DNA from: Chrysiogenes arsenatis DSM 11915
GTDB taxonomy: Bacteria; Chrysiogenota; Chrysiogenetes; Chrysiogenales; Chrysiogenaceae
Reading direction: 5' to 3'
DNA length: 64,000 nt
Assembly: GCF_000469585.1 (NCBI RefSeq)
Contig: NZ_AWNK01000004.1
Coordinates: 40,311-104,310 of the forward strand
Shown: positions 1-64,000 of the stretch, one piece after another
How the letters are laid out: every line of letters begins with the position of its first letter
Position numbering within the stretch: position 1 is the stretch's first letter
Position numbers and translations under genes: made by a program
The notes under the pieces: model-generated
What the model was told of the DNA's origin: nothing
The model's input: the letters and a program-made list of their open reading frames with translations, nothing else
Database searches by the model: none

Positions 1-360
1 GTTCCAGAAGTTGAATTCGCTAAACTCGGAACCTACCACCATACCATCAGCTATATTTTAGCGCGGAGCTGGGGTGTTGCGCCGATGATTTCCGAAACGA
101 TCCTCTCCCATCACGAAAACGGTGCTGTGCGCGTCCCTGGCACAATGGCCATGGCGAAAGTTTCCGCTGCGCTCCAACTGGCCGACTATCTCGACTTGAT
201 TTATCAGCATAAGATTGGCAATATCACTGGGGTTGATACTTGGCCTGAAGAAGAATGGGCTGAAACACACGAAGAAACCCTTTTTCAACTTGATCTTGAT
301 GGCGCACAACTGAGCGACTTAATTGATGATTTTTTTATTTTCCTTGGTCAACAGGAGTAA
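1..360 (+). CDS. HDOD-domain signalling protein, 3' fragment (5' end outside window)
   Basis: Frame 1 is open from nt 1 with no upstream stop, so the ATG at 85 is internal. The translation ...GTYHHTISYILARSWGVAPMISETILSHHENGAV... fits the conserved C-terminal part of HDOD domains (A..W.LP......I..HH). Stop at 358-360. Confidence 0.55.
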   Translation, partial: VPEVEFAKLGTYHHTISYILARSWGVAPMISETILSHHENGAVRVPGTMAMAKVSAALQLADYLDLIYQHKIGNITGVDTWPEEEWAETHEETLFQLDLDGAQLSDLIDDFFIFLGQQE

Positions 361-363
361 CGA

Positions 364-1320
364 TTGTCTAGCCAACCCGAACATTCGACGGAACAGAGCC
401 CCATCTATCCGCTCTGTTCCACGGCGCTTACGAAAAAATATCACGCATTTACCGCACTCCATCCACTTGATTTAACACTCAATTCTGGCGAAATCTTTGG
501 CCTTCTTGGACCGAATGGTGCGGGAAAAACTACGTTTATCTCCATGATTTCTGGCCTTATCGCACCGGATAGCGGCTCGATTACCATCGGTGGGTACAAT
601 CTTACAGAAAATCCAATTGAAGCGCGAATGCAGGTCGGCGTTGTACCACAGGAGATTGTTTCGCACGGTTTCTTTACCGTTAACCAGGTGTTGAATTTTC
701 ACTCCGGCTACTACGGCTTGCTGCGCAATCAAGAGCGGATTGATTATTTGTTGCATAAGTTGGCACTGTTTGAACACCGCAAAAAACTCGTACGTCAGCT
801 CTCAGGCGGCATGAAACGACGCTTGCTTATTGCTAAAGCGTTAGTTCACTTTCCACCTCTTTTACTCCTTGACGAACCAACGGCAGGTGTCGACGTTGAA
901 CTGCGTAATGATCTCTGGGAGTTTGTCGAAGAGCTCAATCGCGAACTGAAAACGACTATCCTCTTGACAACTCACTACCTTGAAGAGGCGGAAAAGCTCT
1001 GTCAACGCATTGGCGTGCTCCATCATGGTCGTTTGATTGCGCTTAATGATACCGCTGCGCTGATCCACCAGTTAACGTTGCGTCGTGTCACCTTAACGCT
1101 TGCCAACATTCCACCTCACCTGACGACGGTTGCGGGGATTTCATGTAATGGACACACGGTGAAGATCAACATCAAGCATGATGAAACGATTGGCCAACTC
1201 CTCAGTCGTCTTGCCATTCCATTGGACTCTCTCCACGACATTGTCGTGGATGAAGGTCGATTGGAAGAAGCCTTTAAAACGCTGATTCAGCAACATGGAA
1301 CAACAGGTGTACCACAATGA
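364..1320 (+). CDS. ABC transporter ATP-binding protein (ABC-2 type)
   Basis: Walker A GPNGAGKTT, ABC signature LSGGMKRR and Walker B LLLLDEPTAGVD are present. TTG start lies 4 nt after the upstream stop and is preceded by AGGAG. Confidence 0.9.
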   Translation: MSSQPEHSTEQSPIYPLCSTALTKKYHAFTALHPLDLTLNSGEIFGLLGPNGAGKTTFISMISGLIAPDSGSITIGGYNLTENPIEARMQVGVVPQEIVSHGFFTVNQVLNFHSGYYGLLRNQERIDYLLHKLALFEHRKKLVRQLSGGMKRRLLIAKALVHFPPLLLLDEPTAGVDVELRNDLWEFVEELNRELKTTILLTTHYLEEAEKLCQRIGVLHHGRLIALNDTAALIHQLTLRRVTLTLANIPPHLTTVAGISCNGHTVKINIKHDETIGQLLSRLAIPLDSLHDIVVDEGRLEEAFKTLIQQHGTTGVPQ

Positions 1321-2105
1321 ATGGTCGAATTTTTGCTGGTTTCTACTCGCTCCTAAGCAAAGAAGTACTCCGTTTTTACCGCGTTGCCGGACAAACGATC
1401 TTTAGCCCGTTAATTAACGCGGCGCTTTACCTCCTGATTTTTGGTGTCAATCTGGCAGATAAAATTGACACGATGAATGGTGTAAATTATCTTCTTTTCA
1501 TCATCCCCGGCTTGATGGCGATGGCGCTGCTCAACAACGCCTTTCAAAATGCTTCCAGTTCGATAATCACGTCCAAATTTCATGGCGATTTTCAGGATCT
1601 GCGGGTCGTACCACTGCAACCGCTACAAATTGTCGCGGCGTACGGTCTGGCAGCGACGCTGCGCGGCGCCCTCGTTGGTGTCTGCGTTGGGATCGTGGGA
1701 CAACTCTTCCATTACAGCATGTATAGCACACTCATACCCATTGCAGCGCCTGGCTGGTTGCTCCTGTTTATGCTCATGGGTGGTTTGACTTTCGGCTTTT
1801 TGGGGCTATGTATTGCGATCTTCTCCACAAGTTTTGACCAAGTGAGTGCTATCAGCACCTTTGTGATTCTTCCACTTATCTACCTTGGCGGGGTGTTTTT
1901 CAGCATTGAATCAATGCACCCGTTCTGGCAGCATCTTTCGTACCTCAACCCACTATTTTATATCATTAATGGCGTTCGCTACGGAGTACTTGGTGTGAGC
2001 GATCTGGCGCCGTACGTGTCCATCATGTTGGCCACGGTTTTCATTCTGCTGGCAGGCAGTTTAGCCTTTTGGGCGGTAAAAAAAGGGAGCTACACAAAAT
2101 TCTAA
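1317..2105 (+). CDS. ABC-2 type transporter permease
   Basis: 262 aa with about six hydrophobic segments. ATGA start/stop overlap with the ATPase gene. Size and organisation fit YadH-like ABC-2 permeases. Confidence 0.85.
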   Translation: MNGRIFAGFYSLLSKEVLRFYRVAGQTIFSPLINAALYLLIFGVNLADKIDTMNGVNYLLFIIPGLMAMALLNNAFQNASSSIITSKFHGDFQDLRVVPLQPLQIVAAYGLAATLRGALVGVCVGIVGQLFHYSMYSTLIPIAAPGWLLLFMLMGGLTFGFLGLCIAIFSTSFDQVSAISTFVILPLIYLGGVFFSIESMHPFWQHLSYLNPLFYIINGVRYGVLGVSDLAPYVSIMLATVFILLAGSLAFWAVKKGSYTKF

Positions 2106-2163
2106 CGGATCATATTGTTGTGCAGTACACATTCTATTATGCGATAACGAAAAATCATATTCC

Positions 2164-2185
2164 GTCTCATATATGAGACTTTCAG
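2164..2185 (+). terminator. Weak candidate intrinsic terminator after the ABC-2 pair
   Basis: Perfect palindrome GTCTCATATATGAGAC (2164-2179) followed by TTTC. The stem is AT-rich and the U-tract is short, so this is weak. Confidence 0.3.
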
Positions 2186-2272
2186 ATTGCGTGCCGAAAG
2201 TGCTTCTGTTACATTTTTGCCTGCCAATATTGACGGCAGTCAATTGATCAAGTTCTATCTTGGAGGGGTACA

Positions 2273-3904
2273 ATGTCGGCATTCGGGAGAGTTATTGGTT
2301 TAGCAGGGGTAGCAACAGGGGTGATAACCATTGGGGTTTCGGTTCTCGCCACCATTATTGGAAGTAGTTCGCTTTGGATTCCGATTTTCATCACTGCACT
2401 CTTAGTATTCGGCGTATGTACCGTATTTGCCCAACAGGGTTTCAAAAAACAACTCAATGAACTTCAGCATGCCACGGAATCATTCCAAGCACATGGTACG
2501 ATTGACCTACGGGTGCAAATGAATTCAGGCAACAGCCGAGAGCTGGCAGAGTTCGACACCATTATCCGTTCGATTCACGATGGTGTTGCCAATGCGCAAG
2601 GAGCGGTTCACGAGATGAGTAACCTTGCGGCACCATTGGTTCATGATACCCGTGATGTCACCCATGAGTTTCGTTCCCATGTCGCTACCGTCAACTCAAT
2701 TGCGCAAGCGATGGGACAAATTGCTGCCAGCTCGCGCGATGTGATGGATACCCTGAATGAAATGATTCAGAAAACTGACTTCGCGAGTGGGCGCACTGAA
2801 GAAGGGAAGAGCCAGCTTGAGCTTGCCACCAGAAACATCGCGCTTATCCGTGACCGGACAGTCAAACTTTCCAGCACGATTCAGGAACTTTCCAACTCTT
2901 CTTCAAAAATCAACGCCATTTTAAATGTAATCAACGACATTGCCGATCAAACGAACCTGCTCGCGCTGAATGCGGCGATTGAAGCAGCACGTGCTGGTGA
3001 AGCAGGACGGGGATTCGCCGTTGTCGCTGATGAGGTGCGTAAACTGGCGGAACGGACGCAGAATGCCACCAAAGAGGTTTCCAGCATCATTGCTAATCTC
3101 TACAACGAAACCGAACTCGCCTTTAGTGAAATGGAACAATCTCGCAAAAGTGTTGAAGAAGGGGTTGAAGTTATCGGAAAAACCGAAACGATTTTTGCTG
3201 AAATTGTTGAATCGGTCAGCGAGATTGACCAAGGCAATGGGGTGATTGGCTTCGCTGTCCGCGAGCAGAACCAAACCATTCAGAAAATCAACGATTCATT
3301 GCAATCGATGGTCAGTGGCGTCGAACGGAGCACGTTAGCCCTGTCGACACTGGGCGATAGTGTCGATTCGCTGGCACACATTTCTCGCGAAGCTGAAGGG
3401 ATACTTGGTCAATTTACCGTTCATGGTGGCACAAAGTCACCATCGCCCGTAAGTTCAAGTAAATCAATGCGTCTTGTCAGCGGTGCGCACAAAGGTGGGC
3501 CGTTCATCGTCTGGAGCGATGCGCTCAATTCTGGGGTCAACTTTATTGATTCTGAACATAAACAACTGGTTAAAATAGTGAATAAATTAGCCGATGCCGT
3601 TCGCGCCGGTGCAGGGAAAGAAGTTCTTGGTAAAGTGTTTAACGAGTTACTCGGCTACACGGCGGATCACTTCAAAGATGAAGAGACCCATATGCACAAA
3701 TATCAGTATCCAGAGTACTCCGCGCATAAAGCAGAGCACGAAAAACTGGTGCAACAGGCTCTGACACTCAAAAGTAAGTTTGAAGCTGGAGACTTACTGG
3801 TCGCCAGCGATACGCTCGACTTTCTTAAAAGCTGGTTGACAGAACACATCATGGGCAGAGATATTAAACTTGGAGAATACCTCAGGAGTAAAGGAGTTAA
3901 ATAA
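2273..3904 (+). CDS. Methyl-accepting chemotaxis protein with C-terminal hemerythrin-like domain
   Basis: GGAGG RBS and two N-terminal hydrophobic segments. Conserved MCP signalling hairpin [38 protein letters not shown]. The last ~130 aa carry the hemerythrin ligand pattern ([28 protein letters not shown]). Confidence 0.9.
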
Positions 3905-3912
3905 CGCACATC

Positions 3913-5379
3913 ATGCAAACATTTATTGTCGTCAACAACCCAGATGATTGGCTCTTTGATATTGATGGAGTAGAGGTTCTCTCTGCGTGGGAGTACCTTA
4001 CGAATCCGTACTACAGCAAACTTAAAGGGGTTCAACTCTTTAATCTCTGCCGTTCGTATATGTATCAGAGCTATGGCTACTATGTATCGTTGCTTGCATC
4101 ATCGCGAGGACATAAACCGTTGCCGACAGTAATGACAATGCAAGATCTTGCGACTCCTGGCCTCCTACGAGTAGCAACGCCTGAGCTTGACCATTTAATT
4201 CAAAAAACGCTCGAATCACTGCAACCAGATACCTTTACCCTTTCGATTTATTTCGGTCGTAATTTTGCGAAACGGTACGACAAACTCTGTCGCCATCTGT
4301 ATCGCTTATTTGAAGCACCCTTCGTGCGTGCCAATTTCGAGCGCATTGCGGGACGTTGGCATTTAACGCATATTGCGCCCATTTCGGCGAATAACGTCCC
4401 AGAAGACCATCGGGAATTTATTGCCCTCTCGGCGCAAGAGTACTTTAGTAAACGCCGCCAAAGTCTTCCACGTCGCAGTAAGTACCGCTATGACTTGGCG
4501 ATCTTGCATGACCCAGACGACCCTATGCCGCCATCTGACCCAAAAGCCATTGCAAAATTTATCAAGGCCGCTAATGCCTTAGGCATTGCCACGGAAATGA
4601 TTACCAAAGATGACTACAACCGCTTGAGTGAATTCGATATGCTCTTTATTCGCGAAACCACTCATGTGAACCATCATACGTACCAGTTCGCCAGAAGAGC
4701 AGAATCAGAAGGGCTGGTCACAATTGACGACCCGCAATCTATCCTGCGTTGCACCAATAAAGTGTACCTTGCCGAGCTATTGCAAACGAATCGCGTCCCA
4801 ACGCCGCATACCGTAATTGTCCATCGTGGCAATCTGGATAATGTGGAAGAGGAGCTCGACTATCCGATGATCCTGAAACAGCCTGATAGTTCTTTTTCGC
4901 AAGGGGTAAAAAAAGTCAATACCCCCAAAGAGTACCGTACCGTCGCGTTGCAAATGCTGGAAACATCTGCCCTGCTGATTGCGCAGGAGTTTATCCCAAC
5001 GACGTTTGACTGGCGCATTGGCGTGTTTGATCATCAGCCATTGTACGTGTGCAAATACTACATGGCGGCCAAGCACTGGCAAATCATTAAAAGCGATTCC
5101 AACGGGAAAGCGCAAGTCGGTCGATTCGAAGCAATAGCCGTCGAACACGCACCACCCAAAGTCATTAAAATGGCGCTGAAAGCCTGCGACCTGATTGGTG
5201 ACGGATTTTATGGAGTCGACATCAAGCAGGTAGATAACAAACTCTACCTGATTGAAGTCAACGATAATCCCAACATCGATGCGGGCGTGGAAGACTCTAT
5301 TGAAAAAGATGAGCTCTATTCACGAATTATGCGAATCATGCTACGCCGCGTGGAGCGGCGCAAAGAGCAACGCTACTAA
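3913..5379 (+). CDS. RimK-family ATP-grasp protein with extended N-terminal domain
   Basis: ATP-grasp core segments YPMILKQPDSSFSQGV, LIAQEFIPTTFDWRIGV and YGVDIKQVDNKLYLIEVNDNPNI, preceded by a ~190-aa N-terminal domain as in the long RimK-like proteins. Confidence 0.8.
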   Translation: MQTFIVVNNPDDWLFDIDGVEVLSAWEYLTNPYYSKLKGVQLFNLCRSYMYQSYGYYVSLLASSRGHKPLPTVMTMQDLATPGLLRVATPELDHLIQKTLESLQPDTFTLSIYFGRNFAKRYDKLCRHLYRLFEAPFVRANFERIAGRWHLTHIAPISANNVPEDHREFIALSAQEYFSKRRQSLPRRSKYRYDLAILHDPDDPMPPSDPKAIAKFIKAANALGIATEMITKDDYNRLSEFDMLFIRETTHVNHHTYQFARRAESEGLVTIDDPQSILRCTNKVYLAELLQTNRVPTPHTVIVHRGNLDNVEEELDYPMILKQPDSSFSQGVKKVNTPKEYRTVALQMLETSALLIAQEFIPTTFDWRIGVFDHQPLYVCKYYMAAKHWQIIKSDSNGKAQVGRFEAIAVEHAPPKVIKMALKACDLIGDGFYGVDIKQVDNKLYLIEVNDNPNIDAGVEDSIEKDELYSRIMRIMLRRVERRKEQRY

Positions 5380-5396
5380 CCGATAGCGAGTTATTT

Positions 5397-7526
5397 TTAT
5401 TCCACAAATGGCAAGGTAAAGTAAAACGTAGACCCCTCGCCATACACTGAGTCAAAGCCTATCGTTCCACCCATTTTATGGATAATTTCACGCGAAATAG
5501 CCAGTCCCAGTCCGGTACCGCCTTTTGGGCGCGTATCGGATGAGTCGGCTTGCGAGAACCGTTTAAATATGCGCTCGCGAAACTCATCGGGAATGCCGCT
5601 CCCATAATCACGGATGGCCACCCGTACGTTCTGCCCTTCGCGCGTACAGTGAATTTCCACAGTACTTCCAGCCGGAGAGAATTTTGCAGCATTGGATAAA
5701 AGATTGGCTATCACCTGTTGCAGCCGCTTTTCATCAGCGTTCACGAACAAGTTATCGTCACGCGTCATCAGCACAAAGGTTGAGCTATGCTCTTGAGCAA
5801 AGGTTTGGTGCGTATTAATGGACTCGACAGCAATCGCCCCTACTTCAAGCCGTTTCATGGCGAATTCCATACGACCTGAGGCTATTTTTTCAATATCGAG
5901 AAGGTCGTTGATCAGTAAGGTGAGTCTGTCACTATTACTTTTCGCAATTTTTATCATTTGTGTTGCCTCGGGTGACAATTGGCCAAGTTGACCGCTGTCA
6001 ATCAACGTAATCGCGCCACGAATAGAGGTTAATGGCGTCCGCAGTTCGTGACTGACAGTGGAAATAAATTGGTTTTTCATCATTTCAACCCGTTTGCGCT
6101 CAGTAATATCAAGGTTTGTGCCGATCATGCGCACGGCCTTACCCTCCTCGTTGCGAATCACACACGCATCGGCCTGAATCCAACGGACGGTTATCCCATC
6201 GGGGTGAATGACACGAAATTCTGTTTTGAACTCCTTCCCCCCTTGTATAGCTTGTTGGATAAGAGCATGCGCTGATGCCGCATCATCTGGATGCAGCCCG
6301 TTTTGCCACGCTTCATAGGCAGCGCCAAAATTGCTTTTAGAAAGGCCGTAGAGCCGATACATATTGTCGTCCCACGTCAGTTTATTCTGGAGAATGTCAT
6401 AGTCCCAAATACCAATCCCAGTACCTGAAGTCGCCAGATAGAGGCGTTGTCGCTGTTCATCACGCGAAGCTAAAAGTCGGTTAAAAGCGCCAACCAGCTG
6501 ACCAACCTCATCATTTACGTGCACGGGGATCGCCTGAAATGCTTCTCGTTCATTCACCATCGAATCGATGGTCATAATTGACTGACGCAACGGCGCTAAA
6601 ATTCGCCCCAACTGCGAAATTAAGAGGAGAGCAAAAAGAGCTAGCAGTCCCAACGTCGATAGTGCAAGGTTAGAAACTAAATGCGCAACCGGAGCAAGTA
6701 CTTTTTCTTCTGGTAACGCCTTTACGACAATCCATCCCATTTGTGGCATCACAGCACTTGCATAAAGCAATTTTGTTCCATTACGCTCAGTAATAGCTCC
6801 ACTTTGCGACGTAGTTAAGGCAGCATCTATCAGTGGAATGATGCCATGCGGCGGTAAGGGTTGCATGGAGAGCGAAAAGTCGTGCGATGTAACAATCAAC
6901 TTATTAACGGGGTCAATAATATAGAGGAGCTCGTCCGAGCGCAGCACTTGGCCGCTAGGCACTAAAAAATTGTTGACTTCTAAAAAGGTGATACCGATTA
7001 AAAATCCAAGTACCCCTTCGGTTTCTGAAAGAATGGGGACATTGATGAAAAAACTTGGACGATTGGCACGCGAAGCGATTAACGGTTGCGTGATCACCGG
7101 TTGTTTGGTTTTTCGTGCTTCCTGAATATGTTCCCGTTGCGAGATATTTAACCCAATTCTACCACTGTTTTTTGGCGCTTCCCCGACACCAATACCCGCA
7201 GCATCGGCAACCATCAAACCACCGTTAAATGTCTGTCTTACCAGTACAATACCATCAAGCAATTGCGCCATCGAAGCTTCATCAAGTAATTTTCCTCCAT
7301 CTTGCAGGAGCGGCGCGAGTCGCATCAATAAGATTTTTCGCTCTTCTAATGCTTTTGACGCATACGTTACGAGCAACTGTGCTTTCTCTTGCTGTTCCGC
7401 AATCAGTAATTGTTTGACGTCACGTGAGACAGTGACTTGCATGAAAATCACTAATATAAATGCCGCAATGGCGAAAAAAAATAACGATGAGAGAATAATG
7501 CGCCGCGATATTGAGAGTTGCTTCAT
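5397..7526 (-). CDS. Sensor histidine kinase (TM, extracytoplasmic domain, TM, HAMP-like, PAS, HisKA, HATPase)
   Basis: N-terminal TM, ~270-aa external region and a second TM (LALSTLGLLALFALLLI). PAS-like region and H-box FISTVSHELRTPLTSI. ATPase boxes NLLSNAAKF, DYGSGIP and GGTGLGLAI. Confidence 0.9.
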   Translation of the reverse strand: MKQLSISRRIILSSLFFFAIAAFILVIFMQVTVSRDVKQLLIAEQQEKAQLLVTYASKALEERKILLMRLAPLLQDGGKLLDEASMAQLLDGIVLVRQTFNGGLMVADAAGIGVGEAPKNSGRIGLNISQREHIQEARKTKQPVITQPLIASRANRPSFFINVPILSETEGVLGFLIGITFLEVNNFLVPSGQVLRSDELLYIIDPVNKLIVTSHDFSLSMQPLPPHGIIPLIDAALTTSQSGAITERNGTKLLYASAVMPQMGWIVVKALPEEKVLAPVAHLVSNLALSTLGLLALFALLLISQLGRILAPLRQSIMTIDSMVNEREAFQAIPVHVNDEVGQLVGAFNRLLASRDEQRQRLYLATSGTGIGIWDYDILQNKLTWDDNMYRLYGLSKSNFGAAYEAWQNGLHPDDAASAHALIQQAIQGGKEFKTEFRVIHPDGITVRWIQADACVIRNEEGKAVRMIGTNLDITERKRVEMMKNQFISTVSHELRTPLTSIRGAITLIDSGQLGQLSPEATQMIKIAKSNSDRLTLLINDLLDIEKIASGRMEFAMKRLEVGAIAVESINTHQTFAQEHSSTFVLMTRDDNLFVNADEKRLQQVIANLLSNAAKFSPAGSTVEIHCTREGQNVRVAIRDYGSGIPDEFRERIFKRFSQADSSDTRPKGGTGLGLAISREIIHKMGGTIGFDSVYGEGSTFYFTLPFVE

Positions 7527-7542
7527 GGTGTCCCTGCTTCGA

Positions 7543-8319
7543 TCAACTTTTTGCTATTGAAGGTTTTTGCTGCAGTGCACGGAGTATCTTGCCTATATTC
7601 TCCAACATAAAAGCATCTCGCTTGACAACATGATCAAGTGGAATGCAAGCCGGGATATTGGAAGTATCGCTCGCTAATACAACGGTTGATGTTGTGCGGT
7701 TGCGATTATCGGAATAACGGATGCCACACAACACACCAAAGGCGCTGATATCACTTAAATGGCGAGCCGTGATGATAAGGTCAAATTTCTCCAGCAGGAG
7801 AACTTCTAACGCTTTCATGCCGGTGGTGACGTGTGTTTCACGTGCATGATGCTCTTGCAGTACCTTGCGGTAGGAATGGGCAAAGGTTTTGGATGGTTCG
7901 ATAACTAACACGGATAATTCACCACCAGTTGCCGTCGCTAAAGAGTCAAGGGCTTCTTGAATCGATGTGATATTCCCGCGCTCACTCGCATCCCGTACTT
8001 GCAGCAAGAGGTCAACATATCGCAAGCTATTATCGGCAAAAGGAGGAGCATAATTCCCGTGAGCAGCAGTTAACGAATTTTCCAGTGCATGACAAATAGA
8101 TGTCACAATCGGCAACCCGAGTGTTCCACCTGTCCCTTTTAAACTATGTACTTTGCGGTACAGCTCATCAAAAATAACGGCATGATGCGCGGTGGGGTCT
8201 TCAAGCTTCAGCAACAACGCTTCGATTTGATAGCATTTTTCTGGAAGTTCATGCAGAAAAGAACCCGTCATTTGCAACATTAGAGCGGCGATAGCGTCGT
8301 GTCCGTTGGTCGCGCTCAT
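7543..8319 (-). CDS. Hpt phosphotransfer protein fused to a receiver-like (probably pseudo-receiver) domain
   Basis: Hpt motif HSLKGTGGTLG. The C-terminal receiver-like fold has VLVIEPS in place of the acidic pair and DLIITARHL where the phospho-acceptor Asp is expected. I chose the ATG at 8319 because it follows AGGAGGAAACAG and forms an ATGA overlap with the upstream stop, rather than the ORF-track start at 8349. Confidence 0.75.
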   Translation of the reverse strand: MSATNGHDAIAALMLQMTGSFLHELPEKCYQIEALLLKLEDPTAHHAVIFDELYRKVHSLKGTGGTLGLPIVTSICHALENSLTAAHGNYAPPFADNSLRYVDLLLQVRDASERGNITSIQEALDSLATATGGELSVLVIEPSKTFAHSYRKVLQEHHARETHVTTGMKALEVLLLEKFDLIITARHLSDISAFGVLCGIRYSDNRNRTTSTVVLASDTSNIPACIPLDHVVKRDAFMLENIGKILRALQQKPSIAKS

Positions 8320-9968
8320 ACTGTTTCCTCCTTGCGGAGAGCGACACATACTTTATTTCTGCCGCTCCGTTTAGCGTCATACAAGGCACCATCAGCGGCT
8401 TCGAGAATAGAAAAATCGGGGTACTCAGTGTTCGTCGCCATGCCACTGCTCAGGGTGCAACTAAATGACAACTCATCGTGCATAAACGGGATCGCGGCAA
8501 ATTTTTCGCGAATATCATTCAGAATATCGCAGGCAGCTTCAACGGTACAGTTCAGGAGCACGGCGGCGAATTCCTCCCCTCCATAACGAGCCACAATATC
8601 GGTTTTTCGTAAGCGTTGTTTTAAAAGGTGCGCTAAAGCTTTGATGACACGATCCCCCATTCCATGTCCATAGGTATCATTCACTTTTTTAAAGTGGTCA
8701 ATATCGAACATGGCCACAACGAGTGGTTCTTGTGTGCGACGTGAACGCTCCAACTCTGTCACCAGCTGTTCTTTGAAATTGACGTGCTTCAGCAGTCCCG
8801 TCATGCTATCGCGTGAAATAAGGTTGTTCAGCTGCCGTGCACGCGCCACACGCGCCGTGACTGCGGCGATAAGATAATTATCAGCTATCGGTTTTGTCAG
8901 AAAATCGTCGCCACCATTCAGCATAGCCTTAATGTGCATCTGTAAATCAGTTTCAGCGGAAAGGTAGACAATAGGGACACCAAGCCACTCATCGCGCATA
9001 CGCAACATGCGGGCTAACTCCGTGCCAGAATATCCTGGCATATGGATATCCATTAAAATCAATTCAGGGCGCAACTCGTCTGCCGCAGCAAAAAGTTCGG
9101 TAGGTTCAGTAACGACACCGACTTCCATGCCTGCCCGTTGTAATACCAACTGGTAATGGCAGGCCAAATCGATATCATCATCAACAATCATAACGCGATA
9201 CGGAGCTACGTCACGTTGATTAAATGTTCTTTCTAAGCGATCAACCAGTTTGGGAATATCGACCGGTTTTTTAAAATATCCCTGCGCCCCGACACGAGCG
9301 GCCATGATTTGAGCGCGAAAATCATCACGATTGGAAATAAAAATGAACTCTGACGGTATTTCCCCTTGAAATAACTCGCGCCCATGCGCAAAATAGTCCG
9401 CAACATCAGCCGAAAAATCGGTATCAATAACAATTGCTTCGGGAATTTTTCCCTGTTTCAGTTCATTAAGATGTGCCGTGTACGTCAAAAAACTGGCTAC
9501 CGAATAGCCGAAGTTCACTAATTCCTTTTTGAGATCGTTCGCCGTTTCAACCTGTGTTGCTAACAGATGAATGGTTCTTGTCTCCGACAGCGAAGGGGGA
9601 ACACAGGCGGGCTTTTCCATTGTTTCTGGTTGGTTGACTGATTTTGCATGTTCGTGGAGTGCCGCAACGCGACTGACAAGATCATCCAGCACAGGCTTAT
9701 TGACCCCATCTTGTGTGTGCAGCAGGGCTTGTACTTGCGTTTCCAGTTCACGTGCCGCTTGACTGAGCTGGGGAAATCCAAACGTTCCACCTGACCCTGC
9801 CAGCTTGTGTAACTTTTGGTGCAGCTCGCTCAAAACTGATTCAATCTCTTGGCTATCCAAAAGAGTGTTTGCTAAGGTATTCAGTGACGCTAATTCGCTG
9901 GCGAGTTTAGCCGCATAGCTTTGCTTGAGCGCCACTAATTGCTGCTGTAATTGTTCTTGGTTATCCAT
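8316..9968 (-). CDS. Hpt / receiver-like / receiver / GGDEF diguanylate cyclase
   Basis: Hpt motif HKLAGSGGTFG. One degenerate receiver-like region, then a canonical receiver (VMIVDDD ... ILMDIHMPGYSG ... LTKP). GGDEF domain with GGEEF and an RxxD site (RKTD) five residues upstream. 8-nt overlap with the upstream receiver gene. Confidence 0.85.
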   Translation of the reverse strand: MDNQEQLQQQLVALKQSYAAKLASELASLNTLANTLLDSQEIESVLSELHQKLHKLAGSGGTFGFPQLSQAARELETQVQALLHTQDGVNKPVLDDLVSRVAALHEHAKSVNQPETMEKPACVPPSLSETRTIHLLATQVETANDLKKELVNFGYSVASFLTYTAHLNELKQGKIPEAIVIDTDFSADVADYFAHGRELFQGEIPSEFIFISNRDDFRAQIMAARVGAQGYFKKPVDIPKLVDRLERTFNQRDVAPYRVMIVDDDIDLACHYQLVLQRAGMEVGVVTEPTELFAAADELRPELILMDIHMPGYSGTELARMLRMRDEWLGVPIVYLSAETDLQMHIKAMLNGGDDFLTKPIADNYLIAAVTARVARARQLNNLISRDSMTGLLKHVNFKEQLVTELERSRRTQEPLVVAMFDIDHFKKVNDTYGHGMGDRVIKALAHLLKQRLRKTDIVARYGGEEFAAVLLNCTVEAACDILNDIREKFAAIPFMHDELSFSCTLSSGMATNTEYPDFSILEAADGALYDAKRSGRNKVCVALRKEETV

Positions 9969-10359
9969 TTCCGCGCTCCATATGCCCCCGCCACAATTGG
10001 CGTACCGTATCAGCTAATACCATAGCGTCAAATGGTTTTGCGATCACATCAATAGCGCCAAGTGCCTTATAATGGCTTACTTCTGGCGGCTGCACTTTCG
10101 CCGTCATGAATATCACGGGGATATCTTTCGTTTCTGGGTCGCAGCGCAAATTTTCCAGTGTAGTCGGGCCATCCATTTCAGGCATCATCACATCAAGCAG
10201 AATAAGATCGGGTTGAAAGATTTTTACTATCTCGAGTGCTTTTACCCCATGTTCAGCAACGGATACGGTAAATCCGCCCATCAACTCAAGAGTCATTTTG
10301 GCAATCGTTTGAATGTCCGGTTCATCCTCAACCAAAAGAATTTTATTGAGATCAGGCAC
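9961..10359 (-). CDS. Single-domain response regulator (CheY-like receiver)
   Basis: ILLVEDEPD ... DLILLDVMMPEMDG ... MTAK ... KPF. GTG start preceded by AAGAGGTG. Confidence 0.9.
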   Translation of the reverse strand: MPDLNKILLVEDEPDIQTIAKMTLELMGGFTVSVAEHGVKALEIVKIFQPDLILLDVMMPEMDGPTTLENLRCDPETKDIPVIFMTAKVQPPEVSHYKALGAIDVIAKPFDAMVLADTVRQLWRGHMERGNG

Positions 10360-10373
10360 AAGAACACCTCTTA

Positions 10374-12278
10374 TTATTTCAGGTCGGTTAACGCTTCCGG
10401 AACATGCAAATGAAATCCCTGTAAGTAATCAATTCCAAGCTCGCGCGCTGCCCGTTCCACTTCAGCAGAGTGGACAAATTCGGCAACGGTACGTAACCCG
10501 AGTTCGCGAGCCAGACGAGTAATAGCGCGCACAATAGCATGAGAGTGTTGATCGCAATCCATGTTTTTAATCAGCGAACCGTCAATTTTTACAATATCGG
10601 CCTGCATCCGCAGGATATATTCAAAGTTAGAATAGCCACTTCCAAAATCATCAATAGCGATCAGGCAACCCGCCTCTTTAGCGCGTTGGATAAAAGATTC
10701 AACCTCAGGACTTTCGATAAATGATTGACTTTCGACCAATTCAAGAATGATTCGACCCTGGAAAACAGGATCATTAGCATACTGAAAAATCATTTCCACA
10801 ATCGACTCGTTATTGATGTCATCGAACGTGATATTGATCGAAAACTTCTGCTGATTCTGTCGAAAATATGCAAATAGCTTTTCCATCATTGCGGCTGAAA
10901 GTTTCCCGTAGAGTTTCGACCGTTTCGCCTGTTCTAAAAAAACATATGGGGCAATGACAGTTCCATCATTGCTCAAAATCCGCATCAGCGCTTCAATACG
11001 ATATTCACCACCACTCGCAGTAGCAAATATTTTTTGTCCATACGGAATAATCGCCCCTTTGCGCAATGCCTCTCGCACCATAGCGGTCACTTCAAGTGCA
11101 CGCTGGAGTTCACTTTGAATTTGCTGATTGTTGTCGTAATCAACGAACGAAAGCGTGTGCACTTTTGCATAGTGCATCGCCATATCGGCATTATGGTACG
11201 CCGCTTGACCCTGAGCGGCGGAAACTTTCACGGTTAAATGTAGCTCGTTATCGCCAATTCGGATTGGTTGGCTCTGAAAATGCTCGATAATACTGCTCGC
11301 CAGCATTTCGACATTACAGTAACACTCTACGTGCAGCTCACATTGATCAACGATGATAGCAAATTCGTCACCGACCACGCGATATAAGCGCCCGGCAGAG
11401 CCAATCAGAACACTGACTTGGCGCGCGACTTCTGCGATGACACGGTCGCCATTTTTTTGCCCATACGACTCGTTGATACTGCGGAAGCCATCGATATTCA
11501 CCAGCATGAGCGCGACATTGTCCAAAAGCTCGAGGTCTTCCAGTAGTTGCACTTTATTTGGCAAGTCAGTCAGGGAATCTGTCGTTTGGCGCAGTATCAC
11601 GTCCATCTGCTGAAAGAGGTCGGTAACGTCAGAACGGATGGATGTATACTCAACAAGCTGGTTGTGTTCATCGGTGATGGGGATAATTAACGATTTGACG
11701 TAATAGGCTTCGCCCGATTTCGCCCGATTCTTCGTCACACCACTCCATGTCTCACCATTTTTCAGTTTTTTCCACATCGCGCTAAAAACATGCGATGGCG
11801 TGTCGGGGTGGCGTACAATGCGGTGTGGTTGCCCGACAAGTTCTTCCCGCGAATAGCCGCTCCGTTTACAAAACTGGTCATTTGCATAGGTGATCACACC
11901 CTGAGGGTCAGCTTTAGAAACAATAAAATTATCGTCTATTGCTTGCGTATACTTATTCGTAAAACGGGTTTGCTGAAAATATTGTTCCATCGAGAGCGCC
12001 AAAGTTTTCCACTCATCGTCATGCTGTTTGAGCTGAGTGAGTTTTTCACTATTTAAGTGCTCTAACGCATGCGTCATTTGGAGAATAGGGACAACGGACA
12101 TGCGGTGCAACACGAACGAGAGGATAGCCCATGCAACAAATGTTACCATGGCAAAAGAAACCATATGGATAAAATTGAACAGCTCAGGATGCAACAATGC
12201 CACCCCAAGTACGACGAAAAGGAAATAAATCGCAAATATGATGGCTACCGGCAGGGCAATTTTTGAACGGTACTTCAT
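10374..12278 (-). CDS. Membrane PAS / degenerate GGDEF / EAL c-di-GMP phosphodiesterase-type protein
   Basis: Two N-terminal TM segments and a PAS region. The GGDEF-like domain has VGDEF in place of GGDEF. EAL domain motifs are EALMR, ELVES and DDFGSGYS. Confidence 0.85.
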   Translation of the reverse strand: MKYRSKIALPVAIIFAIYFLFVVLGVALLHPELFNFIHMVSFAMVTFVAWAILSFVLHRMSVVPILQMTHALEHLNSEKLTQLKQHDDEWKTLALSMEQYFQQTRFTNKYTQAIDDNFIVSKADPQGVITYANDQFCKRSGYSREELVGQPHRIVRHPDTPSHVFSAMWKKLKNGETWSGVTKNRAKSGEAYYVKSLIIPITDEHNQLVEYTSIRSDVTDLFQQMDVILRQTTDSLTDLPNKVQLLEDLELLDNVALMLVNIDGFRSINESYGQKNGDRVIAEVARQVSVLIGSAGRLYRVVGDEFAIIVDQCELHVECYCNVEMLASSIIEHFQSQPIRIGDNELHLTVKVSAAQGQAAYHNADMAMHYAKVHTLSFVDYDNNQQIQSELQRALEVTAMVREALRKGAIIPYGQKIFATASGGEYRIEALMRILSNDGTVIAPYVFLEQAKRSKLYGKLSAAMMEKLFAYFRQNQQKFSINITFDDINNESIVEMIFQYANDPVFQGRIILELVESQSFIESPEVESFIQRAKEAGCLIAIDDFGSGYSNFEYILRMQADIVKIDGSLIKNMDCDQHSHAIVRAITRLARELGLRTVAEFVHSAEVERAARELGIDYLQGFHLHVPEALTDLK

Positions 12279-12320
12279 ATCATTCCTGTGAGAGCGGGTT
12301 CTAAAGGCATATCGTGCACC

Positions 12321-12366
12321 GAAAAATAGTCCCCCAACGTGCCGCAGAATACGACACGCTGGGGGT
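12321..12366 (-). terminator. Intrinsic terminator downstream of the heme-type MCP gene
   Basis: Minus-strand hairpin CCCCCAGCGTG / CACGTTGGGGG (10 of 11 bp, 13-nt loop; plus-strand arms 12331-12341 and 12355-12365) followed by ACTATTTTTCGG. Confidence 0.55.
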
Positions 12367-12380
12367 TGGTAACTGTGATG

Positions 12381-14192
12381 TTAGCGGTTGTGTTTCCCTT
12401 TGTATCCTTTGCCTGCAGGGAGAGCAAGTCCGGTATTGCCTTTCTGCGTAAAGCGGAACTCACTAACCGTATTGCTCATTTCGACGGCTTGGCGGGAAAG
12501 GTTATCAATAGACTGCGCCGACTCTTCTGCACTACTTGCCGTCGTTTCGGCAACATTTTTTACATTCTCAATGCTTTTGGCAATTTCACCAGTAGTGATC
12601 GATTGCTCTTCGCTGGCAGCGGCCACTTGCTGGAATTGATCATTGAGCGACTTCACGACATTGACAATTGTTTGCAGTGCTTCGGCCGCCTGCGTTGCTA
12701 GTTCCGAACCACGGTCAACGCGCGACTGAGTCGCCGTCATCGTTTTATTGGTACGTGCGGCTCCATCCTGAATGGATCGGATTTTATCCGCCACCTCTTT
12801 GGTCGCATTTTGTGTTTTTTCGGCCAGTTTGCGAACTTCATCGGCGACAACCGCAAACCCCCGTCCATGCTCACCAGCACGAGCGGCTTCAATCGCGGCG
12901 TTCAGTGCCAGCAGATTTGTTTGGTCGCTGACTTCGTTAATGACCTGAATAATTTGCCCAATTTCGCTGGCACTCTTATTCAACTGGTCGATCATTTGTG
13001 TCAGTTCTACACTGGCATCCTTCACCGAATTGATCTCGCCAACCGCATTGGCTACCACTCGTTGTCCGTCAGAAGCAATGGTGTTGGCTTCATTCGCTTG
13101 GTCTGCACTTTCAGAAATCAGGCGTGATATTTCAATAACTGTCGAACTCATCTCTTCGGCAGCGCTGGCAATTTGTGCGACTGCATCCGATAACTCATTG
13201 GCACCTTCGGCCATCATCGCCGTGTTTTCGTTCAATTCTGATGCCGCGCGTGCCACATGTGAGCTTGCATTCGTAATAGTCCCGAAAGAGTCGCCAATTT
13301 GATCGAAGGTTGTATTGATCGCGCGTGTCAGAACGCCAATCTCATCGTTTCCACCTTCAGGAGCCCGTTTTGAGAAGTCTTTATGCGATGCGGCGCTCAG
13401 AATTTCAACAACCGTGTTGATTTTATTCGTCAAGGCATTTCTAAGGAAAACCACCATGAAAATCCCCATCCCGATCAACATCACAAGCGCCACACCAATC
13501 GATTTCATCGTGGCAGACAAGACGGCGGACTGCATCGGCTCAAGTTTCATAATAACTTCGTAGGCACCATGAACATCGCCAATTTTCCACCCTTCCATGG
13601 TAAATCCGAGTGGGTCAATGCCGTCGCCATCAGGATCATCAGCTTTTACGCCGTGACACAACATACAAGACTGATTCATTACAATCGGCATCATGTAGTT
13701 CAGCGTATTCGTCTCGCGATTGAAACGGTACAGCTCTGGTAAACGTTTATTTTGGATTTCGCGAATCATTTCCGCTTCAAAAGCATTGGGCTCATTCACC
13801 GGATTACGTGCCTGAAATTTGGGTACGCGGAAGGTGTAGCCGCCCTTTTCAGCGGCATCCATCGCGACACGCCACCCGGCCACAATAGGAATGGTATAAT
13901 AGGCACCCATTTGGCGCAGCTCTTTCATCTTGGCTTCAAAAGGGAGATGCTTGACTTTTTCCAGTTCGCCAAAAAGCCTTTCGTCATTAAAGGCGTTATA
14001 CTTTCCACGCAGATCGCCGATATAGTTCCGCGAGTTTTCCGCCATTGCCGTTATGGCACGAGCACGGTCAACCAACATTTCTTCGGCAATAGCCTCAATT
14101 TCACCACGTGCGACAAAGATAAAAACCAGAGTCATCAGCACAAAACCGATTCCGACACCTAACTGAATGCGCGAGCCGAGTGAATTAAACAT
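12381..14192 (-). CDS. Methyl-accepting chemotaxis protein with periplasmic CxxCH (c-type heme) sensor domain
   Basis: GAGGAGG RBS. TM1 (residues ~10-30), ~200-aa periplasmic region containing CMLCHG, TM2 and a HAMP-like segment. MCP hairpin [38 protein letters not shown]. Confidence 0.85.
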
Positions 14193-14287
14193 ACCACCTC
14201 CTCAAACGTACCGACTAAAAACCAGAATACATAAGAAATAGATACTACTCTTATTCATGAAAAAAAATCAATGGAAAGCACGTCTAC

Positions 14288-17188
14288 TTAGCTCTTCAAA
14301 CCGTAGGCTGAGGCTAAAATTTGTATTGGATGATGCCCATCTTTGCCACGTGCTAAATCTTGTATCTGCATGCGGCAGGTAGGACAGTCGGTGATACCAT
14401 CGGTGCCAATTGCTGCGATAGTTTCCCCAAGATTCTTCCCGATGGCGACCGATGTCGCATAATTTTGCTTTTTCATTCCCCAACTTCCACTCATACCACA
14501 ACACCCGGCTTGCAGAACATGGAATTGTAAGCCTGGAACCATGCGCAGTAAATCGACGCTGGTCGAACGAATTTTTTGCACTTTCAAATGGCAAGGGGTG
14601 TGATACGAAAAACTGGTAACCCGCTCAGGCATGGTGTACGAAAAATCGGTTTTTAGGAGATTTTCTTCGGCAAGCTTCAGGAGATATTCTGAAATGTGCC
14701 ACGTATTGCGCGCCACCAAATGCGTGTCGTCATTTTCAGTTGTATAGAGCCATTCTTCTTTCAGACTTAAATTACACGAGGTACAGGTCGTAATAATGTC
14801 GTACCCTTTTTTGACATAATAGGCAAAAATTCCCGCATTTGAAATGACATCGTACCGCGCTTCTTTCGCACTCCCATTGGAGAGCTTTGGCAGTCCGCAG
14901 CAGTGTTGCTCTGGAACTTCGACGTGAATGTTATTATGCTCCAACACCCGAATGGCAGCCTTGGCAACGTCAGTCTGCATATAATTGGCGGCACATCCGG
15001 TGAAGTAGACAACTTTACGTATCGGATTCGCCAAATGGCTACGCGTACTGGCATACTTCACCGCCGTTTCCTTATGAAAGATTAATGGCGAGCGCTCTTT
15101 AGCCACACCGACCGTGGCATCCATAACGGTGCGCATCAGTGTTGTTTTCAAGAGCGGATTGACAAGAGACGCCAATGAACTGTTGAGCCGCGCCGTCCGT
15201 TCCACCGCCGTCAGTACTTTATTCTGAAACGTCTGTCCATTCCGAGCCACGTAGCGGGCTTTCGCTTCCAGCATCAGTTTCGGAATATTGACGTTGGAAA
15301 CGCACTCATGATAGCAGCTTTGGCAGGTAATACATTGATCCATGATTTCTTTGGCTTCCGCCGAATACGGAAAGGTTGCGGGGTCTAGGTTCCCCTGAAT
15401 CAGATGGCGCAGCATGTTGGCTTTGGCTTTGGGGGCTGCTTTTTCGTCCCGCTTCAGTTTGTACATCGGGCACATCGTCACCACCGTGTCGACCGTCATA
15501 CACGTCGAACAGCCGTGGCACATTTCAATTTGGGCCTGGTAATCGGCACCCTCTTCTGCCCAATGCAGTACCGTCCGTTTCGTGTCCACCACGGGACGGT
15601 ACTCGGCACCGTAGCGCAGATTGCGGGTGTCGGCTTCATCGTCAGGATTTGTTTTTACGTCAGGATTCAGTAAATGTTTCGGATCAAAAATATCTTTAAT
15701 TTTTAAGAAGTAAGGAAAAAGATTCGGGTAAAGGCACTTGATATACCGTGACCGGACACGGCCATCACCATGTTCGCCACATGGCGTTCCATTTAAGCGC
15801 TCGACAACACGGAAAAGCTCCTGCGATATTTTGCGGAACTTCGCAATATCCTCGGGCTTTTTCATATTCAGAATAGGCCGGACGTGCAAAAGCCCTTTGC
15901 CGGCATGGCCATAGACGGAAAACTCAACGCCATGTCGTGCGGAACATTCATACACTTCACGGTAGTATTCGACAAGATTGTGCAGTGGAACCGCCGCATC
16001 TTCGACAAACCCGATCGCCTTCGCGTCACCCTTCAGCTTGTTCGCCAACGGAACCGCCGCCTTGCGGATTGCCCATAACGACTCCTGTTCTTGTGGCGTG
16101 CGTGCGCTATCAAAGCGGAACGCGTAGGTATTCGTTTCCATGATCTCTTTGCGTACCGCTTCGAGCAGGGCTTCGCATTCACCCAAATCGTCGCCATCAA
16201 ATTCGATCATTAAAACGTTATCGAGCTCTGCGGGAAGGTTTTTATCCAGCACCGGATCAACCGCCCGCGCTTTTTTGACGAGTGAACTATCAAGAATTTC
16301 GACCGCTGCAGCACCAGAGTTGACGGCAATCACCGTCGCTTCGCCACTTGATGCAATGTCGCGAAACATTGCCATACCAAGCACCGTGTGTTTCGGAATA
16401 GGGTTCAAGCGGATTTTTGCACGGACGATTGTTGCCAGCGTCCCTTCACTCCCGACAATCAGAGGAACCAGATTGATGACTCCATCTTGGTACACGCCGC
16501 GTAAATTATAGCCGCACACGTTATAGCGAATATCAGGATACCCGATGGCAATCAAATCACGGCATTCTTCGATCGTGGCCATGACACCGCGATAAATTGC
16601 CGCTTCCAGCGTATTCGCCGTCAGAATTGATTGCATTTCTATCGAATCGACTGGCCGTGGTTTCAGATGAATTTTTTCACCGTTATGCAGCACGACTTCG
16701 AGTTCTTCAACATACTCGCCGGTGATGCCATATTTGATCGAATGCGCACCACTGGTATTATTGGCGATCATCCCGCCAACTGTGCAGTAATTGCCGCTTG
16801 AAGGATCTGGCGGAAAGTACAAACCGTACTGCTTGGCCGCTTTATTTAAATCCGCGTACCGCACACCGGGTTCAACCCACGCGTATCCCGCACGGTTGAT
16901 TTCAAGAATAGCGTGACGATACTTCAGGAAATCCAACACAATGCCACAACCCAAACTTTGTCCGCCAATGGCACTTCCAGCACCACGAGCGTGAATCTGA
17001 ATCCCTTTTTGTGTCGCAAAACGGAGCACATGTTGAATATCGACATCATCTTTGGGGTAAACAACCCCGAGCGGCATTACTTGGTAAATTGAAGCATCGG
17101 TAGAGAAAAGACAGCGCGTGGCTTGATCGAAATATACATCACCCTGAATCAGGCTGTTGAGCTCTTCGGCTATGAGATTTGTATCCAT
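14288..17188 (-). CDS. Fused FAD-linked oxidase / Fe-S / CCG-domain oxidoreductase (GlcD-GlcF fusion, YdiJ-like)
   Basis: N-terminal FAD-binding oxidase region (HARGAGSAIGGQS, GGMIANNTSGAHSIKYG). Two ferredoxin-type Cys clusters (CHGCSTCMTV...MCP and CITCQSCYHEC). C-terminal Cys-rich CCG-type segments (FTGCAANY, HTPCHLK, CCGMSGSWG). Confidence 0.85.
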   Translation of the reverse strand: MDTNLIAEELNSLIQGDVYFDQATRCLFSTDASIYQVMPLGVVYPKDDVDIQHVLRFATQKGIQIHARGAGSAIGGQSLGCGIVLDFLKYRHAILEINRAGYAWVEPGVRYADLNKAAKQYGLYFPPDPSSGNYCTVGGMIANNTSGAHSIKYGITGEYVEELEVVLHNGEKIHLKPRPVDSIEMQSILTANTLEAAIYRGVMATIEECRDLIAIGYPDIRYNVCGYNLRGVYQDGVINLVPLIVGSEGTLATIVRAKIRLNPIPKHTVLGMAMFRDIASSGEATVIAVNSGAAAVEILDSSLVKKARAVDPVLDKNLPAELDNVLMIEFDGDDLGECEALLEAVRKEIMETNTYAFRFDSARTPQEQESLWAIRKAAVPLANKLKGDAKAIGFVEDAAVPLHNLVEYYREVYECSARHGVEFSVYGHAGKGLLHVRPILNMKKPEDIAKFRKISQELFRVVERLNGTPCGEHGDGRVRSRYIKCLYPNLFPYFLKIKDIFDPKHLLNPDVKTNPDDEADTRNLRYGAEYRPVVDTKRTVLHWAEEGADYQAQIEMCHGCSTCMTVDTVVTMCPMYKLKRDEKAAPKAKANMLRHLIQGNLDPATFPYSAEAKEIMDQCITCQSCYHECVSNVNIPKLMLEAKARYVARNGQTFQNKVLTAVERTARLNSSLASLVNPLLKTTLMRTVMDATVGVAKERSPLIFHKETAVKYASTRSHLANPIRKVVYFTGCAANYMQTDVAKAAIRVLEHNNIHVEVPEQHCCGLPKLSNGSAKEARYDVISNAGIFAYYVKKGYDIITTCTSCNLSLKEEWLYTTENDDTHLVARNTWHISEYLLKLAEENLLKTDFSYTMPERVTSFSYHTPCHLKVQKIRSTSVDLLRMVPGLQFHVLQAGCCGMSGSWGMKKQNYATSVAIGKNLGETIAAIGTDGITDCPTCRMQIQDLARGKDGHHPIQILASAYGLKS

Positions 17189-17419
17189 GCACTCTCCATC
17201 CAGTAGGAATTTTCATTGTACATATTGAACAGTCAATTCTATCCCCTCGTTCGTAGAAACTCAACCGCGAAGTGATTGTAACGCCATTCGAAACGTTTCC
17301 CCATGCACCTTTTTTCGCATTAATAATTTTACATTTACAGCGATTCATTTGAGATTTACGTGTGTTAGTATTGCACCAATTTTCTTTACTTCGTTGAAAT
17401 AGGTACGGGGGTTACCACA

Positions 17420-18658
17420 ATGGCGCAACACTACTTGGCACGTCAGCCGATTTTGGATGAAACCAATACCATTCATGCATATGAAATTCTTTTTCGCCAA
17501 TCGCAAGGGATGAATCGGATGATCACGGATCATGACGCCGTCAATGAGCTGCTCATTCGCAACACATTGGGAACCTACACTCGTGAAGACCTGTTAGGGA
17601 CACACCTTGGCTTTATCAATGTCGACCACACTTTTTTTCTGCGCAATTATGGCACGTTATTCCCGAAGAAAAATTTTATCTTTGAAATTCTCGGTTCTAC
17701 ACAAGTCACCCCCGAACTGATCGCTTGCATCGCCTCGCTCCACAGCGAAGGGCACGTTTTTGCCCTCAGCGAGTTTGTTTTTGAAGAGTGGTATATCAAG
17801 AATTTTTCACCACTCTTCCGTTATGTTTCCTACATCAAAGTAGACTTACGCAAAAACAGCATGCAGCGCATTAAACTCTTAGCGGCGAATTTCCAGAAAA
17901 AACTGGGGTGTAAGATGGTCGCGGAAAAGGTTGAAAGCATTCAAGAGTTTGCGGCATGCAAGCAAATTGGCTTTCACTACTTTCAGGGGTATTTCTTTGC
18001 GCAACCACAATTGCTCAGCAAAGAGACGGTCGACCCATCGCTGACGAAGGTGCTGAATATTATCGCCATGCTCAACAGTGATGATACCGATACCGGTGCT
18101 ATTGTGAAGATATTCGAACAGTCGCCAGAACTTTCGCTTTCTTTAGTCAACTTCATGAACAGTGGCGCTTTTGGTTTACGACAAGCAATCCGTTCCATTC
18201 AACATGCCCTTACATTACTTGGCCGAAAAAAATTAGTGAGTTGGTTGACAGTGATTGCCTGCTCAGCTACCCCGAATGGCAAACGCCATCCAGCGCTGAT
18301 TACCGCTTTGGTTCGTGCGAAAATCATGGAATCACTGATGGAAATGTATGAAGACGGGAAATATCGCAATACTGCCGACAGTGCATTTTTTGTCGGCATG
18401 CTCTCTTTAGTCGACGTTATCCTTAACGTCCCCAAAGCACAAGTTTTGGAAAACATCAAAGCCCATGAAAAGATTTGTCAGGCCGTATTGCAAGGCGAAG
18501 GGACTCTGGGCCTCATGCTGCAGGCGATTATTTTCTATGAAAAGGAGGATTTTGCGGCAGCAGATGGAATTATGGAAAATCTTCTCATACCAGCGAAAGC
18601 GCTGAATGAGATTGTGTTGAAAAGCTATATTTGGGCAGATGCGATACTCGCAAGCTAA
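17420..18658 (+). CDS. EAL-like plus HDOD domain signalling protein
   Basis: The N-terminus YLARQPILDETNTIHAYEILFR is typical of the EAL-HDOD family. The C-terminal half has an HDOD-like helical pattern (LSLSLVNFMNSGAFGLRQAIRSIQHALTLLGRKKL). Confidence 0.8.
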   Translation: MAQHYLARQPILDETNTIHAYEILFRQSQGMNRMITDHDAVNELLIRNTLGTYTREDLLGTHLGFINVDHTFFLRNYGTLFPKKNFIFEILGSTQVTPELIACIASLHSEGHVFALSEFVFEEWYIKNFSPLFRYVSYIKVDLRKNSMQRIKLLAANFQKKLGCKMVAEKVESIQEFAACKQIGFHYFQGYFFAQPQLLSKETVDPSLTKVLNIIAMLNSDDTDTGAIVKIFEQSPELSLSLVNFMNSGAFGLRQAIRSIQHALTLLGRKKLVSWLTVIACSATPNGKRHPALITALVRAKIMESLMEMYEDGKYRNTADSAFFVGMLSLVDVILNVPKAQVLENIKAHEKICQAVLQGEGTLGLMLQAIIFYEKEDFAAADGIMENLLIPAKALNEIVLKSYIWADAILAS

Positions 18659-18659
18659 T

Positions 18660-18697
18660 AAAAACGGGCGAGGATTTCGATTCCCCCGCCCGTTCTA
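18660..18697. terminator. Intrinsic terminator between convergent genes (best fit for gyrB)
   Basis: Stem AACGGGCG (18663-18670) / CGCCCGTT (18687-18694). On the minus strand the hairpin is followed by TTTTTATTA. Confidence 0.65.
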
Positions 18698-18708
18698 CTG
18701 TTGCCCCT

Positions 18709-21192
<2,484 letters not shown>

Positions 21193-21209
21193 TCAATGAA
21201 TTCACAGAG

Positions 21210-22895
21210 TTACTCTTCTATAACAACCGCACTCACCTCAAGCACAAAAGCTATGCTGCCGTCAGGGAGAATCGTCGCACCAGCAAAATACGGAACATCC
21301 TGATAGAATTTTCCTAGCGGTTTGACCACAGCTTTCACTTCCCCGTAGAGATATTGTACCAGCAAACCAATCTGTCTACCGGAATGGCGCACAACAATAA
21401 TGTACTGATCCGCTTCGGCGGCTGAATATTCGACATGTAGCAGTCCACGAAGGCGCATACAGGGGAGCACAGCGCCGCGCAGGTTCGTATACCCGATTTC
21501 TTTCATTTTTCGTTCTTCAGCGGGAGATATTGCTATAGTTTCTTGAATCTGCGCTATCGGGATTACAATTTTTGTGGTGCCAACGCCAACCAAAAATGCG
21601 TCGACCACAGAGAGCGAAAGCGGAATGCGGATGGTAAAGCACGTGCCGCTCTGCGGTTCACTGGCAAGTTCCAAGTGCCCGCGCAACGCGCTAATGGTGG
21701 CGCGCACGACATCCATCCCAACACCGCGGCCAGATAACTTACTGGCGACTTCGGTCGTCGAAAATCCTTGCAAGCAGAGTATATCGAGCACTTCTCGATC
21801 GCTGAGTGCCCCTTCTGGCGATGCAATCAGCCCTTTTTGCACGGCACTTGCCACAATCCGCTCGCGCTGAATGCCCCGTCCATCGTCGCGCAACGAAATG
21901 ATCACGTAGCCCGCTTCTTGCGCAGCATGTAAACGGATGATCCCTTGTGTTTGTTTTCCTGACGTTTTTCTTTCCTGTGGCAGTTCCAGTCCATGATCGA
22001 GCGCATTGCGAATCATATGCAACAGTGGGTCGTAGAGTTTATCGGCGACATTTTTTTCCAGCTCCGTCTCGCCTCCATGAAAATGGAGCTGTACTTCCTT
22101 GCCAAGCTCCGCTGCTGTGGACTGCACAATGCGTGGGAAACGGCGAAATAAGGTATGAATTGGAACCATTCGAAACGACATCGTCTTTTCTTGTACCTGC
22201 TTCGCCAAGAGTGAAATGATCCCTACCCCTTCCAAAGCGCGCTGATTACGCTGCTCACGCAGAAGCGATTCAAGCATAGCGGTAGCGGTTACCATTTCGG
22301 CGGAGAGGTCGATTAGTTCATCAAGCCGCAGCGCATCAACGCGAATAAGCCGTTTTTCCTGATTCAGCACCGCATACGCATGTTCCGCATTGGGGCGAGA
22401 GGGAGCAACAATCGGCGGGCTATCCATATCAAATCCCGCCATTTCATCTTCAGAAAGGGTGGCGATTATCGTGTTCTTGTTGGCAACGTCGTGCATCGGC
22501 ACACTGTATTCCTGAATGCGCCGCACGACGTCGTCGTACTTTTGCAGCAGTGCAGCGTCTGATAGTTCAGGAGTATCCAATAATGCATTGATTAACGGAA
22601 TGGCGAGTTGATGAAATTCAACCAGCAAGAGGGTAAAAGGAACGGTCAGACATACCGATTTCTGCCGCAGGGAAACAAGGAGATATTCAACACTGTGACA
22701 CAGCTCTTCTAAGAGCGCAAAACCCATAATCGCGGCGGATCCTTTTAACGTATGCACCGCACGAAAAAGTTGATTCAGTGCTTCGCTATTAGCGTGATCG
22801 TCCTGCAGGCATTGCAAGGCATTTTCAATTTCTTCAAGCAGCTCGCCAACTTCTACGCTGAACGCATATCGTAGCTCCGCTTGTTCGTCCATCAT
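21210..22895 (-). CDS. CheA-type histidine kinase (Hpt, dimerisation/ATPase, CheW-like domain)
   Basis: Hpt H-box AVHTLKGSAAIMGF. ATPase boxes IRNALDHGLE, DDGRGI and GRGVGMDVV. The C-terminal CheW-like region ends the protein. Confidence 0.9.
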   Translation of the reverse strand: MMDEQAELRYAFSVEVGELLEEIENALQCLQDDHANSEALNQLFRAVHTLKGSAAIMGFALLEELCHSVEYLLVSLRQKSVCLTVPFTLLLVEFHQLAIPLINALLDTPELSDAALLQKYDDVVRRIQEYSVPMHDVANKNTIIATLSEDEMAGFDMDSPPIVAPSRPNAEHAYAVLNQEKRLIRVDALRLDELIDLSAEMVTATAMLESLLREQRNQRALEGVGIISLLAKQVQEKTMSFRMVPIHTLFRRFPRIVQSTAAELGKEVQLHFHGGETELEKNVADKLYDPLLHMIRNALDHGLELPQERKTSGKQTQGIIRLHAAQEAGYVIISLRDDGRGIQRERIVASAVQKGLIASPEGALSDREVLDILCLQGFSTTEVASKLSGRGVGMDVVRATISALRGHLELASEPQSGTCFTIRIPLSLSVVDAFLVGVGTTKIVIPIAQIQETIAISPAEERKMKEIGYTNLRGAVLPCMRLRGLLHVEYSAAEADQYIIVVRHSGRQIGLLVQYLYGEVKAVVKPLGKFYQDVPYFAGATILPDGSIAFVLEVSAVVIEE

Positions 22896-23857
22896 TCTTG
22901 CGAAACCAACGGATTTTTATTGGAGGCATCAGCATGAAACTTCGGCGATATATTTCCCACCACAACACGGTTGCGCCCCTGGCGTTTCGCGAGATAGAGG
23001 GCATCGTCTGCCACACCGATCAACATTTCCAAGGTGTTCTCTGTACTCCCTGAATATTCGGCAACACCTATACTAACCGTAATGCGCAGATGAATATCAT
23101 TATAGGTAATGATCGCACATTCAATCGCGGAACGAAGCCGTTCTGCCAATATAAAAGCATTCTCAGCCGATGTTTCTGGCAAAATACAACAAAACTCTTC
23201 GCCCCCATACCGCCCAACAATATCCACAATGCGCACCGCTTGCTGTAAGATGGTCGCCATTTCGCGCAAAACATAATCACCACATAAATGACCGTGGGTA
23301 TCGTTGACCACCTTGAAATGGTCAATATCGATCATAAACAGGCAGATTGATTTACCAAACCGGCGCGCTCTGGCAATTTCTGCGGCAAGACAAGAATCAA
23401 GATGACTTCGGTTGTAAAGCCTCGTCAGATGATCGAGTTTGCTCATTTCAATCAGTCGGTGTTCGTACATGACGTAGTCAGTTGCGTCCTGAATGGTAAT
23501 AAAGATCCGTGTGATGACCCCGCTCTCATCACGAATCGGCCCCGCCGTGCAATTCTGCTGCATAGCAGGAAGATATTCGGCAGAACCATGAGGATTTTTC
23601 ATTGGAATCAGGTAGTGGTGAAGTTTTTGCGAAAAAGTAGAATAATTGCCGAACTGAAATACACTTTGCACAAAACGCTTAAACGCGGCGGTTTTTAATT
23701 CGGGATAAAATTCATAGATCTCTTTCCCGACAATATCCTCTTCGCGAATGCAACTATGCATCGTCATCCAACGGTTCCACGTCGTAACCCGCATTTCGCG
23801 ATCTAAGACGACGATACCCATACTGATGGTGGCAAAAATCTGTTGGTGCTCAAGCAT
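22892..23857 (-). CDS. PAS-GGDEF diguanylate cyclase
   Basis: N-terminal PAS-like region (GIVVLDREMRVTTWNRWM). GGDEF domain with GGEEF and RxxD (RIVD) five residues upstream. 4-nt overlap with cheA and 8-nt overlap with the cheC-like gene. Confidence 0.9.
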   Translation of the reverse strand: MLEHQQIFATISMGIVVLDREMRVTTWNRWMTMHSCIREEDIVGKEIYEFYPELKTAAFKRFVQSVFQFGNYSTFSQKLHHYLIPMKNPHGSAEYLPAMQQNCTAGPIRDESGVITRIFITIQDATDYVMYEHRLIEMSKLDHLTRLYNRSHLDSCLAAEIARARRFGKSICLFMIDIDHFKVVNDTHGHLCGDYVLREMATILQQAVRIVDIVGRYGGEEFCCILPETSAENAFILAERLRSAIECAIITYNDIHLRITVSIGVAEYSGSTENTLEMLIGVADDALYLAKRQGRNRVVVGNISPKFHADASNKNPLVSQE

Positions 23858-24491
23858 ATTTTTCCAAATAGCTGGCGATAGCTTTTTTAAGCCAGTCTAA
23901 CGTAATATCGTTGCTGATTAAAAAGAGGTATCCGCTTGCATTAAAGTGTTCGAGGTGAAAAACCGTCTTAAAATAAATCGCATACGAATTCTGCACTTCA
24001 AAAGCAGAATTCAGCGATGTGTGAATTTGATCTTTCACAAAAAAACGGGGTGGCGAATACGTCACAACATCATCCAGCAACTCAGCAATTTTACTGATAC
24101 ATGCCCCGATGACGATATTACTTACTTCAATCAATCCCTCTTTTTCAAGCACATCGACATCAGGATAATCTGCGATAATGGTGTTGCTGCTGTCAAATAA
24201 CCGCAGAAGCTTCTTCCCTTCGCCATGGGGAAAGAGAAGCAGGCTTGAGCCGCTAAACTTACCACTGAAAAACTGCGTAATCATACTCATATCATTGACA
24301 TCGGGTATTTCTTTGCGAATGCAGCGGAATACCTCTGCAAATGGGATGACCTGAATGACAGGCACCGTCAGCGTGACATGCTGATCAATAACATCTGAAA
24401 TTCCGGCAGCCGCTTGCCCAAAAGAGATATTCATAATTTCTTGCAGAACATCCCGCTCTATTTCATTTAAGTAGCTTTTCTCTGCGTCCAT
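23850..24491 (-). CDS. CheC-family CheY-P phosphatase-like protein
   Basis: Two copies of the CheC signature [D/S]xxxExxN-x22-P. The first is DVLQEIMN followed by 22 residues then P. The second is a slightly degenerate EVSN followed by 22 residues then P. Confidence 0.75.
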   Translation of the reverse strand: MDAEKSYLNEIERDVLQEIMNISFGQAAAGISDVIDQHVTLTVPVIQVIPFAEVFRCIRKEIPDVNDMSMITQFFSGKFSGSSLLLFPHGEGKKLLRLFDSSNTIIADYPDVDVLEKEGLIEVSNIVIGACISKIAELLDDVVTYSPPRFFVKDQIHTSLNSAFEVQNSYAIYFKTVFHLEHFNASGYLFLISNDITLDWLKKAIASYLEKYA

Positions 24492-24500
24492 CGTAGCCTC

Positions 24501-24863
24501 CTACTGCGCCAGCACTTGTCGCAAGGCGTCTTGAACACTCTCCTTGACCGGTGGCTTCTTGAGCAGAGCAAATGCGCCAAGTTGCATCGCCCGTTCGGTC
24601 ACACGCTTTTGTATATCTGCAGTTACCACTATTACGTTCGCGGTAGGATGTTCTTGCATGATTTCATGCAGAACATCAAGACCATTCATGTCTGGCATGG
24701 TCAAGTCGAGAAATGTCACGTCAGGGGAAATCTGGCGAAAGGTTTCCAGCGCCGAAGCGCCATCTTTTGCTTCGGTAATTTCGTGCCCCTGATCTTTCGG
24801 GATGGCACTTTTAAGGCTCATGCGTGCCACAATGGAGTCATCAACGATTAAGATTTTAGCCAT
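24501..24863 (-). CDS. CheY-like single-domain response regulator
   Basis: ILIVDDS ... VTFLDLTMPDMNG ... VVTA ... LKKP. Confidence 0.9.
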   Translation of the reverse strand: MAKILIVDDSIVARMSLKSAIPKDQGHEITEAKDGASALETFRQISPDVTFLDLTMPDMNGLDVLHEIMQEHPTANVIVVTADIQKRVTERAMQLGAFALLKKPPVKESVQDALRQVLAQ

Positions 24864-24944
24864 TATTTTTCCTTGGATGGGTAGAGATGACGCATCAAAC
24901 CTCTATCAGGATATCTCTATAATTCACGGCCCTTAGTAAACCGA

Positions 24945-24975
24945 AAAAGCCAGCATGAACCATGTTCATGCTGAC
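24945..24975 (-). terminator. Intrinsic terminator downstream of pnp
   Basis: 10-bp stem CAGCATGAAC (24951-24960) / GTTCATGCTG (24964-24973). On the minus strand it is followed by GCTTTTTCGGTTT. Confidence 0.65.
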
Positions 24976-24993
24976 TCAGTGAAACGTTATTGC

Positions 24994-27216
24994 TTAGCGG
25001 TTTCGGTTGTAGCCACCGCGATCACCACGATCACGGTCGCCACCACGGTGGTCTCGATCACTGTGAGGGCGGCGTGGTGGACGTTCTCCGCCACCATGAC
25101 TTTCCTCTTCAGCCATCCCTTCAGGGCGCTCTAAGAGTTCCTTGCGGGAAAGTTTAAACTTGCCCGTGCGGCTATCTATCTCAATCAATTTAACATCAAT
25201 AACGTCGCCTTCATTCAGGACGTCAGTCACCTGCGCAATGCGACGGTGATCGATTTGCGAGATATGCAGCAGGCCGTCGGTGTTTGGCAGGAATTCAACG
25301 AAGGCGCCAAACTCAGCAATTTTTTTCACCGTACCACGGTAGACTTTCCCAATCTCAGGTTCGGTGAGAATTCCTTCGATAATGGCAACGGCACGACGGA
25401 GACTTTCGGCATTGCTCGAAGCCACGCGACACAGGCCGCTATCTTCGATATCGATCTTCGCGCCTGTCTCTTCCACAATGCCACGAATGATTTTCCCGCC
25501 GGTACCAATGATGTCACGAATACGATCTGGTTTGACTTGTATCGTAACAATCCGCGGCGCGTGTTCACTCATTTCCGCACGTGGCATAGCGAGTACGTCG
25601 TTCATTTTGCCAAGGATAAACATCCGCCCTTCATGCGCTTTGGCAATCGCGGCTTTCATAATATCGATGGTGATCCCTTCGACTTTGATATCCATCTGCA
25701 AGGCAGTTACGCCACGCGCTGTCCCAGCAACTTTAAAGTCCATATCACCAAGGTGATCTTCAAGACCAAGGATGTCGGAAAGGATAGAGTAGCGATCCCC
25801 TTCAAGAATCAGCCCCATCGCGATCCCAGAAACTGCGCCTGTGACAGGAACACCAGCATCCATCAGTGAAAGTGATGCGCCACAAGCGCTTGCCATGCTG
25901 GAAGAGCCATTTGATTCGGTGATTTCAGAAACAATGCGCAGCGTGTACGGGAAGCTGCCATCTTTCGGAAGAATCGGCTCGATGGCACGACGCGCGAGCG
26001 CCCCGTGGCCGATTTCGCGACGTCCCGGTGAGCGGAGAATGCCGCATTCGCCAACACTGTACGGCGGGAAGTTATAATGAAAGAGGTAGTTGGATTTTGA
26101 TTCCCCTTCGAGATTTTCGACGAATTGTTCATCAGAAGACGTCCCTAAGGTTGTCACAACTATGGCCTGAGTTTCGCCACGCGTAAAGAGAACGCTGCCG
26201 TGTACACGGGGGAGAAACGATGGCTCGATGGTAATCTGACGAATTTCGTCCAGCGCACGACCATCAACACGGCGGCTGTGATCAAGCACGTTCCAACGCA
26301 ACACGCGACGTTCAAGTTCACTGAAAGCGGCTTTATAGTGCTTTTTAAGCGGTTCAAAGGCTTCGGCACCAATCTGAGCGGTAAAGTATTCAGACACTTC
26401 ACTCTTCAGGCGGCTCAGCGCTTCGTAAGTTTCAAGTTTATTGCCAATGCTCAACGCATCGTTAATTTTCTGGCGGAACGCCACATCAACCTGATCCATG
26501 ATCTCGGTTGGAATCGTTAAGAGCGAGTATTCACGTTTTGGATTTCCCGCAATGCGTCGCAGTTCCTCTTGTGCGTCAAGCAGTTTACCAATGGCGTCAT
26601 GGCCATAGGCAATAGCCGCGACGATATCATCGTTCGGCACTTCGTTCGCACCCGCTTCTACCATCAGGATAGCGCCGCGTGTCGAAGCAAGGAAAATATC
26701 AATATCACTTTCGCGCATCTGAGCAAATGTGGGGTTCAGAACAAATTCTCCATTGATGCGACCAATGCGGCAGGCGCCGAGTGGGCCACCAAACGGGATG
26801 TCCGAAATATGGAGCGCACAGGCTGCGCCATACATGGCCAGCGCATCAGCAGGCGTTTCGCCATCGGACGCGAGTACCGTCGCAATCACTTGCGTTTCGT
26901 TAACATACCCTTCAGGGAAAAGTGGACGGAGCGGCCGGTCAATCAGACGGGAAATAAGTGTTTCCCCGTCTGATGGCATGCCTTCGCGCTTCTTGTAACC
27001 ACCAGGGACTTTTCCGGTGCTATACCTTTTCTCTTGGTAGTTTACGGTGAGTGGAAAAAAATCGATCCCGTCACGTGCACTTTTACTGCTTACCGCTGTG
27101 ACCAGCACAACGTTATCACCTTGTTTGACGAGGACTGCCCCATCGGCTTGACGAGCTACTTTGCCCGTTTCGATCTCGATAATTTTCCCGCCGAATTCTA
27201 CTGATACTGAATGCAT
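24994..27216 (-). CDS. pnp: Polynucleotide phosphorylase
   Basis: Full-length duplicated RNase PH architecture followed by a KH region (GTGGKIIRGI) and an S1 region (VYRGTVKKIAEFGAFVEF). The gene lies downstream of rpsO. I chose ATG 27216 after AAGGAGAAGCT rather than the TTG at 27231. Confidence 0.97.
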   Translation of the reverse strand: MHSVSVEFGGKIIEIETGKVARQADGAVLVKQGDNVVLVTAVSSKSARDGIDFFPLTVNYQEKRYSTGKVPGGYKKREGMPSDGETLISRLIDRPLRPLFPEGYVNETQVIATVLASDGETPADALAMYGAACALHISDIPFGGPLGACRIGRINGEFVLNPTFAQMRESDIDIFLASTRGAILMVEAGANEVPNDDIVAAIAYGHDAIGKLLDAQEELRRIAGNPKREYSLLTIPTEIMDQVDVAFRQKINDALSIGNKLETYEALSRLKSEVSEYFTAQIGAEAFEPLKKHYKAAFSELERRVLRWNVLDHSRRVDGRALDEIRQITIEPSFLPRVHGSVLFTRGETQAIVVTTLGTSSDEQFVENLEGESKSNYLFHYNFPPYSVGECGILRSPGRREIGHGALARRAIEPILPKDGSFPYTLRIVSEITESNGSSSMASACGASLSLMDAGVPVTGAVSGIAMGLILEGDRYSILSDILGLEDHLGDMDFKVAGTARGVTALQMDIKVEGITIDIMKAAIAKAHEGRMFILGKMNDVLAMPRAEMSEHAPRIVTIQVKPDRIRDIIGTGGKIIRGIVEETGAKIDIEDSGLCRVASSNAESLRRAVAIIEGILTEPEIGKVYRGTVKKIAEFGAFVEFLPNTDGLLHISQIDHRRIAQVTDVLNEGDVIDVKLIEIDSRTGKFKLSRKELLERPEGMAEEESHGGGERPPRRPHSDRDHRGGDRDRGDRGGYNRNR

Positions 27217-27258
27217 AGCTTCTCCTTCCAATCTCCTCTTTGTGGTTTCCTGCGCTGC

Positions 27259-27528
27259 TTACTTCCGGATGCCGAGTTTGGTAATCAAACTGCGGTAGCG
27301 CTCGATATCTTTCCCTTTCAGGTAGTCGAGCAACCGACGGCGTTTACCGACGAGCATCAGCAGACCACGACGTGAGTGGAAGTCGTGAATGTGCTCTTTA
27401 AAGTGTTCAGTAAGGTAGTTGATCCGCTCTGTGAGGATCGCTACCTGTACCTCGGGGGAGCCAGTGTCGCCACCAGCAAGACCGAATTGAGTAATGAGTT
27501 CGCCTTTGCGTTCTTTCGTGAGTGCCAT
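27259..27528 (-). CDS. rpsO: 30S ribosomal protein S15
   Basis: 89 aa with the S15 pattern [16 protein letters not shown]...H..D.HSRRGL. Classical rpsO-pnp linkage. Confidence 0.97.
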
Positions 27529-27564
27529 TGAAACTACTCCTTGAAATATTAAATAAACCGTGAA

Positions 27565-27593
27565 TATCTAACACGATGAAGCGTATCCGTAAA
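27565..27593 (-). promoter_or_regulatory. Candidate sigma70-type promoter for rpsO
   Basis: Minus strand reads TTTACG, 17 nt, TAGATA, ending ~35 nt upstream of the rpsO ATG. This is a pattern match only. Confidence 0.3.
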
Positions 27594-27602
27594 GTCCTTT
27601 TC

Positions 27603-28193
27603 TTATTGCGACACCATTGCTTCCTCTACCAAATCACAAAAAAGATGGATGAGCGTAATGTGCATTTCCTGAATGCGCGGCGTGTGGGGTGACGGTACCA
27701 CTAAGGCGTGATCAGCCATGGCGGCTATTTTTCCGCCATCACGCCCTGAAAGTGCAACCGTAATTCCCCCAAGGCGTTTTGCCTCTTCCAGCGCCAGTAC
27801 CACATTCGGCGAATTGCCTGACGTGCTTATACCAATCACAATATCTCCCGTCTGACACAACCCTTCAACCTGGCGACGAAACACCTGATCATATCCATAG
27901 TCATTGCCTATCGCCGTCAGCGCCGCATTATCGGCACAGAGCGCAATAGCGGGCCATGCGCGCCGTTCACGGCGAAAGCGGCCAATAATCTCACCCGCCA
28001 AGTGCATAGCGTCTGAGGCTGAACCACCATTACCCATCACCAATATTTTATTCCCTGCTTGCAGGGCAGCGACAGTCGCATGCACTACCTGAAGTAACGG
28101 CTCACTCAGTGCAATGCGTGTGGCGTTTGCTACGGCAAGGTGCTCGTTCCATTGATCATCAATATTGCCGGAAAACTGGTAATTTTCACTCAT
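27603..28193 (-). CDS. gmhA: Phosphoheptose isomerase (SIS domain)
   Basis: SIS-domain pattern GNGGSASDAMH ... IGISTSGNSPNV ... with a GmhA-like size. The ATG at 28193 forms an ATGA overlap with the glycosyltransferase stop. Confidence 0.85.
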   Translation of the reverse strand: MSENYQFSGNIDDQWNEHLAVANATRIALSEPLLQVVHATVAALQAGNKILVMGNGGSASDAMHLAGEIIGRFRRERRAWPAIALCADNAALTAIGNDYGYDQVFRRQVEGLCQTGDIVIGISTSGNSPNVVLALEEAKRLGGITVALSGRDGGKIAAMADHALVVPSPHTPRIQEMHITLIHLFCDLVEEAMVSQ

Positions 28194-29314
28194 ACACACA
28201 CTCCTCTTTGTTTACTGGCGATAACCGCCTGAATAACCGCTATTGTTTGTTCAACGTTGCTTTCGATGGAAAATTCCTCCGCGATGCATCGTGCTTGCGC
28301 GCCATGCTCGCGTGCTCGTGTGTGATCTAAAAATGGCTCCATTTTATTCGCCAACTCTTCAGGAGTAAAGTGCTCAAGCACTCCAGCATTGTGAAGAAGT
28401 TCCGATGCACCATTATTGCTCGACGTCAACACAGCCGTACCCCATGAAGCTGCTTCAAGACAAGTATTACTAAAAGGGTCGTAGTACGTTGGCAAAACAA
28501 AGAGGTTCGCCGCTGCATAGTACAACGCAGGTTCCTTCACGGGGCCGGTAAACGTCACGCGCTGTTCAATGCCAAGTGTGCGCGCTAACTTCTGGTATGG
28601 GCGGAGATCACCTTTGCCAACAATAAAAGCATGGCAAGGAGCCTTTAATAAGGCGAGACCTTGCAGGAACAACCCTACCCCTTTGCGTTCAAAACCACTC
28701 CCAACATAGGTAAAAATAGGCCTATCAGAGGGAATTCTTGCCTCTGTCAGCACCTGGGTACGCAGCTCATCCCGCGAAGCAATATCCGGCACAACAACAC
28801 CATTATAAATAACCTGTATCCGCTGCTCAGGAACGCCATAATGCTGCATCACATTGCGCTTTACCATTTGGCTATTCGCAATAATAACTGGAGTTTGCGC
28901 AAAGAGTTGCCTTTCTAACGTCAGGATTTCCCTATTCTTGGGATTCAACCACTCTTTCATCCAATTGCCACGCAAATGCTGACGTTTGATATTGAGCCAC
29001 TCGCGATGCACACCATCACCCGCACGGTAGATATCCTGACCAACGGTTCGCTCCAGACTGAACACCACATCAAACGCGTTGCGCGCAAGGATAGTTTCCA
29101 CTGCCATAGCAAAACGCTTCACGCCGCGCCAACGATGCTTTGACACGCGGTGCAACGTCATGTGCGGGACATCCTCCCAGCGCTCGGCAATCACGTGCTG
29201 ATCGTACCGACTCCCAAGTGTTTCGATGAGACGCGAAAGGTAGCGCTCGGCTCCCCCATATAACGAAAAGTGGCGGCGGATAAAACAGAGCGAAAATGGT
29301 TCATTCGGTGTCAC
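28190..29314 (-). CDS. Family-4 (GT-B) glycosyltransferase, probable LPS core biosynthesis
   Basis: The C-terminal half has the GT4 pattern (FVLPTYYDPFSNTCLEAASWGTAVL, of the E-x7-E type). The gene is translationally coupled to gmhA. Confidence 0.8.
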   Translation of the reverse strand: MTPNEPFSLCFIRRHFSLYGGAERYLSRLIETLGSRYDQHVIAERWEDVPHMTLHRVSKHRWRGVKRFAMAVETILARNAFDVVFSLERTVGQDIYRAGDGVHREWLNIKRQHLRGNWMKEWLNPKNREILTLERQLFAQTPVIIANSQMVKRNVMQHYGVPEQRIQVIYNGVVVPDIASRDELRTQVLTEARIPSDRPIFTYVGSGFERKGVGLFLQGLALLKAPCHAFIVGKGDLRPYQKLARTLGIEQRVTFTGPVKEPALYYAAANLFVLPTYYDPFSNTCLEAASWGTAVLTSSNNGASELLHNAGVLEHFTPEELANKMEPFLDHTRAREHGAQARCIAEEFSIESNVEQTIAVIQAVIASKQRGVCV

Positions 29315-29374
29315 AACTGCTCCAAATATGTATCATTATCATTGCTTACAAGTAGCGTTTTGTTTCAAAGGCGG

Positions 29375-30661
29375 CTAACGCACAACGGGCAACTCATCCC
29401 ATTTTGTAGTATAACGCGGCGACAGGTTGACCTGTCGCGTATCCCACGTGTGCTCTTTGGGTTTCCCTTGGGCAGCAAACCAGATTGTGCCGCGTCCGCC
29501 ACGGTTAATACGATCAAGGGCTTGCATCAGTTGTTGGCTCTTTTGGATTTCCCCTTCGTCTTCAAAAAGACTCCGCACTTTACGGTGGCGTGGGAGTATT
29601 TCACCCAGCATAACTCCAGCTTTACTATACGCATGCCCTTCGCGCCAAATGCTTTGTAAGAGTGAGCTGGCAGCACTGATAATGTCACGACTATCGTCAG
29701 TGGCCATGCCAAGCGCCATACTTGCACTATTCGCATAATAAGGCTGGCTTTCACTAAAAGGGCTGGTTTGAAGAAAAATGGTAACGTGCTGGGTAAGAAG
29801 TTTTTGCTCGCGCAGTTTCGCTGTCGCATTTCCGGCATAAGTACAGACGGCTTCTTGCATATCAACGTTTGCCGTAATCCGTTTCCCAAAGGAGCGCGAA
29901 CAGATGAGTTGCTTTTGTATCGGAGGGCTTTCTTCGAAGGCAAAACACGGGATACCATTCAGTTCATGGATAGTACGCGACAGGGTTACGGAAAAGCGCC
30001 GCTTGATTTCTTGCGGGTTCGCCTGCGCTAGTTGCAGCGCGGTTTTAATGCCGTAGAGGTGCAGTTTTTCGGTGGTCTTTTTCCCGACACCCCACACATC
30101 TGAAACGGGGGTGATTTCCATCAGCTTTCTTTGACGTATAGAGTCGGTAAGATCGACGACACCATTCGTCGCAGGGTATTTTTTCGCAGCATAGTTGGCG
30201 AGTTTCGCAAGGGTTTTTGTAGGGCCGATCCCAATGCCTACCGTGATACCAATCCACTTGGATACAGTTTGGCGTACACGTTGCCCATATTCGGCAAGTG
30301 GTTCAACGTTGCCGATACCACTGACATCAAGGAACGCTTCATCGATCGAATATATTTCCATCCTCGGTGCAAGGGTTTCGAGAATCGCCATCATCCGTGC
30401 CGACATATCGGCGTAGAGTGGATAGTTGGAGGAAAACGCCACAATCCCATGCCGCTCAATTTCATTTTTGATTTGAAACGCAGGTACCCCCATTTTGATA
30501 CCTAATGCTTTGGCTTCCTTGGAACGAGCCACCACGCAACCATCGTTATTGGAAAAAACGACAACAGGAGTCTCTTTGAGATCAGGTCGAAAGATTTTTT
30601 CGCAACTGGCGTAAAAATTATTACCGTCGATCAAGGCATAGAGGGGCATTGGAGAAATCAT
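29375..30661 (-). CDS. umuC: Y-family translesion DNA polymerase subunit UmuC
   Basis: N-terminus ALIDGNNFYASCEKIFRPDL and SIDEAFLDV, followed by palm/fingers/little-finger length. 4-nt overlap with umuD. Confidence 0.9.
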   Translation of the reverse strand: MISPMPLYALIDGNNFYASCEKIFRPDLKETPVVVFSNNDGCVVARSKEAKALGIKMGVPAFQIKNEIERHGIVAFSSNYPLYADMSARMMAILETLAPRMEIYSIDEAFLDVSGIGNVEPLAEYGQRVRQTVSKWIGITVGIGIGPTKTLAKLANYAAKKYPATNGVVDLTDSIRQRKLMEITPVSDVWGVGKKTTEKLHLYGIKTALQLAQANPQEIKRRFSVTLSRTIHELNGIPCFAFEESPPIQKQLICSRSFGKRITANVDMQEAVCTYAGNATAKLREQKLLTQHVTIFLQTSPFSESQPYYANSASMALGMATDDSRDIISAASSLLQSIWREGHAYSKAGVMLGEILPRHRKVRSLFEDEGEIQKSQQLMQALDRINRGGRGTIWFAAQGKPKEHTWDTRQVNLSPRYTTKWDELPVVR

Positions 30662-31095
30662 AACAGTCGCTTCACCGCATGAATAATAGTGGTGACAACC
30701 CCGAAGATATCAACGTCGGCGCCATCTGGCACCTCAATCGGAGCATAGAACGAATTCATGGGAACCAGTCGCACGGTTGGTCTCATTTCGAGTTTTTTCA
30801 CCGTCAGCTCTCCATGAAACCCGGCAACCACAATATCACCGTGCTGAGCCTCAAGCGAACGATCAACAATCAAAATATCGCCCGGAGCAATACCCGCTTC
30901 TCTCATCGAATCCCCTTCCGCACGGACAAAAAAAGTGGCCGTAGGGTTGCGAATACACAGCTCATTAAGATCAAGCATCTTCTCTATATAATCTTGCGCA
31001 GGGGATGGAAAACCTGCCCGCACCGCTTCTACATACAGCGGAATTTGCAATGGTTTATCAGGGAGTTGGCATGTGCCAAGTATGGCAATACTCAT
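30658..31095 (-). CDS. umuD: UmuD (LexA-like S24 self-cleaving protein)
   Basis: VRAGFPSPA with an Ala-Gly cleavage site. The GDSM catalytic Ser region and VVKRL Lys region follow. Confidence 0.9.
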   Translation of the reverse strand: MSIAILGTCQLPDKPLQIPLYVEAVRAGFPSPAQDYIEKMLDLNELCIRNPTATFFVRAEGDSMREAGIAPGDILIVDRSLEAQHGDIVVAGFHGELTVKKLEMRPTVRLVPMNSFYAPIEVPDGADVDIFGVVTTIIHAVKRLL

Positions 31096-31122
31096 GGAAA
31101 GCTCCTTAAGAGGGCAATGACG

Positions 31123-31548
31123 TTACGGCTGTAATTCCCGTACAGTCAGCCGGTTTTCATCAATAGCCATCACTTCGACTTTGGTTCCATCAGGAAATGG
31201 GACAGTACTTTGTGCATCGTATCGCCAAAGCGTTCCACTGTATTCCACGAATTCCCCCTTCACGATACCAATTCCATGTGTGTTGATGGCTTCTATTTCG
31301 GGATGCGGCGTGGTGTCAATAAACCGTTTGCGCAGCAAGAGGAGCAAGACCAGCCCGACGGCTGCCGCAAGGGCACTTTGCAATGCCCAGTGACCAAGCA
31401 GTGCTGGAAAAAGGGCGTGAATAAGTGCCGTTGCCGCAAATCCAGCTCCAAACCACATCATGACAAAAGTGCCAGGAAAAAAAATGAGTTCGATAATGAT
31501 CAACGCGGCGGCAATGCCACCAAGCCAGAGTGGTGCCAGTGGCATCAT
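31123..31548 (-). CDS. NfeD-family membrane protein
   Basis: 141 aa with three or four N-terminal TM segments and a C-terminal soluble beta domain. 4-nt overlap with the upstream SPFH gene, the classical SPFH-NfeD pair. Confidence 0.8.
   Translation of the reverse strand: MMPLAPLWLGGIAAALIIIELIFFPGTFVMMWFGAGFAATALIHALFPALLGHWALQSALAAAVGLVLLLLLRKRFIDTTPHPEIEAINTHGIGIVKGEFVEYSGTLWRYDAQSTVPFPDGTKVEVMAIDENRLTVRELQP
31129..31145 (-). promoter_or_regulatory. Palindrome CTGTA-N7-TACAG upstream of umuD (candidate LexA operator)
   Basis: CTGTAATTCCCGTACAG lies 34-50 nt upstream of the umuD ATG, inside the last codons of nfeD. It resembles the CTGT-N8-ACAG SOS box but with one extra spacer nt. Confidence 0.3.
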
Positions 31549-32456
31549 GGCTGTTTGCCTTTATTGAACAAGTCTGAAAGAAGGCCGATGCCGGATGCCA
31601 TGCTCGACATTTCGGCAGGGACGACCCATTTACTAACAGCATCATTTTTCGCAAGGGTATTCCAAGCGGCAATACGGTCTTTTTCGAGCAGGAACTGGGC
31701 CGCAAGTTGATTATCTTGCATCGCGCTGTTGATCATTTCCATCGCCGCTTTCTGCCCTTCGGCAGTAGCCTTTTGGGCAAAGGCATCAGCTTGCGCAAGA
31801 CGCTCTTGGGCTTCTGCTTTCTTTTGCGCCTGATAGAGATCCGCATCTGACTCTTTTTGCACCTTCACTTTATCCGCTTCGGCACGAGTTTCGATGGCTC
31901 GCTTTTCACGCTCGGCAGTCATTTGCATTTCCATCGCTCTTTTGACCTGATCGGGAACGGAAATTTCGCTCACTTCAACCCGCATGATTTTAGTACCCCA
32001 AGAACTTGAGGCGAGATCAAGCTGCATCATCACTTTGGTATTGATGACGTCGCGACCGGAAAGGATCTGGTCAAGATCCATTTCACCGATGACAGCCCGC
32101 ATATTGGTGATCGCAAGATTTGAAATAGAGCTGTAGAGATCGAGCACTTTATACGTCGCATCAACCGCATTATGGGTAACGATAAAACACACACCATCGA
32201 TAGTGATAGTAACGTTATCGCGCGTAATTACCGACTGCTTGGGAATATTCACCATCGCCTCTTTGGTAGAAATCTTACTTACTACTTTATCAACAAACGG
32301 GATAATAAGACTCAGCCCCGGCGCAAGCGTCCGATGATATTTTCCAAGGCGCTCTACAATCATGTAGTGCGCTTGGGGTACAATGCGAACCGCAAATGAC
32401 GTCACCAAAAAAAGTGCTGCCGCCAGCGTTACCCAAAACGTAAGTGATTCGTACAT
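31545..32456 (-). CDS. SPFH/band-7 (stomatin-like) protein
   Basis: IVPQAHYMIVERLGKYHRTLAPGL is followed by an SPFH core and a coiled-coil tail rich in A, E, K and Q. I chose ATG 32456 after GGAGG. Confidence 0.9.
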   Translation of the reverse strand: MYESLTFWVTLAAALFLVTSFAVRIVPQAHYMIVERLGKYHRTLAPGLSLIIPFVDKVVSKISTKEAMVNIPKQSVITRDNVTITIDGVCFIVTHNAVDATYKVLDLYSSISNLAITNMRAVIGEMDLDQILSGRDVINTKVMMQLDLASSSWGTKIMRVEVSEISVPDQVKRAMEMQMTAEREKRAIETRAEADKVKVQKESDADLYQAQKKAEAQERLAQADAFAQKATAEGQKAAMEMINSAMQDNQLAAQFLLEKDRIAAWNTLAKNDAVSKWVVPAEMSSMASGIGLLSDLFNKGKQP

Positions 32457-32769
32457 CGCAAAACCTCCAGCAAAGAATAAAAACCATTTTTCAGCATAGT
32501 AACTGACCCATTCCTGACAGAACACCACAACAGACTAGTACGCTCAACAGCAGGAATCAACACTATTCATATTTCAGAAGAGTTGGTGAAGCACCTCCCC
32601 ACACCGAATATAAGACACATGAGAGTAAAGACATTAGGACTTGCGAAGCGGTATAAATCACTTATAGTACCCATGCGAAAAAGATCCACCACGCGGCAAC
32701 AAATCAAGATCCATTTATTTGACGCCTTTGTGCCGCCCAACCGAAACAAACTCAAGGAGTTTCCTAACC

Positions 32770-33540
32770 ATGCCACAACCGGTAGCCCTTATTACAGGAG
32801 CCGCCCAAACTATTGGGCGCAGTATTGTAGAGAAGCTGCGTCAACACCACTGGCGAGTGGCCGCACTTGACTGTGATGAGGACGCTATTGCGGACGCACA
32901 AAACACATGGGCTGCTGGTGATAATGAGATTCTGTGGCTCACCGCTGACGTGGCGAGTGAAACTGATGTGGCAAATTGCATTCAGCGCATAGTCAGCCAG
33001 TGGGAGCGGCTGGACGCCGTCGTGAACAATGCTGCCATAACGAACCCCGTTAGCGAACGGCCAGAAGACCTTCAGTTTGATTTCTGGCAACGGGTAATAG
33101 CGGTCAACCTGAGCGGATCATTTTTGGTATGCAAATACGCCATTCCCTTCTTAAAAAAATACAACGGCGCCATTATCAACATCGCCTCTACCCGCGCCTT
33201 ACAATCAGAACCCAACTGCGAAGCCTACGCCGCAAGTAAAGGAGGCCTACTCAGCCTGACCCATGCCCTTGCCGCATCGCTTGCCGGAAACGTACGCGTC
33301 AATGCCATTAGCCCCGGATGGATCGACACTGGGCCATGGAAATCTACCACCAAACGTCAGTCATTGCTGAGCAATCCTGCCGACCACGCATGGCATTGGA
33401 CTGGACGTATCGGATTACCCGAAGATGTCGCATCGATGGTGCATTATCTCTTTTCGCCAGCAGCAGGATTTATCACAGGGCAGAACTTTATTATTGATGG
33501 GGGAGTAACGCGCAAAATGGTTTACCCACCAGAAACATGA
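32770..33540 (+). CDS. Short-chain dehydrogenase/reductase
   Basis: ITGAAQTIGRSI (nucleotide-binding), NNAA and YAASKGG (YxxxK). I chose ATG 32770 after AAGGAG. Confidence 0.9.
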   Translation: MPQPVALITGAAQTIGRSIVEKLRQHHWRVAALDCDEDAIADAQNTWAAGDNEILWLTADVASETDVANCIQRIVSQWERLDAVVNNAAITNPVSERPEDLQFDFWQRVIAVNLSGSFLVCKYAIPFLKKYNGAIINIASTRALQSEPNCEAYAASKGGLLSLTHALAASLAGNVRVNAISPGWIDTGPWKSTTKRQSLLSNPADHAWHWTGRIGLPEDVASMVHYLFSPAAGFITGQNFIIDGGVTRKMVYPPET

Positions 33541-33620
33541 TTCACGCTGAGTTTGCATAGAGACAGTCACAATTGTGTTTAAAATAACGATATGAGACGG
33601 AGAGAGTGCTGGCAGAAATT

Positions 33621-33662
33621 TTGGACAATAAAACAGGCAGCGCCATAATAAACACTGCCCGT
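33621..33662 (-). terminator. Weak candidate terminator at the end of the secretion-like operon
   Basis: Minus-strand stem ACGGGCAG / CUGCCUGU (8 bp including one G-U pair, 14-nt loop) followed by UUUAUUGU. Confidence 0.35.
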
Positions 33663-33696
33663 AGATAACCTAAATCGACTTTTTGCACACACCTCA

Positions 33697-34551
33697 TTAT
33701 TCCCGCAGGGATATTTCTTTGTCCCACTCCCAGTAAAACGTGAGGTAAGGTTCGTTTGGGCGCCTCCACCCGAGTGAGATATGGCCAAGCATGGCATCGG
33801 GAAATCTTGAGAGGATCTGGATCACCGATGCGCGGCGAGAAATACTCAAGATCTCAAAGCATTGATCCTGCACGCACGGTAAGATATCCCTAATGGCTAC
33901 GTTTAAATCATACACTCGCAAATCCACCCCTTGGCTCTGTGGCGGAGTGTTGACGTACAGAATGTCCAGTTTTTTTTCGCCATCCACAGTTGCGACACCA
34001 ATCCGATCAAGTAGGCTACCGAAGATCGGTTCAGTAACAACCTCAGGAAGCAGTAAGGGAATCGTGGCTATGGTAGCACCGGGAACCATGTGGTAAGAAG
34101 TCACGCGCTCAAGTTTCCCACTTCGAGCCCGCCATTTGTAGCCACGACACCACAATGCCGATGGTTGCCAATAAAGTTGTTCTCCAACTTGCGTGGACAA
34201 ATGAACGGGAAATTCAAGATAGAGCTTGATGACCTCTGGCGTCGCTGACGACACGTTTTCCGGAGAGACTACCGCCGATTCAATTGCCAGATAACAAAAA
34301 TTTGCACGATCCCAATCGGCAAGAATTGATTCAGATACTATGTTCGGAACACCGCCAATCTCCTGAAAATGGGAAAACAATTCCATAGGGTCGAGATTCT
34401 GTTTATCAAACCCAAAAAGCAATCTACTGCCATCAAAGCCATTTGGTGTAATTTGCAGCGAACGTTCCCACCCTACCACTCTTGAACCCAACCAATGAGC
34501 GATTTGATAATAAACATCAAGAGTCAGAAGCTTATTGGAGTGGTTACTCAT
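33697..34551 (-). CDS. Hypothetical protein (284 aa), last gene of the operon
   Basis: Long ORF whose start overlaps the SecA-like gene stop by 8 nt. It has no signal peptide, TM segment or motif I recognise. Confidence 0.6.
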   Translation of the reverse strand: MSNHSNKLLTLDVYYQIAHWLGSRVVGWERSLQITPNGFDGSRLLFGFDKQNLDPMELFSHFQEIGGVPNIVSESILADWDRANFCYLAIESAVVSPENVSSATPEVIKLYLEFPVHLSTQVGEQLYWQPSALWCRGYKWRARSGKLERVTSYHMVPGATIATIPLLLPEVVTEPIFGSLLDRIGVATVDGEKKLDILYVNTPPQSQGVDLRVYDLNVAIRDILPCVQDQCFEILSISRRASVIQILSRFPDAMLGHISLGWRRPNEPYLTFYWEWDKEISLRE

Positions 34552-36502
34552 AACTGGTAAATGTCATCCTTTTTTGACTTTCGCGTGTTGCCGTGTTCAT
34601 AAATCGACGTAAGCGAAAGGCTTTTAACTCAGCTCGGTGCTGTGTAAGTCGAATCATTGTTGTCCATAATTTATTATGGGGCCAGTGTTCTGCCAAAGAA
34701 CACAGAACGCGCAAAACGCATTTTGGCAACACGGCTCGCATAATCCCATCCTCAAGCGAAACCAGTGGGTACGCTTCGCCCGGATTTCCCTGCCGCCCAG
34801 CGCGACCGAAAAGTTGCCAGTCAATGCGAGCCGACTCATGCGGCTCCATCATGATGACGCGTAACCCTCCTGCTGCCATTACTTCCCTCGAAAGCTTAAT
34901 GTCCGTTCCCCTTCCCGCCATGTTCGTCGCTATCGTGAGTTGCCCTTTCTCGCCTGCACGGGCAACAATATCGGCCTCTTCGGTGAGCTTTTTGGCGTTC
35001 AAGAGCTGATATTTTACCCTCTCCCGATCAAGCCGACCGGCAAGTTGTTCGCTATCTTCAATGGTACGTGTTCCTACCAGCACAGGAATCTCCCGCACAA
35101 GCAATTCCCGCAAAAGATTCAATAAACCAAGCTCTTTTTCCTGTTTCGTTACAAACAGCTGAAAAGGCTGCACGATCAGTTGCGATGGAAGTCGTGAAGG
35201 AATTCGGAGTGTGCGTATCCGATAGTTAAAAAACAGCTCATGAGCAATATTCTGCAGTGTGCCACTCGCACCCGTCAGGCGCACATAATGTTTAAAATAA
35301 TTCTGAAAACTCATCCGCGCTAACGTTTTATTCGGGTGAGTGAGTGGTACACCAGCGCGAGCCTCTACTGCTTGATGCAGGCCGTAGCTCCACGATCTAC
35401 CCGGCATAGGACGGCCAGTGCCTTCATCAACAATCACCACCTCGTCGTCAAGCACTACATAATGCTGATCCTGAAGAAAGTAATCACGCGCTAGCACAGC
35501 CTGCGTAAATAAATCATGGCGTCTATGTCGGCCTCGCCAAATAGGGGGAAGCTCTTGAGCCATCTTTTCCATTAACTGTTCACCATGTGTCGTCCAACGC
35601 ACATCTCGGTGCAGCGAACTACACTGATAATCTCGGGGCGACTGTAATCTATCGACCAGCGTGCGTGCGACAAGAATAGCTTCGTGTAGTACTGGATTAT
35701 GATCTGCTCCAGAAATAATCATCGGAGTAATGGCTTCATCAATCAAAATATTATCGGCTTCATCGACAATTGCGGTATGAATGCCGCGCATCAGTAATCG
35801 ATGTGCGGTTTGCCCTTGAAGCATACGCACACTCATGGTCAGAGGCGTCACGGAGCCGCCGAAAGTGATTTGATCGGTCAGATAGTCGGCTAAGAGCTGC
35901 TTGGCCGTTGAATACACAACATCGGCAAGATACTGCGTTGGCTTCTCTTCCTGAGTATGGGTTTGCAGCACCGTAGCAACGGAAACACTGCAAAATTCGT
36001 AGAGCGGTGCCAACTCAGTAGCGTCACGCTCGGCTAAGTAGTCATTGGCAGTAATGACGTGACAAGGTCGGTTGCTCCACCCGAAAAGAATAGCGAGTAA
36101 GCCAATCGTAAGAGTTTTCCCCTCCCCTGGTGCTAGCTGTACCAAATATCCATCAAACATGGCGAGAATGGCTGCCATTTGCACTTGATATGGTTCCATG
36201 CCCAGCAGTCGCACCGATGCAAGTTGAAGGAGAGCAAGTGTTTTATGCAATAACAACCGTTCTGCAGAGAGTTGACCGGCAAGCGCGTGCAAGCGCATTG
36301 CATTCAGCTGATGGATCAATGCTTCTGGAGTCAAATCAGCGAGAGCGCGATAGTGCCGACCAATACCATCTGCTTCTTGCAGATAGTCACTCACTAGTTT
36401 TTTTTCTCGCCAGCGATGCCGCACCAGATGCCATTTTACGATGCACCAATACGGCTCTTTCGGGAGTTTTTTTAACGATGGAAGTTGCAACGATGCGAGC
36501 AT
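34544..36502 (-). CDS. SecA-like ATPase (NBD1, PPXD, NBD2) lacking the C-terminal translocation domains
   Basis: Segments line up with canonical SecA: LGMEPYQVQMAAILAMFDGYLVQLAPGEGKTL (Walker A), ITANDYLAERDA, IVDEADNILIDEAITPMIISG, DEGTGRPMPGRSWSYGLHQAVEA and TLARMSFQNYF. Further matches are PVLVGTRTIEDSE, LNAK, TIATNMAGRGTDI and HESARIDWQLFGRAGRQGNPG. The protein ends ~80 aa after that last motif. Confidence 0.85.
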   Translation of the reverse strand: MLASLQLPSLKKLPKEPYWCIVKWHLVRHRWREKKLVSDYLQEADGIGRHYRALADLTPEALIHQLNAMRLHALAGQLSAERLLLHKTLALLQLASVRLLGMEPYQVQMAAILAMFDGYLVQLAPGEGKTLTIGLLAILFGWSNRPCHVITANDYLAERDATELAPLYEFCSVSVATVLQTHTQEEKPTQYLADVVYSTAKQLLADYLTDQITFGGSVTPLTMSVRMLQGQTAHRLLMRGIHTAIVDEADNILIDEAITPMIISGADHNPVLHEAILVARTLVDRLQSPRDYQCSSLHRDVRWTTHGEQLMEKMAQELPPIWRGRHRRHDLFTQAVLARDYFLQDQHYVVLDDEVVIVDEGTGRPMPGRSWSYGLHQAVEARAGVPLTHPNKTLARMSFQNYFKHYVRLTGASGTLQNIAHELFFNYRIRTLRIPSRLPSQLIVQPFQLFVTKQEKELGLLNLLRELLVREIPVLVGTRTIEDSEQLAGRLDRERVKYQLLNAKKLTEEADIVARAGEKGQLTIATNMAGRGTDIKLSREVMAAGGLRVIMMEPHESARIDWQLFGRAGRQGNPGEAYPLVSLEDGIMRAVLPKCVLRVLCSLAEHWPHNKLWTTMIRLTQHRAELKAFRLRRFMNTATRESQKRMTFTSYE

Positions 36503-36504
36503 GC

Positions 36505-38652
36505 TTACTGGATCTGATAGCGTGATTGTAATAGCTGCCGCACTGCCAGAGCTATTTGCTCCAGAAGCGGTCTGGGCGACAATGCAATACGCATGACACC
36601 AGGAGCACCATCATAGAAAGCCGTTGGTGATTCTGAAAAACGCGCAATCACCTCAAAAAACGGCTCATCAGTTCGTAATCTCCCTTGAGCATCAGCTTGA
36701 GCAAAGAGCGTACCACCTCCTTGAAGTGCGAGTGCCGAAGAAGGGAGCTCGTGCTTCTGATACGGAATAAACTGCAGATCATGACTCTCCAGTGGCGAAG
36801 TAAACTGCCCAGGCAGACGGATTTCGGCACGTAGCAAGTTCGATCCGAAAAGATCTCCTGCCTGCTCTTGGGTAACAACACCGACAAACTGCTGCTTGCC
36901 CGGAGTAATCATTACCCCTAAACGCTCTCCACGCATAAAATGCGAATTGACCCGCGCCGGCATCACATCACTTACCCAGATCCCATCAGTCGGTGCCACC
37001 GTCTTGAGTCGATCAAGTCGTTTGTCAAGTTCATCCAGACGCCCCACCAGAAACGACTCGCGGTCATAGAGCGCTTTTAAATCACCCTGCTTACCATCCG
37101 TTGCTTTGCGGATAAGCCAACGAGTTTCCACCAATTGTTGCCCTGTCAGTTCATACTCCAGTTCTAATTCTGGATTGATAAACTCCATCAACACACTGCC
37201 TTGCTGCACGGTATCGCCAGAACGAACGACCAGCGCTGTCAAGGTTCCACCGGCTTCCGCATACAACGGCATCCGCTGCTCAGACAAAAGCACCCCCGGC
37301 GCAACAAGGGCATACGGCAGAGGAAATGTTGCCAATACCAGCAGAATGAGCAGCGGGGTAACGGCAGAAACAACGATGGCACGACGGCGATTCTGCCGTA
37401 ATTCGCTGCTTTTACGAAGATATTGCACGAGTTTCAACGTGGGGCCAATGAGCCACATGTAGCACATTGCGAGTAACATTAAAACACCGAGAAACAGTGA
37501 AAGGTCGGCCATATAAAGCAAAATCGCCACCATAACGAACAGGCGGTAACCAAAACTTGCGGCACCATACCCATAATACCAGTAACGTTCGTTACGGTTT
37601 TCCGCCGGCTCCTGCGCATCTTTGGTGCCAAGAAGTACTACGTTCGCAATATAATGCCACTGACGCCCCGCTTTCTGATAGAGATTCGGCAAATCAATCA
37701 GATCGGAGAGGACATAATAGGCATCAAATTTCAGCAACGGATTTCCATTAAAAACAAAACTCGAAATAGAACCAATAATCATGATGTTAAAAGCAAGACC
37801 ATTGACAAACCCGGGTGCTGTCAACCCCCAAACAATCGCCGCCAACGCCGCAAAAAACAACTCAACATACAGACCAGAGACTCCGACAAATGCGCGGTGC
37901 CACTTACTGCGCATTGACCATGACGAGCTCACATCAATGTAAGGAAGCGGAGCCAGCGCGATAAACATCACCCCAAGCGTATAGACATCACCACCAGAAC
38001 GGCGACATGCTATTGCATGCCCCATTTCATGAAGAAATTTCAAGAGAAACATGGCGACATAAAGCCACAAAAGGTTATCGACGGCTAAAATCCCTTGTGC
38101 CTGACTCGTAAACGATCCGAAATGGTCAATCACCGACTTCGCACCAAACAAAACCACAAGCAACCAACCAACAAAAGACCATCGCGAAAAAAAACGTTGC
38201 AGCCATCCGATATTGTTCTTCAGAAATTCATTCGGATTCCAAAGTGGAATTCTAAAATAGAGAAATGCCAGCAGGTGAGAAAGCTTTTCCTTGCGCCGCT
38301 GCTCCGCGTAGCGCTCGAAAATTGATTCGCTCTTGCCCTGTGAGCGGAAGAACAGAAGGCTCATCTGATGCAGTTGGGATAATAACATAATGACGGCATC
38401 TTGACTCGGTGCATCTTCGGGATACTCTTCCGTAAATGCTATCCAAAGCTCTTCAACCGTTCTTTCCGGAGTAAGGCGCGCAAGGAACAGATACGCCGGT
38501 TCCTGAACGCGGTAGTACTTCTCAGAACAACTATCTTGCAGCACATACCAGACCTGATCGCGATAGATCTGTTTATGAATGCGGATCGTCGGCAGTAAAC
38601 CAAGCCGCAGTGTCGCAACCTGATACCAAGATTCGCTGAATGTCGCAGACAA
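36505..38652 (-). CDS. Polytopic M50 (site-2 protease)-family protein with PqqD-like N-domain and C-terminal MFP/HlyD-like periplasmic module
   Basis: HEMGH at residues 208-212 within a TM segment, and NPLLKFDAYY at residues 304-313 within another. There are about eight hydrophobic segments between residues 150 and 450. The N-terminal residues ~37-100 are PqqD-like. The C-terminal 260 aa have lipoyl-type half motifs (AEAGGTLTALVVRSGDTVQQGSVLMEF and VAPTDGIWV) and a beta-barrel-like tail. Confidence 0.8.
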   Translation of the reverse strand: MSATFSESWYQVATLRLGLLPTIRIHKQIYRDQVWYVLQDSCSEKYYRVQEPAYLFLARLTPERTVEELWIAFTEEYPEDAPSQDAVIMLLSQLHQMSLLFFRSQGKSESIFERYAEQRRKEKLSHLLAFLYFRIPLWNPNEFLKNNIGWLQRFFSRWSFVGWLLVVLFGAKSVIDHFGSFTSQAQGILAVDNLLWLYVAMFLLKFLHEMGHAIACRRSGGDVYTLGVMFIALAPLPYIDVSSSWSMRSKWHRAFVGVSGLYVELFFAALAAIVWGLTAPGFVNGLAFNIMIIGSISSFVFNGNPLLKFDAYYVLSDLIDLPNLYQKAGRQWHYIANVVLLGTKDAQEPAENRNERYWYYGYGAASFGYRLFVMVAILLYMADLSLFLGVLMLLAMCYMWLIGPTLKLVQYLRKSSELRQNRRRAIVVSAVTPLLILLVLATFPLPYALVAPGVLLSEQRMPLYAEAGGTLTALVVRSGDTVQQGSVLMEFINPELELEYELTGQQLVETRWLIRKATDGKQGDLKALYDRESFLVGRLDELDKRLDRLKTVAPTDGIWVSDVMPARVNSHFMRGERLGVMITPGKQQFVGVVTQEQAGDLFGSNLLRAEIRLPGQFTSPLESHDLQFIPYQKHELPSSALALQGGGTLFAQADAQGRLRTDEPFFEVIARFSESPTAFYDGAPGVMRIALSPRPLLEQIALAVRQLLQSRYQIQ

Positions 38653-38655
38653 TTC

Positions 38656-40536
38656 CTACCTCCAGAGCGCAAGACGGATACGATTCAGCGTCTTGTGTGT
38701 ATAGATCCAGAAGTACGACCGTGGTTGCACATGAATTTTTGCCACCCCAGTCATACCAGGGCGCCACCACGTTTCACCATCCTCTTCAAGTTGAGCAATC
38801 ACGGTAAACCGCGCCCCCTCCTGCGACTTCACCTCAGCCATTGGAATTACGCGACTGATTCGCAGGGGAATTTTCCGCCCTGGCTGGCTGACCAGCGCAA
38901 ATTCGCCAATACTCCCCTCGCGCACATGGTGAATGTCGTCATGCGCTACTTCAACTACCACATATACATCTTCGGTTTGTGCAATACGCAGCAGGGGTTG
39001 CCCTTTGGAAACAGGTGCTGAAATCAGCTCGCGCCGCTCCCCTTCGACCACTACCCCAGTAAAGGGAGCGTGCATATGTGCTTGCGAAAGCTGATAATTC
39101 ACCCGCTCCATACGGGCTTTCACCTGCTCAATCCGTGCCAAAGCAATCGCCAAGTCCACACTGGTAAACTCTGCCCGAGCCCGATCAGCTTCGGTTACGT
39201 TTCGCTGTAACTCCGCTTGGAGTTCGGCAAGTTGCATCAGCAAATCTTGCACATCAAGCGTCAGCAACGGATCACCTTCCACCACCTCGTCACCACTGGT
39301 GACATAGGCATCGATGATCACCCCCTCAAAAGGGGCCGTAATGAGCCGAGTATTGTCCGTAACAAACTGCCCAGTCCCTTCAACAGTATGCATGGTGGAG
39401 AATGTCAGCGAGCCAAACAACAGTAAAGATCCAGCCAGTACCAACGACTTAACCAGCAGATTTTCTGCCCCCGCAAGACGGCCAATTGTGCGCAGAGCAA
39501 CCGTCCGCAACCGATCGCGCCATTCGGCATCTTGCAAATACAATTGTTCCAGCCGCGGCATCACGGTTCGTGCCAGAAAGTGCACCGCCTCGCAAGGAAG
39601 TTCCGGCAAATCATCACGGTAGTTGACGAGTGTCAATGCGAACACGGTATGGCCGTGAGAGTTCACAAGCGGAAAAGTCATAATAGATCGTGCCGCAAGG
39701 TGGGTTTGTAGTTGTTGATGAGCAAGGGTAATTACCTTTCCATCCGAAGCACGGTGACTTGAATAATGAATGGCGGCAACCTGATCCACCGACTCCTCTA
39801 AAGCCGCTTCAAACAGTCTAACGGTATCGGTTTTTTGCTCAAAGCGCTCATAGTGGCTGATCCCCTTTACCCGTGTATACGCCCCCTCTTTCCAGCCCAG
39901 CACGACCTGATCAAAGGCGCTCTGGTAATTAACGATGCCATTGGCTAACGCATACACAGCCGCTTGAAAGTTTTCGGATTGATATATTTCGCTCAGCAAG
40001 TCGAGCAAGCTTGCGAGCATGTTTTCGTGCGCCGTTTTCCGCGCATCAACTGCTTTTGACTCTGTACCTAACAACGCTGACGTGTTCAAGACGGACTCAT
40101 CCTGCACAAAGTCGAGCATTAACTGGGCACGCACAAGAATGTCGTTCAAACGTGTTGCAGCATCACAATCAATCGCTAAAATCAAAAAATATGGGGTAGG
40201 ACACAACGCACGGAGCGCGACGAAGCCGATTGACCCATCGATATGGGGATGGGGTGGACGGTGGGCAAATCCACTGGCTTCGGCCCGCTGCAGAAAAAGG
40301 AAAAATTCCTGCGTGTCTAACAAAGGCTTTGACGGGCTTTTCTGTTCTAAATCGCTGGTAGCAACCAAAAGCAGTTGATGTTCCTGTACCAAAATGAGTT
40401 CCGCACTCGGCACACGGCATACGTTCTTGACGAGCACCAGATAATCTATCCACGATGCTTGACCTGCTTGAGACTGAGTGACCCGTACGTGGTATAATTC
40501 CTGTAATCGTTGGCGAAATGCTTCTTTAGAGGCCAT
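38656..40536 (-). CDS. HlyD/MFP-family periplasmic adaptor with ~370-aa cytoplasmic N-terminal domain and one TM
   Basis: Single TM LLVKSLVLAGSLLLFGSLTF near residue 375. Then ITAPFEGVIIDAYVTSGDEVVEGDPLLTLD, a coiled-coil hairpin, HAPFTGVVV and a beta-barrel region ending GMTGVAKI. Confidence 0.8.
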   Translation of the reverse strand: MASKEAFRQRLQELYHVRVTQSQAGQASWIDYLVLVKNVCRVPSAELILVQEHQLLLVATSDLEQKSPSKPLLDTQEFFLFLQRAEASGFAHRPPHPHIDGSIGFVALRALCPTPYFLILAIDCDAATRLNDILVRAQLMLDFVQDESVLNTSALLGTESKAVDARKTAHENMLASLLDLLSEIYQSENFQAAVYALANGIVNYQSAFDQVVLGWKEGAYTRVKGISHYERFEQKTDTVRLFEAALEESVDQVAAIHYSSHRASDGKVITLAHQQLQTHLAARSIMTFPLVNSHGHTVFALTLVNYRDDLPELPCEAVHFLARTVMPRLEQLYLQDAEWRDRLRTVALRTIGRLAGAENLLVKSLVLAGSLLLFGSLTFSTMHTVEGTGQFVTDNTRLITAPFEGVIIDAYVTSGDEVVEGDPLLTLDVQDLLMQLAELQAELQRNVTEADRARAEFTSVDLAIALARIEQVKARMERVNYQLSQAHMHAPFTGVVVEGERRELISAPVSKGQPLLRIAQTEDVYVVVEVAHDDIHHVREGSIGEFALVSQPGRKIPLRISRVIPMAEVKSQEGARFTVIAQLEEDGETWWRPGMTGVAKIHVQPRSYFWIYTHKTLNRIRLALWR

Positions 40537-40548
40537 AAAACCACACCA

Positions 40549-41433
40549 TCACAGCTGCACTCGCGCTTTTAATCCTGGCCGAAACCGATTATCCACGTTG
40601 CGATATTCAACCTTCACTTCGACTAATCCACTTGCCGGATCAGCTACTGGTGAGAGAAAAGAAATCGCCCCTTGTGCGCGCGTGGATTCCACTGCAAAAT
40701 CAACTTTTTGCCCTATCGTAAGCTTCGCTGCGATAGCACTCGGAATACTGATGCGGATGTAAATATACGAAGTATCAACCAGTTCGATGATCGGCTCACC
40801 CGCCTGAGCCCATTCCCCTTTTTTGAGGCGAATTTGGGTGATAAATCCTTTACTGGGCGCGAGTAGAGTCCGTTGGGCAAGGACTTGTCGGCCAATTTTA
40901 TAATCGTAGTCTTGTTTTTTTTCTTCTAACTCAAGCAGTGCAACTTCGCTCTCTGTTGTGACTCTATTGATGATCATTTGATTGAGCTCATCAAGACTGA
41001 TTGATCTACTTTCATGGTACAACTCAAGAGCGGATTTTACTTGCTCCACTTGCAGCAGTAACCGAGCGCGAGCCCCGTCCAATGCACTCTTGTCCCGCAT
41101 CAGCGTTTCAAGGCGCGACAGTTCAAGTTGCTCAATATGTTGCTCCAGCACCAAGAGCGGTGTTCCCTGATCGACGTAGGCTCCTTCTGCGATCTTGACT
41201 TCACTGACCACACCGCTAACCGCCATTGCGAGCAAGTAGCGCTCACGAGGGTACACCACACCTACCATCGCATCACTTATTGCAACCGTCTCATGTGGAC
41301 TCACCTCTGGACTAAATGAACGGAAATCGCCACGCGAACGAGTGCTTGGAGCCTCGCTCGCTATAGCGAATACATTCAAGGACAAAAACAGCAGGAAAAA
41401 AATACAGTTGGTCAATCGCATAGTGCCCTTCAA
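40549..41433 (-). CDS. Secreted MFP/HlyD-family periplasmic adaptor
   Basis: Signal peptide ending AIA|SEA. Lipoyl halves (VSGVVSEVKIAEGAYVDQGTPLLVLE and LAPSKGFITQI), a coiled-coil hairpin, and a beta-barrel with LVEVKVEY. Confidence 0.85.
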   Translation of the reverse strand: MKGTMRLTNCIFFLLFLSLNVFAIASEAPSTRSRGDFRSFSPEVSPHETVAISDAMVGVVYPRERYLLAMAVSGVVSEVKIAEGAYVDQGTPLLVLEQHIEQLELSRLETLMRDKSALDGARARLLLQVEQVKSALELYHESRSISLDELNQMIINRVTTESEVALLELEEKKQDYDYKIGRQVLAQRTLLAPSKGFITQIRLKKGEWAQAGEPIIELVDTSYIYIRISIPSAIAAKLTIGQKVDFAVESTRAQGAISFLSPVADPASGLVEVKVEYRNVDNRFRPGLKARVQL

Positions 41434-41437
41434 AATT

Positions 41438-43027
41438 CTACAGTGCTTCTACGTCAAACTGAATGCCGAGTTCCTGCAACAGGCTACCATCCGAAAGCTG
41501 AAGACTGATTTTTGCCAGTTCATATTGAATCTCGGCATCCACCATACGGATTATACCCACGTTGAGATTATCTTCGCGCTCAATCATATCAATGTAGCGC
41601 GCTACACCGCGGTCAAACCGTTCCCGCTCAATTTCAAGCAGTTCCTTGAGGACAGTGGTATTCTGCCGATGACGATCCAACTCTTGATACGCTTGATCTA
41701 CCTGTGCAAGCCGCAACTGAAGTTGATTTGAAAGGTCTACCTTTACCGCTTCAGCCTGATATTGATTTTGGGTAATTCGTGAAAGCGCTATGGATTCTTT
41801 CGAACGCGCACTTTGATTACCACCTAAAGGGATGGAAAACTCAACACCAGCATACCAGTTGGGATAACGCTCCGAAAATGCTTCTTCAAAAGTTCTGCCG
41901 TAGCGCTCATCATACCGAAGGCTACTTTGGCCATAGCCCGCAACAAAATCGAGTTTTGGACGCAACTCATCGCGGGCTATCGCCAGAGAATGTTCTTCCA
42001 GCGCAATACGTTCTATTGCAATTCCGTAATTCGGCCAAACACTGAGAACCTGCTCAAAGTAAGTCTGAAAACTTTCCGGCTGTTGCCACGCGGTAGTGTC
42101 AGGCTCTGAAGTCGTCTGAAAAACAACGTGCTGATATTCATTGGCTGAGAGGTTGAGAACCCCCTTAATCGCACTTTTCACTTGTTCATACCCGCGCTCT
42201 ACGACAAATGATTCTGCCTGACGAAGTAGAAGGGTAGAACGGGCTTCGGTCATAGCAGTTTGCGGTAAGCGCCCAGCTTGCACGCGCCGCTCAATATCGG
42301 TGAGGATATTATTCGCATTTTTCAATGAATCTGCATTCAAAGCTTTCATCTGTTCGGCACGGTACAGCCGCCAGTAGAGGCTGAGCGCATCGTATGACTT
42401 ACTCAGAATCTGTTGCTGAGTTTCCTGTTTGCGGATTTCAATCTGTTTTTCTGATTGTGCGATCCGATTCTCAATTTGAGCCGCCCCAAATCCGCGCAAA
42501 ATTGGTTGACGGATACGGAAATTCAGCGAACCGACATTGTCGTTAATCCCAGTAGGATCATTCACCGAGCTCGTATTATTATAGCGTTTATGCCCTTCAT
42601 ATTCGACAGAGACCTCAGCCCCAGAAACGACTAACGTGCGCACGCCAAACTGAAAACGACCATTGCGGTCTATCGTCGTGTCATTAGGGGCTAACGGATT
42701 ATTTTCGGTTTTTCGCTCATCAGCACGGAGTATTGAAAAAAATTCCATCTCGTATGCGGCGCGATCATGCTGTAGTTGCGCCTCAGCAATTTTTTTCTGC
42801 TCTGCACTTACGAGCACCTCAGGATTGCGTAGGAGCACAAGGTGCACGAAAGACTCTTTATTTAGAGCCACAGCACCTTGTTGTATTTGCGTCAGCACTT
42901 GTTCGTGGCGATTCATGTCACCATGAGAAGGTTGACTCTCGGCCCACGCGGGAATGGCCAGACACGCTGCCGAAACCGCTAAACCTGCAAAAACTTTTTG
43001 GGGGCAAGAAAGTATATTCCGTATCAT
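41438..43027 (-). CDS. TolC-family outer-membrane channel protein
   Basis: Signal peptide ending PAWA|ESQ. Two-fold repeat organisation with long helical and short beta segments, with size and pattern typical of outer-membrane efflux proteins. I chose ATG 43027 after AAGAGG. 4-nt gap to the next gene. Confidence 0.85.
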   Translation of the reverse strand: MIRNILSCPQKVFAGLAVSAACLAIPAWAESQPSHGDMNRHEQVLTQIQQGAVALNKESFVHLVLLRNPEVLVSAEQKKIAEAQLQHDRAAYEMEFFSILRADERKTENNPLAPNDTTIDRNGRFQFGVRTLVVSGAEVSVEYEGHKRYNNTSSVNDPTGINDNVGSLNFRIRQPILRGFGAAQIENRIAQSEKQIEIRKQETQQQILSKSYDALSLYWRLYRAEQMKALNADSLKNANNILTDIERRVQAGRLPQTAMTEARSTLLLRQAESFVVERGYEQVKSAIKGVLNLSANEYQHVVFQTTSEPDTTAWQQPESFQTYFEQVLSVWPNYGIAIERIALEEHSLAIARDELRPKLDFVAGYGQSSLRYDERYGRTFEEAFSERYPNWYAGVEFSIPLGGNQSARSKESIALSRITQNQYQAEAVKVDLSNQLQLRLAQVDQAYQELDRHRQNTTVLKELLEIERERFDRGVARYIDMIEREDNLNVGIIRMVDAEIQYELAKISLQLSDGSLLQELGIQFDVEAL

Positions 43028-43063
43028 CGTCAACCTCTTTGTATCGGCATAGATGGCCATGGC

Positions 43064-43121
43064 TCAAAAAAATATAAACTTACCACCGTAAACTCCATTT
43101 ATTATAGAGATTACGGTGGTG
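43064..43121 (-). terminator. Hairpin plus U-tract between sapC and the tolC-like gene (terminator or attenuator)
   Basis: 10-bp stem ACCACCGTAA (43082-43091) / TTACGGTGGT (43111-43120) with a 19-nt loop. On the minus strand it is followed by AAGTTTATATTTTTTTGAG. Confidence 0.45.
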
Positions 43122-43128
43122 AATGTTT

Positions 43129-43875
43129 TTATGACTCAGCGATTACAGGCTCTGTTTCACCTGGCTTCAGGCTCGTCTGCCCATCTTTTAGCATCGCCAA
43201 GCGTTCAAGTTGGCTGAGTGAGGTTAAATGAGCAAAGATAGGCGCAAAGTAGCGCTTTTCGCGTATTTCAAGAAAGCGCTTATCGGAAAGATTATTCAAA
43301 CGCTCCTCATTGATCACATAACAACCAGTTACGTTGCGAATCTGCCCACCGTAGCGCACACGCATACTGAGCGGAGTAAAGAGATTATTTTCAGCCATGA
43401 ACGTACAGAATGCCTTCGTGAAGATCTCCATTTGTTGCATTTCGCCAAGGTATTTTTTTACATTGTCGATGATCACGGTTGGCTCACCTTTTTCAAACAA
43501 CGCTTGGCCATCTTTTGTCCCAACACAGTCCGCATCTTCATCAATGCAAACTGTAAATTGATCAGCTTGATCACTTTTAGCGAGGGCAAAAGGGTAACGG
43601 CGGATAATGGCTGGCACATATGAAGCCTTCCAACTCCCATCTTCAGCGATAAATAGATTTTCTCCGGCATCAAGGCCAAACATCACAACAGGCTTAAATT
43701 CATCCTGCTCTTTGTCTTCAAGGAAAACAATCGGATACACCGATGCCGCCCGAGCAAATTCATGCACCATGAGTGACGCAATATGAAACTTACTGGCAAA
43801 GGCAAAGCTGCTAATAGGTGTCACTTTTGTCTTCGCATGTTTGTCCTTGTTAAGCGGAACCAATTTTTTAAACAT
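43129..43875 (-). CDS. SapC-family protein
   Basis: The N-terminal pattern LVPLNKDKHAKTKV...F......H...L...EF..AA..YPIVFLED and ~250-aa length match SapC-family proteins as I know them. The gene starts 26 nt after the giant-gene stop. Confidence 0.75.
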   Translation of the reverse strand: MFKKLVPLNKDKHAKTKVTPISSFAFASKFHIASLMVHEFARAASVYPIVFLEDKEQDEFKPVVMFGLDAGENLFIAEDGSWKASYVPAIIRRYPFALAKSDQADQFTVCIDEDADCVGTKDGQALFEKGEPTVIIDNVKKYLGEMQQMEIFTKAFCTFMAENNLFTPLSMRVRYGGQIRNVTGCYVINEERLNNLSDKRFLEIREKRYFAPIFAHLTSLSQLERLAMLKDGQTSLKPGETEPVIAES

Positions 43876-43901
43876 TCTTGTCCTCCATAACGATATGAAA
43901 T

Positions 43902-46900
43902 TTAAAACTCAAATTCTTCCTCTGTGTAGAAGTCGAAAATGAAACTATCTTGAATACTTGAGCCAAAGCTCGAAAACTGGAAGTCTCCATAGAAGTTAAC
44001 CACCTTGCTGGAAGTATACGGCATTTGCAGGTTGAAACCTGGCTCTAAGCCTACTGGCGCTTGCTGCATAAATCCAAAGTCGAAGTTGATGCCACCAAAC
44101 ATTCCGTCAGAGATGCCAAGATCGCTCAAGTTCATAAAGGAACTCATGGTGGCTTTCTGTAAACGTGACAAGCTTGCATGATCAAGGAATGTTGTCGCAT
44201 TGTGCAAACGCAGAGCATCCATATTTTCTATCGATAATTCTTGGATTGTTTTACTTGCACTAGCCGAAGCGCCTCCCCCTTGAGATCCACTGAAGCGCAC
44301 TGACTCAAAAGCACTCAATTTGAATTCCGCTCTCACTGGACCATGAACAACGGCGTGATTACCCACAGAAATCACGTACACTCGCTGATCAATACCACGG
44401 ATACCAAATATATAGCTATCACCAGTAGCATCATCAACAACACTATACAGTTGCCCAGGACCGACAATGCCATGAATCTGCGCTGCATCTATCTTCAGTA
44501 AGTCAGCGCGGATAGCTTCAAGTTGAGGTATCAGGCTTGCTACTGGCTGATCAATAAAAAACGGTATCGTCTTGATAAACACCTGATTGGCAACAATATT
44601 GGCTGCTTGTGTCCCGAGCGAACTCTGGATACGATATTCCGAACTTTCAAGCCACACATCACCACCCGTCGCAACGTGAGCAATCAACAAAATACTATCG
44701 GTCGAGGTAAAGTAAATATCGCCTCGCTCTGATAATGTCTGTGCACTTGCTTTCATCTCTATGACCGGAGCCGTGTAACGAACTTCCCCCTGCCCCGTCA
44801 GCGACAGAGTGGCCTCTTGCACAATACTTTTTCCAGATGAAAGGACAACGGTACTATCGACGCCTGAGATATTCATAGCAAGAATCAGTGAACCATGTAC
44901 GGCATGGAGTTCGATAGTGCCATGACTACTCGTTCCATTCAGCATTGAATCCGTAATTTCTTCAACAAGAGCTTCATTGGTCATCCGCAGCACCGTTAGC
45001 TCACCGAACTGGTCATTATCACCAATGCGCAAATCTTCTTGGGCGGCAAGGAAGATACCACCATGACCAATATCCGCACTCAGTGAATCGACTTCAACCA
45101 CAAAAGGACGCCCTGATTCACCAAGTTGACTACCAGTAACCCGCAGATACTTTGCTAGGATATTCACGGTACTTGAAGGAGCACTGGTTATGACGCCACC
45201 AACCAGACTGACCGCAGTTGGAGTTGTTACATGAGAGATGGACATACTGTGAGTTGCTTCGATGCGAATATTGTTCTGAGTTTGCAATAGAGCTTTAGCT
45301 GTCATGGAGACTGATTGGGCACTAATGTCGAGCGTCGCATCTCCTGTAATATGAACCAGACTGTCGATAAACTCCACATTGCCGTTCCGCGCTAACAACG
45401 ACACATTACCACTGCTGGCAATGTCGCTCTGCACGATAATGGATCCATTTTCAACTTCTATTTGTAAGTGCTCGCCAGAGAAATTCAACGCACCATCAAG
45501 TATAAAGTTTCGCTGCTCACCGGAAACGCCTGCCTGCACCATTATGACAGTTACGGTGTCGGTTGCCAATTCAAGCTCAGACAAACGCAGATCACCACTA
45601 GTGGTAATGGTATTTAACCCCGCTATGGTGAATACCCCCTGCAGGGTAGTAGTCCCGCCACTGTGAGCACTTAGATCGCCACCAACCGTGAGGTTTCCTT
45701 CAATTGTCAAAGTTTCATCGGTTTTGATAGTCGTGTCACCGGTGATAGTGATTGCATCGCTGAGTATTACTGCTCCGGTTCCGGTGATAGCAAGGTCGCC
45801 GCCAATCTCTAGTGTGCCTTCGACGGTAGTTGCTCCGCCGACTGTCAGGGTAACATTGGCGCTGGTGAAAGTTCCTTCTATCAGCAGGGCATCGGTTGAT
45901 GTTAGTTCAGTACTTCCTTCAACGATAAAGATTCCGTCTAGGATGCTCTCGCCTGCACTGCTTGTGGTAAGGGCGCCACCAACAGTGAAGTTTCCTTCAA
46001 GTGTCAGGTCAGCATCGGTCTCGATAGTCGCGTCACCAATAATAGTGATTGTATCGTTGAGCATCACCGCTCCGGTTCCGGTGATAGCAAGGTCGCCGCC
46101 AATATCTAGTGTGCCTTCGACGGTAGTTGCTCCGCCGACTGTCAGGGTAATGTTGGCGCTGGTGAAAGTTCCTTCTATCAGCAGGGCACCGGTTGATGTT
46201 AGTTCAGTACTTCCTTCAACGATAAAGGTTCCATCTAGGATGCTCTTGCCAACACTGCTTGTGATGAGGGCGCCACCAACAGTGAAGTTTCCTTCAATCG
46301 TCAGGTCGGCATCGGTCTCGATAGTCGCGTCACCGCTAATGGTGATTGCATCGCTGAGCATCACCGCTCCAGTTCCGGTGATAGCAAGGTCGCCGCCAAT
46401 ATCGAGCGTACCTTCGACTGTAGTTGCTCCACCGACTGTCAGGGTGACGTTGGCACCGCTGAAGGTTCCGGTAATCGATAAGTCTGCTTTCGCATCGATA
46501 GTCGTGTCACCGCTAATGGTGATTGCATCGCTGAGTATTACTGCTCCGGTTCCAATGATAGCAAGGCTGCCTGCAACATCCAGCTCACCTTCGATAGTGG
46601 TTGTTCCGCCGATTGTCAGGGTGACATTGGCGCTGGTGAAAGTTCCTTCTATCAGCAGGGCACCGGTTGATGTTAGTTCAGTACTTCCGTCAACGATAAA
46701 GGTTCCATCTAGGATGCTCTTGCCAACACTGCTTGTGATGAGGGCGCCACCAACAGTGAAGTTTCCTTCAAGTGTCAGGTCGGCATCAGTCTCGATAGTC
46801 GCGTCACCGCTAATGGTGATTGCATCGCTGAGCATCACCGCTCCGGTTCCGGTGATAGCAAGGTCGCCGCCAATATCTAGTGTGCCTTCGACGGTAGTTG

Positions 46901-49900
46901 CTCCGCCGACTGTCAGGGTAACGTTGGCGCTGGTGAAAGTTCCTTCTATCAGCAGGGCACCGGTTGATGTTAGTTCAGTACTTCCGTCAACGATAAAGGT
47001 TCCGTCTAGGATGCTCTTGCCAACACTGCTTGTGATGAGGGCGCCACCAACAGTGAAGGTTCCGGTAATCGATAAGTCTGCTTTCGCATCAATGTTGATG
47101 TCACCGTCAATGGCTATTGCATTACTGAGTATCACCGCTCCGGTTCCAGTGATATCAAAGTTGCCAGCAACATCCAGCTCACCTTCAATAGTGGTTGCTC
47201 CACCAACTGTCAGGGTGACGTTGGCACCGCTGAAGGTTCCAGTAATCGATAAGTCTGCTTTCGCATCGATGTTGGTGTCACCGTCAATGGCGATTGCATT
47301 ACTGAGTATCACCGCTCCGGTTCCAGTGATGCCAAGGTTGCCAGCAACATCCAGCTCACCTTCGATAGTGGTTGTTCCGCCGACTGTCAGGGTGACCTTG
47401 GCACCGCTGAAGGTTCCGGTAATCGATAAGTCTACTTTCGCATCGATGTTGGTGTCTCCGTCAATGGCGATTGCATTACTGAGTATCACTGCTCCGGTTC
47501 CAGTGATATCAAAGTTGCCAGCAACATCCAGCTCACCTTCAATGGTAGTTGTTCCTCCGACAGTCATGGTGACGTTGGCACCGTTGAAATCTCCGTCAAT
47601 CGTCAGGGCTGCATCAGTATCGATAGTCGTGTCACCGGTGATAGTGATCGAATCGCTGAGCATTACCGCTCCAGTTCCGGTGATGCCAAGGTTGCCGCTA
47701 ATATCCAATGTGCCAGCGACTGCGGTTGTTCCACCGACTGCCAAGGTGACGTTGGCGCCAGTAAAGGTTCCGATAATCGCCAAGCCTGCTTTCGCATCGA
47801 TGGTCGTGTCACCGGTGATAGTGATCATATCGCTGAGCGTTACCGCTCCGGTTCCGGTGATGCCAAGGTTGCCGCTAATATCCAGTGTACCAGCGACTGC
47901 GGTTGTTCCACCGACTGTCAGGGTGACATTGGCACCGCTGAAGGTTCCGATAATCGCCAAGCCTGCTTTCGCATCGATAGTCGTGTCACCGCTAATGGTG
48001 ATTGCATCGCTGAGCGTTACCGCTCCGGTTCCGGTGATAGCAAGGTTGCCTGCAACATCCAGCTCACCTTCAATAGTGGTTGCTCCACCGACTGTCAGGG
48101 TGACGGCGGCGCCGGTAAAGTCTCCTTCTATCAGCAGGGCACCGGTTGATGTTAGTTCAGTACTTCCTTCAACGATAAAGGTTCCGTCTAGGATGCTCTT
48201 GCCAACACTGCTTGTGATGAGGGCGCCACCAACAGTGAAGTTTCCTTCAAGTGTCAGGTCGGCATCGGTCTCGATAGTCGCGTCACCGCTAATGGTGATT
48301 GTATCGCTGAGCATCGCCGCTCCGGTTCCGGTGATAGCAAGGTCGCCGCCAATATCGAGCGTACCTTCGACGGTAGTTGTTCCTCCGACTGTCATGGTGA
48401 TGTTGACACCAGTGAAATCTCCATCTATCGTCAAGTCTGCTTTCGCATCGATGTTGGTGTTGCCGTCAATGGTGATTGCATTGCTAAGTGCAACGTTTCC
48501 GGTTCCGGTGATGCCAAGGTCGCCGGTACTCACCAGCCTACCTTCGACGTTAGTTGCGCCTCCGACAGTCATGGTGACACCACCGCCGGTGTATCTCCCT
48601 TTAAGTGTTAAATCATTTGTGGCAGAAAGGTTGCTACTTCCTGTTGTGCTAAAAGTACCGCGCAAGATACTTGCACCATCGCTGTTCGCGACGAAGTCGC
48701 CAGCAACGGTTAACTCGCCTATGATTGTCAGGTCTGCTTTCGAATCGATGGTCGTGTCACTGCGCAGCTTGAAATCACCAATAAGAACCATATTGCCCTG
48801 ACTGTTGATTGTACTGGTGCCGCTTACCGTGAGTGACAGCGCACTTGCCTGATTGCTGGTGAGCGCTCCAAGGGTATCAATGTGCAACGTTCCGGCAACT
48901 GCATTTCTACCAAAGAGGTACGTGTCGCCATCTATAAAGAGCGTCGCATCACCGTTGAGCGTAGTGACGTTCAGGCTCGCAATGCGCACCTCGCTCTGAG
49001 TATTTGCGCCAAGGGAAATATCGCCATTGGTGGCGCGCATGGTGGTTTTGCCACCAAGTCGCAATACATCATCGGTATCATTGGCCAGTGCTATTGATTG
49101 GGCGGTGAATGAGTTATCGCCCGTCACGATAAGCTGTGTACTGGCGCCAGCGGTAATACTCTCTGGCGTAGTCACATTAAGGCGTCCCGCCGTATTGCTG
49201 CCTACAAACGTCACGGCATTATCAAGTTCCAATACCACTGCGCCAGCACTGTTGACCGTCAAGGTTCCGGCAGAGAAAAAGTCACCAACAGCATTGCCAA
49301 GACGAATTTCCCCGCCAGAGAATGCGGCATGACCTGTAATCGTAAGTTGTGCTTGCGTCAGGTTGGAAAGCACATTGACCGCTTGCGCACGAAGATCTCC
49401 ACCGACAGTGATATTCGATAGGGTTAAATTGTTGGCAGCCTTCAAATGGACATTTTTGGCTTGATGCACCGTCACGGCACCACCAAAGTTATGACTATTG
49501 TCAAATACAATATCCGATGCCGCATCAGCCGTGAGCTTTGTGATTCCCGTGACCGACAACTTGCCCGTCGCGCCATCATTAAGAGAACCCGATACCACCA
49601 GTTCTAGTGTTTTAGCAGTGCTTTCCCCCGCTAACACCATATCGCCATCGTGTGTTATGCGCACATTGCCATTGCTCACAAAGGTCAGAGTGCCAGTAGT
49701 GAAGGAATCGGTATCGATAGTAACGGCACTGCCTGAGAAACGGGAATTCTCTTCAACCGCAATCTGCGCCCCCTCTAGAGTACTCAGCTCATGAACCGCT
49801 GTCGCAACAAGATTGCCGGTGACGGTCAGATTTGCCAGTGTCAAGGTATTCACATCGCTGAGTGTTACATTCCGAGCGCCGAGCACGGTCACTGCGCCAC

Positions 49901-52900
49901 CAAAGTTGTGCGCGTTATCCAAAATGATATCGGCAGTCTCCGTTGCCTGCAGTGTTGTGGAGCCTGTAACCGTCAGGGTAGCATCAGTTCTGTTGGTAAC
50001 GGTGCCTTGTGCCGTCAAAGAAAGATTACCGCCGGCAAAGCTTGCACCGGCTAAGGTGAGCGGTGCGCTTTGGGTAATCACAACATTGCCAGTGGTACTG
50101 AATTGGAGTGCACCAAACGTAACATTTGATTCCGTGCCAATCACAATATCCGAACCGTCGCCAACCAGCAACGCTACCACACCAGCGACATCAATAGTCA
50201 CGTTAGCTTCGGTTTCAATACTTCCATCCGTTTCTAGGATAAGATCATTCGTCACATTCACAGCACCAAGATGAATAGACTGGGTATTTTTTAACGCCAC
50301 ATCATACGCATTGGTTATATGAATCGCACCACCCAGACTATGATTATTGTCAAGGTGGATAGCTTTTTCGTCTGCCACACGAAGTAATGTAGCGTTGATA
50401 ACGTGAAGCACACCGGTATCACCATCCGTGATATTGCCCGTCGCATGTAACGTCAGTTGCTGAGTAGAACTCGCTTGCAACAGGAGTAGATCACCCGTGT
50501 GAGAGATCTCAACCGCACCCGTCGTCGTAAATTGCAGCGAGCCAAAACGTGCCGTTACCGGCTCATCAATCGTAATATCTGCCCCACTGCCCGCCGTGAA
50601 AGAGGCGTGACCAAGTACGGTAATAATTGTTTCATTGCGTGTACCGATCGCACCATCCACTGTCGTCAGCACCAGTGACCCGGCTGTATTATTACCTGTC
50701 ATGATGGCATCAGCACCAGCCGCTACGTTTACAATAACCTCGCCCTCACTGGAAAACCGCATGGTTTCGGTGCTAAAATTATTCTCAATACCCAAAGTAA
50801 TGCTGGCAGCGGTAACATCTGTCAATCCACCAACTTCAATGGTATCCACTTGGCTTACGTGCCCGCCAGCATGAACTTTCAAATCACTATTGCTAGTAAT
50901 TGCGCCTAGCTTTACGTCATCAATATCAGCAATCGAAATGGCATGCTCGCCATCATTCAAAATCAATACAACGCCAGTAAAGTTATTTGTACTATTAGTT
51001 AAAGCAATCTCACCCGCCTGAGTGGTAAACGTTACCAAACCAGCATTGAGAGCTTGTACCAATGCGCCCGTTTGCGTTATGGCACCGGTGGCCGCAATGG
51101 TTAACGACCCACTCCCCACACTTGATGTCCCCAACTCCAGTGCTCCATCCTGCGTCAGCGTAACCGCATAGTCACCAGAGTTATGTAAATGCACCGTACT
51201 CGCGAACTGATTCGAAGTATCATCAAGTGTTATAACCCCAGCACCCGCGCTCAGGTGTGCCACTCCACCCACCGTAATGGCGCCAGACTGCACAATTCCT
51301 TGACCAGCTACGCGCAAGTCACCACGTATCGATGAGACACCCAATTCAAGTTGCTCATTTGTTGCTACCGTGACATTCGCACCTATCAACGCCACCGCAC
51401 CAACAAAGCGGTTTTGCGCATCAGTCAGCGTGATGTCAAATCGTTCATCACCACTTGCGGCAGTGATGCGACTCTCACCACTAATCACCATAACCCCTGC
51501 TTGCGAAATCACACCATGAGCATAAATATCCATATCACCTGTTATCGTAAGCTCTCCAAGTTCCAGCGCACGGTTGTTCACAATGTTAGCGCTCGCTGCC
51601 ACAAGGGACACATTACCCGAAAACTCGTTTGCTAGATTCTCAAGTACAACCGACCCCGTTGCATGGAGTGCCATATCACCACTGACGTCTAACGCGCCAG
51701 ATTGTGTAATATTTCCTGCTGTCACAACGGTGAAGTCGCCACTTATGGTTGATGCACTCAGTTGAGTGTTCAACATATTGTGCACGGTTACATTGTGCGC
51801 ATTAGCAAACGTCACAGAACCGGCCAGGCGATTATTTTCATTTTCCAGAAGAACATTCGATCCCGCCGTGACCGTGAGTAGCGTCGTACCACCCACCTCT
51901 AGCCAAGCCGCAGTATTTGCTAAAATTCCACCAACCGTTGACGAGAGAGCGACACCTCCTGTCACCACACTCTGCCCCGTGAGGGTGATCGCCGAACCCG
52001 TATCGCAAAGCGTAACGTCCGTTGCCTTCAATTGCAGTAATCCGGACGTGAACCCATCGCTATCATCAATTCCCAGTGTAATATCAGTTGTGGCCGTCAA
52101 GTCAGCAAGCCCCGCCACACTAATAGCCGTTCCGGTAGCCTGTATAATCGCACCAGCAGTCGCATCGAGTGTGAGCGAGCCACTGAGCGTCACATTCGCC
52201 AGCGAGACTGACTGATCCACGAGAGATGCATTTTTGCCACGCAAGGCCACTGAGCCAGTAAAGTTATTGCCTACATGAGTTAAGGTAATATCATAATCGG
52301 TTATGCCATCAAGACTACGAGCCTCTATCTCACTCCAACCGGTAACAGTAAGTGAACCACTTTGAGTAATATCGCCCGCCGCACTTATATCGAGATCTCC
52401 ACCAACCTGACTTTCAAGCAGTGTCAACGCCTGTTGATTCTGCAACGTTACATTTCCGCTGACATCAAGCTGTAAACTATCCGTTGCCAGTGTTGTCCCT
52501 GAAGCCTGTGCCACATCACCAGTGGCTAGAATAGTTAGGTTTCCATCAACTACGGTATTGCCGAGTGTAAGCCCGTGCGTCGTAATCAGGCTCAGATTGC
52601 TGGCAGAAGTCGCGACAGCTTTCAGAGTAAGCGTGGTGCCATACACGGTAGTGTCCGTATGTAACATTGCAGCCGCATCCAGCGACGCGCCCACAGTAAC
52701 CACACCACTAGCCGTTTCGTTGCCCTGCCATTCACCTCCGGCCTTTTCAAGATGACCGAAAATGAACTGGCTAAAGCCATGAGAATTTGCCAGCATCGAA
52801 TTGCTGATATTCAGCGCATCGCCAGCACTTACGCCAATATTCACGTTGCGCTCAGCGCTATACGCTCCGATGATCAACTCGGAACCATCACTTCCGGTGA

Positions 52901-55900
52901 AAGTTTTCCCGTCTGCCAAATGAACAGCATCGACGATAAGAGTCAGATCCTCAGAGACCGACACATTATCGTTGAAATTCGCAACCGTGGCACCGGTGAT
53001 CGCCAGTGTTGCCGCTTGTACTTTCGCATTGAATTTGATCGTGCCACCATTGAGGGCAATATTCAAATCAGCATCGGCGGTCACAATGTCAGCGGTAATG
53101 GCAATATTCCCCGCCGTGCTGCCACTGAGCGTCACCATGCCACTACCAAAGCCTACCGTTCCACCTATAATCGTCAATGAACCGCCATCCAGCAGGGTTA
53201 CACCTTTTTTGAAAATGACATCGCCCGTCGCATTGATGACCAGATCGCCAGCTATCGTCACCGCTTCTTCAAAGGTGACGTCGCTTGCACCGGTGATGTT
53301 CATACCAGCCAAATACCCTGTGGCCGGAGCCGTACCACTGCCTGAGCCCACTTCGCTCCAAACAATGACACGACCACCATCACTGAGATTTAGATTGAAT
53401 GTCGTCTCCACCCCGCCACTATTCGCGGCTAAGTAGTAACCAGCACTCTCACCACCCAGTGTAATATCGCCCCCACTGGTTACCGACACGCTGGAACCTA
53501 CGATCCGTAACGAGTCATGAATCGTATACTCTCCGGCAAATAAGTGTCTTCCACTAAGGTTGGTAGTTGCACCAGAACCGGTGATATTCAGCGATCCACC
53601 TTGAACCGTTCCACCCAAGTAGGTGGTATCGGAGTTCACTACAAAATCCCCTGCACCAACATTGATATCGCCATCGAGTTTTAATACCGTGTCGCCACTA
53701 TTGTCGACGGTCAAACCTTCGGACTTCAGCTGCGTCACGGTGAGCTGATTCGCGTTATTGCCCGTCAGGTTCAGTGCAACCGTTTTGGTTGTTTCCAGAT
53801 TCAGTGCGCCCGTCGCACCAGTAGAGACCTCGCCACTGATATTCAATGCCGCATTACTACGAATATGCGTATTGGCATTGGCCGAATTTACCCCATTGAG
53901 GGTGACAGACGTATTCGTACTATCGGCAAGAGTAAAGTCAACTTTCAGCTCCGCACCACCAGCACTGCTATTGGTGAGATTGGTTAACTGAGCATTACCA
54001 GAAACCTGTAAATTCAGGCTTCCCCCTTGCATCGCTACCGTACCACCAGCTAAATCCCCCTGTTGTTGAACGGTGAGTGCCACACCCGCCGTCGCCTGAG
54101 TATTCAGGTTTAAGTTCGCCGTTTGCGTACTCAGGGTCGTATCTTGCGTCACGGCAACGGTTAGATTTTTTGCAGTAATGGTGCCCGAAGAGAGGACGGT
54201 ATTCCCCGTCAGACTAATATCTGAATTTCCAGTACCAACGTTACTTCCGAGCACAATATCGCCACCAGAACTTGCTAAGTCGAGTGACTGCCCATCTCCC
54301 AATGGCAAATCGGTTACCCATATGTTGCCAGTAGCCGTAGCGGTTAGCGGTACATATCCATCACCACCTAAACCCACCTGCGAGTTCAGAATCGGTTTCG
54401 GGATACTCACCACGTAATCGCCTTGCACGTCTGTTTCCAGTTGCGCCAAGCTCAATGCAGATTGAGAGACCATGTTACGAGTAAATTCACCGCTGGAGGT
54501 TGCAATATTGAGAGTATCCAAAGCCCCAGTTGCACCAAGGATAGACACCGTATCCCCTACAATATGCACCGCACCACTTGGGGCGGCTTCCATGCGCTGA
54601 ATAGTGCCAATGGTATCCAACGTCACAGCACCGGCGGGCGCCGACACAAGACCAACTTTAATATCCCCTAAAGTTGCAACCGAAATGGTGTTCGTAACGC
54701 TATTGGTCATAGAACGGACATCAACCAGTGTCAAATCATCCTTCGTGCGGAGGTCGATCGCCCCATTGCCCGTGATCATTTGCTCGACTTTCAGCACACC
54801 GCTCTGCCGCACGGTGAGGTTACCGGAGTCCGTCTGCACATCTAACGACTTGACATTGGTAAACAGTGTCACATCGTCGGTTGCCCTTACCCGCAGTGTC
54901 TCTGACTTCAGCAATCCGCCCGTATTCATACTGATACGGTCGGCATGGAGTTCAATCAAGCTACTCGCATTGATGACACCGGCGGCTAAGTTGAGGTGCG
55001 CCGCTTCTATTTTAAGCGAATTTAGTGGCTCTAAACTTGTCAGACCGGCGATAACGCCATTGAGATAGAGATCATTCGTGGTTGCAATAGAGACACTTTC
55101 TTTGGCGCGCATATCCAGCACATGAACCATCAGCGTTGGTGCAATTACCCGAATAAAACCGCTTGGGCTACTTTCTGTAGGAGAACCTTCAGTTGGTGTA
55201 CCTGGATTTTCCCCTTCAAGATTCACCACGGCAATATCTGACAATCCCGATGCCCGCATTACCAATTTATCTATTTTTCCGGCTGGATTATCCAAACGGA
55301 GCAGATCTCCCTCGAACATGATGTTGGCATCTGACACCAGCTCTACCAGAGCATTGGCACGGATGGCAGCGTTGAGAGTGAGTGTTTGACCAGAATCATC
55401 GACACCAGTACCCGAATGCACCGCATGGATAATAACCTTGTCCGCCGACATATCCTCATCAAAGCTTGTCACTTGACTACCCGCATTACCAAAGGCAAAG
55501 GCGCTGGCACGGTATTCCAACGTACCGGCCGCCTGATTAAACTGACGGTAGAGGTTGACACTCCCTTGCGTAGCTACCAATGCCAGATTGGTATAGCCGG
55601 TAACCGAGTCATCGGCACTACTGCTCCAACCATCCGGTTTTTCGACCAGTACATTGCCCTCTTCCGACTGTAAACGGATCGTGTGGCCACTTACCTGAGC
55701 CTCTTTATCGAGACGCACATCATCCTGCGCACTTATATGCAAAAGGCCAGAACCTTGTAATGCTACCGTACCAAGTAACAGTCCGGGTGAAGTTTGCCCC
55801 GCTAACGAACGGTCGCGTACAATCAAATCGCCGCTGTCACTACTGGCTTGTAGGTGATTGACCGCTACCTCTAGCCCACTTACACCAGTACCAGCATCCA

Positions 55901-58900
55901 GAATTAACTGGTCGGCACGGATCATAGCCTGATCAACAGTGGCGCCTACAATATCTGCCGTAGTGGTTACGCTGACGAAGTCACGCACGCCATTATTACC
56001 ACCGCGAATCCAGATATTTTCGACCACCAAACGGTCATTACTGACAACCGCTACGTTGCCTGCATCAAGGAGGATATCCCCCAGAATCAGGGCACGGCCA
56101 CTTTGATTCAGTGTCAGATCGCCAGAGGCCAATTCTGCATCAATACGACCCGCTTGCGTGCGCAAACTCGTAGCCGTCCCCAACGACAAGTGCAGCTGCT
56201 CTACCGCAATGGCTGGGGTATTTTCATCGATATTTTGCACCCTACCCGGTGTGATCAAATGCACGTAACCACTACTAACAAGAGTGCCAATAGCAATTTG
56301 CGCCTGAGCCGCGTTCACGGCAACCGTGTCACCAACATTGAAGCCCTCACCCAGCACCGTCTGCACTTCCAGCGTCAGGCGATTCTGGCTCACATCACCA
56401 CTCAGTTGAGCGTCTACTACCCGCAAATTGCCGGTATTTGTCAGGGTGACCAGCATGTCCACCGCATTGACAAGCGAAAGATCAAGGTTGCCCACATGGC
56501 TGATATCCATAGTGCTCCCCGTGCCAGAAAGCTTCAGCGACTGAACATCGTTCAGCACCAGCGTTGCTGTACCACCAGCCGCAAGGTGGAGCGTTTCGCC
56601 CTGCAAGTAAGCCCGTGCCATCAAAGTATCACCAGTAAAGCTCGCTTGCTGTATCAGATCCCCTTGGGTACTGATAAGCGTAACGGTATTTCCCGCACCA
56701 ATCCCTTCGACAAAGCTACTGGCATCCAGTACGATATCACCCGTATTGGCCTGCAGGGTAATATGGTGGGCATATACCTCACCCAAAATATGCAGATGGT
56801 GCTGCGCCTCCACTACCACTTGGCCGTCAACCAGCGCGGCACTACCAATTTGGCCTGCGAGCGAAGCATCTTGCGCACTGTTCAGGCTAATGTTGCTCGC
56901 CAGCAGGGTGGAAGTATTCGCAAGCGCAAGCTCACCAGCGATTAAGGACAAACTCTCTGCCGTTAAAATCGATTGCGAAGCAAGTACGCCCGAACCTTCC
57001 ACGGCCGCTTGCCCCTGCACACTCAGCAATCCACCAGCTTCCACTGTCAGCGCCTGTGTCGCCGTTACTAAGCCGCGCAAATCGACAGCACCGGCACTCT
57101 CCAAACGGATATTCCCCGCCTGCAATGATTGCCCCGCAAAAGCCGCTTGTTCTTGCACCTGACTTTCAAACCCAGGCACCTGCTCTGCACGCCCCTCTAA
57201 ACCATACGTATTCTGTGTTTCCCACTGAGTTACCGTTTCATCTACAACGGTAGCGACTTGGGTTGTAATGGCGCCATACTGCGAAACAAGCTGGGTGACA
57301 TCGTTCGGCTCGTACACCACCTGATAATGTAATTTCATACGCTGATCGCGCAAATCTGTGGTATTCGAAGTCCAGTCATAGGTGTAATCGGTAAAGGTTT
57401 CAAGTGGGGCATTTTTCGTTTGCCAGTCATCAATATGATAGAAAATTGACAACGTCGTATCGAGGCCAGTACCTGGAACTAATGCAGTATCATGATGTTT
57501 CCAAGAGAAACCAATTTGTAGAGTTCCATAAAGGTCACCACTAACTAGGCGACTAAATATATCAAGCTTTTCTCTTAACGATACATGACCACTTGCAACG
57601 TGCGAAGCGTGGTCTTGAATAGAATTGCTAAAATTATCAATAGAATTAAAATAATGGGCTGTATAAATATGACGAGGACTCATACTTGTGTTCCATGAAT
57701 ATGTAACAAGTCTGTCGATTAAATTGGAGTACAGTGTACTTTGGGTAGCGTCAAGTGTTGCAATACTTGTATTAGGATCAAGTTCAGCATCAAGTAGTGT
57801 AGAAAAATTCTGTTTCAATAACTCCATCATGCTTCCAGCAGTTGGAGTTGTGTAGTTTTCCCCTACTATAACTATATAGATTGCGCTTGTTTCTGGTGTA
57901 TAGAGATCAGCTATGCGATAGCTCCCCGCATACTGATTACTACGCGGAGTAGTAACCACTACGTTCATATTGCCCGTATTATTAATGAGCGCCTCTACAA
58001 AACGGTTATCGGCGCGGATGAGCTGGGTTGCCGGTTCACTAGGAGTAAACCCTGCCGTTACAACATTTGAATTGATTCCATAGTCCACTGCCCACGTTGG
58101 CAGTAGACCGGAACTGAATCCAGCGCTACCCACGACGCTATATTCGCGACTACCACCACCCACATAGGTTACATCCCAATAGGCAGGGTCATTACCATCA
58201 ATCACCTCATTGGCGGCGCTAATGATATCAGGAAAAGGAATAACACCCGTCCACTGCGATGCTGCCTGAGTATATTTAACCTGCGCAACGTCTTTGAAGT
58301 TTCCAACGAATTCACCCAAAAGATCGCCACCAGCTACCGGTGAGCTAAACAGCGGTACATACCCCAGCGTGTCGGCGACTGCCATTTTCTGCGCGTCGCT
58401 TAAAGCGGCAAAAGTTGTTCCAGCGGTGGGCGCACTGAGGCCATAGTTCCCCCAGACAATATTCTCATTGGTGTAGTGCGTTCCGTGCACAAAGCTCGCT
58501 TGAGTGTGACCAACGGCATTGCGATAAGTGACAGTAACCCCAAGTTCAGCCGCCGATTTCCATGTGCCACTATTATTGCCATTCATTGTGGTGTCGTTTA
58601 CCAGATATTGTGGCCCACCTTGCGACACAACGCGCAAGATATCGGCCTCAGCTCCCTGCGGCAGGCTGATCAACATATCGCGCCAACCGGCAACATCGAC
58701 GGAAGTCACCTGTTGCGCATTCCCATGCCATGACGGAGTATGGGCAGTAGCCGTCGCGGTGCCGTTCGTAACCGTCACTTTCTGTGCATTGCTGTAACTG
58801 AACTGAAACAGTGGCTTGTACCCCAGATAGTTAAGCACAGCCTGACGTTGCGCCTCGTTTAACTGGTCAAAACGGGTGTTGGCACTTGGTGCCGTCGCCG

Positions 58901-61900
58901 TGCGGTTCGGCAGGAGTTCGGTAGCCGCATTGTTCCAGTTGACTACACTGTTCTGATAATCCTGCCCTTCGATAAAGAATTCTTTGAAGTTGGTGCCATT
59001 ATGGTAGCCGGTCTGCTCCAGCGCGACATTCATCATGACATATTCGTAGCCGACCGTCACACGCGACTGCGAGACTATTTCCATCCTGGTGGTTTCCGAC
59101 CAGACAATTTTGGGAATGGTTATCGTGCCAACAGCAACACTCTGCGTGCCGGTTACAATTGGCACAAAAGTTATTTGCGTGATCAAGGTTGGCACACGGA
59201 TCGTCCGCTCCTGGGTGCCAGCAATACTCGCTTGGAGTATCAAATCGCCTCCGGTCTGAATATTGAGGTCACGGGCGGCGGTGGCTCCGCCGATACCCAG
59301 CACATACACATTACCAGCCGCCTGCAGGCTCGCGGTGGTTTGTGCCGCTTGCAATGCAACATGACCAAGGCTGAGGTCGACACCAGCACGGATATCGATA
59401 TCTCCGCTTGAATCAAGCAGCCCATTCAATACCAGTTGCCCTGCAGTGTTGATTAACAGCCGGGCTACGTTTTCGCCACTTGGGAGATCAGTCACTTTCA
59501 CCTCGCCATTTATGGCGATCGCCTGACTGAGGAGGTGGAGCAATGCACCGGACTGCAAGCGAGCGGAACCGTCTATCAGCAATTCGGCATCAGCTTGGGC
59601 GCGAAGCGTGCTCCCCGTGCCTGTGGTTTCGACCAGTGCGGCCGCAAGTATATTCAGTTGCTGAGCGGCATGGAGCGCAATGGTGTTGGCCGCATGGAGT
59701 TGACCGGCATGGGCGGCTATGCCTTCGCCATCGACGATACCATCGCCGATATAAATGCTGCCAGCACTGGAGTGTAGATGTATGTCGCTGACGAGATGGA
59801 GATACTCTCCACCCTCATTGATTTCAGCACCAAGGCGGGTTTTTACAAAAATATCATCTACTGCGGTGAGTGTCAGCGTGCCGCCAGCGACCCGCAACGT
59901 ATGCCCCGCTTCAACCAATAAGCCAAGATCTGGGTGGCTCGAAACGCCTGTGCCGCCGTGGAGTTCTAGGCTCGTGGTTGCCCAAACTTCGCCCCCAGCC
60001 ATCCAGAGCAAACCACTGGTTGTGATGGTGACATTATTACCCACTATGCGGCTAAAAGGGTTGAATTTCAAAAGGTCATCGGTGCTATCCAGGCCCGTTT
60101 GAAGCTGAATGTTGCCACTCGCCTGAATCAGCGCCAAGCTCGCTACGAGTTCGTTTGTAGTGGTGTTTAATACTTGACCACCCATTTGCAATTGTCCGTC
60201 AAGATTGAATGTCACGTGGGCGATGTTTCCAGCCGACCAGTCGGCTTCGGTTGGGTTTTCCGCGTCAAAGCGGGCACCAGCATAGGCTTGACCGACCCAG
60301 AAGGCATCGTGTGCCGTCACGGTGAGTTCACTGCCATCACCACGGAGGTAGAGCGCTGCATTTCCTGCTAAGTGCAACGTTGCCCCGGCATCAATGTGCA
60401 AATCATTAGCAACTTGTATGGTCACACTGCTTGGATCTAGCTGGCCAACGTGTGGCGTAGTGTTGCCGATATTGATATCGTTTCCAGCCTTCAGCGTTAA
60501 TGATTGCAAGAGGGCAGCGGCTTCAGTCACGTCGGTCTGGTGCGTACTGCGGACGCCAAGCATGGCATTGGCCAGCGACAGGGTATCGCCTGCTTCTAGC
60601 ATTATGGTTCCACCGCGCACATTCCCAGAGAGGGTCAGATTTTCACTGGCAAAGAGTGTTGAGATCACAGAACTGGTGGCGTTGCGGACGACGAGTGCCC
60701 CCTGGAAGTCAATAGTGCGCCCACTTAAACTGACGGCATCGTCGGCTATCAGGTAGCCGTCCGTCGTTACGGTAATGTCGCCTTGGCTCTGAAGCGAGAG
60801 GTGGGTAACGCCAAAGTCACTTCCATCAAGCGTTGAGTTAATGATCAGGTTTTGAGTTGAACCAATTTGCAGTCCGCCAGCCGCCACAATTTGACCAGCA
60901 CCCAACTCCATTTGCGCCGTGGTAGCAACTATAATCTTAACACTTCCGGCAGACTGGACGGTTGCGGGGTCACCGCTGTTGGCTTTCGGCTGTATAACGG
61001 TGCGCCCTTCAGACTCTAACCGGATGGTACTGTGAGCTTCGCTTGTTTTGAGTAGCGCCGCTCCACCAATGGTAATGGTATCCGTAGCGATCAGCGAAAT
61101 ATCGCTATTTGCTCGCACAGTGCCAAGCACGGTGAGAGTTCCGTCAACTTCAAAATGGACGGCTCCGCTCGCTCCGGCATGTTGGGTGTAGAGCGCATCG
61201 ATCTGTTCTCCGTCGGCATTGTAAATAGGTTGTAACTCGCCACCGCTCGCGGCAAAGCCCCAGATTTGCGCATCGGCATCGGCAATCATTTTAAGGATGC
61301 CATCGGGATTTTTCACGACGGCAACGGCGGTTGCTGGCATTTTAATGGCGAGGTTATCATCGCCCGCTCCGTGATTGCGGCCACTGCCACCCTGCAAGGT
61401 CATGGCACCTCCGGCACGCAGGGTACCGCCAACTTCGATTGTGCCGCCACCGGTTGCAGCGGCCTTGCCTCCGAGATAGAGTTGCCCCAGAGCTACAATA
61501 GTCATGGTGGCTTCGGTATTGATCCAGTGAATGCTTTCGGTTGGTACACCACCAGCAATAGTACGGTTTACGCTGCCACCAGCCAGCAGGTTGCCCATCA
61601 CTTCAATATGTCCAGCCGTGGTGAGCGTCAGTGTGCCCGTCTGCGTGTTTGGTTGCGGCGTAGCGCTGATACCCCCGCCAACGGTGATCCCTCCGGCAGC
61701 CGTTACTTGTATGCCAACGCCATCATAAATGCTGTTTTGTGGTATCCCGGCACGTATTTCGGCATTGCCAGACGCCGCGAGTCCGGAATCGATACGGACT
61801 TGTTGATGAAGCGATTCAAGGTAAAGACGATTATTGGCAGCGTTAAAGACAAAACCAGTGCTACCAATATTTCCGCCTGCCACGATTTCGCCGTTTGTGT

Positions 61901-64000
61901 GCACCGTTTGCGAGCCGATCAGTCTGATTTCGCTCCCGCTGCCGGTCGTGGTGATTTGACTGGTGCGAGCGATCAGAATACTCACGCCATCGCTGTTTGC
62001 TCCGTTAAGGTCTATCAGCTCAATACCGCTTTTGCGCACGCCACCGTAAATTTCGACGTTGCCGCTAATGGCGGTCTGCCCTTCCCAATAGACCCAGTGG
62101 TCGGATTGTAAAGAGAGGTCGGCATTAAGCCCGCGAGTTTCAATATTGCCCAGCATAAAGAGGGCGCCTGCTCCGCCAATGTGGATATCCGCATTGTTCC
62201 CAAGCGTCGTGAGTGTGCCCGTGAGCAAGAAACCAAAGTTTGGTTGGGCACTGCCCGTCGCTTGGTAGAGTGGGTGGGGAGTGCCGAGCGTGCTAAAATA
62301 CGCATCAACATAATTTACACTCGAAGCGATACCGGCACGTGGCGTCCCCATATCAAGCGTAAGTTGGCCGCTGGCACTCACGGTGCCAGCAATCCACATT
62401 TCCGCTTGCGAGTAGAGGTAGACACTGGCCTGCGCCCCTGTTTGGTAGGCAATTGATTCATTGAAGGCCACGCCAGCATTGATGGCCGAACCACTGCCGA
62501 TGATCATGGCCTGGCTTGATTCAAGGTAAATGCTGGAATTTTGTGCGAGTGCCGAGATTTCGGATTGAGCGTTCAGGATAAGTTCACCACCCGAAACCAA
62601 ACGGATAGTGCCGCCATTCGGGTTGGTGGCTACGATGCTATCAACAATAACGCTCTGGTTAGTTTGGATAATGACGTCGTCACCACGTGCGGTGAGTCCG
62701 CTCGCGTTTGGATCATTAAAGCCGATATTGACGTCCTCGGCCACTTGCAACACGAGGCTATCAATGCGGTATTTATTGGCAATGAGCATACCCGATTCTA
62801 ACGCCAGTGTGCCGCCATCGGTTGCATCATCGGCAATAATTTGCTGCCAAATATTGGTATTGGAAAAATCTTGTTTACTCAAATCAAGAGTCGCTGCGGC
62901 TCCAACATACTCGTACAGGCCGTATTCGGACTTGGAGTATTGCACTTGCACCAGTGCACCCGTATTGAGGCCCAGCGCACTGTTTTGGCTGCTTTCGGTG
63001 CGTCGATCGGTACCAGTACTATAATCAGCAGTAATGCGTTGCCAAAGAGTCGTATTGTCAAAGGGATTTTCTAGCGTGGTTAGATCGACCTGCTCATTCG
63101 AGCCGAGATAGCGATACAATTCATACGCCACGCCAATGACATCACCGGCTCCGGCGCTAGCCAAGGCGCGTTGTTCGGCGACACTCAGTTCGTCAAAGCG
63201 ATGTGGTGCGGTAATGACGAGCACGTCACCAAGTTGACCAACTTGTCCACCGCCCCACGCTTCAGCGATAACGCTATTGGCTTTGATGTTGAGGAAATCG
63301 TTCGAGGTGGCTGCGCCGAGCTGACGGGTATCAATATGTGGGTTCAGGAACCCAGCAAAGCCCGCATTGAGGCGATATTGGGCACGCGAACTTGATATGC
63401 CAGACTCTACTATTAAACTGGCAACACCAGCATTCACCTGATTGGCATTTGTTTGTACACCATTGGCACCATCAATTATGGAACCGCTAAGAGTAATTAA
63501 CGTTACATTGCCGTTCTCTGAAGCTACCGAGGCGGCGGCATTCTCCCACGCTGTGGGGCGTACCAACACCATATCACCTTCAGTTTGGGTAATGCGGACA
63601 TTGCCTTCGGCACGCACCGCTAATCCACCGTCGCCCTGTGTATTGCTGACGAGATGGATATGGCTCACTTCACCGTTAATGGCATCAAGGTGTACTACGT
63701 TACCCCGAATGCTCATGTACTCAGTTTCACCCTGCCCTTGGCTGACTATCCCCTCTGCAGCGCGGATAGTGACATCGCCGGTAGTTGATTCAACTTTAGT
63801 AGCTTGGAAGAGACTGCTCAGGTTATCGCTCGATATAACTTGAACGAAAATATCATCGCCTGCGGTGATACTGGCAAAGCCTCTATTCCCTTCCATCATC
63901 AAAGTGACACTGCCACCGGCCGTAATGCTCGGCGCTATCCCATAATACGCAGCGCCGTCAGCAAAAGTAACATTGCCCTGGCTGTTTATCGCCATGAACA
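43902..64000 (-). CDS. Giant beta-strand-repeat (parallel beta-helix-like) secreted/surface protein, more than 6,697 aa in window; 5' end beyond nt 64000
   Basis: Uninterrupted 20.1-kb minus-strand ORF that is still open at the window edge (the codon upstream of the ATG at 63995 is sense). It is dominated by imperfect 20-60-aa repeats rich in G, T, A, S, V, L, I, N and D. Some ~100-125-aa modules have the form N.F.G.V.L.G.NV.L.....L.LG...V.G.L.V.A.G.ITQ.G. Confidence 0.9.
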   Translation of the reverse strand, partial: FMAINSQGNVTFADGAAYYGIAPSITAGGSVTLMMEGNRGFASITAGDDIFVQVISSDNLSSLFQATKVESTTGDVTIRAAEGIVSQGQGETEYMSIRGNVVHLDAINGEVSHIHLVSNTQGDGGLAVRAEGNVRITQTEGDMVLVRPTAWENAAASVASENGNVTLITLSGSIIDGANGVQTNANQVNAGVASLIVESGISSSRAQYRLNAGFAGFLNPHIDTRQLGAATSNDFLNIKANSVIAEAWGGGQVGQLGDVLVITAPHRFDELSVAEQRALASAGAGDVIGVAYELYRYLGSNEQVDLTTLENPFDNTTLWQRITADYSTGTDRRTESSQNSALGLNTGALVQVQYSKSEYGLYEYVGAAATLDLSKQDFSNTNIWQQIIADDATDGGTLALESGMLIANKYRIDSLVLQVAEDVNIGFNDPNASGLTARGDDVIIQTNQSVIVDSIVATNPNGGTIRLVSGGELILNAQSEISALAQNSSIYLESSQAMIIGSGSAINAGVAFNESIAYQTGAQASVYLYSQAEMWIAGTVSASGQLTLDMGTPRAGIASSVNYVDAYFSTLGTPHPLYQATGSAQPNFGFLLTGTLTTLGNNADIHIGGAGALFMLGNIETRGLNADLSLQSDHWVYWEGQTAISGNVEIYGGVRKSGIELIDLNGANSDGVSILIARTSQITTTGSGSEIRLIGSQTVHTNGEIVAGGNIGSTGFVFNAANNRLYLESLHQQVRIDSGLAASGNAEIRAGIPQNSIYDGVGIQVTAAGGITVGGGISATPQPNTQTGTLTLTTAGHIEVMGNLLAGGSVNRTIAGGVPTESIHWINTEATMTIVALGQLYLGGKAAATGGGTIEVGGTLRAGGAMTLQGGSGRNHGAGDDNLAIKMPATAVAVVKNPDGILKMIADADAQIWGFAASGGELQPIYNADGEQIDALYTQHAGASGAVHFEVDGTLTVLGTVRANSDISLIATDTITIGGAALLKTSEAHSTIRLESEGRTVIQPKANSGDPATVQSAGSVKIIVATTAQMELGAGQIVAAGGLQIGSTQNLIINSTLDGSDFGVTHLSLQSQGDITVTTDGYLIADDAVSLSGRTIDFQGALVVRNATSSVISTLFASENLTLSGNVRGGTIMLEAGDTLSLANAMLGVRSTHQTDVTEAAALLQSLTLKAGNDINIGNTTPHVGQLDPSSVTIQVANDLHIDAGATLHLAGNAALYLRGDGSELTVTAHDAFWVGQAYAGARFDAENPTEADWSAGNIAHVTFNLDGQLQMGGQVLNTTTNELVASLALIQASGNIQLQTGLDSTDDLLKFNPFSRIVGNNVTITTSGLLWMAGGEVWATTSLELHGGTGVSSHPDLGLLVEAGHTLRVAGGTLTLTAVDDIFVKTRLGAEINEGGEYLHLVSDIHLHSSAGSIYIGDGIVDGEGIAAHAGQLHAANTIALHAAQQLNILAAALVETTGTGSTLRAQADAELLIDGSARLQSGALLHLLSQAIAINGEVKVTDLPSGENVARLLINTAGQLVLNGLLDSSGDIDIRAGVDLSLGHVALQAAQTTASLQAAGNVYVLGIGGATAARDLNIQTGGDLILQASIAGTQERTIRVPTLITQITFVPIVTGTQSVAVGTITIPKIVWSETTRMEIVSQSRVTVGYEYVMMNVALEQTGYHNGTNFKEFFIEGQDYQNSVVNWNNAATELLPNRTATAPSANTRFDQLNEAQRQAVLNYLGYKPLFQFSYSNAQKVTVTNGTATATAHTPSWHGNAQQVTSVDVAGWRDMLISLPQGAEADILRVVSQGGPQYLVNDTTMNGNNSGTWKSAAELGVTVTYRNAVGHTQASFVHGTHYTNENIVWGNYGLSAPTAGTTFAALSDAQKMAVADTLGYVPLFSSPVAGGDLLGEFVGNFKDVAQVKYTQAASQWTGVIPFPDIISAANEVIDGNDPAYWDVTYVGGGSREYSVVGSAGFSSGLLPTWAVDYGINSNVVTAGFTPSEPATQLIRADNRFVEALINNTGNMNVVVTTPRSNQYAGSYRIADLYTPETSAIYIVIVGENYTTPTAGSMMELLKQNFSTLLDAELDPNTSIATLDATQSTLYSNLIDRLVTYSWNTSMSPRHIYTAHYFNSIDNFSNSIQDHASHVASGHVSLREKLDIFSRLVSGDLYGTLQIGFSWKHHDTALVPGTGLDTTLSIFYHIDDWQTKNAPLETFTDYTYDWTSNTTDLRDQRMKLHYQVVYEPNDVTQLVSQYGAITTQVATVVDETVTQWETQNTYGLEGRAEQVPGFESQVQEQAAFAGQSLQAGNIRLESAGAVDLRGLVTATQALTVEAGGLLSVQGQAAVEGSGVLASQSILTAESLSLIAGELALANTSTLLASNISLNSAQDASLAGQIGSAALVDGQVVVEAQHHLHILGEVYAHHITLQANTGDIVLDASSFVEGIGAGNTVTLISTQGDLIQQASFTGDTLMARAYLQGETLHLAAGGTATLVLNDVQSLKLSGTGSTMDISHVGNLDLSLVNAVDMLVTLTNTGNLRVVDAQLSGDVSQNRLTLEVQTVLGEGFNVGDTVAVNAAQAQIAIGTLVSSGYVHLITPGRVQNIDENTPAIAVEQLHLSLGTATSLRTQAGRIDAELASGDLTLNQSGRALILGDILLDAGNVAVVSNDRLVVENIWIRGGNNGVRDFVSVTTTADIVGATVDQAMIRADQLILDAGTGVSGLEVAVNHLQASSDSGDLIVRDRSLAGQTSPGLLLGTVALQGSGLLHISAQDDVRLDKEAQVSGHTIRLQSEEGNVLVEKPDGWSSSADDSVTGYTNLALVATQGSVNLYRQFNQAAGTLEYRASAFAFGNAGSQVTSFDEDMSADKVIIHAVHSGTGVDDSGQTLTLNAAIRANALVELVSDANIMFEGDLLRLDNPAGKIDKLVMRASGLSDIAVVNLEGENPGTPTEGSPTESSPSGFIRVIAPTLMVHVLDMRAKESVSIATTNDLYLNGVIAGLTSLEPLNSLKIEAAHLNLAAGVINASSLIELHADRISMNTGGLLKSETLRVRATDDVTLFTNVKSLDVQTDSGNLTVRQSGVLKVEQMITGNGAIDLRTKDDLTLVDVRSMTNSVTNTISVATLGDIKVGLVSAPAGAVTLDTIGTIQRMEAAPSGAVHIVGDTVSILGATGALDTLNIATSSGEFTRNMVSQSALSLAQLETDVQGDYVVSIPKPILNSQVGLGGDGYVPLTATATGNIWVTDLPLGDGQSLDLASSGGDIVLGSNVGTGNSDISLTGNTVLSSGTITAKNLTVAVTQDTTLSTQTANLNLNTQATAGVALTVQQQGDLAGGTVAMQGGSLNLQVSGNAQLTNLTNSSAGGAELKVDFTLADSTNTSVTLNGVNSANANTHIRSNAALNISGEVSTGATGALNLETTKTVALNLTGNNANQLTVTQLKSEGLTVDNSGDTVLKLDGDINVGAGDFVVNSDTTYLGGTVQGGSLNITGSGATTNLSGRHLFAGEYTIHDSLRIVGSSVSVTSGGDITLGGESAGYYLAANSGGVETTFNLNLSDGGRVIVWSEVGSGSGTAPATGYLAGMNITGASDVTFEEAVTIAGDLVINATGDVIFKKGVTLLDGGSLTIIGGTVGFGSGMVTLSGSTAGNIAITADIVTADADLNIALNGGTIKFNAKVQAATLAITGATVANFNDNVSVSEDLTLIVDAVHLADGKTFTGSDGSELIIGAYSAERNVNIGVSAGDALNISNSMLANSHGFSQFIFGHLEKAGGEWQGNETASGVVTVGASLDAAAMLHTDTTVYGTTLTLKAVATSASNLSLITTHGLTLGNTVVDGNLTILATGDVAQASGTTLATDSLQLDVSGNVTLQNQQALTLLESQVGGDLDISAAGDITQSGSLTVTGWSEIEARSLDGITDYDITLTHVGNNFTGSVALRGKNASLVDQSVSLANVTLSGSLTLDATAGAIIQATGTAISVAGLADLTATTDITLGIDDSDGFTSGLLQLKATDVTLCDTGSAITLTGQSVVTGGVALSSTVGGILANTAAWLEVGGTTLLTVTAGSNVLLENENNRLAGSVTFANAHNVTVHNMLNTQLSASTISGDFTVVTAGNITQSGALDVSGDMALHATGSVVLENLANEFSGNVSLVAASANIVNNRALELGELTITGDMDIYAHGVISQAGVMVISGESRITAASGDERFDITLTDAQNRFVGAVALIGANVTVATNEQLELGVSSIRGDLRVAGQGIVQSGAITVGGVAHLSAGAGVITLDDTSNQFASTVHLHNSGDYAVTLTQDGALELGTSSVGSGSLTIAATGAITQTGALVQALNAGLVTFTTQAGEIALTNSTNNFTGVVLILNDGEHAISIADIDDVKLGAITSNSDLKVHAGGHVSQVDTIEVGGLTDVTAASITLGIENNFSTETMRFSSEGEVIVNVAAGADAIMTGNNTAGSLVLTTVDGAIGTRNETIITVLGHASFTAGSGADITIDEPVTARFGSLQFTTTGAVEISHTGDLLLLQASSTQQLTLHATGNITDGDTGVLHVINATLLRVADEKAIHLDNNHSLGGAIHITNAYDVALKNTQSIHLGAVNVTNDLILETDGSIETEANVTIDVAGVVALLVGDGSDIVIGTESNVTFGALQFSTTGNVVITQSAPLTLAGASFAGGNLSLTAQGTVTNRTDATLTVTGSTTLQATETADIILDNAHNFGGAVTVLGARNVTLSDVNTLTLANLTVTGNLVATAVHELSTLEGAQIAVEENSRFSGSAVTIDTDSFTTGTLTFVSNGNVRITHDGDMVLAGESTAKTLELVVSGSLNDGATGKLSVTGITKLTADAASDIVFDNSHNFGGAVTVHQAKNVHLKAANNLTLSNITVGGDLRAQAVNVLSNLTQAQLTITGHAAFSGGEIRLGNAVGDFFSAGTLTVNSAGAVVLELDNAVTFVGSNTAGRLNVTTPESITAGASTQLIVTGDNSFTAQSIALANDTDDVLRLGGKTTMRATNGDISLGANTQSEVRIASLNVTTLNGDATLFIDGDTYLFGRNAVAGTLHIDTLGALTSNQASALSLTVSGTSTINSQGNMVLIGDFKLRSDTTIDSKADLTIIGELTVAGDFVANSDGASILRGTFSTTGSSNLSATNDLTLKGRYTGGGVTMTVGGATNVEGRLVSTGDLGITGTGNVALSNAITIDGNTNIDAKADLTIDGDFTGVNITMTVGGTTTVEGTLDIGGDLAITGTGAAMLSDTITISGDATIETDADLTLEGNFTVGGALITSSVGKSILDGTFIVEGSTELTSTGALLIEGDFTGAAVTLTVGGATTIEGELDVAGNLAITGTGAVTLSDAITISGDTTIDAKAGLAIIGTFSGANVTLTVGGTTAVAGTLDISGNLGITGTGAVTLSDMITITGDTTIDAKAGLAIIGTFTGANVTLAVGGTTAVAGTLDISGNLGITGTGAVMLSDSITITGDTTIDTDAALTIDGDFNGANVTMTVGGTTTIEGELDVAGNFDITGTGAVILSNAIAIDGDTNIDAKVDLSITGTFSGAKVTLTVGGTTTIEGELDVAGNLGITGTGAVILSNAIAIDGDTNIDAKADLSITGTFSGANVTLTVGGATTIEGELDVAGNFDITGTGAVILSNAIAIDGDINIDAKADLSITGTFTVGGALITSSVGKSILDGTFIVDGSTELTSTGALLIEGTFTSANVTLTVGGATTVEGTLDIGGDLAITGTGAVMLSDAITISGDATIETDADLTLEGNFTVGGALITSSVGKSILDGTFIVDGSTELTSTGALLIEGTFTSANVTLTIGGTTTIEGELDVAGSLAIIGTGAVILSDAITISGDTTIDAKADLSITGTFSGANVTLTVGGATTVEGTLDIGGDLAITGTGAVMLSDAITISGDATIETDADLTIEGNFTVGGALITSSVGKSILDGTFIVEGSTELTSTGALLIEGTFTSANITLTVGGATTVEGTLDIGGDLAITGTGAVMLNDTITIIGDATIETDADLTLEGNFTVGGALTTSSAGESILDGIFIVEGSTELTSTDALLIEGTFTSANVTLTVGGATTVEGTLEIGGDLAITGTGAVILSDAITITGDTTIKTDETLTIEGNLTVGGDLSAHSGGTTTLQGVFTIAGLNTITTSGDLRLSELELATDTVTVIMVQAGVSGEQRNFILDGALNFSGEHLQIEVENGSIIVQSDIASSGNVSLLARNGNVEFIDSLVHITGDATLDISAQSVSMTAKALLQTQNNIRIEATHSMSISHVTTPTAVSLVGGVITSAPSSTVNILAKYLRVTGSQLGESGRPFVVEVDSLSADIGHGGIFLAAQEDLRIGDNDQFGELTVLRMTNEALVEEITDSMLNGTSSHGTIELHAVHGSLILAMNISGVDSTVVLSSGKSIVQEATLSLTGQGEVRYTAPVIEMKASAQTLSERGDIYFTSTDSILLIAHVATGGDVWLESSEYRIQSSLGTQAANIVANQVFIKTIPFFIDQPVASLIPQLEAIRADLLKIDAAQIHGIVGPGQLYSVVDDATGDSYIFGIRGIDQRVYVISVGNHAVVHGPVRAEFKLSAFESVRFSGSQGGGASASASKTIQELSIENMDALRLHNATTFLDHASLSRLQKATMSSFMNLSDLGISDGMFGGINFDFGFMQQAPVGLEPGFNLQMPYTSSKVVNFYGDFQFSSFGSSIQDSFIFDFYTEEEFEF
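45560..48590 (-). repeat. In-frame tandem array of 13 near-identical coding modules (7 x 59 aa / 177 bp and 6 x 99 aa / 297 bp)
   Basis: The short unit is ANVTLTVGG.T..G.LD..GNL.ITGTGAV.LSD.ITI.GDTTIDAKA.L.I.GTF.G. The long unit adds NFTVGGALITSSVGKSILDGTFIV.GSTELTSTGALLIEGTFTS. DNA copies are near-identical, for example GGTGATAGCAAGGTCGCCGCCAAT at 45783 and 46080, 297 nt apart. Confidence 0.85.

Follow-up and report, generated by a model that had tools for sequence, protein, structure and literature searches.

What kind of machine is encoded by a Chrysiogenes arsenatis gene cluster that combines a TolC-family channel, three MFP modules, an M50-like membrane protein and a SecA-like ATPase, and what does it carry? 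A preliminary description saw six close-packed minus-strand genes forming one operon, and ORF calling in the 64,000-nt window (i.e. the whole stretch of DNA analysed) reproduced all six, with spacings of 4, 12, 3 and 2 nt and one 8-nt overlap. The unit reaches further upstream, however: a SapC-family gene and a giant ORF, the likely cargo gene, lie on the same strand and had been overlooked. The TolC and SapC genes are separated by 68 nt, the SapC gene and the giant ORF by 26 nt, and a strong terminator-like hairpin lies 35 nt past the stop of the 284-aa ORF. Taken together, these eight genes on one strand, with the giant ORF first and the 284-aa ORF last, probably constitute a single secretion locus (Table 1). 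In agreement with the preliminary description, no ABC, RND or MFS gene was found in a Pfam scan of the ORFs from position 22892 to the right end of the window, and the SecA_DEAD, SecA_PP_bind, M50, PqqD-like, HlyD and OEP domain calls all hold.

On sequence grounds, the locus is best read as a leader-guided secretion system of the cleave-and-export type, serving giant surface proteins, a reading that we favour with some reserve. The product would be a TolC-dependent, ABC-independent, envelope-spanning exporter, presumably reserved for the product of the 5'-terminal gene, a giant non-RTX repeat protein poor in cysteine.

Table 1. Features of the C. arsenatis secretion locus, in window coordinates
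Feature	Position	Strand	Remarks
Terminator-like hairpin	33633..33662	-	12 bp stem, 6 GC pairs, T-rich tail; operon 3' end
284-aa protein	33697..34551	-	Function unassigned; 8-nt overlap with SecA-like gene
Short SecA-like ATPase, 652 aa	34544..36502	-	NBD1 + PPXD + NBD2
RRE/M50/MFP three-module fusion, 715 aa	36505..38652	-	HEMGH, NGNPLLKFD motifs
626-aa MFP	38656..40536	-	Cytoplasmic N-domain, one TM, periplasmic HlyD-type adaptor
Small MFP, 294 aa	40549..41433	-	HlyD_3, RND_mfp
TolC-family outer-membrane factor, 540 aa	41438..43060	-	OEP, type_I_sec_TolC
SapC-family protein, 248 aa	43129..43875	-	PF07277 SapC; between giant gene and TolC
Giant ORF, >6,697 aa	43902..64000	-	5' end past window edge; probable cargo

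The core of the system (GAF-MFP, RRE/M50/MFP fusion and short SecA) was matched in at least 591 species from many phyla, usually accompanied by the small MFP and frequently by TolC and SapC. Gene content was compared in 83 loci, and motif conservation in 120 family members. The M50-MFP fusion is present in all 83 loci, the GAF-MFP in 80 and the SecA-like gene in 76 (the remainder being mostly contig ends), followed by the small MFP (at least 47), OEP (at least 40) and SapC (at least 29). The Desulfosarcina ovata locus has the same gene order as that of C. arsenatis (giant gene of 9,627 aa, SapC, OEP, MFP, MFP, M50 and SecA), whereas the order is permuted in Azohydromonas. ORFs with ABC motifs occur in 5/83 loci, never closer than 2 kb and mutually unrelated, and no conserved ABC, RND or MFS partner was found across the 83 loci or the annotated plasmid loci. 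The module is thus conserved across phyla, with no ABC gene in its conserved core.

Concerning the candidate cargo, the giant ORF has a high content of Gly, Thr, Ala, Ser, Asp and Asn, with ten DUF5649 repeats; its visible part (more than 6,697 aa) has one Cys and no RTX nonapeptides. It ends in an acidic-aromatic tail (...DSFIFDFYTEEEFEF). Only six database relatives were found (E < 1e-10), each aligned at the extreme C-terminus, and the tails inspected in five of them end alike. This motif is common to the upstream giant ORFs of other loci: it was detected at 10 of 800 ORF C-termini, all ten belonging to the ORF immediately upstream of the exporter system. In Chrysiogenota, Desulfobacterota and beta/gammaproteobacteria alike its fixed place is the extreme C-terminus, and a related 'D-D-W..E' element is carried by the alphaproteobacterial giants. 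As for the other end, LEPR-XLL (model NF012209, cutoff 17 bits) was found at the giant N-terminus in all ten loci where the giant start is visible beside the system, with 25-35 bits for five of them, and also in both complete plasmid giants (10,603 and 8,847 aa); this evidence comes from the giants of other loci, the N-terminus of the C. arsenatis giant lying outside the window. Of the 66 loci that offer more than 3 kb of flank, 40 have an adjacent giant gene, as have 14 of the 17 in which both flanks exceed 6 kb; loci L066, L069 and L077 have none. Kinship among the neighbouring giant proteins could explain part of the shared termini.

The two termini allow opposite directions of export. With machine and cargo unchanged, export could be T1SS-like and start from the C-terminus, the acidic-aromatic tail being the secretion signal and LEPR-XLL entering last as a retention or anchor element, until RRE/M50 cleavage frees the protein in a step likened to LapG acting on LapA. 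For giant adhesins such as LapA and MpIBP, TolC/MFP machines normally work C-terminus first, and a tail that is position-fixed across phyla and confined to the ORF preceding the system, with its 'D-D-W..E' relative, is consistent with this direction. SecA-type motors and RRE domains, however, normally engage N-terminal signals or leaders, and it is the N-terminal LEPR-XLL that is kept in all subclades examined, whereas the C-terminal sequence varies between them. Moreover, the RRE is predicted to be cytoplasmic and would therefore not face the periplasm, where a LapG-like release step would take place. Export from the C-terminus is accordingly considered unlikely.

In profile searches, the SecA-like protein matched SecA_DEAD (4.5e-71), P-loop_SecA (2.3e-44) and SecA_PP_bind (6.5e-23), with every NCBIfam SecA and SecA2 model below its own cutoff; a database entry from C. 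arsenatis is 100% identical to it. It aligns with residues 33-558 only of B. subtilis SecA: the motor and the preprotein clamp (PPXD) are kept, but the helical wing domain, the two-helix finger, which is thought to drive chain movement in SecA, and the C-terminal linker are missing. DE[AV]D is found in every one of the 120 family members, GEGKT in 119 and TNMAGRGTDI in 118; the Walker A, DEAD and arginine-finger motifs are thus kept in ~100% of them.

The preliminary description proposed that a SecA-derived motor replaces the ABC ATPase. The lack of an ABC partner and the kept motifs agree with this, but the proposal is too simple, because a sister system, present on 53 plasmid records, combines an RRE/M50/MFP fusion of the same kind with two MFPs, TolC and a giant gene but lacks both a SecA-like gene and an ABC gene. 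Since the layout is otherwise the same, the SecA-like ATPase may be accessory rather than the core motor. Taken further, the minimal exporter would consist of the M50-MFP fusion, two MFPs and TolC, driven by proton-motive force or housekeeping Sec, and the short SecA would be a cytoplasmic holdase, unfoldase or targeting factor for very long cargo. The SecA-less loci beside giant genes point that way, as does the absence of two-helix finger and wing domain and of the greater part of the scaffold domain (our alignment; Kamneva, Poudel and Ward 2015, PMC4452313). Against it, the SecA-like gene follows the M50 gene by a 2-nt gap, read as translational coupling, is kept in most loci and retains all ATPase motifs and the PPXD clamp, and we hold a non-motor role to be decidedly unlikely.

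The 715-aa fusion comprises a cytoplasmic RRE/PqqD-like domain (residues ~1-105), a putative leader-peptide binder; a seven-TM site-2-protease-like M50 domain, with HEMGH at residues 208-212 and NGNPLLKFD at 302-310; and a periplasmic MFP (residues ~444-715); the PqqD-like N-domain, the M50 motifs and the C-terminal MFP-like module had been noted before. HExxH and NPxxxxD are each kept in ~100% of 120 family members. RiPP leader peptides are the ligands of RRE domains, and the fold of the N-domain matches leader-bound lasso-peptide B1 proteins. Also, the first 400 aa show homology to a daptide-type intramembrane leader peptidase of RiPP systems (daptide_HExxH, 6.8e-45) and a weak one to the YydH/LiaK family, and in RefSeq orthologues go by the name 'PqqD family peptide modification chaperone'. 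These same features would suit a RiPP- or bacteriocin-type system in which RRE/M50 processes a small leader-bearing peptide that leaves via MFP and TolC, the giant gene being unrelated. This is very improbable: neither a small precursor gene nor a modification enzyme was noticed as a conserved feature among ORFs of at least 90 aa in the 83 loci, the conserved neighbour is a giant gene with a leader-like N-terminal motif, and operon spacing joins giant gene, SapC and exporter in one unit.

The 626-aa MFP (HlyD_D23 6.8e-18, HlyD_3 3.5e-14) has a cytoplasmic N-domain of ~355 aa and a TM segment at ~360-378, and matched MacA and EmrA of the PDB in profile searches. GAF was found in 19/29 orthologues and is not detectable in the window protein itself, the cytoplasmic domain of which is predicted, by orthology, to be GAF-type. 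The 294-aa MFP (HlyD_3 1.9e-18; RND_mfp 95.4 bits) has a signal-peptide-like hydrophobic segment at residues 7-25 and is therefore taken as a soluble periplasmic adaptor. The TolC-family protein (OEP 6.3e-27, type_I_sec_TolC 7.9e-12) counts 540 aa from the ATG at 43060, or 529 aa from the Met at 43027 (Met12), the boundary used previously. SapC (3.3e-69), without signal peptide, lies at the equivalent position in Desulfosarcina and is replaced by DUF3467 in the alphaproteobacterial loci; it is probably a cargo-specific accessory factor. The 284-aa gene is found in 1/83 loci, that of C. arsenatis; its product has no Pfam or NCBIfam match and no meaningful PDB sequence match, and a single-sequence AF2 model reached a pLDDT of 44.5, too low to be of use. 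That the locus is not a protein exporter at all but a regulated-intramembrane-proteolysis/signalling device (site-2 protease and GAF sensor) or a small-molecule efflux pump is barely credible: even though signalling is the classic role of M50 proteases and MFP/TolC systems often pump small molecules, and GAF domains are sensory (PMC4452313), the preprotein-binding SecA paralogue with intact PPXD and the peptide-binding RRE suggest a polypeptide substrate, no conserved sigma/anti-sigma pair lies nearby in the Desulfosarcina, Azohydromonas and plasmid loci, and linkage to giant secreted-type proteins is tight.

In the leader-guided reading, the RRE domain of the fusion would bind the N-terminal LEPR-XLL leader of the cargo, as RREs bind RiPP leaders, and the neighbouring site-2-protease-like active site would cut it at the cytoplasmic membrane face. 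The short SecA-like ATPase, which differs from SecA in lacking the SecY-coupling two-helix finger and the wing domain, would dock on the M50 face and the GAF domain and feed the unfolded chain through a putative inner-membrane passage formed by M50 transmembrane bundles and MFP anchors. The three MFP modules would build a periplasmic tube to TolC, and cargo handling or retention may be the task of the C-terminal tail and of SapC, for which DUF3467 stands in elsewhere. Speaking against this scheme are the SecA-less sister, the giant-less loci, the missing two-helix finger and the low expression in M. extorquens AM1, in which the core genes are barely expressed (PMC4452313).

As regards known systems, the literature search found no experimental study of the gene set, as the preliminary description had supposed. 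Its 'candidate new' machine was nevertheless overstated, both the composition and the SecA-for-ABC idea being already present in PMC4452313. There, an identical locus type was described in silico, with a wing/scaffold-less secondary SecA_DEAD, an M50-like HlyD, a GAF-HlyD, a HlyD, sometimes an OEP and no ABC; the proposed roles were co-opted ATPase for SecA_DEAD and membrane component for the M50 protein, and one Chlorobi species was among the hosts of secondary SecA. Independent biology in favour of the leader-guided reading comes from Chl. chlorochromatii, whose giant LEPRxLL proteins Cag_663 and Cag_665 have flanking sapC and tolC genes, are expressed together with an acquired secA and reach a partner cell by export (bioRxiv 10.64898/2026.03.19.712371). 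The C. arsenatis locus is a member of the 'secondary SecA_DEAD / type-I-like' module, the first in silico description of which dates from 2015. New with respect to that description are the linkage to giant genes, their LEPR-XLL N-termini and shared acidic-aromatic C-terminal tail, and the N-domain of the fusion, which folds like a RiPP leader-binding RRE beside a site-2-protease fold; the SecA-less, plasmid-borne sister system is newly found in the present analysis.

The preliminary description assigned six closely packed minus-strand genes to one operon, and the positions and spacing of these ORFs were borne out (gaps of 4, 12, 3 and 2 nt and one 8-nt overlap). As to the extent of the unit, the six-gene stretch stands, but the unit does not end there, as a SapC-family gene and a giant ORF adjoin it upstream. 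HMM searches confirmed the domains proposed for the TolC-family outer-membrane factor (OEP, 6.3e-27), the MFPs and the SecA-like protein (SecA_DEAD/SecA_PP_bind), and left the 284-aa protein without a detectable family. The 294-aa MFP has a hydrophobic signal-like segment at its N-terminus; the 626-aa MFP has one TM segment (residues ~360-378), which its HlyD modules follow. Concerning SapC, no informative PDB sequence relative was found.

The 284-aa gene was found by tblastn in the window only, being absent from the other 82 of the 83 related loci compared. Its product has no Pfam or NCBIfam match at E up to 10, its PDB sequence matches were rejected as artefacts to designer PPR proteins (zero significant stretches), and its single-sequence AF2 model was unusable (pLDDT 44.5). 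It was treated as a putative lineage-specific accessory gene. The genes beyond the hairpin that follows it are unrelated, beginning with an SDR gene on the opposite strand, after which come SPFH/NfeD and umuDC-like genes. The minus-strand neighbourhood as a whole (22892-32528) appears unrelated to the system; the GGDEF protein encoded there could matter if the giant protein were a c-di-GMP-controlled adhesin, and no link between the two was found here.

Coordinates of the features discussed (window positions, unless a compared locus is named)
Feature	Position	Strand	Remarks
CheC-like and PAS-GGDEF genes	22892-24491	minus
PNPase	24994-27231	minus
Glycosyltransferase and SIS-domain gene	27603-29314	minus
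umuD/umuC-like genes	29375-31095	minus
SPFH/NfeD pair	31123-32528	minus
Terminator-like hairpin, 12 bp	33662-33633		downstream of 284-aa gene
Six-gene stretch	33697-43060	minus	284-aa protein to TolC
SapC-family gene	43129-43875	minus	PF07277, 3.3e-69; 68 nt upstream of TolC gene
Giant ORF	43902 to window end	minus	>6,697 aa; 26 nt upstream of SapC
Antisense ORF	45688-48801	plus	1,037 aa; inside giant gene
Lcl_C-domain protein	L002:4851-6224		Azohydromonas
DUF3467 protein	L083:17848-18129		PF11950
DUF3467 protein	L084:17726-18046		PF11950
Short SecA	L083:22124-24109
Short SecA	L084:22204-24120		WP_244635385.1
Subclade giant C-termini	L085:1043-1200		also L018, L023, L038, L043; L064, L067; L079, L080, L082
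SecA-less sister locus	L087:4539-10875		Azospirillum brasilense Sp7 plasmid p2, NZ_CP012916.1
SecA-less sister locus	L088:5050-10788		Kosakonia cowanii plasmid, NZ_CP107078.1

The first ATG of the giant ORF is not immediately preceded by a stop codon; the gene therefore runs beyond the window, and its product exceeds 6,697 aa. Ten DUF5649 repeats were found in its C-terminal 3,000 residues. Gly, Thr, Ala, Ser, Asp and Asn are abundant in the protein, which has a single cysteine, and no RTX GGxGxD motif is present in the 6,697 visible residues. The composition of the predicted product is of the type seen in proteins that fold only once exported, but the product is not a classical type I substrate. 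A search with its most N-terminal 600 visible residues against a 5.8-billion-protein collection gave no match, not even to itself. One relative in a representative library is exactly 3,000 aa long, and giant proteins may be dropped or truncated in such resources. On the plus strand inside the giant gene lie the antisense ORF of the table and several others, 150-280 aa long; rather than being genes, they most probably result from the repetitiveness and compositional bias of the giant gene. The GC skew is locally stronger at 50-58 kb of the window.

A related system was counted as adjacent to a giant gene if the neighbouring ORF had at least 1,000 aa, a LEPR-XLL start or an acidic-aromatic end. 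On this definition a giant gene adjoins the module in 40 of the 66 loci whose flank exceeds 3 kb, and in 14 of the 17 with more than 6 kb on both sides. A LEPR-XLL start (...F.(V/L)E.LE(P/Q/A)R.LLSA(D/S)P...) was read in all ten loci where the sequence beside the system includes the beginning of the giant gene; for the five of these N-termini compared with the LEPR-XLL model NF012209, the scores were 25-35 bits vs. a cutoff of 17. The 5' end of the window ORF lies beyond position 64000, and the LEPR-XLL evidence is that of the giants of other loci. On a Pontibrevibacter plasmid, a 10,603-aa 'LEPR-XLL domain-containing protein' is followed by DUF3467, a GAF-MFP, a 'PqqD family' M50-MFP, a 'DEAD/DEAH helicase' (SecA-like) and a small MFP, while on Methylosinus pMSC49a the giant has 8,847 aa, with ...FDTLEPRVLLNADV... 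close to the N-terminal end, and the Pontibrevibacter-type gene set plus TolC comes next; both plasmid loci are annotated in full.

At their extreme C-terminus, the upstream giant ORFs have a common acidic-aromatic tail (FIFDFYTEEEFEF in the window; GRFDYWVEDISF, WLFEYWTEDVVL, YEYWSDDDELSI, FDLWVEELML and DIDDWLEGLLR among the other loci). The corresponding regular expression matched 10 of the 800 ORF C-termini in the loci, all ten belonging to the ORF directly upstream of the system. When the last 249 aa of the giant protein were compared by phmmer with 1.8 billion representatives, only seven matches were obtained; in its entirety the C-terminal domain thus does not form a widespread family, and the short tail is the only part shared. 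The only six database relatives of this region (E < 1e-10) align with it at their extreme C-termini, and the five sequences read end alike. A related DLDD(x)W..E element is present in alphaproteobacterial giants, and other subclades have their own, differing conserved C-termini. Those recorded were '..YGL...L(L/V)RSTGQ(L/V)(L/V)...W', 'DFVNH.G.S.A.RNPNA' and a 'G(F/A)SGW' hydrophobic segment with a basic tail, the last of which resembles a sorting or anchor signal. The Pontibrevibacter giant ends in DLDDADWLIED, a hydrophobic stretch and RRERTKR.

The 715-aa fusion had been read as carrying M50 motifs and a PqqD-like N-domain. Pfam scores are below threshold for both domains (M50, 24.7 vs. 27.2 bits; PqqD, 18.2 vs. 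23.4 bits), but the membership features of the two classes are present. For a site-2 protease (S2P)/M50, these are HExxH in one TM helix, the NxxPxxxxD(G) zinc ligand in a later TM helix and the S2P core fold; for an RRE, the PqqD-like leader-peptide recognition element, they are a winged-helix fold with a three-stranded sheet and three helices, of the leader-peptide-binding class. Residues 23-401 match the daptide intramembrane metalloprotease model NF041824 (6.8e-45) with a score of 153.8, under the equivalog cutoff of 300, and the protein is therefore homologous to this family without being a member of it. H208, E209, H212 and N302-x-N304-P305-L306...D310 show no variation when 18 or 30 diverse members are aligned, and the HExxH-type and NP...D motifs are retained in 120 and 116 of 120 relatives, respectively. 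From the seven hydrophobic segments, the RRE is predicted to be cytoplasmic and the MFP module periplasmic.

RRE domains serve to bind short leader peptides. Because an S2P-type site lies beside the RRE at the cytoplasmic face of the membrane, and the cargo family has a conserved N-terminal motif of about 24 residues, recognition of this motif as a leader, followed by its cleavage, is the most economical model. Its main rival is a type-I-like export starting from the C-terminus, in which the acidic-aromatic tail would be the signal and LEPR-XLL a retention or release element; we consider it unlikely. Type I systems (HlyBD-TolC, LapBCE-LapA, MpIBP) do resemble the locus in their TolC-family duct, their HlyD-type adaptors and the spanning of both membranes, and their giant cargo is likewise very large, Cys-poor, repeat-rich, encoded beside the transporter and provided with a conserved C-terminal element. 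A classical type I system was nevertheless rejected, as there is no ABC gene in the scanned part of the window and there are no RTX repeats: an HlyD-family MFP and a TolC-family factor are present without an HlyB-type ABC transporter, and in place of GGxGxD repeats with an uncleaved C-terminal signal, the conserved tail is of the different, acidic-aromatic type. Moreover, the window has three different MFP modules instead of one, lacks RTX nonapeptides, and adds an RRE-bearing intramembrane metalloprotease and a SecA-type ATPase, its cargo family carrying the LEPR-XLL N-terminal motif.

The 652-aa protein is SecA-like (SecA_DEAD 4.5e-71, SecA_PP_bind 6.5e-23, P-loop_SecA 2.3e-44), with no further domain found by HMM search, and is 100% identical to a Chrysiogenes arsenatis protein. 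Its alignment to B. subtilis SecA covers residues 33-558 only, i.e. NBD1, PPXD and NBD2, and it ends about 50 residues past the aligned region; it thus has no helical wing domain, two-helix finger or C-terminal linker. In the SecA-like family (120 members, median 655 aa), GEGKT was found in 119, DE[AV]D in 120, TNMAGRGTDI in 118 and GRxGRQG in 104. Inactivation of the motifs in orthologues, a possibility raised in the preliminary description, was not what the family members displayed: both ATPase and catalytic motifs are intact.

An accessory Sec system of the SecA2 type, as present in Gram-positive bacteria and mycobacteria, was also rejected. The four SecA2 NCBIfam models gave 315-395 bits, far under their cutoffs (725-1100), and there is no SecY2, nor any SecY-like gene within the operon. 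Such systems share with the present one a specialised second SecA paralogue that serves certain substrates, often very large adhesins. However, SecA2 proteins retain the scaffold domain and have SecY2 or SecYEG as partner, whereas the window protein ends after NBD2 and has MFP, TolC and M50 partners.

A pattern scan of one genome per species showed the M50-MFP fusion to be encoded in at least 591 species, the hosts among the matches listed being Alpha-, Beta- and Gammaproteobacteria, Desulfobacterota, Planctomycetota, Verrucomicrobiota, Lentisphaerota, Nitrospirota and Chloroflexota-labelled MAGs. The gene order of the window recurs in Desulfosarcina ovata (Desulfobacterota; giant gene of 9,627 aa, SapC, OEP, MFP, MFP, M50, SecA), and Azohydromonas lata has a permuted order behind a giant gene. 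Components were counted by tblastn, simple ORF calling being confused by antisense ORFs in high-GC loci. The M50-MFP fusion is present in all 83 loci by construction, the GAF-type MFP in 80 and the short SecA in 76 (absences mostly at contig ends), followed by the small MFP (at least 47), OEP (at least 40) and SapC (at least 29). In the 626-aa window protein itself, Pfam detected no GAF at E up to 10, although the HlyD part is present; 19 of 29 aligned orthologues have a GAF, and by this orthology its N-domain is probably a GAF homologue. The co-occurrence expected in the preliminary description was thus recovered as synteny across phyla, and chance clustering was rejected on the same ground.

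To our knowledge, all tripartite TolC machines described in textbooks run on an ABC, RND or MFS engine. ORFs with the succession Walker A...LSGGQ...Walker B were found in 5 of the 83 loci, each at least 2 kb from the system, mutually unrelated and not conserved, so the ABC-free composition noted for the window holds for the conserved neighbourhood. No ABC gene was detected in the scanned part of the window (22892 to the right end), and no ABC, RND or MFS gene in the operon of the annotated plasmid examples.

The slot of SapC in the window is occupied differently elsewhere. A DUF3467 protein of about 95-105 aa (PF11950, 1e-14) fills it in alphaproteobacterial versions, between the giant gene and the GAF-MFP, and a Lcl_C-domain protein is found there in Azohydromonas, which suggests interchangeable cargo-specific accessory factors. 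The loci L010 and L011, from Pseudomonadota and Burkholderiaceae MAGs, have two SapC genes, one before the GAF-MFP and one between the SecA-like gene and OEP. In L011, a second large ORF (>1,192 aa) lies downstream; its first 160 residues contain no LEPR motif.

A sister family was found by protein-level search in 53 plasmid records from Azospirillum, Escherichia (17-18 records), Citrobacter (8), Kosakonia and others. The Escherichia matches are at protein level on plasmids; blastn of the Kosakonia sister gene against E. coli genomes gave no match. Its layout comprises a giant gene (DUF4347 or Ig-like), TolC, a small MFP, a ~450-aa MFP and a 700-733-aa M50/MFP fusion with the motifs HELGH and N..P.MRFDG. 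In the two sister loci inspected (Azospirillum and Kosakonia), the giants are a 4,195-aa DUF4347 protein or an Ig-like protein, and the 9-kb flanks contain neither a SecA-like nor an ABC gene, nor is an ATPase gene of any other kind found close by. The basic exporter may thus be the M50-MFP/MFP/TolC assembly, with the short SecA as a branch-specific addition, or the sister systems may be energised by the proton-motive force or draw on the housekeeping SecA. A literal replacement of the ABC ATPase by SecA is weakened on this account, but the case for an ABC-free exporter is not.

Directly established are the composition and conservation of the locus, its intact catalytic and ATPase motifs, the three structural modules and predicted topology of the fusion, and the coupling to giants with conserved termini. 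Read from sequence, the locus is probably a dedicated exporter of the adjacent giant protein. The RRE would recognise the LEPR-XLL leader of the giant protein, which the M50 site would then cleave; the SecA-like motor, with its preprotein clamp retained, would drive the chain by ATP hydrolysis into a transmembrane passage made of the M50 and MFP parts, and the chain would go on through a mixed MFP tube into TolC. The RRE, leader and cleavage steps specifically are proposed tentatively, as rather less than an even bet. The joint reading falls only just short of an even chance: a distinct, unnamed diderm secretion system for LEPR-XLL giants, with selection by an RRE taken over from RiPP biosynthesis, S2P-like processing, a SecA-derived motor, a channel of three kinds of MFP plus TolC and neither ABC nor SecYEG, whose ATPase-less plasmid sister would export other giants. 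If true, the class served would include the 20,000-36,000-residue Chlorochromatium proteins, the largest known in bacteria, for which the system offers a candidate export route.

By combining a SecA paralogue with an intramembrane protease, a widespread system (at least 591 species) would cross two membranes in a new way. The names given to its components in RefSeq and GenBank are a systematic misannotation that hides it: the short SecA is called 'prepilin peptidase' or 'DEAD/DEAH box helicase' (in L083, L084 and P0003), and the fusion 'PqqD family peptide modification chaperone' or 'HlyD family efflux transporter periplasmic adaptor subunit'.

Concerning other known systems, PCATs and RRE-bearing RiPP leader peptidases act on peptides, whereas the substrate here apparently has several thousand to tens of thousands of residues; also, unlike in PCATs, the daptide protease or the lasso-peptide B1 proteins TfuB1 and TbiB1, the protease is fused to an MFP and the ATPase is SecA-like, not ABC. 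Omnitrophota giants (bioRxiv 10.1101/2023.11.21.568195) likewise tie a SecA motor without wing/scaffold to giant-protein export, but there the motor is fused into the giant protein, beside type II/IV-like secretion genes and not MFP, TolC and M50. In Chl. chlorochromatii (bioRxiv 10.64898/2026.03.19.712371), Cag_663 (36,806 aa) and Cag_665 (20,647 aa) have N-terminal 24-aa LEPRxLL domains and beta-helical repeats, are flanked by sapC and tolC, and are co-expressed with a horizontally acquired secA; the proteins are expressed and transferred to the partner bacterium. Their authors describe them as without recognisable transport signals and propose a SapC/TolC/HlyD route, with no M50 or SecA motor, the MFP and secA genes being dispersed in that genome.

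The closest counterpart is the locus of Kamneva, Poudel and Ward 2015 (PLoS One, PMC4452313), in a purely computational study of secondary SecA_DEAD proteins without wing/scaffold domain. Co-encoded were HlyD proteins with weak M50 similarity, a GAF-HlyD protein (biotin-lipoyl domains), a small HlyD and sometimes OEP, with no ABC; the SecA_DEAD protein was proposed as a co-opted ATPase and the M50 protein as membrane component, the biological role being termed completely unknown. The distribution was patchy across phyla, resembling horizontal transfer, and only the GAF gene was appreciably expressed in M. extorquens AM1. Gene content and proposed logic are alike in the window, where the short SecA_DEAD protein is accompanied by a neighbouring polytopic protein that bears HlyD-type domains and weakly resembles Peptidase_M50. 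The export interpretation of the preliminary description is accordingly plausible and unrefuted as a sequence-based proposal, but its 'candidate new machine' is not new, since the gene set and the SecA/ABC idea were published in silico in 2015. In the full-text literature (most subscription journals being outside its coverage), no experimental work on the module or later analysis of it was found. The 2015 study has no cargo, giant proteins, SapC or DUF3467, RRE, catalytic-motif analysis or Chrysiogenota, and as far as our searches reach, the cargo/signal link, the RRE/S2P assignment and the SecA-less sister are not in the literature. The cargo link makes this ten-year-old in silico find testable: it supplies a substrate class and puts forward candidates for the signal, the receptor (the RRE) and the cleavage enzyme. 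The locus is an experimentally uncharacterised system of a known kind, which is extended by the window to a new phylum and to a complete layout of eight genes, including SapC and the giant gene of the probable cargo.

Follow-up and report, generated by a model that had tools for sequence, protein, structure and literature searches.

A conserved, naturally truncated SecA paralog paired with an M50-adaptor membrane protein in a putative export cluster for giant bacterial proteins

The 64,000-nt stretch of Chrysiogenes arsenatis DSM 11915 analyzed here (contig NZ_AWNK01000004.1; referred to as the window) encodes a short SecA paralog that is conserved, naturally truncated, and not a fragment. Its gene is tightly coupled to that of a membrane protein combining an M50 domain with a periplasmic adaptor. 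Since the short SecA consistently occurs near this M50-adaptor, other adaptors, an outer membrane channel, and a giant gene, it most likely powers the export of the giant surface protein. No paper describing an exporter made of a SecA-like protein and an M50-adaptor was found in the literature searched.

The gene encoding the short SecA (positions 34544 to 36502, minus strand) has an ATG start and an intact frame of 652 codons. The protein consists of NBD1, the preprotein cross-linking domain (PPXD, or clamp), NBD2, and one scaffold helix. It resembles canonical SecA in having both nucleotide-binding domains with all the ATPase motifs, a PPXD placed within NBD1, and the long scaffold helix over its first ~45 residues. 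The Walker A motif APGEGKTL (residues 124 to 131; 36110 to 36133, minus strand), the DEAD motif (Walker B, residues 247 to 250; 35753 to 35764, minus strand), motif V (TNMAGRGTDI), and motif VI all lie at the residues given in a preliminary description of this DNA. Motifs V and VI are part of NBD2 (residues ~441 to 590; 34733 to 35182, minus strand), and the PPXD covers residues ~266 to 385 (35348 to 35707, minus strand). The motifs are invariant in an alignment of 48 family members, including G126 to T130 of Walker A, D247, E248, and D250 of DEAD, T526 to I535 of motif V with the arginine finger R531, and E553 to G572 of motif VI. Pfam models for SecA_DEAD (E = 4.5e−71), P-loop_SecA (2.3e−44), and SecA_PP_bind (PF01043; 6.5e−23, residues 278 to 380) matched the protein. 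The PPXD, whose limits were set with PF01043 and the E. coli SecA, aligns with those of both B. subtilis and E. coli SecA. Residues 51 to 600 correspond to positions 33 to 558 of the B. subtilis protein, with 33 to 34% identity. The AlphaFold2 model (pLDDT of 88.8, pTM of 0.86) matched canonical SecA in Foldseek with an E value of about 1e−48. It was closer to SecY-bound SecA chains (6itc_A, 5eul_A, 3dl8_A, and 3din_A; TM of 0.76 to 0.80) than to free ones (TM of 0.63 to 0.69).

Unlike canonical SecA, the short form carries a 17-aa insert before DEAD and an N-terminal tail of 19 residues (36446 to 36502, minus strand), which shows an aromatic-x-x-P-[R/K] motif of its own in most family members. 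The tail is all that remains of an N-terminal extension originally put at ~100 aa, since in canonical SecA, too, about 100 residues precede the Walker A motif (E. coli positions 102 to 109). The main difference is at the other end. In the MAFFT alignment with E. coli SecA, the short protein stops at position ~662, inside the long scaffold helix, and lacks the helical wing domain, the two-helix finger (IRA1), and the C-terminal linker and zinc domain. The preliminary description had deduced this loss, and Pfam and NCBIfam searches, the B. subtilis and E. coli alignments, and the AlphaFold2 model all bear it out. No match to the wing and scaffold model SecA_SW (PF07516) was obtained in the Pfam search, whereas the model does match the control, a canonical SecA in truncated form (L035); alignments and HMMs likewise place no two-helix finger in the protein. 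The same description left only the start of the scaffold after NBD2. About 77 residues do follow motif VI. Some 45 of them belong to the long scaffold helix and show the AQxxAxxxxFxxRK pattern of canonical SecA, and the AlphaFold2 model ends in a single 40-residue helix (residues 610 to 650; 34553 to 34675, minus strand). The NCBIfam models for SecA and SecA2 cover the protein only up to about profile position 491 to 598 of ~790. All of them score far below their cutoffs, both the canonical SecA models (TIGR00963/NF009538 class; 450 against 814, 433.5 against 800, and 443.5 against 862 bits) and the accessory SecA2 models TIGR03714, TIGR04221, TIGR04397, and NF012136 (376.6 against 930, 344.4 against 725, 395 against 1085, and 314.8 against 1100 bits, respectively). 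The closest known equivalents are the engineered E. coli SecA-N68 (PDB 5k9t) and the isolated DEAD motor (3bxz), both retrieved as matches, which have nearly the same content of motor and PPXD. Yet SecA-N68 is a laboratory fragment, and the short SecA is a natural conserved family that keeps the scaffold helix. The loss of IRA1 deregulates the ATPase activity of SecA-N68, and the short SecA is presumably regulated by its partners.

The truncation point is conserved in the family. For the best 120 homologs, from many lineages, the median length is 655 aa, and in a neighbor-joining tree all the M50-linked SecA proteins form one clade (n = 25) in which every member is a short form. Among these, 22 end at about E. 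coli position 658 to 669 and the other 3 at positions 756 to 760. A pseudogene or an assembly fragment of the housekeeping secA would also be shorter than canonical SecA and fall below all the curated SecA cutoffs, as this protein does. Such an origin is effectively refuted by the intact frame with invariant catalytic residues, by at least 120 homologs of similar length (~655 aa), and by the monophyly and common end point of the family; plasmids and chromids of rhizobia and roseobacters encode the same short protein as well.

The gap between the short secA and the upstream gene for a polytopic M50-like protein is 2 nt (36503 to 36504), as previously described, and in several other loci the two genes overlap by 1 to 4 nt. 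The tie between them extends well beyond this genome: the short secA directly follows a gene for an M50-adaptor of ~715 aa in 35 loci of several bacterial lineages, while no canonical SecA locus of the same metagenome scan (0 of 58) has such a neighbor. The M50-adaptor was directly upstream in all 20 loci of the short clade with enough upstream DNA, the short SecA was directly downstream in the 3 loci searched from the M50 side, and the pair was present in 12 of the 13 best plasmid matches. The short SecA was never found beside sec genes and was almost always behind the M50-adaptor gene, with a single exception to the pairing. The pair is usually flanked by genes for two more adaptors, a TolC-like channel, and a giant protein of 2,000 to 13,700 aa, in an order that is kept across distant lineages. 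Giant genes (1,100 to 13,721 aa) flank 22 loci; in some others (e.g., L010, L013, and L019), none lies within the available flank. On the plasmid pCSC3H3 of Thalassospira marina, which bears a related system, the M50-adaptor, the adaptors, TolC, and a giant protein of the LEPR-XLL type are all encoded, but the short SecA is missing beside them, suggesting that the motor may be dispensable in some variants.

The partner is an inner membrane protein of 715 aa (36505 to 38652, minus strand) that joins a PqqD-like domain of the RRE type, implicated in leader peptide recognition (residues ~1 to 105; 38338 to 38652, minus strand), a membrane domain similar to site-2 proteases (M50), and a C-terminal periplasmic adaptor. 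The polytopic membrane domain contains the HExxH motif, here HEMGH with H208, E209, and H212 as a zinc-binding motif (38017 to 38031, minus strand), and a downstream Asp ligand within the third ligand motif, N302-x-N304-P305...D310. Both HExxH and NxxPxxxxD are invariant in the partner family, so that the catalytic motifs are intact in the protease as they are in the motor. The adaptor domain (residues 444 to 712; 36517 to 37323, minus strand) has the MFP fold of MacA/HlyD-like adaptors, with a lipoyl domain, an alpha-hairpin, and a beta-barrel. Judging by these domains, the partner seems equipped to recognize leaders, act as a protease, and dock to TolC. Members of the family are named "putative peptide zinc metalloprotease" at JGI, and "PqqD family peptide modification chaperone," "site-2 protease," or "biotin/lipoyl-binding protein" across NCBI, RefSeq, and JGI. 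At an E value of ≤1e−30, the family has 3,835 representatives of 50%-identity clusters, which may include subfamilies without a SecA partner.

The pair belongs to a longer string of minus-strand genes. The two other adaptors, the TolC-like channel, SapC, and the giant protein encoded in it, as well as the RRE and adaptor domains of the M50-like protein, had been missed in the preliminary description. Upstream of the partner are a long adaptor of 626 aa (38656 to 40536, minus strand), with a cytoplasmic domain of ~355 aa in which no known fold was recognized, one transmembrane helix (residues ~360 to 380), and a periplasmic domain of the HlyD/RND type, and a short adaptor of 294 aa (40549 to 41433, minus strand), with an N-terminal signal or anchor and a periplasmic RND_mfp/HlyD-type domain. 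The models HlyD_D23, HlyD_3, and RND_mfp match two ORFs of the cluster. [quoted passage not shown] SapC has been found to accompany operons of type I secretion systems (T1SS) (bioRxiv 10.64898/2026.03.19.712371). At the other end, an ORF of 284 aa (33697 to 34551, minus strand) overlaps the short secA by 8 nt. Since profile searches revealed no recognizable family and other loci have no counterpart, it is best seen as a lineage-specific rider. Directly 3′ of it, a terminator-like hairpin with a 12-bp stem followed by a T run (33633 to 33662, minus strand) is likely the operon end. No HlyB-type ABC exporter is encoded from the giant gene to this terminator or beside the cluster in the window, where the only ABC genes are an ABC-2 pair (364 to 2105) about 30 kb beyond the cluster end. 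None of the related loci has an ABC gene inside the cluster; one was seen ~5 kb beyond it (L007).

Farthest upstream in the window is a giant ORF (43902 to 64000, minus strand) of at least 6,697 aa, which encodes the presumed substrate and continues past the window edge. The visible part of the protein is acidic and free of cysteine (0%), with DUF5649 repeats and no signal peptide or transmembrane helix; no RTX family was detected in it by profile search. The N-terminus is outside the window, and its LEPR-XLL leader is thus only predicted. All nine giant proteins with a visible N-terminus, which come from related loci, start with a basic stretch followed by [LM]EPRxLLSAD. Four of the nine were scored with NF012209 (LEPR-XLL), all above the cutoff, and RefSeq names two others of the nine "LEPR-XLL domain-containing protein." The giants lack a hydrophobic signal peptide of the Sec type. 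The seven closest ones share an acidic and aromatic extreme C-terminus (e.g., FDYWVE..L) that was not seen in alphaproteobacterial giants. An export route for proteins of the LEPR-XLL type was not found in the literature searched.

We regard it as probable that the short SecA is the ATPase motor of a dedicated envelope-spanning exporter for the adjacent giant protein, in which the SecA-like protein and the M50 protein take the place of the ABC transporter in an otherwise type I-like machine. The cluster has the TolC-like outer membrane factor and HlyD/MacA-type adaptors of type I secretion systems and tripartite pumps (HlyBD-TolC, LapBCE, and MacAB-TolC), and the substrates are similarly giant, acidic, cysteine free, and repetitive, without a Sec signal peptide. 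Differently from these systems, there is no ABC, RND, or MFS transporter, energy would come from a SecA-type motor, and the membrane subunit is the M50-adaptor fusion. There are also three different adaptor-domain proteins, and the conserved putative signal seen in related loci is an N-terminal LEPR-XLL, whereas T1SS substrates have a C-terminal, uncleaved signal, often with RTX repeats. In the proposed mechanism, the TolC-like channel and the periplasmic adaptors would be assembled as in a T1SS or tripartite pump, with the RRE-M50-adaptor fusion and the SecA-like motor as the inner membrane engine. The RRE domain would bind the basic and LEPRxLLSAD leader at the N-terminus of the unfolded, cysteine-free giant, and the short SecA would dock on the cytoplasmic face of the M50/adaptor complex. 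There, the clamp formed by the PPXD and NBD2 would hold the chain while ATP would drive its feeding, from the N- to the C-terminus, into the inner membrane complex and then into the adaptor/TolC tunnel. The leader may be removed or released by the M50 active site. Against this mechanism, M50 proteases are not known to act as channels. From the gene content and conserved motifs, we infer the interaction between motor and partner, the direction and route of transport, the cleavage of the leader, and the independence from SecYEG.

The short SecA could instead be an accessory motor similar to SecA2 that brings the giant protein to the housekeeping SecYEG channel to cross the inner membrane, with the M50-adaptor, the adaptors, and TolC acting afterwards in leader cleavage and the outer membrane step of a two-step secretion. 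SecA2 systems (mycobacterial SecA2 and Gram-positive SecA2/SecY2) are dedicated SecA paralogs for a few special and often very large surface proteins, including large adhesins, and the NCBIfam SecA2 models give partial matches to the short SecA. Moreover, the PPXD, the surfaces of the NBDs, and the scaffold helix contribute SecY contacts in SecA-SecYEG complexes, and both NBDs, the PPXD, and the long scaffold helix are kept here, in a predicted conformation closest to that of SecY-bound SecA, although such a conformation is weak evidence on its own. This possibility nevertheless looks unlikely. The two-helix finger of canonical SecA inserts into SecY, and the scaffold domain with the finger is kept by SecA2 proteins, which work with SecY or SecY2, but the finger is absent from the short SecA. 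The SecA2 models match it only up to position ~550 of ~765, far below their cutoffs, the giants have no hydrophobic Sec-type signal peptide, and profile searches found no secY2 or asp gene in the cluster. The coupling that is kept, at 0 to 4 nt, is with the M50-adaptor gene and not with a Sec component.

The nature of the partner leads to two other explanations, neither of which we find at all probable. A protease for quality control or unjamming, in which a SecA-like unfoldase delivers giant protein that is stalled or in surplus to the M50 site for degradation, would fit the pairing of an ATP-driven polypeptide motor with an intact membrane metalloprotease, by analogy with FtsH-like pairs of ATPase and protease. 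However, the adaptor domain fused to this protease is of the TolC-docking type, degradation would not require the two other adaptors and the outer membrane factor encoded alongside, and the vicinity encodes no other exporter of the giant. Very improbable too is a module for RiPP-type maturation and export, in which the RRE-M50 protein processes a small peptide, the SecA-like ATPase and the adaptors export it, and the giant is a mere neighbor. The best curated matches of the partner are indeed RiPP leader peptidases, daptide_HExxH (NF041824; residues 23 to 401, E = 6.8e−45) and YydH/LiaK (NF058609; E = 3.2e−5), with which it shares the RRE fold and the membrane protease with HExxH, and some of its database names (that of JGI, and that of NCBI for some members) refer to peptide proteolysis or modification. 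The first match, with 153.8 bits against an equivalog cutoff of 300, is nonetheless below that cutoff, and the partner differs from these peptidases by its extra C-terminal adaptor, its pairing with a SecA-like ATPase, and the lack of RiPP genes nearby. No small precursor gene or RiPP modification enzyme was found in the cluster, where intergenic gaps from the SapC gene onward are of 2 to 68 nt, while a giant with a conserved leader-like N-terminal motif recurs as a neighbor in the 22 loci.

If the short SecA is the motor of an exporter, the cluster might represent an unrecognized class of Gram-negative secretion, a broader proposal for which we see an even chance. Such a system would be coupled to TolC, work with a fingerless SecA on an RRE-M50-adaptor fusion, recognize the LEPR-XLL leader, and, independently of SecYEG and of any ABC transporter, carry proteins of 2,000 to 14,000 residues N-terminus first across the two membranes. 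In Omnitrophota and Actinobacteria, giant proteins embed SecA_DEAD and PPXD modules after transmembrane segments, and these modules have been proposed to help in export (West-Roberts et al., bioRxiv 10.1101/2023.11.21.568195). As described there, these modules also lack scaffold and wing domains. They differ in being fused into the giant itself, with no M50, adaptor, or TolC partners described. The SecA-like domains of these giants may represent the same engine in fused form.

The short SecA, a natural SecA without the finger, the wing, and the SecB/zinc tail, offers a test of finger power-stroke versus clamp/ratchet models, and of what restrains the ATPase in the absence of IRA1. The annotation of the family should be corrected, as RefSeq and JGI name its members "preprotein translocase subunit SecA," "DEAD/DEAH box helicase," "prepilin peptidase," "translocase," or "hypothetical." The TolC-coupled tripartite machines known so far are energized by ABC, RND, or MFS transporters, and a SecA-type motor with an M50 membrane protein would, if the proposal is true, be a fourth kind of energizer. 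The size of the partner family, with its 3,835 cluster representatives, indicates that the finding is not peculiar to a single genome. If the proposal holds, the machine would be the exit route for proteins of the LEPR-XLL type, a large and widely distributed group among the longest proteins of bacteria, which reach ~13,700 aa in the loci analyzed here.

The short SecA paralogue is a 652-residue protein with an ATG start, encoded at 34544..36502 on the minus strand; the sequence-identical Chrysiogenes arsenatis entry is named "hypothetical protein" at NCBI and "preprotein translocase subunit SecA" in UniRef. Pfam placed SecA_DEAD at residues 31-423 (E = 4.5e-71) and SecA_PP_bind at residues 278-380 (6.5e-23), and it also matched P-loop_SecA (2.3e-44). 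All the NCBIfam models of SecA and SecA2 stopped matching around profile position 491-598 of ~790, with scores of about half the cut-off or less (e.g., 450 versus 814 bits). Residues 51-600 corresponded to residues 33-558 of Bacillus subtilis SecA in a search of solved structures, and a MAFFT alignment with the Escherichia coli protein (translated from NC_000913) paired residues 20-652 with E. coli positions 1-662. Since the alignment reaches only position 662, the short SecA terminates within the long scaffold helix. In these alignments, the SecA wing domain, two-helix finger, C-terminal linker, and zinc tail all lacked a counterpart. An AlphaFold2 model that drew on 48 homologues (pLDDT 88.8, pTM 0.86) has as its final element one 40-residue helix (610-650), and the canonical AQxxAxxxxFxxRK pattern is kept in the C-terminal helix of the family. 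The top Foldseek matches of this model were SecA structures only, the best TM scores (0.76-0.80) being those of the SecY-bound chains 6itc_A, 5eul_A, 3dl8_A, and 3din_A.

The preliminary description had proposed a C-terminal truncation lacking the two-helix finger, and this is borne out by the missing match to the wing-and-scaffold model of Pfam (SecA_SW), by the end of the alignment, and by the single terminal helix. The SecA motifs it quoted lie at the positions where it placed them and are invariant across the family. The one part of the observation that has to be withdrawn is an N-terminal extension of ~100 residues: in canonical SecA, too, ~100 residues precede Walker A, and ~19 residues are truly additional. 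The accompanying interpretation was right as far as it went, but it overlooked the surrounding system.

The best 120 database matches of the short SecA were 471 to 707 residues long (median of 655) and came from several proteobacterial classes, Desulfobacterota, and Chrysiogenes, with Marinomonas, Vreelandella, Thiomicrospira, Azohydromonas, Leptothrix, and Desulfosarcina among the named genera. Walker A, DEAD, the arginine finger (R531), and motif VI were invariant in this family. In a neighbour-joining tree of the motor region of 89 SecA-type ORFs, every SecA-like protein linked to an M50-like gene fell within one clade (n = 25), and all were of the short form: 22 of the 25 ended around E. 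coli position 658-669 and 3 at 756-760. The idea that the gene is a pseudogene or a fragment of secA is thus refuted by the intact invariant catalytic residues, the family of ~655-residue homologues, and their single clade. Members carry varied names in RefSeq and JGI ("DEAD/DEAH box helicase," "translocase," "prepilin peptidase," "helicase-related protein," "preprotein translocase subunit SecA," and "hypothetical").

Two other short SecA-type ORFs, of 674 (L037, 1188-3212) and 686 (L035, 1738-3798) residues, lay outside the M50-linked clade and do not belong to the family. The former has an uninformative context. The latter retains 57 positions at the start of SecA_SW and adjoins M23 and argJ genes, which is why its sequence is read as that of a probably broken canonical secA. 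The metagenome scan with the family alignment returned mostly canonical SecA, because the universal TNMAGRGT motif served as the pattern, and these 58 loci were reused as a canonical control set. The matches listed in a scan of the genome collection with the short SecA alone included one unrelated 986-residue SecA locus.

In the window, the gene belongs to a minus-strand string with gaps of 2 to 68 nt, in the order giant ORF (43902 to the window edge), SapC, TolC-like outer membrane protein (OEP; 41438..43060), 294-residue short adaptor (40549..41433), 626-residue long adaptor (38656-40536), 715-residue M50-like protein (36505..38652), short SecA, and an ORF of 284 residues (33697-34551, minus strand) that shares 8 nt with short secA; a terminator-like hairpin lies just beyond this ORF. 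The 284-residue ORF belongs to no family and had no homologue in the other loci compared; the relaxed Pfam scan returned nothing, and the PDB sequence search gave chance or compositional matches only, as it did for SapC and DUF3467. It was rejected as a detached SecA C-terminal domain (hhalign against the canonical C-terminus profile, probability of 0.1 to 0.3%) and, by BLASTP, as a relative of the kinase-like accessory protein of the Thiomicrospira and Oceanospirillum clusters. Several plus-strand ORFs are found inside the giant gene (43902-64000), one of 1,037 residues (45688-48801) and others of 150 to 280; they are most likely shadow ORFs of repetitive, compositionally biased sequence and not real genes. 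The region 5397-24491 is ordinary chromosome, with an abundance of c-di-GMP and chemotaxis genes (GGDEF, EAL, HDOD, CheA-like, CheC/CheX, and MCPs), gyrB, and pnp. Giant type I adhesins such as LapA are under c-di-GMP control; here, the distance between the cluster end and the c-di-GMP and chemotaxis genes exceeds 9 kb.

The 715-residue M50-like protein, which combines RRE, M50, and MFP-like adaptor domains, belongs to a family of very constant length with invariant HExxH and NxNP...D motifs, and its predicted model has three parts (pLDDT 84.9). The NCBIfam model of the daptide intramembrane metalloprotease spans its residues 23-401 (E = 6.8e-45), below the cut-off. When 1.84 billion cluster representatives were searched in full with phmmer, 3,835 relatives were recovered at E ≤ 1e-30; the best 150 of them all had E < 1e-98, and most of these were ~715 residues long and aligned end to end. 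In RefSeq and JGI, members of this partner family appear as "PqqD family peptide modification chaperone," "site-2 protease family protein," "biotin/lipoyl-binding protein," or "putative peptide zinc metalloprotease." The long adaptor has ~355 cytoplasmic residues (1-355) before a single transmembrane helix. This unusually large N-terminal domain matched nothing in the relaxed Pfam scan and only chance or compositional sequences in the PDB search, and its homologue in locus L099 gave only faint or weak GAF matches. Comparison by hhalign with the canonical SecA C-terminus (probability of 0.1 to 0.3%) led to its rejection as a detached SecA C-terminal domain; the motor may dock on this cytoplasmic domain or be regulated through it.

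The pairing of the M50-like gene and short secA is conserved. The former lies immediately before the latter in all six homologues examined on long contigs (Thiomicrospira, Desulfosarcina ovata, Azohydromonas lata, Marinomonas, and two metagenome-assembled genomes), and these loci also encode two adaptors, usually an OEP, often a SapC or Lcl_C protein, and a giant protein of up to 13,721 residues. When these six loci, the window, and the metagenome members of the short clade are taken together, the M50-like gene is directly upstream in 20 of the 20 with enough upstream DNA, and none of the 58 canonical SecA loci of the metagenome control set has such a neighbour. Starting from the M50 side, a short SecA was directly downstream in three loci out of three, and on plasmids and chromids a SecA-like match lay just downstream of 12 of the best 13 M50 matches, including pairs in Mesorhizobium, Rhizobium, Sinorhizobium, Ensifer, several Rhodobacterales, and Methylosinus. 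The sole exception, plasmid pCSC3H3 of Thalassospira marina (NZ_CP024200.1, 193606-212571), has no SecA-like gene between the system genes and retains the LEPR-XLL giant protein, DUF3467, long adaptor, M50-adaptor, short adaptor, and TolC; it may be a differently energised variant or have its motor encoded elsewhere.

The accessory genes differ by lineage (L089-L093; L001, 11985-12902; L100, 6639-7625; L003, 4851-6224; L007, 4881-6257; L101, 5958-7298). In each of the five alphaproteobacterial plasmid loci (L089-L093), the gene right after the giant one encodes a DUF3467 protein of ~95 residues; an APH/choline-kinase-like protein occurs in the Thiomicrospira and Oceanospirillum clusters, an Lcl_C-domain protein in betaproteobacterial-type loci, and SapC in the window and several other loci.

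Giant genes were found beside 22 of the loci examined. The frame of the one in the window is open at base 64000: its nominal start (63995; context ..tg ttc ATG at 63996-64000) has no upstream stop, so the gene exceeds the 6,697 codons visible and its true start lies outside the window. The visible part of the protein (at least 6,697 residues) is acidic, contains 0% Cys and DUF5649 repeats, and shows no signal peptide or transmembrane helix. A homologue search with its first 800 residues gave zero matches and failed to recover the query itself. At every visible giant-protein N-terminus (4 metagenome loci and 5 alphaproteobacterial plasmids), a basic stretch is followed by [LM]EPRxLLSAD. The corresponding NCBIfam model (LEPR-XLL, NF012209) scored above its cut-off in all four giant proteins scored, and RefSeq labels two of the plasmid proteins "LEPR-XLL domain-containing protein." At the other extremity, the seven closest giant proteins (window, 43902-44100; L001-L003 and L006-L008) have similar acidic/aromatic ends (e.g., FDFYTEEEFEF, FDYWVEDISF, and DSEDWLDSML), and four of them share an AF[LV]LG...QP.SSG block ~30 residues upstream of that stretch. 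This terminus could be a signal or a retention element; no such ending is apparent in the alphaproteobacterial giant proteins.

The 19-residue N-terminal tail of the short SecA (residues 1-19, 36446-36502) is gap-free across the family, whose alignment shows a conserved aromatic-x-[E/P/S]-P-[R/K] motif (e.g., FFEPRLSL, YIEPRPL, and WFPPRTE). Of 108 N-termini, 39 contained E[PA][RK], a pattern present in 4.8% of background windows; the Chrysiogenes tail carries only a weak version (LPSLKKLPKEP). Since the tail resembles the LEPRxLL leader of the substrates, it might serve to anchor the motor to the RRE domain, or it might act as a competitor of the leader.

The short SecA appears SecA-like in its working but fails the defining C-terminal features of canonical SecA and the curated cut-offs; it looks like the engineered fragment SecA-N68 with the scaffold helix added. 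The whole is similar to type I secretion, but without the ABC component and apparently using an N-terminal signal. The closest published idea concerns SecA_DEAD and PPXD modules without scaffold or wing domains, which in Omnitrophota and Actinobacteria are built into giant proteins behind transmembrane segments and for which a role in self-export was proposed (West-Roberts et al., bioRxiv 10.1101/2023.11.21.568195); there the domains are fused, and no M50, adaptor, or TolC partners are mentioned. In the Chlorochromatium preprint of 2026, sapC and tolC lie beside giant genes, and a type I system was assumed with its energiser not identified (10.64898/2026.03.19.712371). Among open-access papers and bioRxiv preprints, our searches retrieved none describing a free-standing short SecA that has M50, adaptor, and TolC proteins as partners.

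As a hypothesis for the mechanism, the exporter would be type I-like and TolC-coupled, with the RRE-M50-adaptor and the short SecA motor standing in for the ABC transporter. The motor would dock on the membrane complex, the giant chain would pass through the exporter independently of SecYEG, and its leader would be cleaved. SecA moves chains from N to C terminus; an N-terminal leader fits this direction, as well as a leader-binding RRE domain and a protease able to remove it. Other explanations are less well supported. The short SecA might be a SecA2-like helper still handing its chain to SecYEG, the partners might form a RiPP-type peptide system of which the giant gene is a mere neighbour, or the ATPase and the M50 protein might be an unfoldase-protease pair for quality control. 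The export reading draws on the domain content of the proteins, their intact active sites, the conserved truncation point, synteny, and the leader motif in related loci. On this basis, we consider it reasonably likely that the short SecA acts as the motor of an apparatus that exports giant proteins and that is conserved, widespread, and apparently not described before.

Follow-up and report, generated by a model that had tools for sequence, protein, structure and literature searches.

Which role could a single membrane protein play that joins an RRE/PqqD-like domain, an M50 metalloprotease core and a periplasmic adaptor (MFP) module, and whose gene lies near that of a giant repetitive protein? 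The question is raised by a 64,000-nucleotide stretch of the Chrysiogenes arsenatis DSM 11915 genome (contig NZ_AWNK01000004.1, positions 40,311 to 104,310; hereafter the window), in which an earlier note, made from the sequence alone, had proposed such a three-part fusion at positions 36505-38652. From sequence comparisons and structure models, we consider it somewhat probable, at a little better than even chances, that this protein is the leader-recognising and leader-cleaving inner-membrane core subunit of a conserved, T1SS-like exporter that would operate without an ABC transporter and serve giant surface or secreted proteins.

The ORF has exactly the coordinates that the note had given, and it lies on the minus strand, which had been left unstated. 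Its TTG start is preceded about 8 nt upstream by GGAGG, lies 3 nt past the stop of the upstream gene and agrees with the N-termini of the orthologues (MxxTFSESW). The plus-strand frame at 36505-38652 is riddled with stops, so a reading on that strand was ruled out. The product is 100% identical to a C. arsenatis hypothetical protein, and JGI names it 'putative peptide zinc metalloprotease', the same term that KEGG uses for yydH. At present, members of the family are labelled 'hypothetical', 'site-2 protease', 'PqqD chaperone' or 'biotin/lipoyl-binding protein'. The analysis used a set of 43 orthologues (39-61% identity) and an AF2 model of the protein (mean pLDDT 84), and the following features were delimited:

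36505..38652, minus strand: whole gene, RRE-M50-MFP fusion of 715 aa, TTG start, stop codon at 36505-36507
38344..38613, minus strand: RRE/PqqD-like domain, residues ~14-103, beta strands and three helices
37411..38184, minus strand: M50/S2P membrane core, residues ~157-414 (Pfam M50, NF041824, AF2, hydropathy, positive-inside)
38017..38031, minus strand: HEMGH zinc-binding/catalytic motif, residues 208-212 (H208, E209, H212), invariant in 43 orthologues, translation checked
37723..37743, minus strand: NPLLKFD motif, residues 304-310 (N304, P305, D310), invariant in 43 orthologues, translation checked
37324..37389, minus strand: seventh TM helix, residues 422-443 (hydropathy, AF2, positive-inside)
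36508..37323, minus strand: periplasmic adaptor (MFP) module, residues 444-715 (PDB-profile matches, Foldseek, RND_mfp)

Pfam, NCBIfam and AF2/Foldseek results across the protein and its 43 orthologues bear out the proposed architecture, and the protein is confirmed, as judged by sequence families and the predicted structure, to be a genuine three-part fusion of an RRE, an M50/S2P core and a periplasmic adaptor, with the three domains established at family and fold level. The N-terminal domain has beta strands at residues 16-19, 23-30, 33-40 and 46-50, followed by helices at 51-58, 66-76 and 84-96, and thus the three-stranded beta-sheet followed by three helices of a winged-helix domain; the peptide that the note had quoted for its PqqD pattern corresponds to residues 37-101. 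On this protein alone, the Pfam PqqD model (PF05402) scored 18.2 bits, under its gathering cutoff of 23.4, and it matched 19 of the 43 orthologues at E<=0.01 (best 3e-6). A search with a profile of the N-domain against PDB sequences returned no PqqD/RRE chain, its sole match being a spurious one to Erv1p (E=0.18), and we therefore turned to a fold search, in which the best matches were peptide-binding RREs. PqqD/RRE similarity is thus detected, in those 19 orthologues by Pfam and by the daptide RRE-S2P model of NCBIfam described below, and at the sequence level the case for an RRE depends on these Pfam and NCBIfam models. Binding of a leader or recognition peptide by this domain is putative.

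The membrane core comprises six TM helices and a re-entrant beta-hairpin (residues 226-239). HEMGH sits at the end of helix 191-218, in keeping with the location of HExxH in a TM helix of M50 proteases, and FNGNPLLKFD (residues 301-310) supplies the second M50 motif, NxxPxxxxD; NPLLKFD is expected to be the third zinc-ligand motif of these proteases. The Pfam M50 model (PF02163) gave 24.7 bits on the protein alone, under its gathering cutoff of 27.2, and matched all 43 orthologues at E<=0.01 (best 7.5e-9). HExxH and NPxxxxD, the motifs on which the note had based its protease assignment, are conserved throughout, with H208, E209, H212, N302, N304, P305 and D310 invariant across the 43 orthologues. 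To judge from these residues, the M50/S2P zinc protease is apparently active, and the invariance of its zinc-ligand motifs led us to set aside a dead protease or mere scaffold as the main explanation. A regulatory S2P acting on an anti-sigma factor was also rejected, since there are no sigma or anti-sigma genes in the vicinity and the protease shares its chain with an RRE and an adaptor.

A strongly basic loop (mean K+R 3.7) precedes the seventh TM helix, which is predicted to carry the chain into the periplasm and to anchor the adaptor part. The predicted topology consists of seven TM helices and the re-entrant beta-hairpin, with the N-terminus in and the C-terminus out. As the note had supposed, the N-domain is cytoplasmic and the C-domain periplasmic according to the AF2 model and the concentration of K+R in the predicted cytoplasmic loops of the 43 orthologues; the S2P active site is predicted to face the cytoplasm, beside the RRE. 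The C-terminal module is built of lipoyl half-domains, an alpha-hairpin of two helices of about 25 residues each (494-518 and 522-547), a beta-barrel and a C-terminal helix, and it has the lipoyl, hairpin and barrel elements of an adaptor in a predicted periplasmic position behind a membrane anchor. Its profile matched a MacA/MexA chimera (5.7e-8), TriAB (6vej) and EmrA among PDB sequences, and Foldseek with the whole AF2 model retrieved MacA, MexA, AcrA, ZneB and CusB at 1e-12 to 1e-9. Among the 43 orthologues, the Pfam models HlyD_D23 and Biotin_lipoyl_2 matched 24 and 22, respectively, and the NCBIfam model RND_mfp matched 41.

The other genes around the fusion gene are the following:

34544..36502, minus strand: truncated SecA-like ATPase, 652 aa, directly downstream, 2 nt from the stop of the fusion gene (Pfam, SecA alignment)
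38656..40536, minus strand: long adaptor, 626 aa, directly upstream; cytoplasmic N-domain, one TM helix (360-378) and MFP
40549..41433, minus strand: short adaptor, 294 aa, with signal peptide (Pfam/NCBIfam), found in most related loci
41438..43060, minus strand: TolC-like outer-membrane factor (OMF), 540 aa (Pfam OEP)
43129..43875, minus strand: SapC-family protein, 248 aa (Pfam SapC 3.3e-69)
43902..64000, minus strand: giant repetitive protein, >6697 aa, presumed substrate, open to the window end, rich in DUF5649 repeats, ending in ...SFIFDFYTEEEFEF

Because these genes are packed 2-68 nt apart or overlap, they look like one operon. An ORF of 284 aa (33697-34551) lies downstream of the SecA-like gene; it had no Pfam or NCBIfam match and, with no homologue in any of the 80 related loci that we sampled, was rejected as a conserved member of the gene set. 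Of the other proteins, the 626-aa adaptor spans the membrane once, the 294-aa adaptor and the OMF have signal peptides only, and neither TM helices nor signal peptides were found in the SapC-family protein, the SecA-like ATPase or the 284-aa protein. The note had called the fusion the only candidate inner-membrane conduit of the operon, which holds in the sense that it is the only polytopic membrane protein encoded there.

The C-terminal 270 aa of the fusion share their domain build with tripartite-pump and T1SS adaptors (MacA, MexA/AcrA, EmrA and HlyD, as well as TriA/TriB), and an OMF gene in the same operon adds to the likeness to tripartite pumps. However, known adaptors have a lipid or single-TM anchor and serve a separate ABC, RND or MFS transporter, whereas here a 6-TM protease and the adaptor form one chain and no ABC, RND or MFS partner transporter is encoded in the window operon. 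Compared with Type 1 secretion, the operon has the adaptors and the OMF, and the SecA-like ATPase stands in the place of the ABC transporter. There is a precedent for several different adaptors in one system, as TriABC uses two.

The family is large and widespread, with 3,835 clusters at 50% identity (E<=1e-30) and members in at least 594 species genomes, and the same gene layout was seen across several phyla. The neighbourhood was sampled at 80 loci, which were scanned with the window's own proteins only; within that scope, no ABC, RND or MFS transporter was among the conserved partners. A GAF-TM-adaptor gene (long HlyD), corresponding to the 626-aa adaptor whose N-domain is a GAF domain in orthologues, lies directly upstream of the fusion gene in 69 of 73 loci, and the truncated SecA-like ATPase gene lies directly downstream in 66 of 68. 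In the 80 loci, the surroundings usually also contain the short adaptor, the TolC-like OMF and a giant ORF, and often SapC, which is present in the proteobacterial forms of the module. Where there was room for an ORF of at least 900 aa beside the module, one adjoined it in 34 of 58 loci and was not found in the other 24, in which the substrate may be encoded elsewhere or be different. Giant ORFs of related loci reach 13,361 aa.

What marks these giants as a possible cargo? Pfam detected only DUF5649 repeats and no RTX in the giant protein of the window, and homologue searches with its window segments returned nothing. Neighbouring large ORFs with a visible N-terminus carry the LEPR-XLL sequence (NF012209 at 29.6-33.5 bits, against a cutoff of 17), and 12 of 13 matches of the motif in 828,627 scanned residues were at the N-termini of such large ORFs. 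These leaders have no hydrophobic Sec-type h-region. Since the giant ORF of the window is open at its N-terminal end, a LEPR-XLL leader on this protein is assumed from the related loci.

A leader of this type can be compared with those of RiPP pathways, since the closest family models to the protease part of the fusion are the RiPP leader peptidases NF041824 and NF058609. NF041824 (daptide RRE-S2P, MpaP) aligned residues 23-401 with profile positions 7-366 of 379 (E=6.8e-45) and matched 43 of 43 orthologues. MpaP is an RRE-dependent intramembrane leader peptidase and itself an RRE-S2P fusion, and the residues L(-7) and M(-4) of the daptide leader are essential for RRE binding (PMC10028931). 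The core of LEPR-XLL, Phi-E-P-Phi-E-x-R, resembles the daptide recognition motif L-D-P-M-E-A-P over only about 7 residues, and its hydrophobic residues are spaced i/i+3, like L(-7) and M(-4). MpaP has an RRE followed by an M50 core, as do the N-terminal two-thirds of our protein, and its logic of binding a leader and then cutting it at the membrane is presumed for the fusion as well; compared with MpaP, the fusion has about 300 extra residues that form the seventh TM helix and a full periplasmic adaptor. An RRE-S2P fusion is thus already known, and it is the adaptor fusion and the gene context that appear to be new.

The same similarity could be taken to mean that the locus is an ordinary RiPP-type system, in which a small leader-bearing peptide would be matured and exported in daptide or epipeptide style and the giants would be mere neighbours. 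The top HMM matches of the protease part are indeed the daptide MpaP and YydH/LiaK models, and the JGI name agrees with the KEGG term for yydH. We nevertheless find this very improbable, as the scores fall far under the equivalog cutoffs (153.8 bits against 300 for NF041824 and 23.7 against 225 for YydH/LiaK), the window operon has no modification enzymes and, with gaps of 2-68 nt, no room for a precursor ORF. The daptide context of short precursors with C-terminal Thr and MpaB/C/D/M-type enzymes is absent; instead of tailoring genes, the partners in the operon are a SecA-like ATPase, three adaptors (including that of the fusion), an OMF, SapC and a giant ORF, and the conserved partners elsewhere are likewise SecA-like ATPases, adaptors, OMFs and giant LEPR-XLL ORFs. 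The presumed substrate has more than 6,000 aa, as opposed to about 50 aa for a daptide peptide. Furthermore, daptide clusters have been reported from Actinomycetota and Bacillota (PMC10028931), unlike the hosts in our sampled loci, which are mostly Gram-negative lineages.

If the giants are the substrates, their C-termini also deserve attention, because a conserved acidic/aromatic tail (for example ...FDFYTEEEFEF, ...FEYWIEDVVF and ...FDYWVESLTL) was found in the window giant and in at least 12 related loci, and it is an alternative candidate for the RRE ligand. Classical T1SS signals are C-terminal. The RRE might thus read the C-terminus as a T1SS-style signal, the M50 site perhaps trimming the tail, and both the recurrence of the motif and the T1SS-like logic to which the SapC, TolC-like and HlyD-like genes point would suit that arrangement. 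It is unlikely in our view, since a SecA-type motor is expected to thread the N-terminus first, and some giants have another kind of tail (..LLRSTGQLL.E..W..) or none at all. In addition, the leaders on which known RRE-S2P enzymes act are N-terminal (PMC10028931), and the daptide recognition motif is resembled by the LEPR-XLL core and not by the tail. Recognition of an N-terminal LEPR-XLL leader is the reading that we retain.

The SecA-like ATPase is the likely motor. SecA and SecA2 are DEAD-type motors with a preprotein cross-linking domain, a build that it shares: it consists of NBD1, the preprotein cross-linking domain and NBD2 only, aligns to residues 33-558 of B. subtilis SecA (1.3e-94) and has intact ATPase motifs. 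All NCBIfam SecA/SecA2 models scored at about half their cutoffs. Alignments to solved SecA structures stop within or just past NBD2, and no counterpart of the helical wing domain (HWD), the two-helix finger or the C-terminal tail was detected in them; hence no SecY-docking region was found. In the domain map of SecA, it is the C-terminal regions (two-helix finger and HWD) that engage SecY. One could still imagine that the SecA-like ATPase drives the giant through the housekeeping SecYEG and that the fusion is an anchored adaptor and processing peptidase rather than a conduit. The retention of NBD1, the preprotein clamp and NBD2 would allow this, and we know of no S2P that acts as a protein-conducting channel. 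But the SecY-engaging regions are those that went undetected in the solved-structure alignments, the LEPR-XLL leaders have no h-region, and the tight, near-universal coupling of the SecA-like and M50-adaptor genes suggests a direct partnership, which makes passage through SecYEG decidedly improbable. The module also differs from Sec and accessory Sec systems in having neither a full-length SecA nor, in the window operon, a SecY or SecY2 gene.

For the exporter that we favour, the following sequence of events can be proposed. The LEPR-XLL leader at the N-terminus of the giant would be bound by the RRE and cut off by the M50 site on the cytoplasmic side of the membrane, in the way in which MpaP processes daptides. 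The SecA-like motor would then drive the unfolded chain across the inner membrane, and the MFP part of the fusion, together with the two other MFPs, would form a periplasmic duct that docks onto the OMF. The order 'bind, cleave, hand over' that the note had read from the domain arrangement is consistent with the gene context, although the note had mentioned neither the SecA-like ATPase as a likely motor nor the known RRE-S2P fusions (MpaP) nor LEPR-XLL as the likely substrate signal. The same logic is found in C39 peptidase-containing ABC transporters, where one inner-membrane component recognises the leader, cleaves it and passes the cargo to an adaptor/OMF duct. This is a functional analogy only, in which the steps on the side of the fusion are inferred: there is no sequence relationship, and the fusion would cleave with a zinc S2P instead of a cysteine C39 peptidase, recognise the leader by an RRE and rely on a separate SecA-like ATPase in place of ABC domains.

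Cleavage might also serve a later step. S2Ps commonly act in regulated intramembrane proteolysis, and LapA and other giant T1SS adhesins stay tethered in TolC until regulated proteolysis frees them. The tethering is mentioned in a preprint, too (bioRxiv 10.64898/2026.03.19.712371). The M50 site could accordingly cut the giant, or a stalled translocation intermediate, for release or jam clearance, under regulation by the neighbouring adaptor with its GAF sensor domain, and the RRE-like domain would then contact other proteins, such as the SecA-like ATPase. We consider this rather unlikely, as the S2P active site is predicted on the cytoplasmic side beside the RRE, the nearest relatives are the RiPP leader peptidases NF041824 and NF058609, and the RRE fold best matches peptide-binding RREs. 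Leader removal on the cytoplasmic side thus remains our preferred role for the protease.

A further parallel is the Sap system. SapC-family and TolC-like genes stand beside very large secreted proteins here, as in the S-layer Sap system of Campylobacter fetus (SapCDEF) and with the Chlorochromatium giants Cag_663/665. The C. fetus system relies on an ABC transporter, SapD, with a single adaptor, unlike the present module, which has no ABC transporter and has an M50-adaptor fusion and a SecA-like ATPase. Cag_663 and Cag_665 carry an N-terminal LEPRxLL, and a Sap/T1SS route has been proposed for them, with no mention of the M50-adaptor fusion (bioRxiv 10.64898/2026.03.19.712371). In the giant-gene preprint, SecA-like domains are mentioned only inside Omnitrophota giant proteins. 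Full-text searches of the open literature found no description of the fusion or the module, and M50 matches in adaptor and T1SS reviews were residue or reference strings only.

To our knowledge, little is established on the export of bacterial proteins that are 6,000 to more than 30,000 residues long and have neither Sec nor RTX-type signals. The conserved gene set beside giant proteins suggests a way of exporting them that has not been described. Whether the fusion is the signature of an envelope-spanning secretion system of its own, composed of the RRE-S2P-adaptor, the GAF-adaptor, a third adaptor, a TolC-like OMF and a truncated SecA-like motor without an ABC transporter, and dedicated to giant LEPR-XLL proteins through RiPP-style leader/RRE recognition, is a proposal to which we give slightly less than even chances. 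The module offers a candidate for each step of export: LEPR-XLL as the signal, the RRE as its receptor, the S2P for processing, the SecA-like ATPase as the motor, and three adaptors and the OMF as the duct. If the proposal is true, RiPP leader recognition, intramembrane proteolysis, SecA-type motors and tripartite ducts would be joined in one machine, and the fusion would provide an annotation marker for giant-protein export. The leader-recognition logic of peptide natural products would then have been adopted for the export of some of the largest known proteins.

The fusion gene that an earlier note had proposed at 36505-38652 lies on the minus strand; the plus-strand frame of this interval is riddled with stops. 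Its product has 715 aa, and translation begins at a TTG codon (38650-38652) located 3 nt past the stop codon of the preceding gene and approximately 8 nt past a GGAGG sequence. Since orthologue N-termini read MxxTFSESW, as does this protein, this start is correct. The peptide quoted in that note corresponds to residues 37-101, while HEMGH and NPLLKFD are found at residues 208-212 and 304-310. The protein is 100% identical to a Chrysiogenes arsenatis protein annotated as "hypothetical protein". The TFSESW segment (residues 4-9; 38626-38643, minus strand) precedes the PqqD-like peptide-recognition (RRE) fold and is among the best-conserved stretches of the protein, with S6 and W9 invariant and F5 almost invariant. 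This N-terminus might interact with a partner or sit in the groove of the RRE.

For the protein alone, Pfam scores were sub-threshold for M50 (24.7 bits vs. a gathering score of 27.2) and PqqD (18.2 bits vs. 23.4), and adaptor models matched only weakly. The three domains (PqqD/RRE, M50 site-2-protease (S2P) core and HlyD/MacA-type adaptor, or MFP) were accepted because of family-level and structural evidence, which bore out the three-part fusion read from the sequence in the note. Among 43 aligned orthologues (39-61% identity), Pfam detected M50 in 43, PqqD in 19 (best 3e-6), HlyD_D23 in 24, Biotin_lipoyl_2 in 22 and HlyD_3 in 16. With NCBIfam, NF041824 (daptide intramembrane metalloprotease) matched 43/43 orthologues (6.8e-45 over residues 23-401 of the C. 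arsenatis protein), YydH/LiaK 40/43, RND_mfp 41/43 and type_I_hlyD 29/43. Residues H208, E209, H212, N302, N304, P305, and D310 were invariant in the alignment, the two histidines and the glutamate confirming the conservation of the HExxH motif. An AF2 model built from this alignment (mean pLDDT of 84) contained the following elements:

Residues 16-96, four beta strands and three helices (RRE fold), then a long amphipathic linker
Residues 157-176 and 191-218, TM helices, the second ending in HEMGH
Residues 226-239, beta-hairpin of the type re-entrant in S2P structures
Residues 250-277, 282-299, 353-384, and 386-414, TM helices
Residues 422-443, TM helix, preceded by a basic loop
Residues 494-518 and 522-547, alpha-hairpin of an adaptor build that also comprises lipoyl strands and a beta-barrel

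[quoted passage not shown] Foldseek comparison of the whole model with the PDB retrieved MacA, MexA, AcrA, Spr0693, ZneB, and CusB (1e-12 to 1e-9), and a sequence profile also matched MacA, TriAB, and EmrA. The proposed PqqD/RRE similarity was recovered by Pfam, NF041824 and the predicted fold, whereas a profile of the N-domain found no PqqD chain among PDB sequences. Judging from the model, the RRE assignment is robust at the fold level.

Hydropathy and the AF2 model indicated that the chain crosses the membrane with seven helices, in addition to the re-entrant hairpin. Over the 43 orthologues, the mean number of K+R was 0.4, 0.0, and 0.0 in the short loops predicted to be periplasmic and 2.8, 4.6, and 3.7 in the predicted cytoplasmic segments. 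Because these residues are scarce in the former and plentiful in the latter, the protein is predicted to be N-in, with RRE and active site in the cytoplasm, and C-out, with the adaptor in the periplasm, in agreement with the orientation expected in the note. Its suggestion that this is the sole candidate inner-membrane conduit of the operon also held in the sense that the fusion protein is the one polytopic membrane protein encoded there; no ABC, RND or MFS transporter belonged to the module.

Intramembrane S2Ps with an N-terminal RRE are already known: this architecture served as a handle for daptide discovery, in which MpaP was reported to be a leader peptidase that acts within the membrane and depends on the RRE (PMC10028931). 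By sequence, the fusion protein is a homologue of the daptide MpaP family, yet it falls outside this family because its NF041824 score (153.8) is about half the equivalog cutoff (300), its gene context is wholly different, and approximately 300 additional residues provide a seventh TM and an entire periplasmic adaptor. In the source records, its own family bears generic annotations ("hypothetical", "site-2 protease family protein", "PqqD family peptide modification chaperone", "biotin/lipoyl-binding protein", "putative peptide zinc metalloprotease"). No dedicated NCBIfam model was matched by the protein or its 43 orthologues, and full-text searches of open-access literature turned up no account of either the fusion or the gene module. 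When all 1.84 billion representatives of 50%-identity clusters were scanned, 3835 family members were recovered at E≤1e-30, the top matches being almost all 710-740 aa long and aligned end to end. Scanning one genome per species revealed at least 594 loci encoding the family, with the three-part architecture retained down to 33% identity. The matches listed included loci labeled as Gamma- and Betaproteobacteria, Desulfobacterota, Campylobacterota (Sulfurovum), Verrucomicrobiota/Lentisphaerota, Planctomycetota, and Anaerolineales MAGs.

Along the minus strand, the window carries the giant ORF, SapC, the TolC-like OMF, a 294-aa adaptor, a 626-aa adaptor, the fusion gene, a SecA-like gene, and a 284-aa ORF, with the operon genes overlapping or standing 2-68 nt apart:

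43902-64000, minus strand, giant ORF (>6697 aa), open at the window end and rich in DUF5649 repeats
Window operon, minus strand, TolC-like OMF (540 aa)
Window operon, minus strand, short adaptor with a signal peptide (294 aa)
38656-40536, minus strand, long adaptor ("HlyD", 626 aa): cytoplasmic N-domain of ~360 aa, one TM and an MFP part
34544-36502, minus strand, SecA-like protein (652 aa), a SecA paralogue
33697-34551, minus strand, 284-aa ORF, overlapping the SecA-like stop by 8 nt
31545-32528 and 31123-31548, minus strand, Band7/HflK-like and NfeD pair, ordinary genes downstream of the module
30658-31095 and 29375-30661, minus strand, UmuD/UmuC-like pair (Peptidase_S24, Y-family polymerase), downstream of the module

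We fetched 84 related loci (81 after removing duplicates), called their ORFs and searched them with the window proteins. The fusion gene was almost always coupled to the SecA-like gene, directly downstream in 66/68 loci with enough sequence, and to the long (GAF) adaptor gene, directly upstream in 69/73; in the remaining four, the latter was just after the SecA-like gene or farther upstream. Genes for the OMF, a third adaptor, SapC, and giant LEPR-XLL ORFs were often coupled to it as well, the OMF and short adaptor being found in most loci and SapC in the proteobacterial ones. A conventional small-peptide RiPP system is unlikely, as there are neither precursor ORFs nor tailoring enzymes and the conserved partners point elsewhere. 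The 284-aa ORF matched neither Pfam nor NCBIfam models and had no homologue across the 80 related loci; its place is taken in Thiomicrospira by a choline-kinase/APH-like gene (L001:12922-13839). In two Hydrogenophaga loci, a gene for an Lcl_C-domain protein of ~446 aa (L016:5958-7298 and L004:5973-7310) separates the giant gene from SapC, and the gene order is permuted (OMF, fusion gene, SecA-like, short adaptor, long adaptor).

The SecA-like protein aligns to residues 33-558 of Bacillus subtilis SecA (NBD1, preprotein cross-linking domain and NBD2), with intact Walker A, DEAD-like, and arginine-finger motifs. In SecA, the helical wing domain, two-helix finger and C-terminal tail come after NBD2. 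Because alignments to solved SecA structures stop within or just after NBD2, no counterpart of these three regions was detected by them. GAF models matched the N-domain of the long adaptor in 13/20 orthologues, while Pfam left this domain unflagged in the window's own 626-aa protein. The GAF assignment suggests that the apparatus may be under small-molecule or signal control. A rival reading of the protease, taken as less likely than leader removal, is that it regulates release or quality and is itself governed by the GAF-adaptor.

The giant ORF was called complete (6697 aa, ATG at 63995), yet the preceding codon is TTC and not a stop, so the gene is longer and extends past the window. Homologue searches with its window segments returned no match, not even the giant protein itself. 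In 34 of the 58 related loci with room, an ORF of ≥900 aa, mostly running off the contig, was present within 2.5 kb of the module, and annotated giant neighbors reached 13,222 and 13,361 aa. Large neighboring ORFs that start within the fetched DNA of these loci bear an N-terminal LEPR-XLL motif (NF012209; 33.5, 29.6, and 32.0 bits vs. a cutoff of 17), the N-terminus of the window giant lying beyond the window. Scanning 828,627 translated residues gave 13 matches, of which 12 were at N-termini of large module-neighbor ORFs. Large ORFs that flank the module and start with LEPR-XLL were noted in L008:15267-15400, L023, L025, L032, L033, L038, L043, L044, L050, L051, L064, and L079. As a consensus, the leaders show a basic segment and then [FY]x[LV]E[PAG][LM]E[PQA]R[ILV]LLS[AG]DP..G..QA. 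Inner-membrane transport via SecYEG, with the fusion protein acting as adaptor and peptidase only, is a rival explanation, against which stand the absence of a hydrophobic Sec-type core from the LEPR-XLL leaders and of detectable SecY-docking regions from the SecA-like ATPase. A LEPRxLL start was also reported for Cag_663/665, giant proteins of Chlorochromatium encoded next to SapC and TolC (bioRxiv 10.64898/2026.03.19.712371). The LEPR core (Phi-E-P-Phi-E-x-R) resembles the daptide recognition motif L-D-P-M-E-A-P, as in L-E-P-M-E-P-R of locus L023 vs. E-L-D-P-M-E-A-P of the MpaP substrate MpaA. L(-7) and M(-4) of MpaA are essential for RRE-dependent processing (PMC10028931), and their i/i+3 spacing is that of the two hydrophobic residues in LEPR-XLL. 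This likeness is suggestive, as a short-motif resemblance between presumed ligands of homologous RRE-S2P proteins. Many giants (at least 12 loci, including L002:5150-5229, L005:6780-6861, and L016:5830-5914) also share a C-terminal acidic/aromatic tail, approximately [FY][DE][FY]W.E[DEN]h.h-COOH, such as ...FIFDFYTEEEFEF in the window (43902-43950, minus strand) and ...FEYWIEDVVF, ...FDYWVESLTL, and ...FDLWVEELML in related loci. A second class (..PLLRSTGQLL.E..W..) occurs in the betaproteobacterial loci L035, L054, L055, and L061. The RRE could instead bind such a C-terminal tail, in the style of a T1SS signal.

With the domain composition, conserved catalytic residues and predicted N-in/C-out topology of the fusion protein, we favor a mechanism in which its RRE would bind the LEPR-XLL leader of a giant protein and its M50 site would cut off this leader on the cytoplasmic side of the membrane. 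The unfolded chain would be threaded by the SecA-like motor, and the adaptor part of the fusion protein would build, together with the two other adaptors, a duct to the OMF; TriABC is a precedent for mixed adaptors. We infer these roles from sequence, models and gene neighborhood. The inner-membrane route is the weakest link: to our knowledge, no S2P conducts a polypeptide, and an oligomeric ring of M50 cores serving as a pore is speculation. The overall interpretation of the earlier note survived each refutation test that its author had set (PqqD/RRE similarity, topology and HExxH conservation). From sequence and model, we view the protein as a putative leader peptidase of the RRE-S2P type that carries a fused periplasmic adaptor, a new combination of known kinds. 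Its gene is the hallmark of a widespread module that has a SecA-like ATPase and no ABC transporter and that may represent a hitherto undescribed system for secreting giant proteins.

Follow-up and report, generated by a model that had tools for sequence, protein, structure and literature searches.

The 64,000-nt stretch of the Chrysiogenes arsenatis DSM 11915 genome analysed here, referred to as the window, ends inside a giant gene that heads an eight-gene unit coding for a putative double-membrane export machine with a SecA-like ATPase and no ABC transporter. From sequence comparison, we consider it probable that the giant, an acidic and nearly Cys-free fibre protein, is transported in unfolded form through both membranes by the machine whose genes lie directly downstream, becoming a surface fibre or adhesin. 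What is known of how proteins of 5,000-15,000 residues cross two membranes comes mainly from ABC-driven type I systems. The exporter module was already described in 2015 (PMC4452313), and what appears to be new is its link to a cargo and the motifs at the ends of that cargo. A module with no known substrate or role since that description becomes directly testable through a recognisable cargo class, namely giants that bear LEPR-XLL at the N-terminus and an aromatic-acidic motif at the C-terminus. The features on which this reading draws are listed in Table 1.

Table 1 Features of the giant gene and of the transcription unit that it heads (window positions; aa, residues of the window ORF)
Feature	Positions	Strand	Basis or remarks
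Giant ORF	43902..64000	(-)	C-terminal 6,698 codons and stop; N-terminus beyond the window edge
Conserved N-proximal part, aa 1-2282	57153..63998	(-)	Best-conserved protein region; identity to L085
Non-repeat insert, aromatic- and Pro-rich, aa ~1560-2250	57249..59321	(-)	Composition, self-comparison
DUF5649-type short-strand repeat region, aa ~3200-6270	45189..54401	(-)	Pfam PF18886, self-similarity, AF2 strand periodicity at low confidence
Near-identical tandem DNA repeats	45677..48578	(-)	Periods of 177 and 297 nt (59- and 99-aa units); 13 units
Conserved C-terminal tail domain, aa 6407-6698	43905..44780	(-)	Shared with six other proteins at their C-termini
Extreme C-terminal aromatic-acidic motif FDFYTEEEFEF	43905..43937	(-)	Common to unrelated giants adjoining the same module
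SapC-family protein, 248 aa, soluble	43129..43875	(-)	PF07277, E 3e-69; separated from the giant gene by 26 nt
TolC-like outer-membrane factor, 540 aa, with signal peptide	41438..43060	(-)	PF02321, hydropathy
Short HlyD-type periplasmic adaptor, 294 aa	40549..41433	(-)	Family profiles, hydropathy
Long HlyD-type adaptor, 626 aa, ~358-aa N-terminal cytoplasmic region	38656..40536	(-)	
Fusion protein, 715 aa: PqqD-like N-domain, M50/S2P-like intramembrane metalloprotease, periplasmic HlyD-like domain	36505..38652	(-)	
Truncated SecA-like ATPase, 652 aa, NBD1-PPXD-NBD2	34544..36502	(-)	Pfam, alignment to SecA
284-aa soluble protein, no known family	33697..34551	(-)	8-nt overlap with the end of the SecA-like gene; conserved in L085
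Terminator-like hairpin, 12 bp and T-run	33633..33662	(-)	Closes the unit

An earlier note on this DNA had described a single stop-free frame of 20.1 kb running past nt 64000, and translation of 43902-63998 on the minus strand confirmed it, giving 6,698 sense codons and one terminal stop. The stop codon lies at 43902-43904, the frame is unbroken from there to the window edge, and two leftover bases at that edge leave the ORF unclosed. In the ORF listing, the gene appears as 43902..63995 on the minus strand with 6,697 aa, counted from the first ATG. This ATG, at codon 2 of the window ORF, is on protein alignment not the true start, because the alignment with the ortholog at locus L085 already starts at residue 1 of the window ORF, and the ortholog's frame goes on upstream for at least 990 aa. 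The two proteins are 64% identical in the first 1,000 aa and 50% identical over 2,337 aa. The full protein would comprise at least 7,700 aa, most of them encoded by the window ORF. No Pfam family was found in the N-proximal part (aa 1-2282), and the first 1,000 aa of the window ORF had no match in a word-index search, while the last 799 aa had one weak match. Likewise, no match was returned by a genome-contig scan with the first 300 aa or by two metagenome scans, in which the L085 upstream part and the C. arsenatis/L085 alignment served as queries.

The residues G, T, A, S, V, L, I, N and D, in which the protein had been said to be rich, make up 57-92% of 200-aa windows. The protein contains one Cys in 6,698 aa and is acidic (D+E ~10% versus K+R 3.7%), and no TM-like window was found anywhere in these 6,698 aa. 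DUF5649 (PF18886), listed as a stalk domain of fibrillar adhesins (PMC8286594), is the sole Pfam family in it, detected in 16 stretches with an E-value of 4e-119 and a score of 389.5 bits against a Pfam cutoff of 25. An AF2 model of a 360-aa repeat slice was strictly periodic, with three short strands per ~20 aa, but its pLDDT was 49. The DUF5649 repeat region is probably a beta-solenoid stalk, and the beta-helix-like character proposed for the protein is suggested by this strand periodicity and by the repeats, at the low confidence of the model. Membership in a hemagglutinin-like passenger family is not supported, as no Fil_haemagg or TPS match was obtained. The insert that had been called globular (aa ~1560-2250) is real as a non-repetitive, aromatic- and Pro-rich, possibly globular segment; it matches no Pfam or NCBIfam family, has one internal duplication (aa 1675-1731 and 1836-1884), and is weakly conserved in the giants of three related loci (L084, L086, and L087).

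The tail, singled out previously as distinctive, proved to be so in its conservation: six other proteins (P0123-P0126, P0130, and P0142) have C-termini that match its last ~290 aa. It begins with a ~130-aa module and closes with a ~65-aa aromatic module, the two being joined by a variable linker rich in Ser and Ala. Two tail homologs are followed by genes of the kind found here, SapC after P0125 and OEP after P0122. An AF2 model of the tail from a seven-sequence alignment reached a pLDDT of 37, and no NCBIfam family was found in it. The last 432 aa contain no Pfam family and no autotransporter beta-barrel, and an autotransporter reading of the protein was rejected on this ground. The terminal motif FDFYTEEEFEF is a candidate targeting or retention signal. 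A C-terminal aromatic-acidic motif was present in 10 of 21 giants versus 4 of 4,031 control ORFs, and three of these four control ORFs are in fact the ends of truncated giants.

Downstream of the giant gene follow, in order, genes for SapC, a TolC-like OMF, a short HlyD, a long HlyD, an M50/HlyD fusion, a truncated SecA-like protein, and a 284-aa protein, and the unit ends in a terminator. The intergenic gaps are 26, 68, 4, 12, 3, and 2 nt, plus one 8-nt overlap, and the eight genes read as one tight transcription unit. The 26-nt distance to sapC given in the earlier note is correct, with the giant stop codon ending at 43902 and the SapC ATG at 43875. No ABC transporter is encoded in the operon, nor was an ABC gene found within 10 kb downstream. 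Comparison of SapC with PDB sequences gave no meaningful match. The N-terminal region of the long HlyD protein, which corresponds to the 'GAF/HlyD' cluster of PMC4452313, has no Pfam or NCBIfam family. In the M50 fusion, the catalytic HExxH and NPxxxxD motifs are invariant across 26 homologs; the protein matches NF041824, a model for RiPP leader-cleaving intramembrane proteases (E 7e-45), and its M50 part matches daptide and epipeptide leader proteases. The SecA-like protein, whose residues 51-600 align to residues 33-558 of B. subtilis SecA, has intact Walker A, DEAD, and arginine-finger motifs and is without the wing domain, the two-helix finger, and the C-terminal tail. It scored below the NCBIfam cutoff for SecA (450 vs 814) and below those of the SecA2 models (377 vs 930, 395 vs 1085, and 344 vs 725). 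The 284-aa protein was also considered as a relative of APH/choline-kinase-like genes at two other loci (L001 and L002), to which it proved unrelated.

The operon has the composition of the 'secondary SecA_DEAD' conserved locus identified in silico by Kamneva, Poudel & Ward (2015, PLoS One; PMC4452313). That locus combines a SecA_DEAD protein without wing/scaffold with a Peptidase_M50/HlyD protein, another long HlyD, a HlyD/biotin-lipoyl protein and in some cases an OEP, and it has no ABC transporter. The C. arsenatis unit correspondingly encodes SecA_DEAD, PPXD, and NBD2 without wing/scaffold, an M50/HlyD fusion, and further HlyD proteins, again with no ABC. Those authors put forward the SecA-like protein as ATPase and the M50 protein as the membrane component, gave no substrate, and described the biological role as 'completely unknown'. 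Giant proteins, SapC, LEPR-XLL, and the C-terminal motif are not mentioned there, and Chrysiogenota were not included; in addition, the published long HlyD has a GAF domain, whereas none was detected in that of C. arsenatis.

Several other known systems resemble the locus in part. Like the type I giant adhesins LapA, MpIBP, and SiiE, it combines a tripartite MFP/TolC duct with a giant, acidic, Cys-poor, repetitive cargo that adjoins the machine genes and has a conserved terminal region, and surface retention is possible in both. Unlike them, it has no ABC, no RTX, a SecA-like motor, and an S2P-like protease fused to an adaptor; its leader is likely N-terminal (LEPR-XLL), and the direction of export is possibly N-to-C. 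The accessory Sec system (SecA2/SecY2) of Gram-positive serine-rich repeat adhesins also places a dedicated SecA paralogue beside a very large repetitive surface protein, and a further likeness is that glycosyltransferase-like genes lie beside the cargo gene in some related loci (L084 and L086), but the C. arsenatis locus has no SecY2 or Asp proteins, its SecA-like protein is without the C-terminal domains and far below the SecA2 cutoffs, and it serves a diderm envelope with a TolC duct. Giants of Omnitrophota and Actinobacteria have a built-in truncated SecA (DEAD/PPXD, no scaffold/wing), for which a role in their export has been proposed (bioRxiv 10.1101/2023.11.21.568195); in those the SecA part is fused and no TolC, HlyD, or M50 is mentioned, whereas here it is separate from the giant, in a T1SS-like module. 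The LEPR-XLL proteins (NF012209, 'LEPR-8K') are very large and repetitive, as is the C. arsenatis giant, and their motif occurs on module-attached relatives; a literature search, in which the term occurred in just two papers with titles on other subjects, found no export pathway for this class. Finally, Cag_663 and Cag_665 of Chlorobium chlorochromatii, giant beta-strand-repeat symbiosis proteins without known signals, are encoded next to sapC and a tolC-like gene, and their arrival in the partner cell has been demonstrated; that genome also has horizontally acquired secA and hlyD (bioRxiv 10.64898/2026.03.19.712371). The likeness to C. arsenatis is by description only, and the route proposed there (SapC/TolC/HlyD) includes no SecA-like motor or M50.

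At least 594 species genomes from many phyla contain the module found in C. arsenatis, and 81 loci from about 80 other genomes, again of many phyla, were compared. The SecA-like gene adjoins the M50 fusion in all 71 testable loci and a long HlyD adjoins in 73 of 76; SapC is present in 29 of 81. ABC ATPase ORFs occurred in only three of the 81 loci, each time outside the cluster. At the L085 locus, gene order is identical to that of C. arsenatis (SapC 84%, M50 59%, and SecA-like 58% identity). A giant ORF marked by the C-terminal aromatic-acidic or the N-terminal LEPR-XLL motif adjoins the module in 29 of the 58 loci with enough flank, and within 10 kb no adjacent giant was seen in about half of these eligible loci, mostly of Planctomycetota, Verrucomicrobiota, and Chloroflexota. 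LEPR-XLL was found in 13 loci, and NF012209 scored above its cutoff at the N-termini of five of six downstream giants tested. Three full-length giants (P0137, P0144, and P0177) have both LEPR-XLL and the C-terminal motif, and a SecA-like gene begins 18 nt after the last of these, while a second group of giants, from Comamonadaceae, has a different C-terminal end. The module-adjacent giants are not one sequence family, because blastp of segments of the C. arsenatis giant against the neighbouring giants of 80 loci reached only that of Marinobacter (L005); what they share is end motifs, size, and position. The loci without an adjacent giant and the differing Comamonadaceae giants count against a cargo role, and gene adjacency by itself is not proof of one. 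The conserved module, the motif-marked giants, and the synteny with L085 together support the earlier proposal that the giant is a candidate cargo of this ABC-less, SecA-containing export operon.

Gene content and operon structure, the motifs, and a module that is conserved and associated with giant ORFs are what the comparison shows; secretion and its direction, leader cleavage, and the roles of SapC and the 284-aa protein are inferred. Judging by domains and topology, the truncated SecA-like ATPase would be the cytoplasmic motor in place of a type I ABC transporter. Passage through the inner membrane would be provided by the polytopic M50/S2P-like domain and the TM anchor of the long HlyD protein, and the duct through periplasm and outer membrane by the three HlyD-type domains and the TolC-like protein. 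To our knowledge, polypeptide conduction has never been shown for any M50 domain, and a SecA without the two-helix finger may not push its substrate in the canonical way. Terminal signals would mark the cargo, one of them being the C-terminal aromatic-acidic motif. By extrapolation from full-length relatives, an N-terminal LEPR-XLL leader is expected on the C. arsenatis giant; the M50 protein may bind this leader through its PqqD/RRE-like domain and cleave it with its conserved HExxH site. SecA motors thread their substrates N-to-C, so the conserved tail could be the last part to exit and then serve as a cell-proximal retention or anchor module.

Other explanations were weighed against export of the giant by this machine. 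It is quite unlikely that the giant is a classical type I substrate, leaving the cell C-terminus first through a HlyB-type ABC transporter, whose gene would lie elsewhere, and the adjacent HlyD and TolC proteins, with the SecA-like and M50 proteins serving another purpose. The adjoining MFP and TolC genes would fit such a route, as would an acidic, nearly Cys-free protein conserved at its extreme C-terminus, and SapC provides a link to the sapCDEF type I locus of C. fetus, where it was reportedly first described. However, there are no RTX GGxGxD motifs and no HemolysinCabind match (Pfam) in the 6,698 aa, the clusters of all 81 loci, and that of the L085 ortholog, are free of ABC ATPase genes, the SecA-like and M50 proteins are always co-encoded with the HlyD genes, and relatives bear the N-terminal LEPR-XLL leader, which is absent from classical T1SS substrates. 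An RTX adhesin reading was rejected, given the lack of such repeats and of a HlyB-type ABC in the operon, L085, and the 81 clusters. A type Vb TpsA exoprotein like FhaB or CdiA, with signal peptide, TPS domain, and TpsB partner upstream of the window, is very unlikely. The long beta-strand-repeat architecture is what such a protein would have, and an exhaustive search gave weak repeat-level matches to three TpsA-like proteins (P0138, P0149, and P0182), but these matches lie in repeats only and are of marginal strength (E 1e-7 to 1e-4), neither the 6,698 aa nor the extra 991 aa of the L085 ortholog contain Fil_haemagg or Haemagg_act (Pfam), the latter stretch has no TPS domain, and the visible N-termini of module-attached giants are LEPR-XLL without signal peptide or TPS domain. 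Of the signs that would have spoken for a rival route, none was seen in the parts covered: no autotransporter barrel, no RTX repeats, no ABC gene within 10 kb downstream or inside related clusters, and no TPS domain in the residues that the ortholog adds upstream.

The module might instead export something else, such as small leader-bearing peptides, with the giants being neighbours for regulatory or other reasons or a part of the apparatus. The resemblance of the M50 part to daptide and epipeptide leader proteases, the RiPP-like PqqD domain, and the half of eligible loci without an adjacent giant point in this direction, as does M. extorquens, which has the module (PMC4452313) with no giant protein mentioned there. 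Against this, unrelated giants of several phyla retain the same end motifs and the position beside the module, and no conserved small-peptide gene was noticed in the clusters in an unsystematic look; we regard this alternative as unlikely. That the giant ORF is an assembly artefact or, as the earlier note had considered, a pseudogene in decay is hardly credible. Assemblers can collapse or expand near-identical tandem repeats, and related contigs often break within such giant genes, but 6,698 codons pass without a stop, the protein is 50-64% identical to an independent ortholog over more than 2,300 aa, and its C-terminal tail is conserved.

Beyond the export of this one giant, we tentatively propose that the SecA-like/M50-HlyD/HlyD/TolC module could be a distinct and widespread double-membrane secretion system dedicated to giant LEPR-XLL proteins, with a SecA-derived motor instead of an ABC transporter. 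Cargo would be recognised by a code in two parts: the RRE-like domain would bind an N-terminal LEPR-XLL leader, which the intramembrane protease would cut, and an aromatic-acidic module at the C-terminus would stop translocation and anchor the fibre. The giant symbiosis proteins of Chlorochromatium, with SapC and TolC genes on their flanks, could take the same route. If so, the orphan LEPR-XLL and SapC families would gain a function, a SecA-powered branch would be added to tripartite secretion systems, and there would be a hint on the export of other enigmatic giants, for example in phototrophic consortia.

The genes downstream of the giant gene of C. arsenatis are tightly packed and all lie on the same strand (minus) as the giant. 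The earlier note had described a long ORF without an in-frame stop, open at the window edge, with sapC within 26 nt of it and an export operon next, and the sense codons and gene positions listed below bear this out. No ABC transporter is present in the unit downstream of the giant. The remainder of the window is ordinary chromosome, with gyrB, pnp, chemotaxis genes and c-di-GMP genes.

Features of the window, with residue numbers of the giant counted from the codon at 63998
Feature	Position	Strand	Size	Remark
Giant ORF	43902-43904 (stop) to window edge	minus	6,698 sense codons	internal stops 0
SapC		minus	248 aa	26-nt gap after giant gene
TolC-like OMF with signal peptide		minus	540 aa	68-nt gap after SapC
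Short HlyD adaptor		minus	294 aa	4-nt gap after TolC-like OMF
Long HlyD adaptor		minus	626 aa	12-nt gap after short HlyD
M50/HlyD fusion	36505-38652	minus	715 aa	3-nt gap after long HlyD
SecA-like ATPase		minus	652 aa	2-nt gap after M50/HlyD fusion
Soluble protein without family	33697-34551	minus	284 aa	8-nt overlap with SecA-like stop
Hairpin and T-run	33662-33633		12 bp (hairpin)	after last gene (284-aa protein) of unit
Tandem DNA repeats	45677-48578		periods 177 and 297 nt	in giant gene; encode 59-/99-aa units
Antisense ORF	45688-48801	plus	1,037 aa	antisense to tandem repeats of giant gene
c-di-GMP/phosphorelay genes and che cluster	5397-12278, 17420-18658, 22892-23857			

The SecA-like protein consists of NBD1, PPXD and NBD2. 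Aligned with B. subtilis SecA (about 800 residues), it matches residues 33-558 with its own residues 51-600 and has intact Walker A, DEAD and arginine-finger motifs. The wing domain, two-helix finger and C-terminal tail of SecA are absent, and the scores of the protein fall far short of the cutoffs of the SecA and SecA2 equivalog models. The M50/HlyD fusion combines a weak PqqD-like N-domain, 6-7 transmembrane segments and a periplasmic HlyD-like domain; the M50/S2P-like HExxH and NPxxxxD motifs in its transmembrane part are invariant among 26 homologs compared, and residues 23-401 match the model of the RiPP leader-cleaving 'daptide intramembrane metalloprotease' (E 7e-45). The long HlyD adaptor has a transmembrane segment at ~359-382 and a cytoplasmic N-region of ~358 aa for which no family was found. 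No Pfam or NCBIfam family was found for the 284-aa protein, which may be an accessory part of the window's operon variant that has so far gone unrecognised. At two other loci, L001 (Oceanospirillum, 6639-7625) and L002 (Thiomicrospira, 12922-13839), an APH/choline-kinase-like gene lies in or is appended to the cluster, hinting at possible phosphorylation of the cargo or of a machine component; kinship of the 284-aa protein to these genes was rejected, as a comparison showed them to be unrelated.

The M50/HlyD fusion belongs to a uniform family of ~715 aa, for which a word-index search gave over 1,355 matches. At least 594 species genomes carry the fusion, with hosts in the Gamma- and Betaproteobacteria, Desulfobacterota, Campylobacterota, Verrucomicrobiota, Planctomycetota, Chloroflexota and Lentisphaerota. 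Gene context was counted over 81 distinct M50/HlyD loci. A SecA-like gene adjoins the fusion in all 71 testable loci, and a long HlyD gene lies directly upstream of it in 73 of 76; in the remaining three this gene has a rearranged position inside the cluster. Of the 81 loci, 49 have an OEP gene, 55 a short HlyD and 29 SapC; ABC ATPase ORFs are limited to 3, each time outside the cluster. Very long ORFs that continue beyond the contig or locus edge stop shortly before the SapC or OEP gene, and other giants begin just downstream of the SecA-like gene or stand divergently, one of those adjoining the module, in a Desulfobacteraceae genome, reaching 13,222 aa. Among the 58 loci with 3 kb of flank or more, 29 have a motif-supported giant, or 33 when large open ORFs lacking a motif are counted too. 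This conserved gene context supports the proposal that the C. arsenatis giant is a candidate cargo of the downstream operon, and likewise supports, from sequence, a reading of the giants as cargo of the SecA-like/M50/HlyD module.

No mutual similarity was found by blastp among the module-adjoining giants, and despite this they have end motifs in common. A strict C-terminal pattern lies in the last 18 aa of 10/21 giants, compared to 4/4,031 other ORFs, three of these four being truncated giant ends. Giants with a visible start begin with the LEPR-XLL motif, for example FKVEPLEQRILLSADPV; five of six N-termini tested with the LEPR-XLL model NF012209 score 27-34 bits (cutoff 17), and in 13 loci long ORFs that are open at the edge have the motif at their N-terminus. 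By eye, no Sec-type hydrophobic signal was apparent in the giants' N-terminal sequences displayed.

C-termini of giants from C. arsenatis and numbered loci of other genomes, each ending at the stop codon
Source	C-terminus
C. arsenatis	FDFYTEEEFEF
L003	FEYWIEDVVF
L010	FEYWTEDVVL
L025	FEYWIENMMF
L016	FDYWVENLTL
L029	FDYWVESLTL
L015	FDLWVEELML
L011, L013	YEYWSDDDELSI
L005	YDLFVEDYTLTL

A second ending, ..PLLRSTGQLL..S.W.... before the stop, was observed in upstream giants of Comamonadaceae (L034, L053, L054, L055, L060). Because the upstream giants of L084 and L086 have the LLRST element plus a final FYFWTENVRL, this ending and the aromatic-acidic one may be parts of one C-terminal module.

An exhaustive HMMER search with the last 1,199 aa of the C. 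arsenatis giant against 1.84 billion representatives gave only 101 matches at E <= 1e-3. The 'distinctive tail' of the earlier note is real, as the last ~290 aa (aa 6407-6698) match the C-termini of six other proteins (P0123, P0124, P0125, P0126, P0130, P0142), which end in ..NYYGDFQFWS.G....F.FDFY.EEEFEF or a close variant. A SapC gene comes after the P0125 gene, and an OEP gene after that of another relative, P0122 (4,898 aa). Three full-length relatives of 2,820-3,260 aa (P0137, P0144, P0177) carry the N-terminal LEPR-XLL and the C-terminal motif together, the latter as F-Y-x-W-x-E followed by hydrophobic residues; a SecA-like gene lies 18 nt after the P0177 gene, and OEP and HlyD genes follow that of P0137. 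These tail matches and the shared gene context place the window giant, by its C-terminus and neighbors, in a putative cargo class defined by the two terminal motifs.

P0126 is part of L085, an orthologous metagenomic locus with the gene order of the window: giant, SapC (84% identical), OEP (56%), two HlyD (52% and 50%), M50 (59%), SecA-like (58%) and, at the same position, a homolog of the 284-aa protein (37%). The L085 giant is 50% identical to the window ORF over 2,337 aa. Its alignment to that ORF begins at residue 1, the first 1,000 aa being 64% identical, and its frame is open for at least 990 residues further upstream; the ATG at 63995 is therefore judged not to be the true start, and the C. 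arsenatis giant is probably at least 7,700 aa in length. The L085 gene is split, artificially, by a 100-N scaffold gap alone (9771-9870, with the same 54-nt sequence on both flanks) into pieces of 3,282 and 3,000 aa. At L085 1-9095 (minus strand) the gene caller annotated a row of antisense 'genes' without Pfam family in place of the giant ORF, and such annotation helps to account for the near lack of hits when protein databases were searched with the giant. The 1,037-aa antisense ORF of the window is, almost certainly, an artefact that arises because the repeat DNA has few stop codons.

Residues G/T/A/S/V/L/I/N/D make up 57-92% of each 200-aa window of the giant, with D+E at ~10% compared to K+R at 3.7%; its 6,698 aa contain one Cys, no TM-like hydrophobic window and no RTX GGxGxD motif. 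The part best conserved in L085, aa 1-2282, includes a non-repeat, aromatic- and Pro-rich stretch with one internal duplication (~aa 1560-2250), which matches the single insert previously said to interrupt the repeats. DUF5649, the sole Pfam family detected, forms 16 stretches at aa ~3200-6270 (E 4e-119) and is among the fibrillar-adhesin stalk domains listed in PMC8286594; thirteen units of 59 or 99 aa at aa 5141-6049 share up to 87% identity. An AF2 model of a 360-aa slice has three short, strictly periodic strands per ~20 aa, as expected of a beta-solenoid. This periodicity and the DUF5649 repeats favor the earlier description 'beta-helix-like', but pLDDT is only 49, leaving such a fold a plausible suggestion. 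Among the fibrillar-adhesin-like giants the C. arsenatis protein is a new member and almost an orphan.

The most economical reading would be type-I-like export in one step, with a SecA-derived ATPase as motor in place of an ABC transporter, inner-membrane passage through the polytopic M50-like domain and the adaptor transmembrane anchors, and a duct of three HlyD-type domains and the TolC-like protein. Because the M50 part has a PqqD/RRE-like domain and looks like a RiPP leader protease, it might bind a cargo leader, for which LEPR-XLL is the obvious candidate, and cleave it during export, in analogy to the C39 peptidase domain found in bacteriocin ABC exporters. Two soluble proteins, SapC and the one of 284 aa, may help to handle the cargo. 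Since SecA motors move substrates N-to-C, the conserved tail could be the last segment out and a possible retention or anchor module, a mirror image of LapA-type adhesins, which are secreted C-to-N and have an N-terminal retention module. Transport might instead run the other way, guided by a C-terminal signal like that of a classical T1SS.

The exporter, read here as SecA-driven and type-I-like, is a known, uncharacterised T1SS-like variant. Kamneva, Poudel and Ward (2015) described 'secondary SecA_DEAD domain proteins' without the wing/scaffold domain, partnered by Peptidase_M50/HlyD, GAF/HlyD and HlyD/biotin-lipoyl proteins, sometimes OEP, and no ABC transporter, with the same division of ATPase and membrane-component roles as proposed here (PMC4452313). 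These authors called the biological role of the locus 'completely unknown' and listed one Chlorobi species with such a protein; substrates, giant proteins, adhesins and Chrysiogenes are unmentioned in their paper. In the paper library searched, no follow-up on the module was found, LEPR-XLL is named in just two papers, and DUF5649 turns up once, as a stalk domain. Parallels are found in two preprints. Truncated SecA domains occur in cis within giant proteins of Omnitrophota and Actinobacteria (10.1101/2023.11.21.568195). In Chl. chlorochromatii, the giant symbiosis proteins Cag_663 and Cag_665 have sapC and tolC on their flanks, and the genome holds a horizontally acquired secA, Cag_1676 (10.64898/2026.03.19.712371). 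The exporter module itself is not new; what appears novel is that a cargo class, defined by motifs at both the N- and the C-terminus, is assigned to it.

Several loci (L023, L063, L084, L086, L087) have at least two giant genes around one module, so a single machine may serve several cargos. Some of these have a giant with the C-terminal motif at its end upstream of the module and a second one, opening with LEPR-XLL, downstream; in others the giants stand in tandem. Between tandem LEPR-XLL giants lie TPR/GT41 (O-GlcNAc-transferase-like) and hexapeptide-transferase genes (L084 7854-10004, L086 7336-9988), an arrangement that recalls the glycosylation of the serine-rich adhesins that the accessory Sec system exports. 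Of the window genes scanned, none was recognised as a LapD/LapG-type regulator of adhesin retention. Genes for c-di-GMP and phosphorelay signaling (GGDEF, EAL, HDOD, Hpt, hybrid kinases) are dense 10-35 kb from the operon, together with the che cluster.
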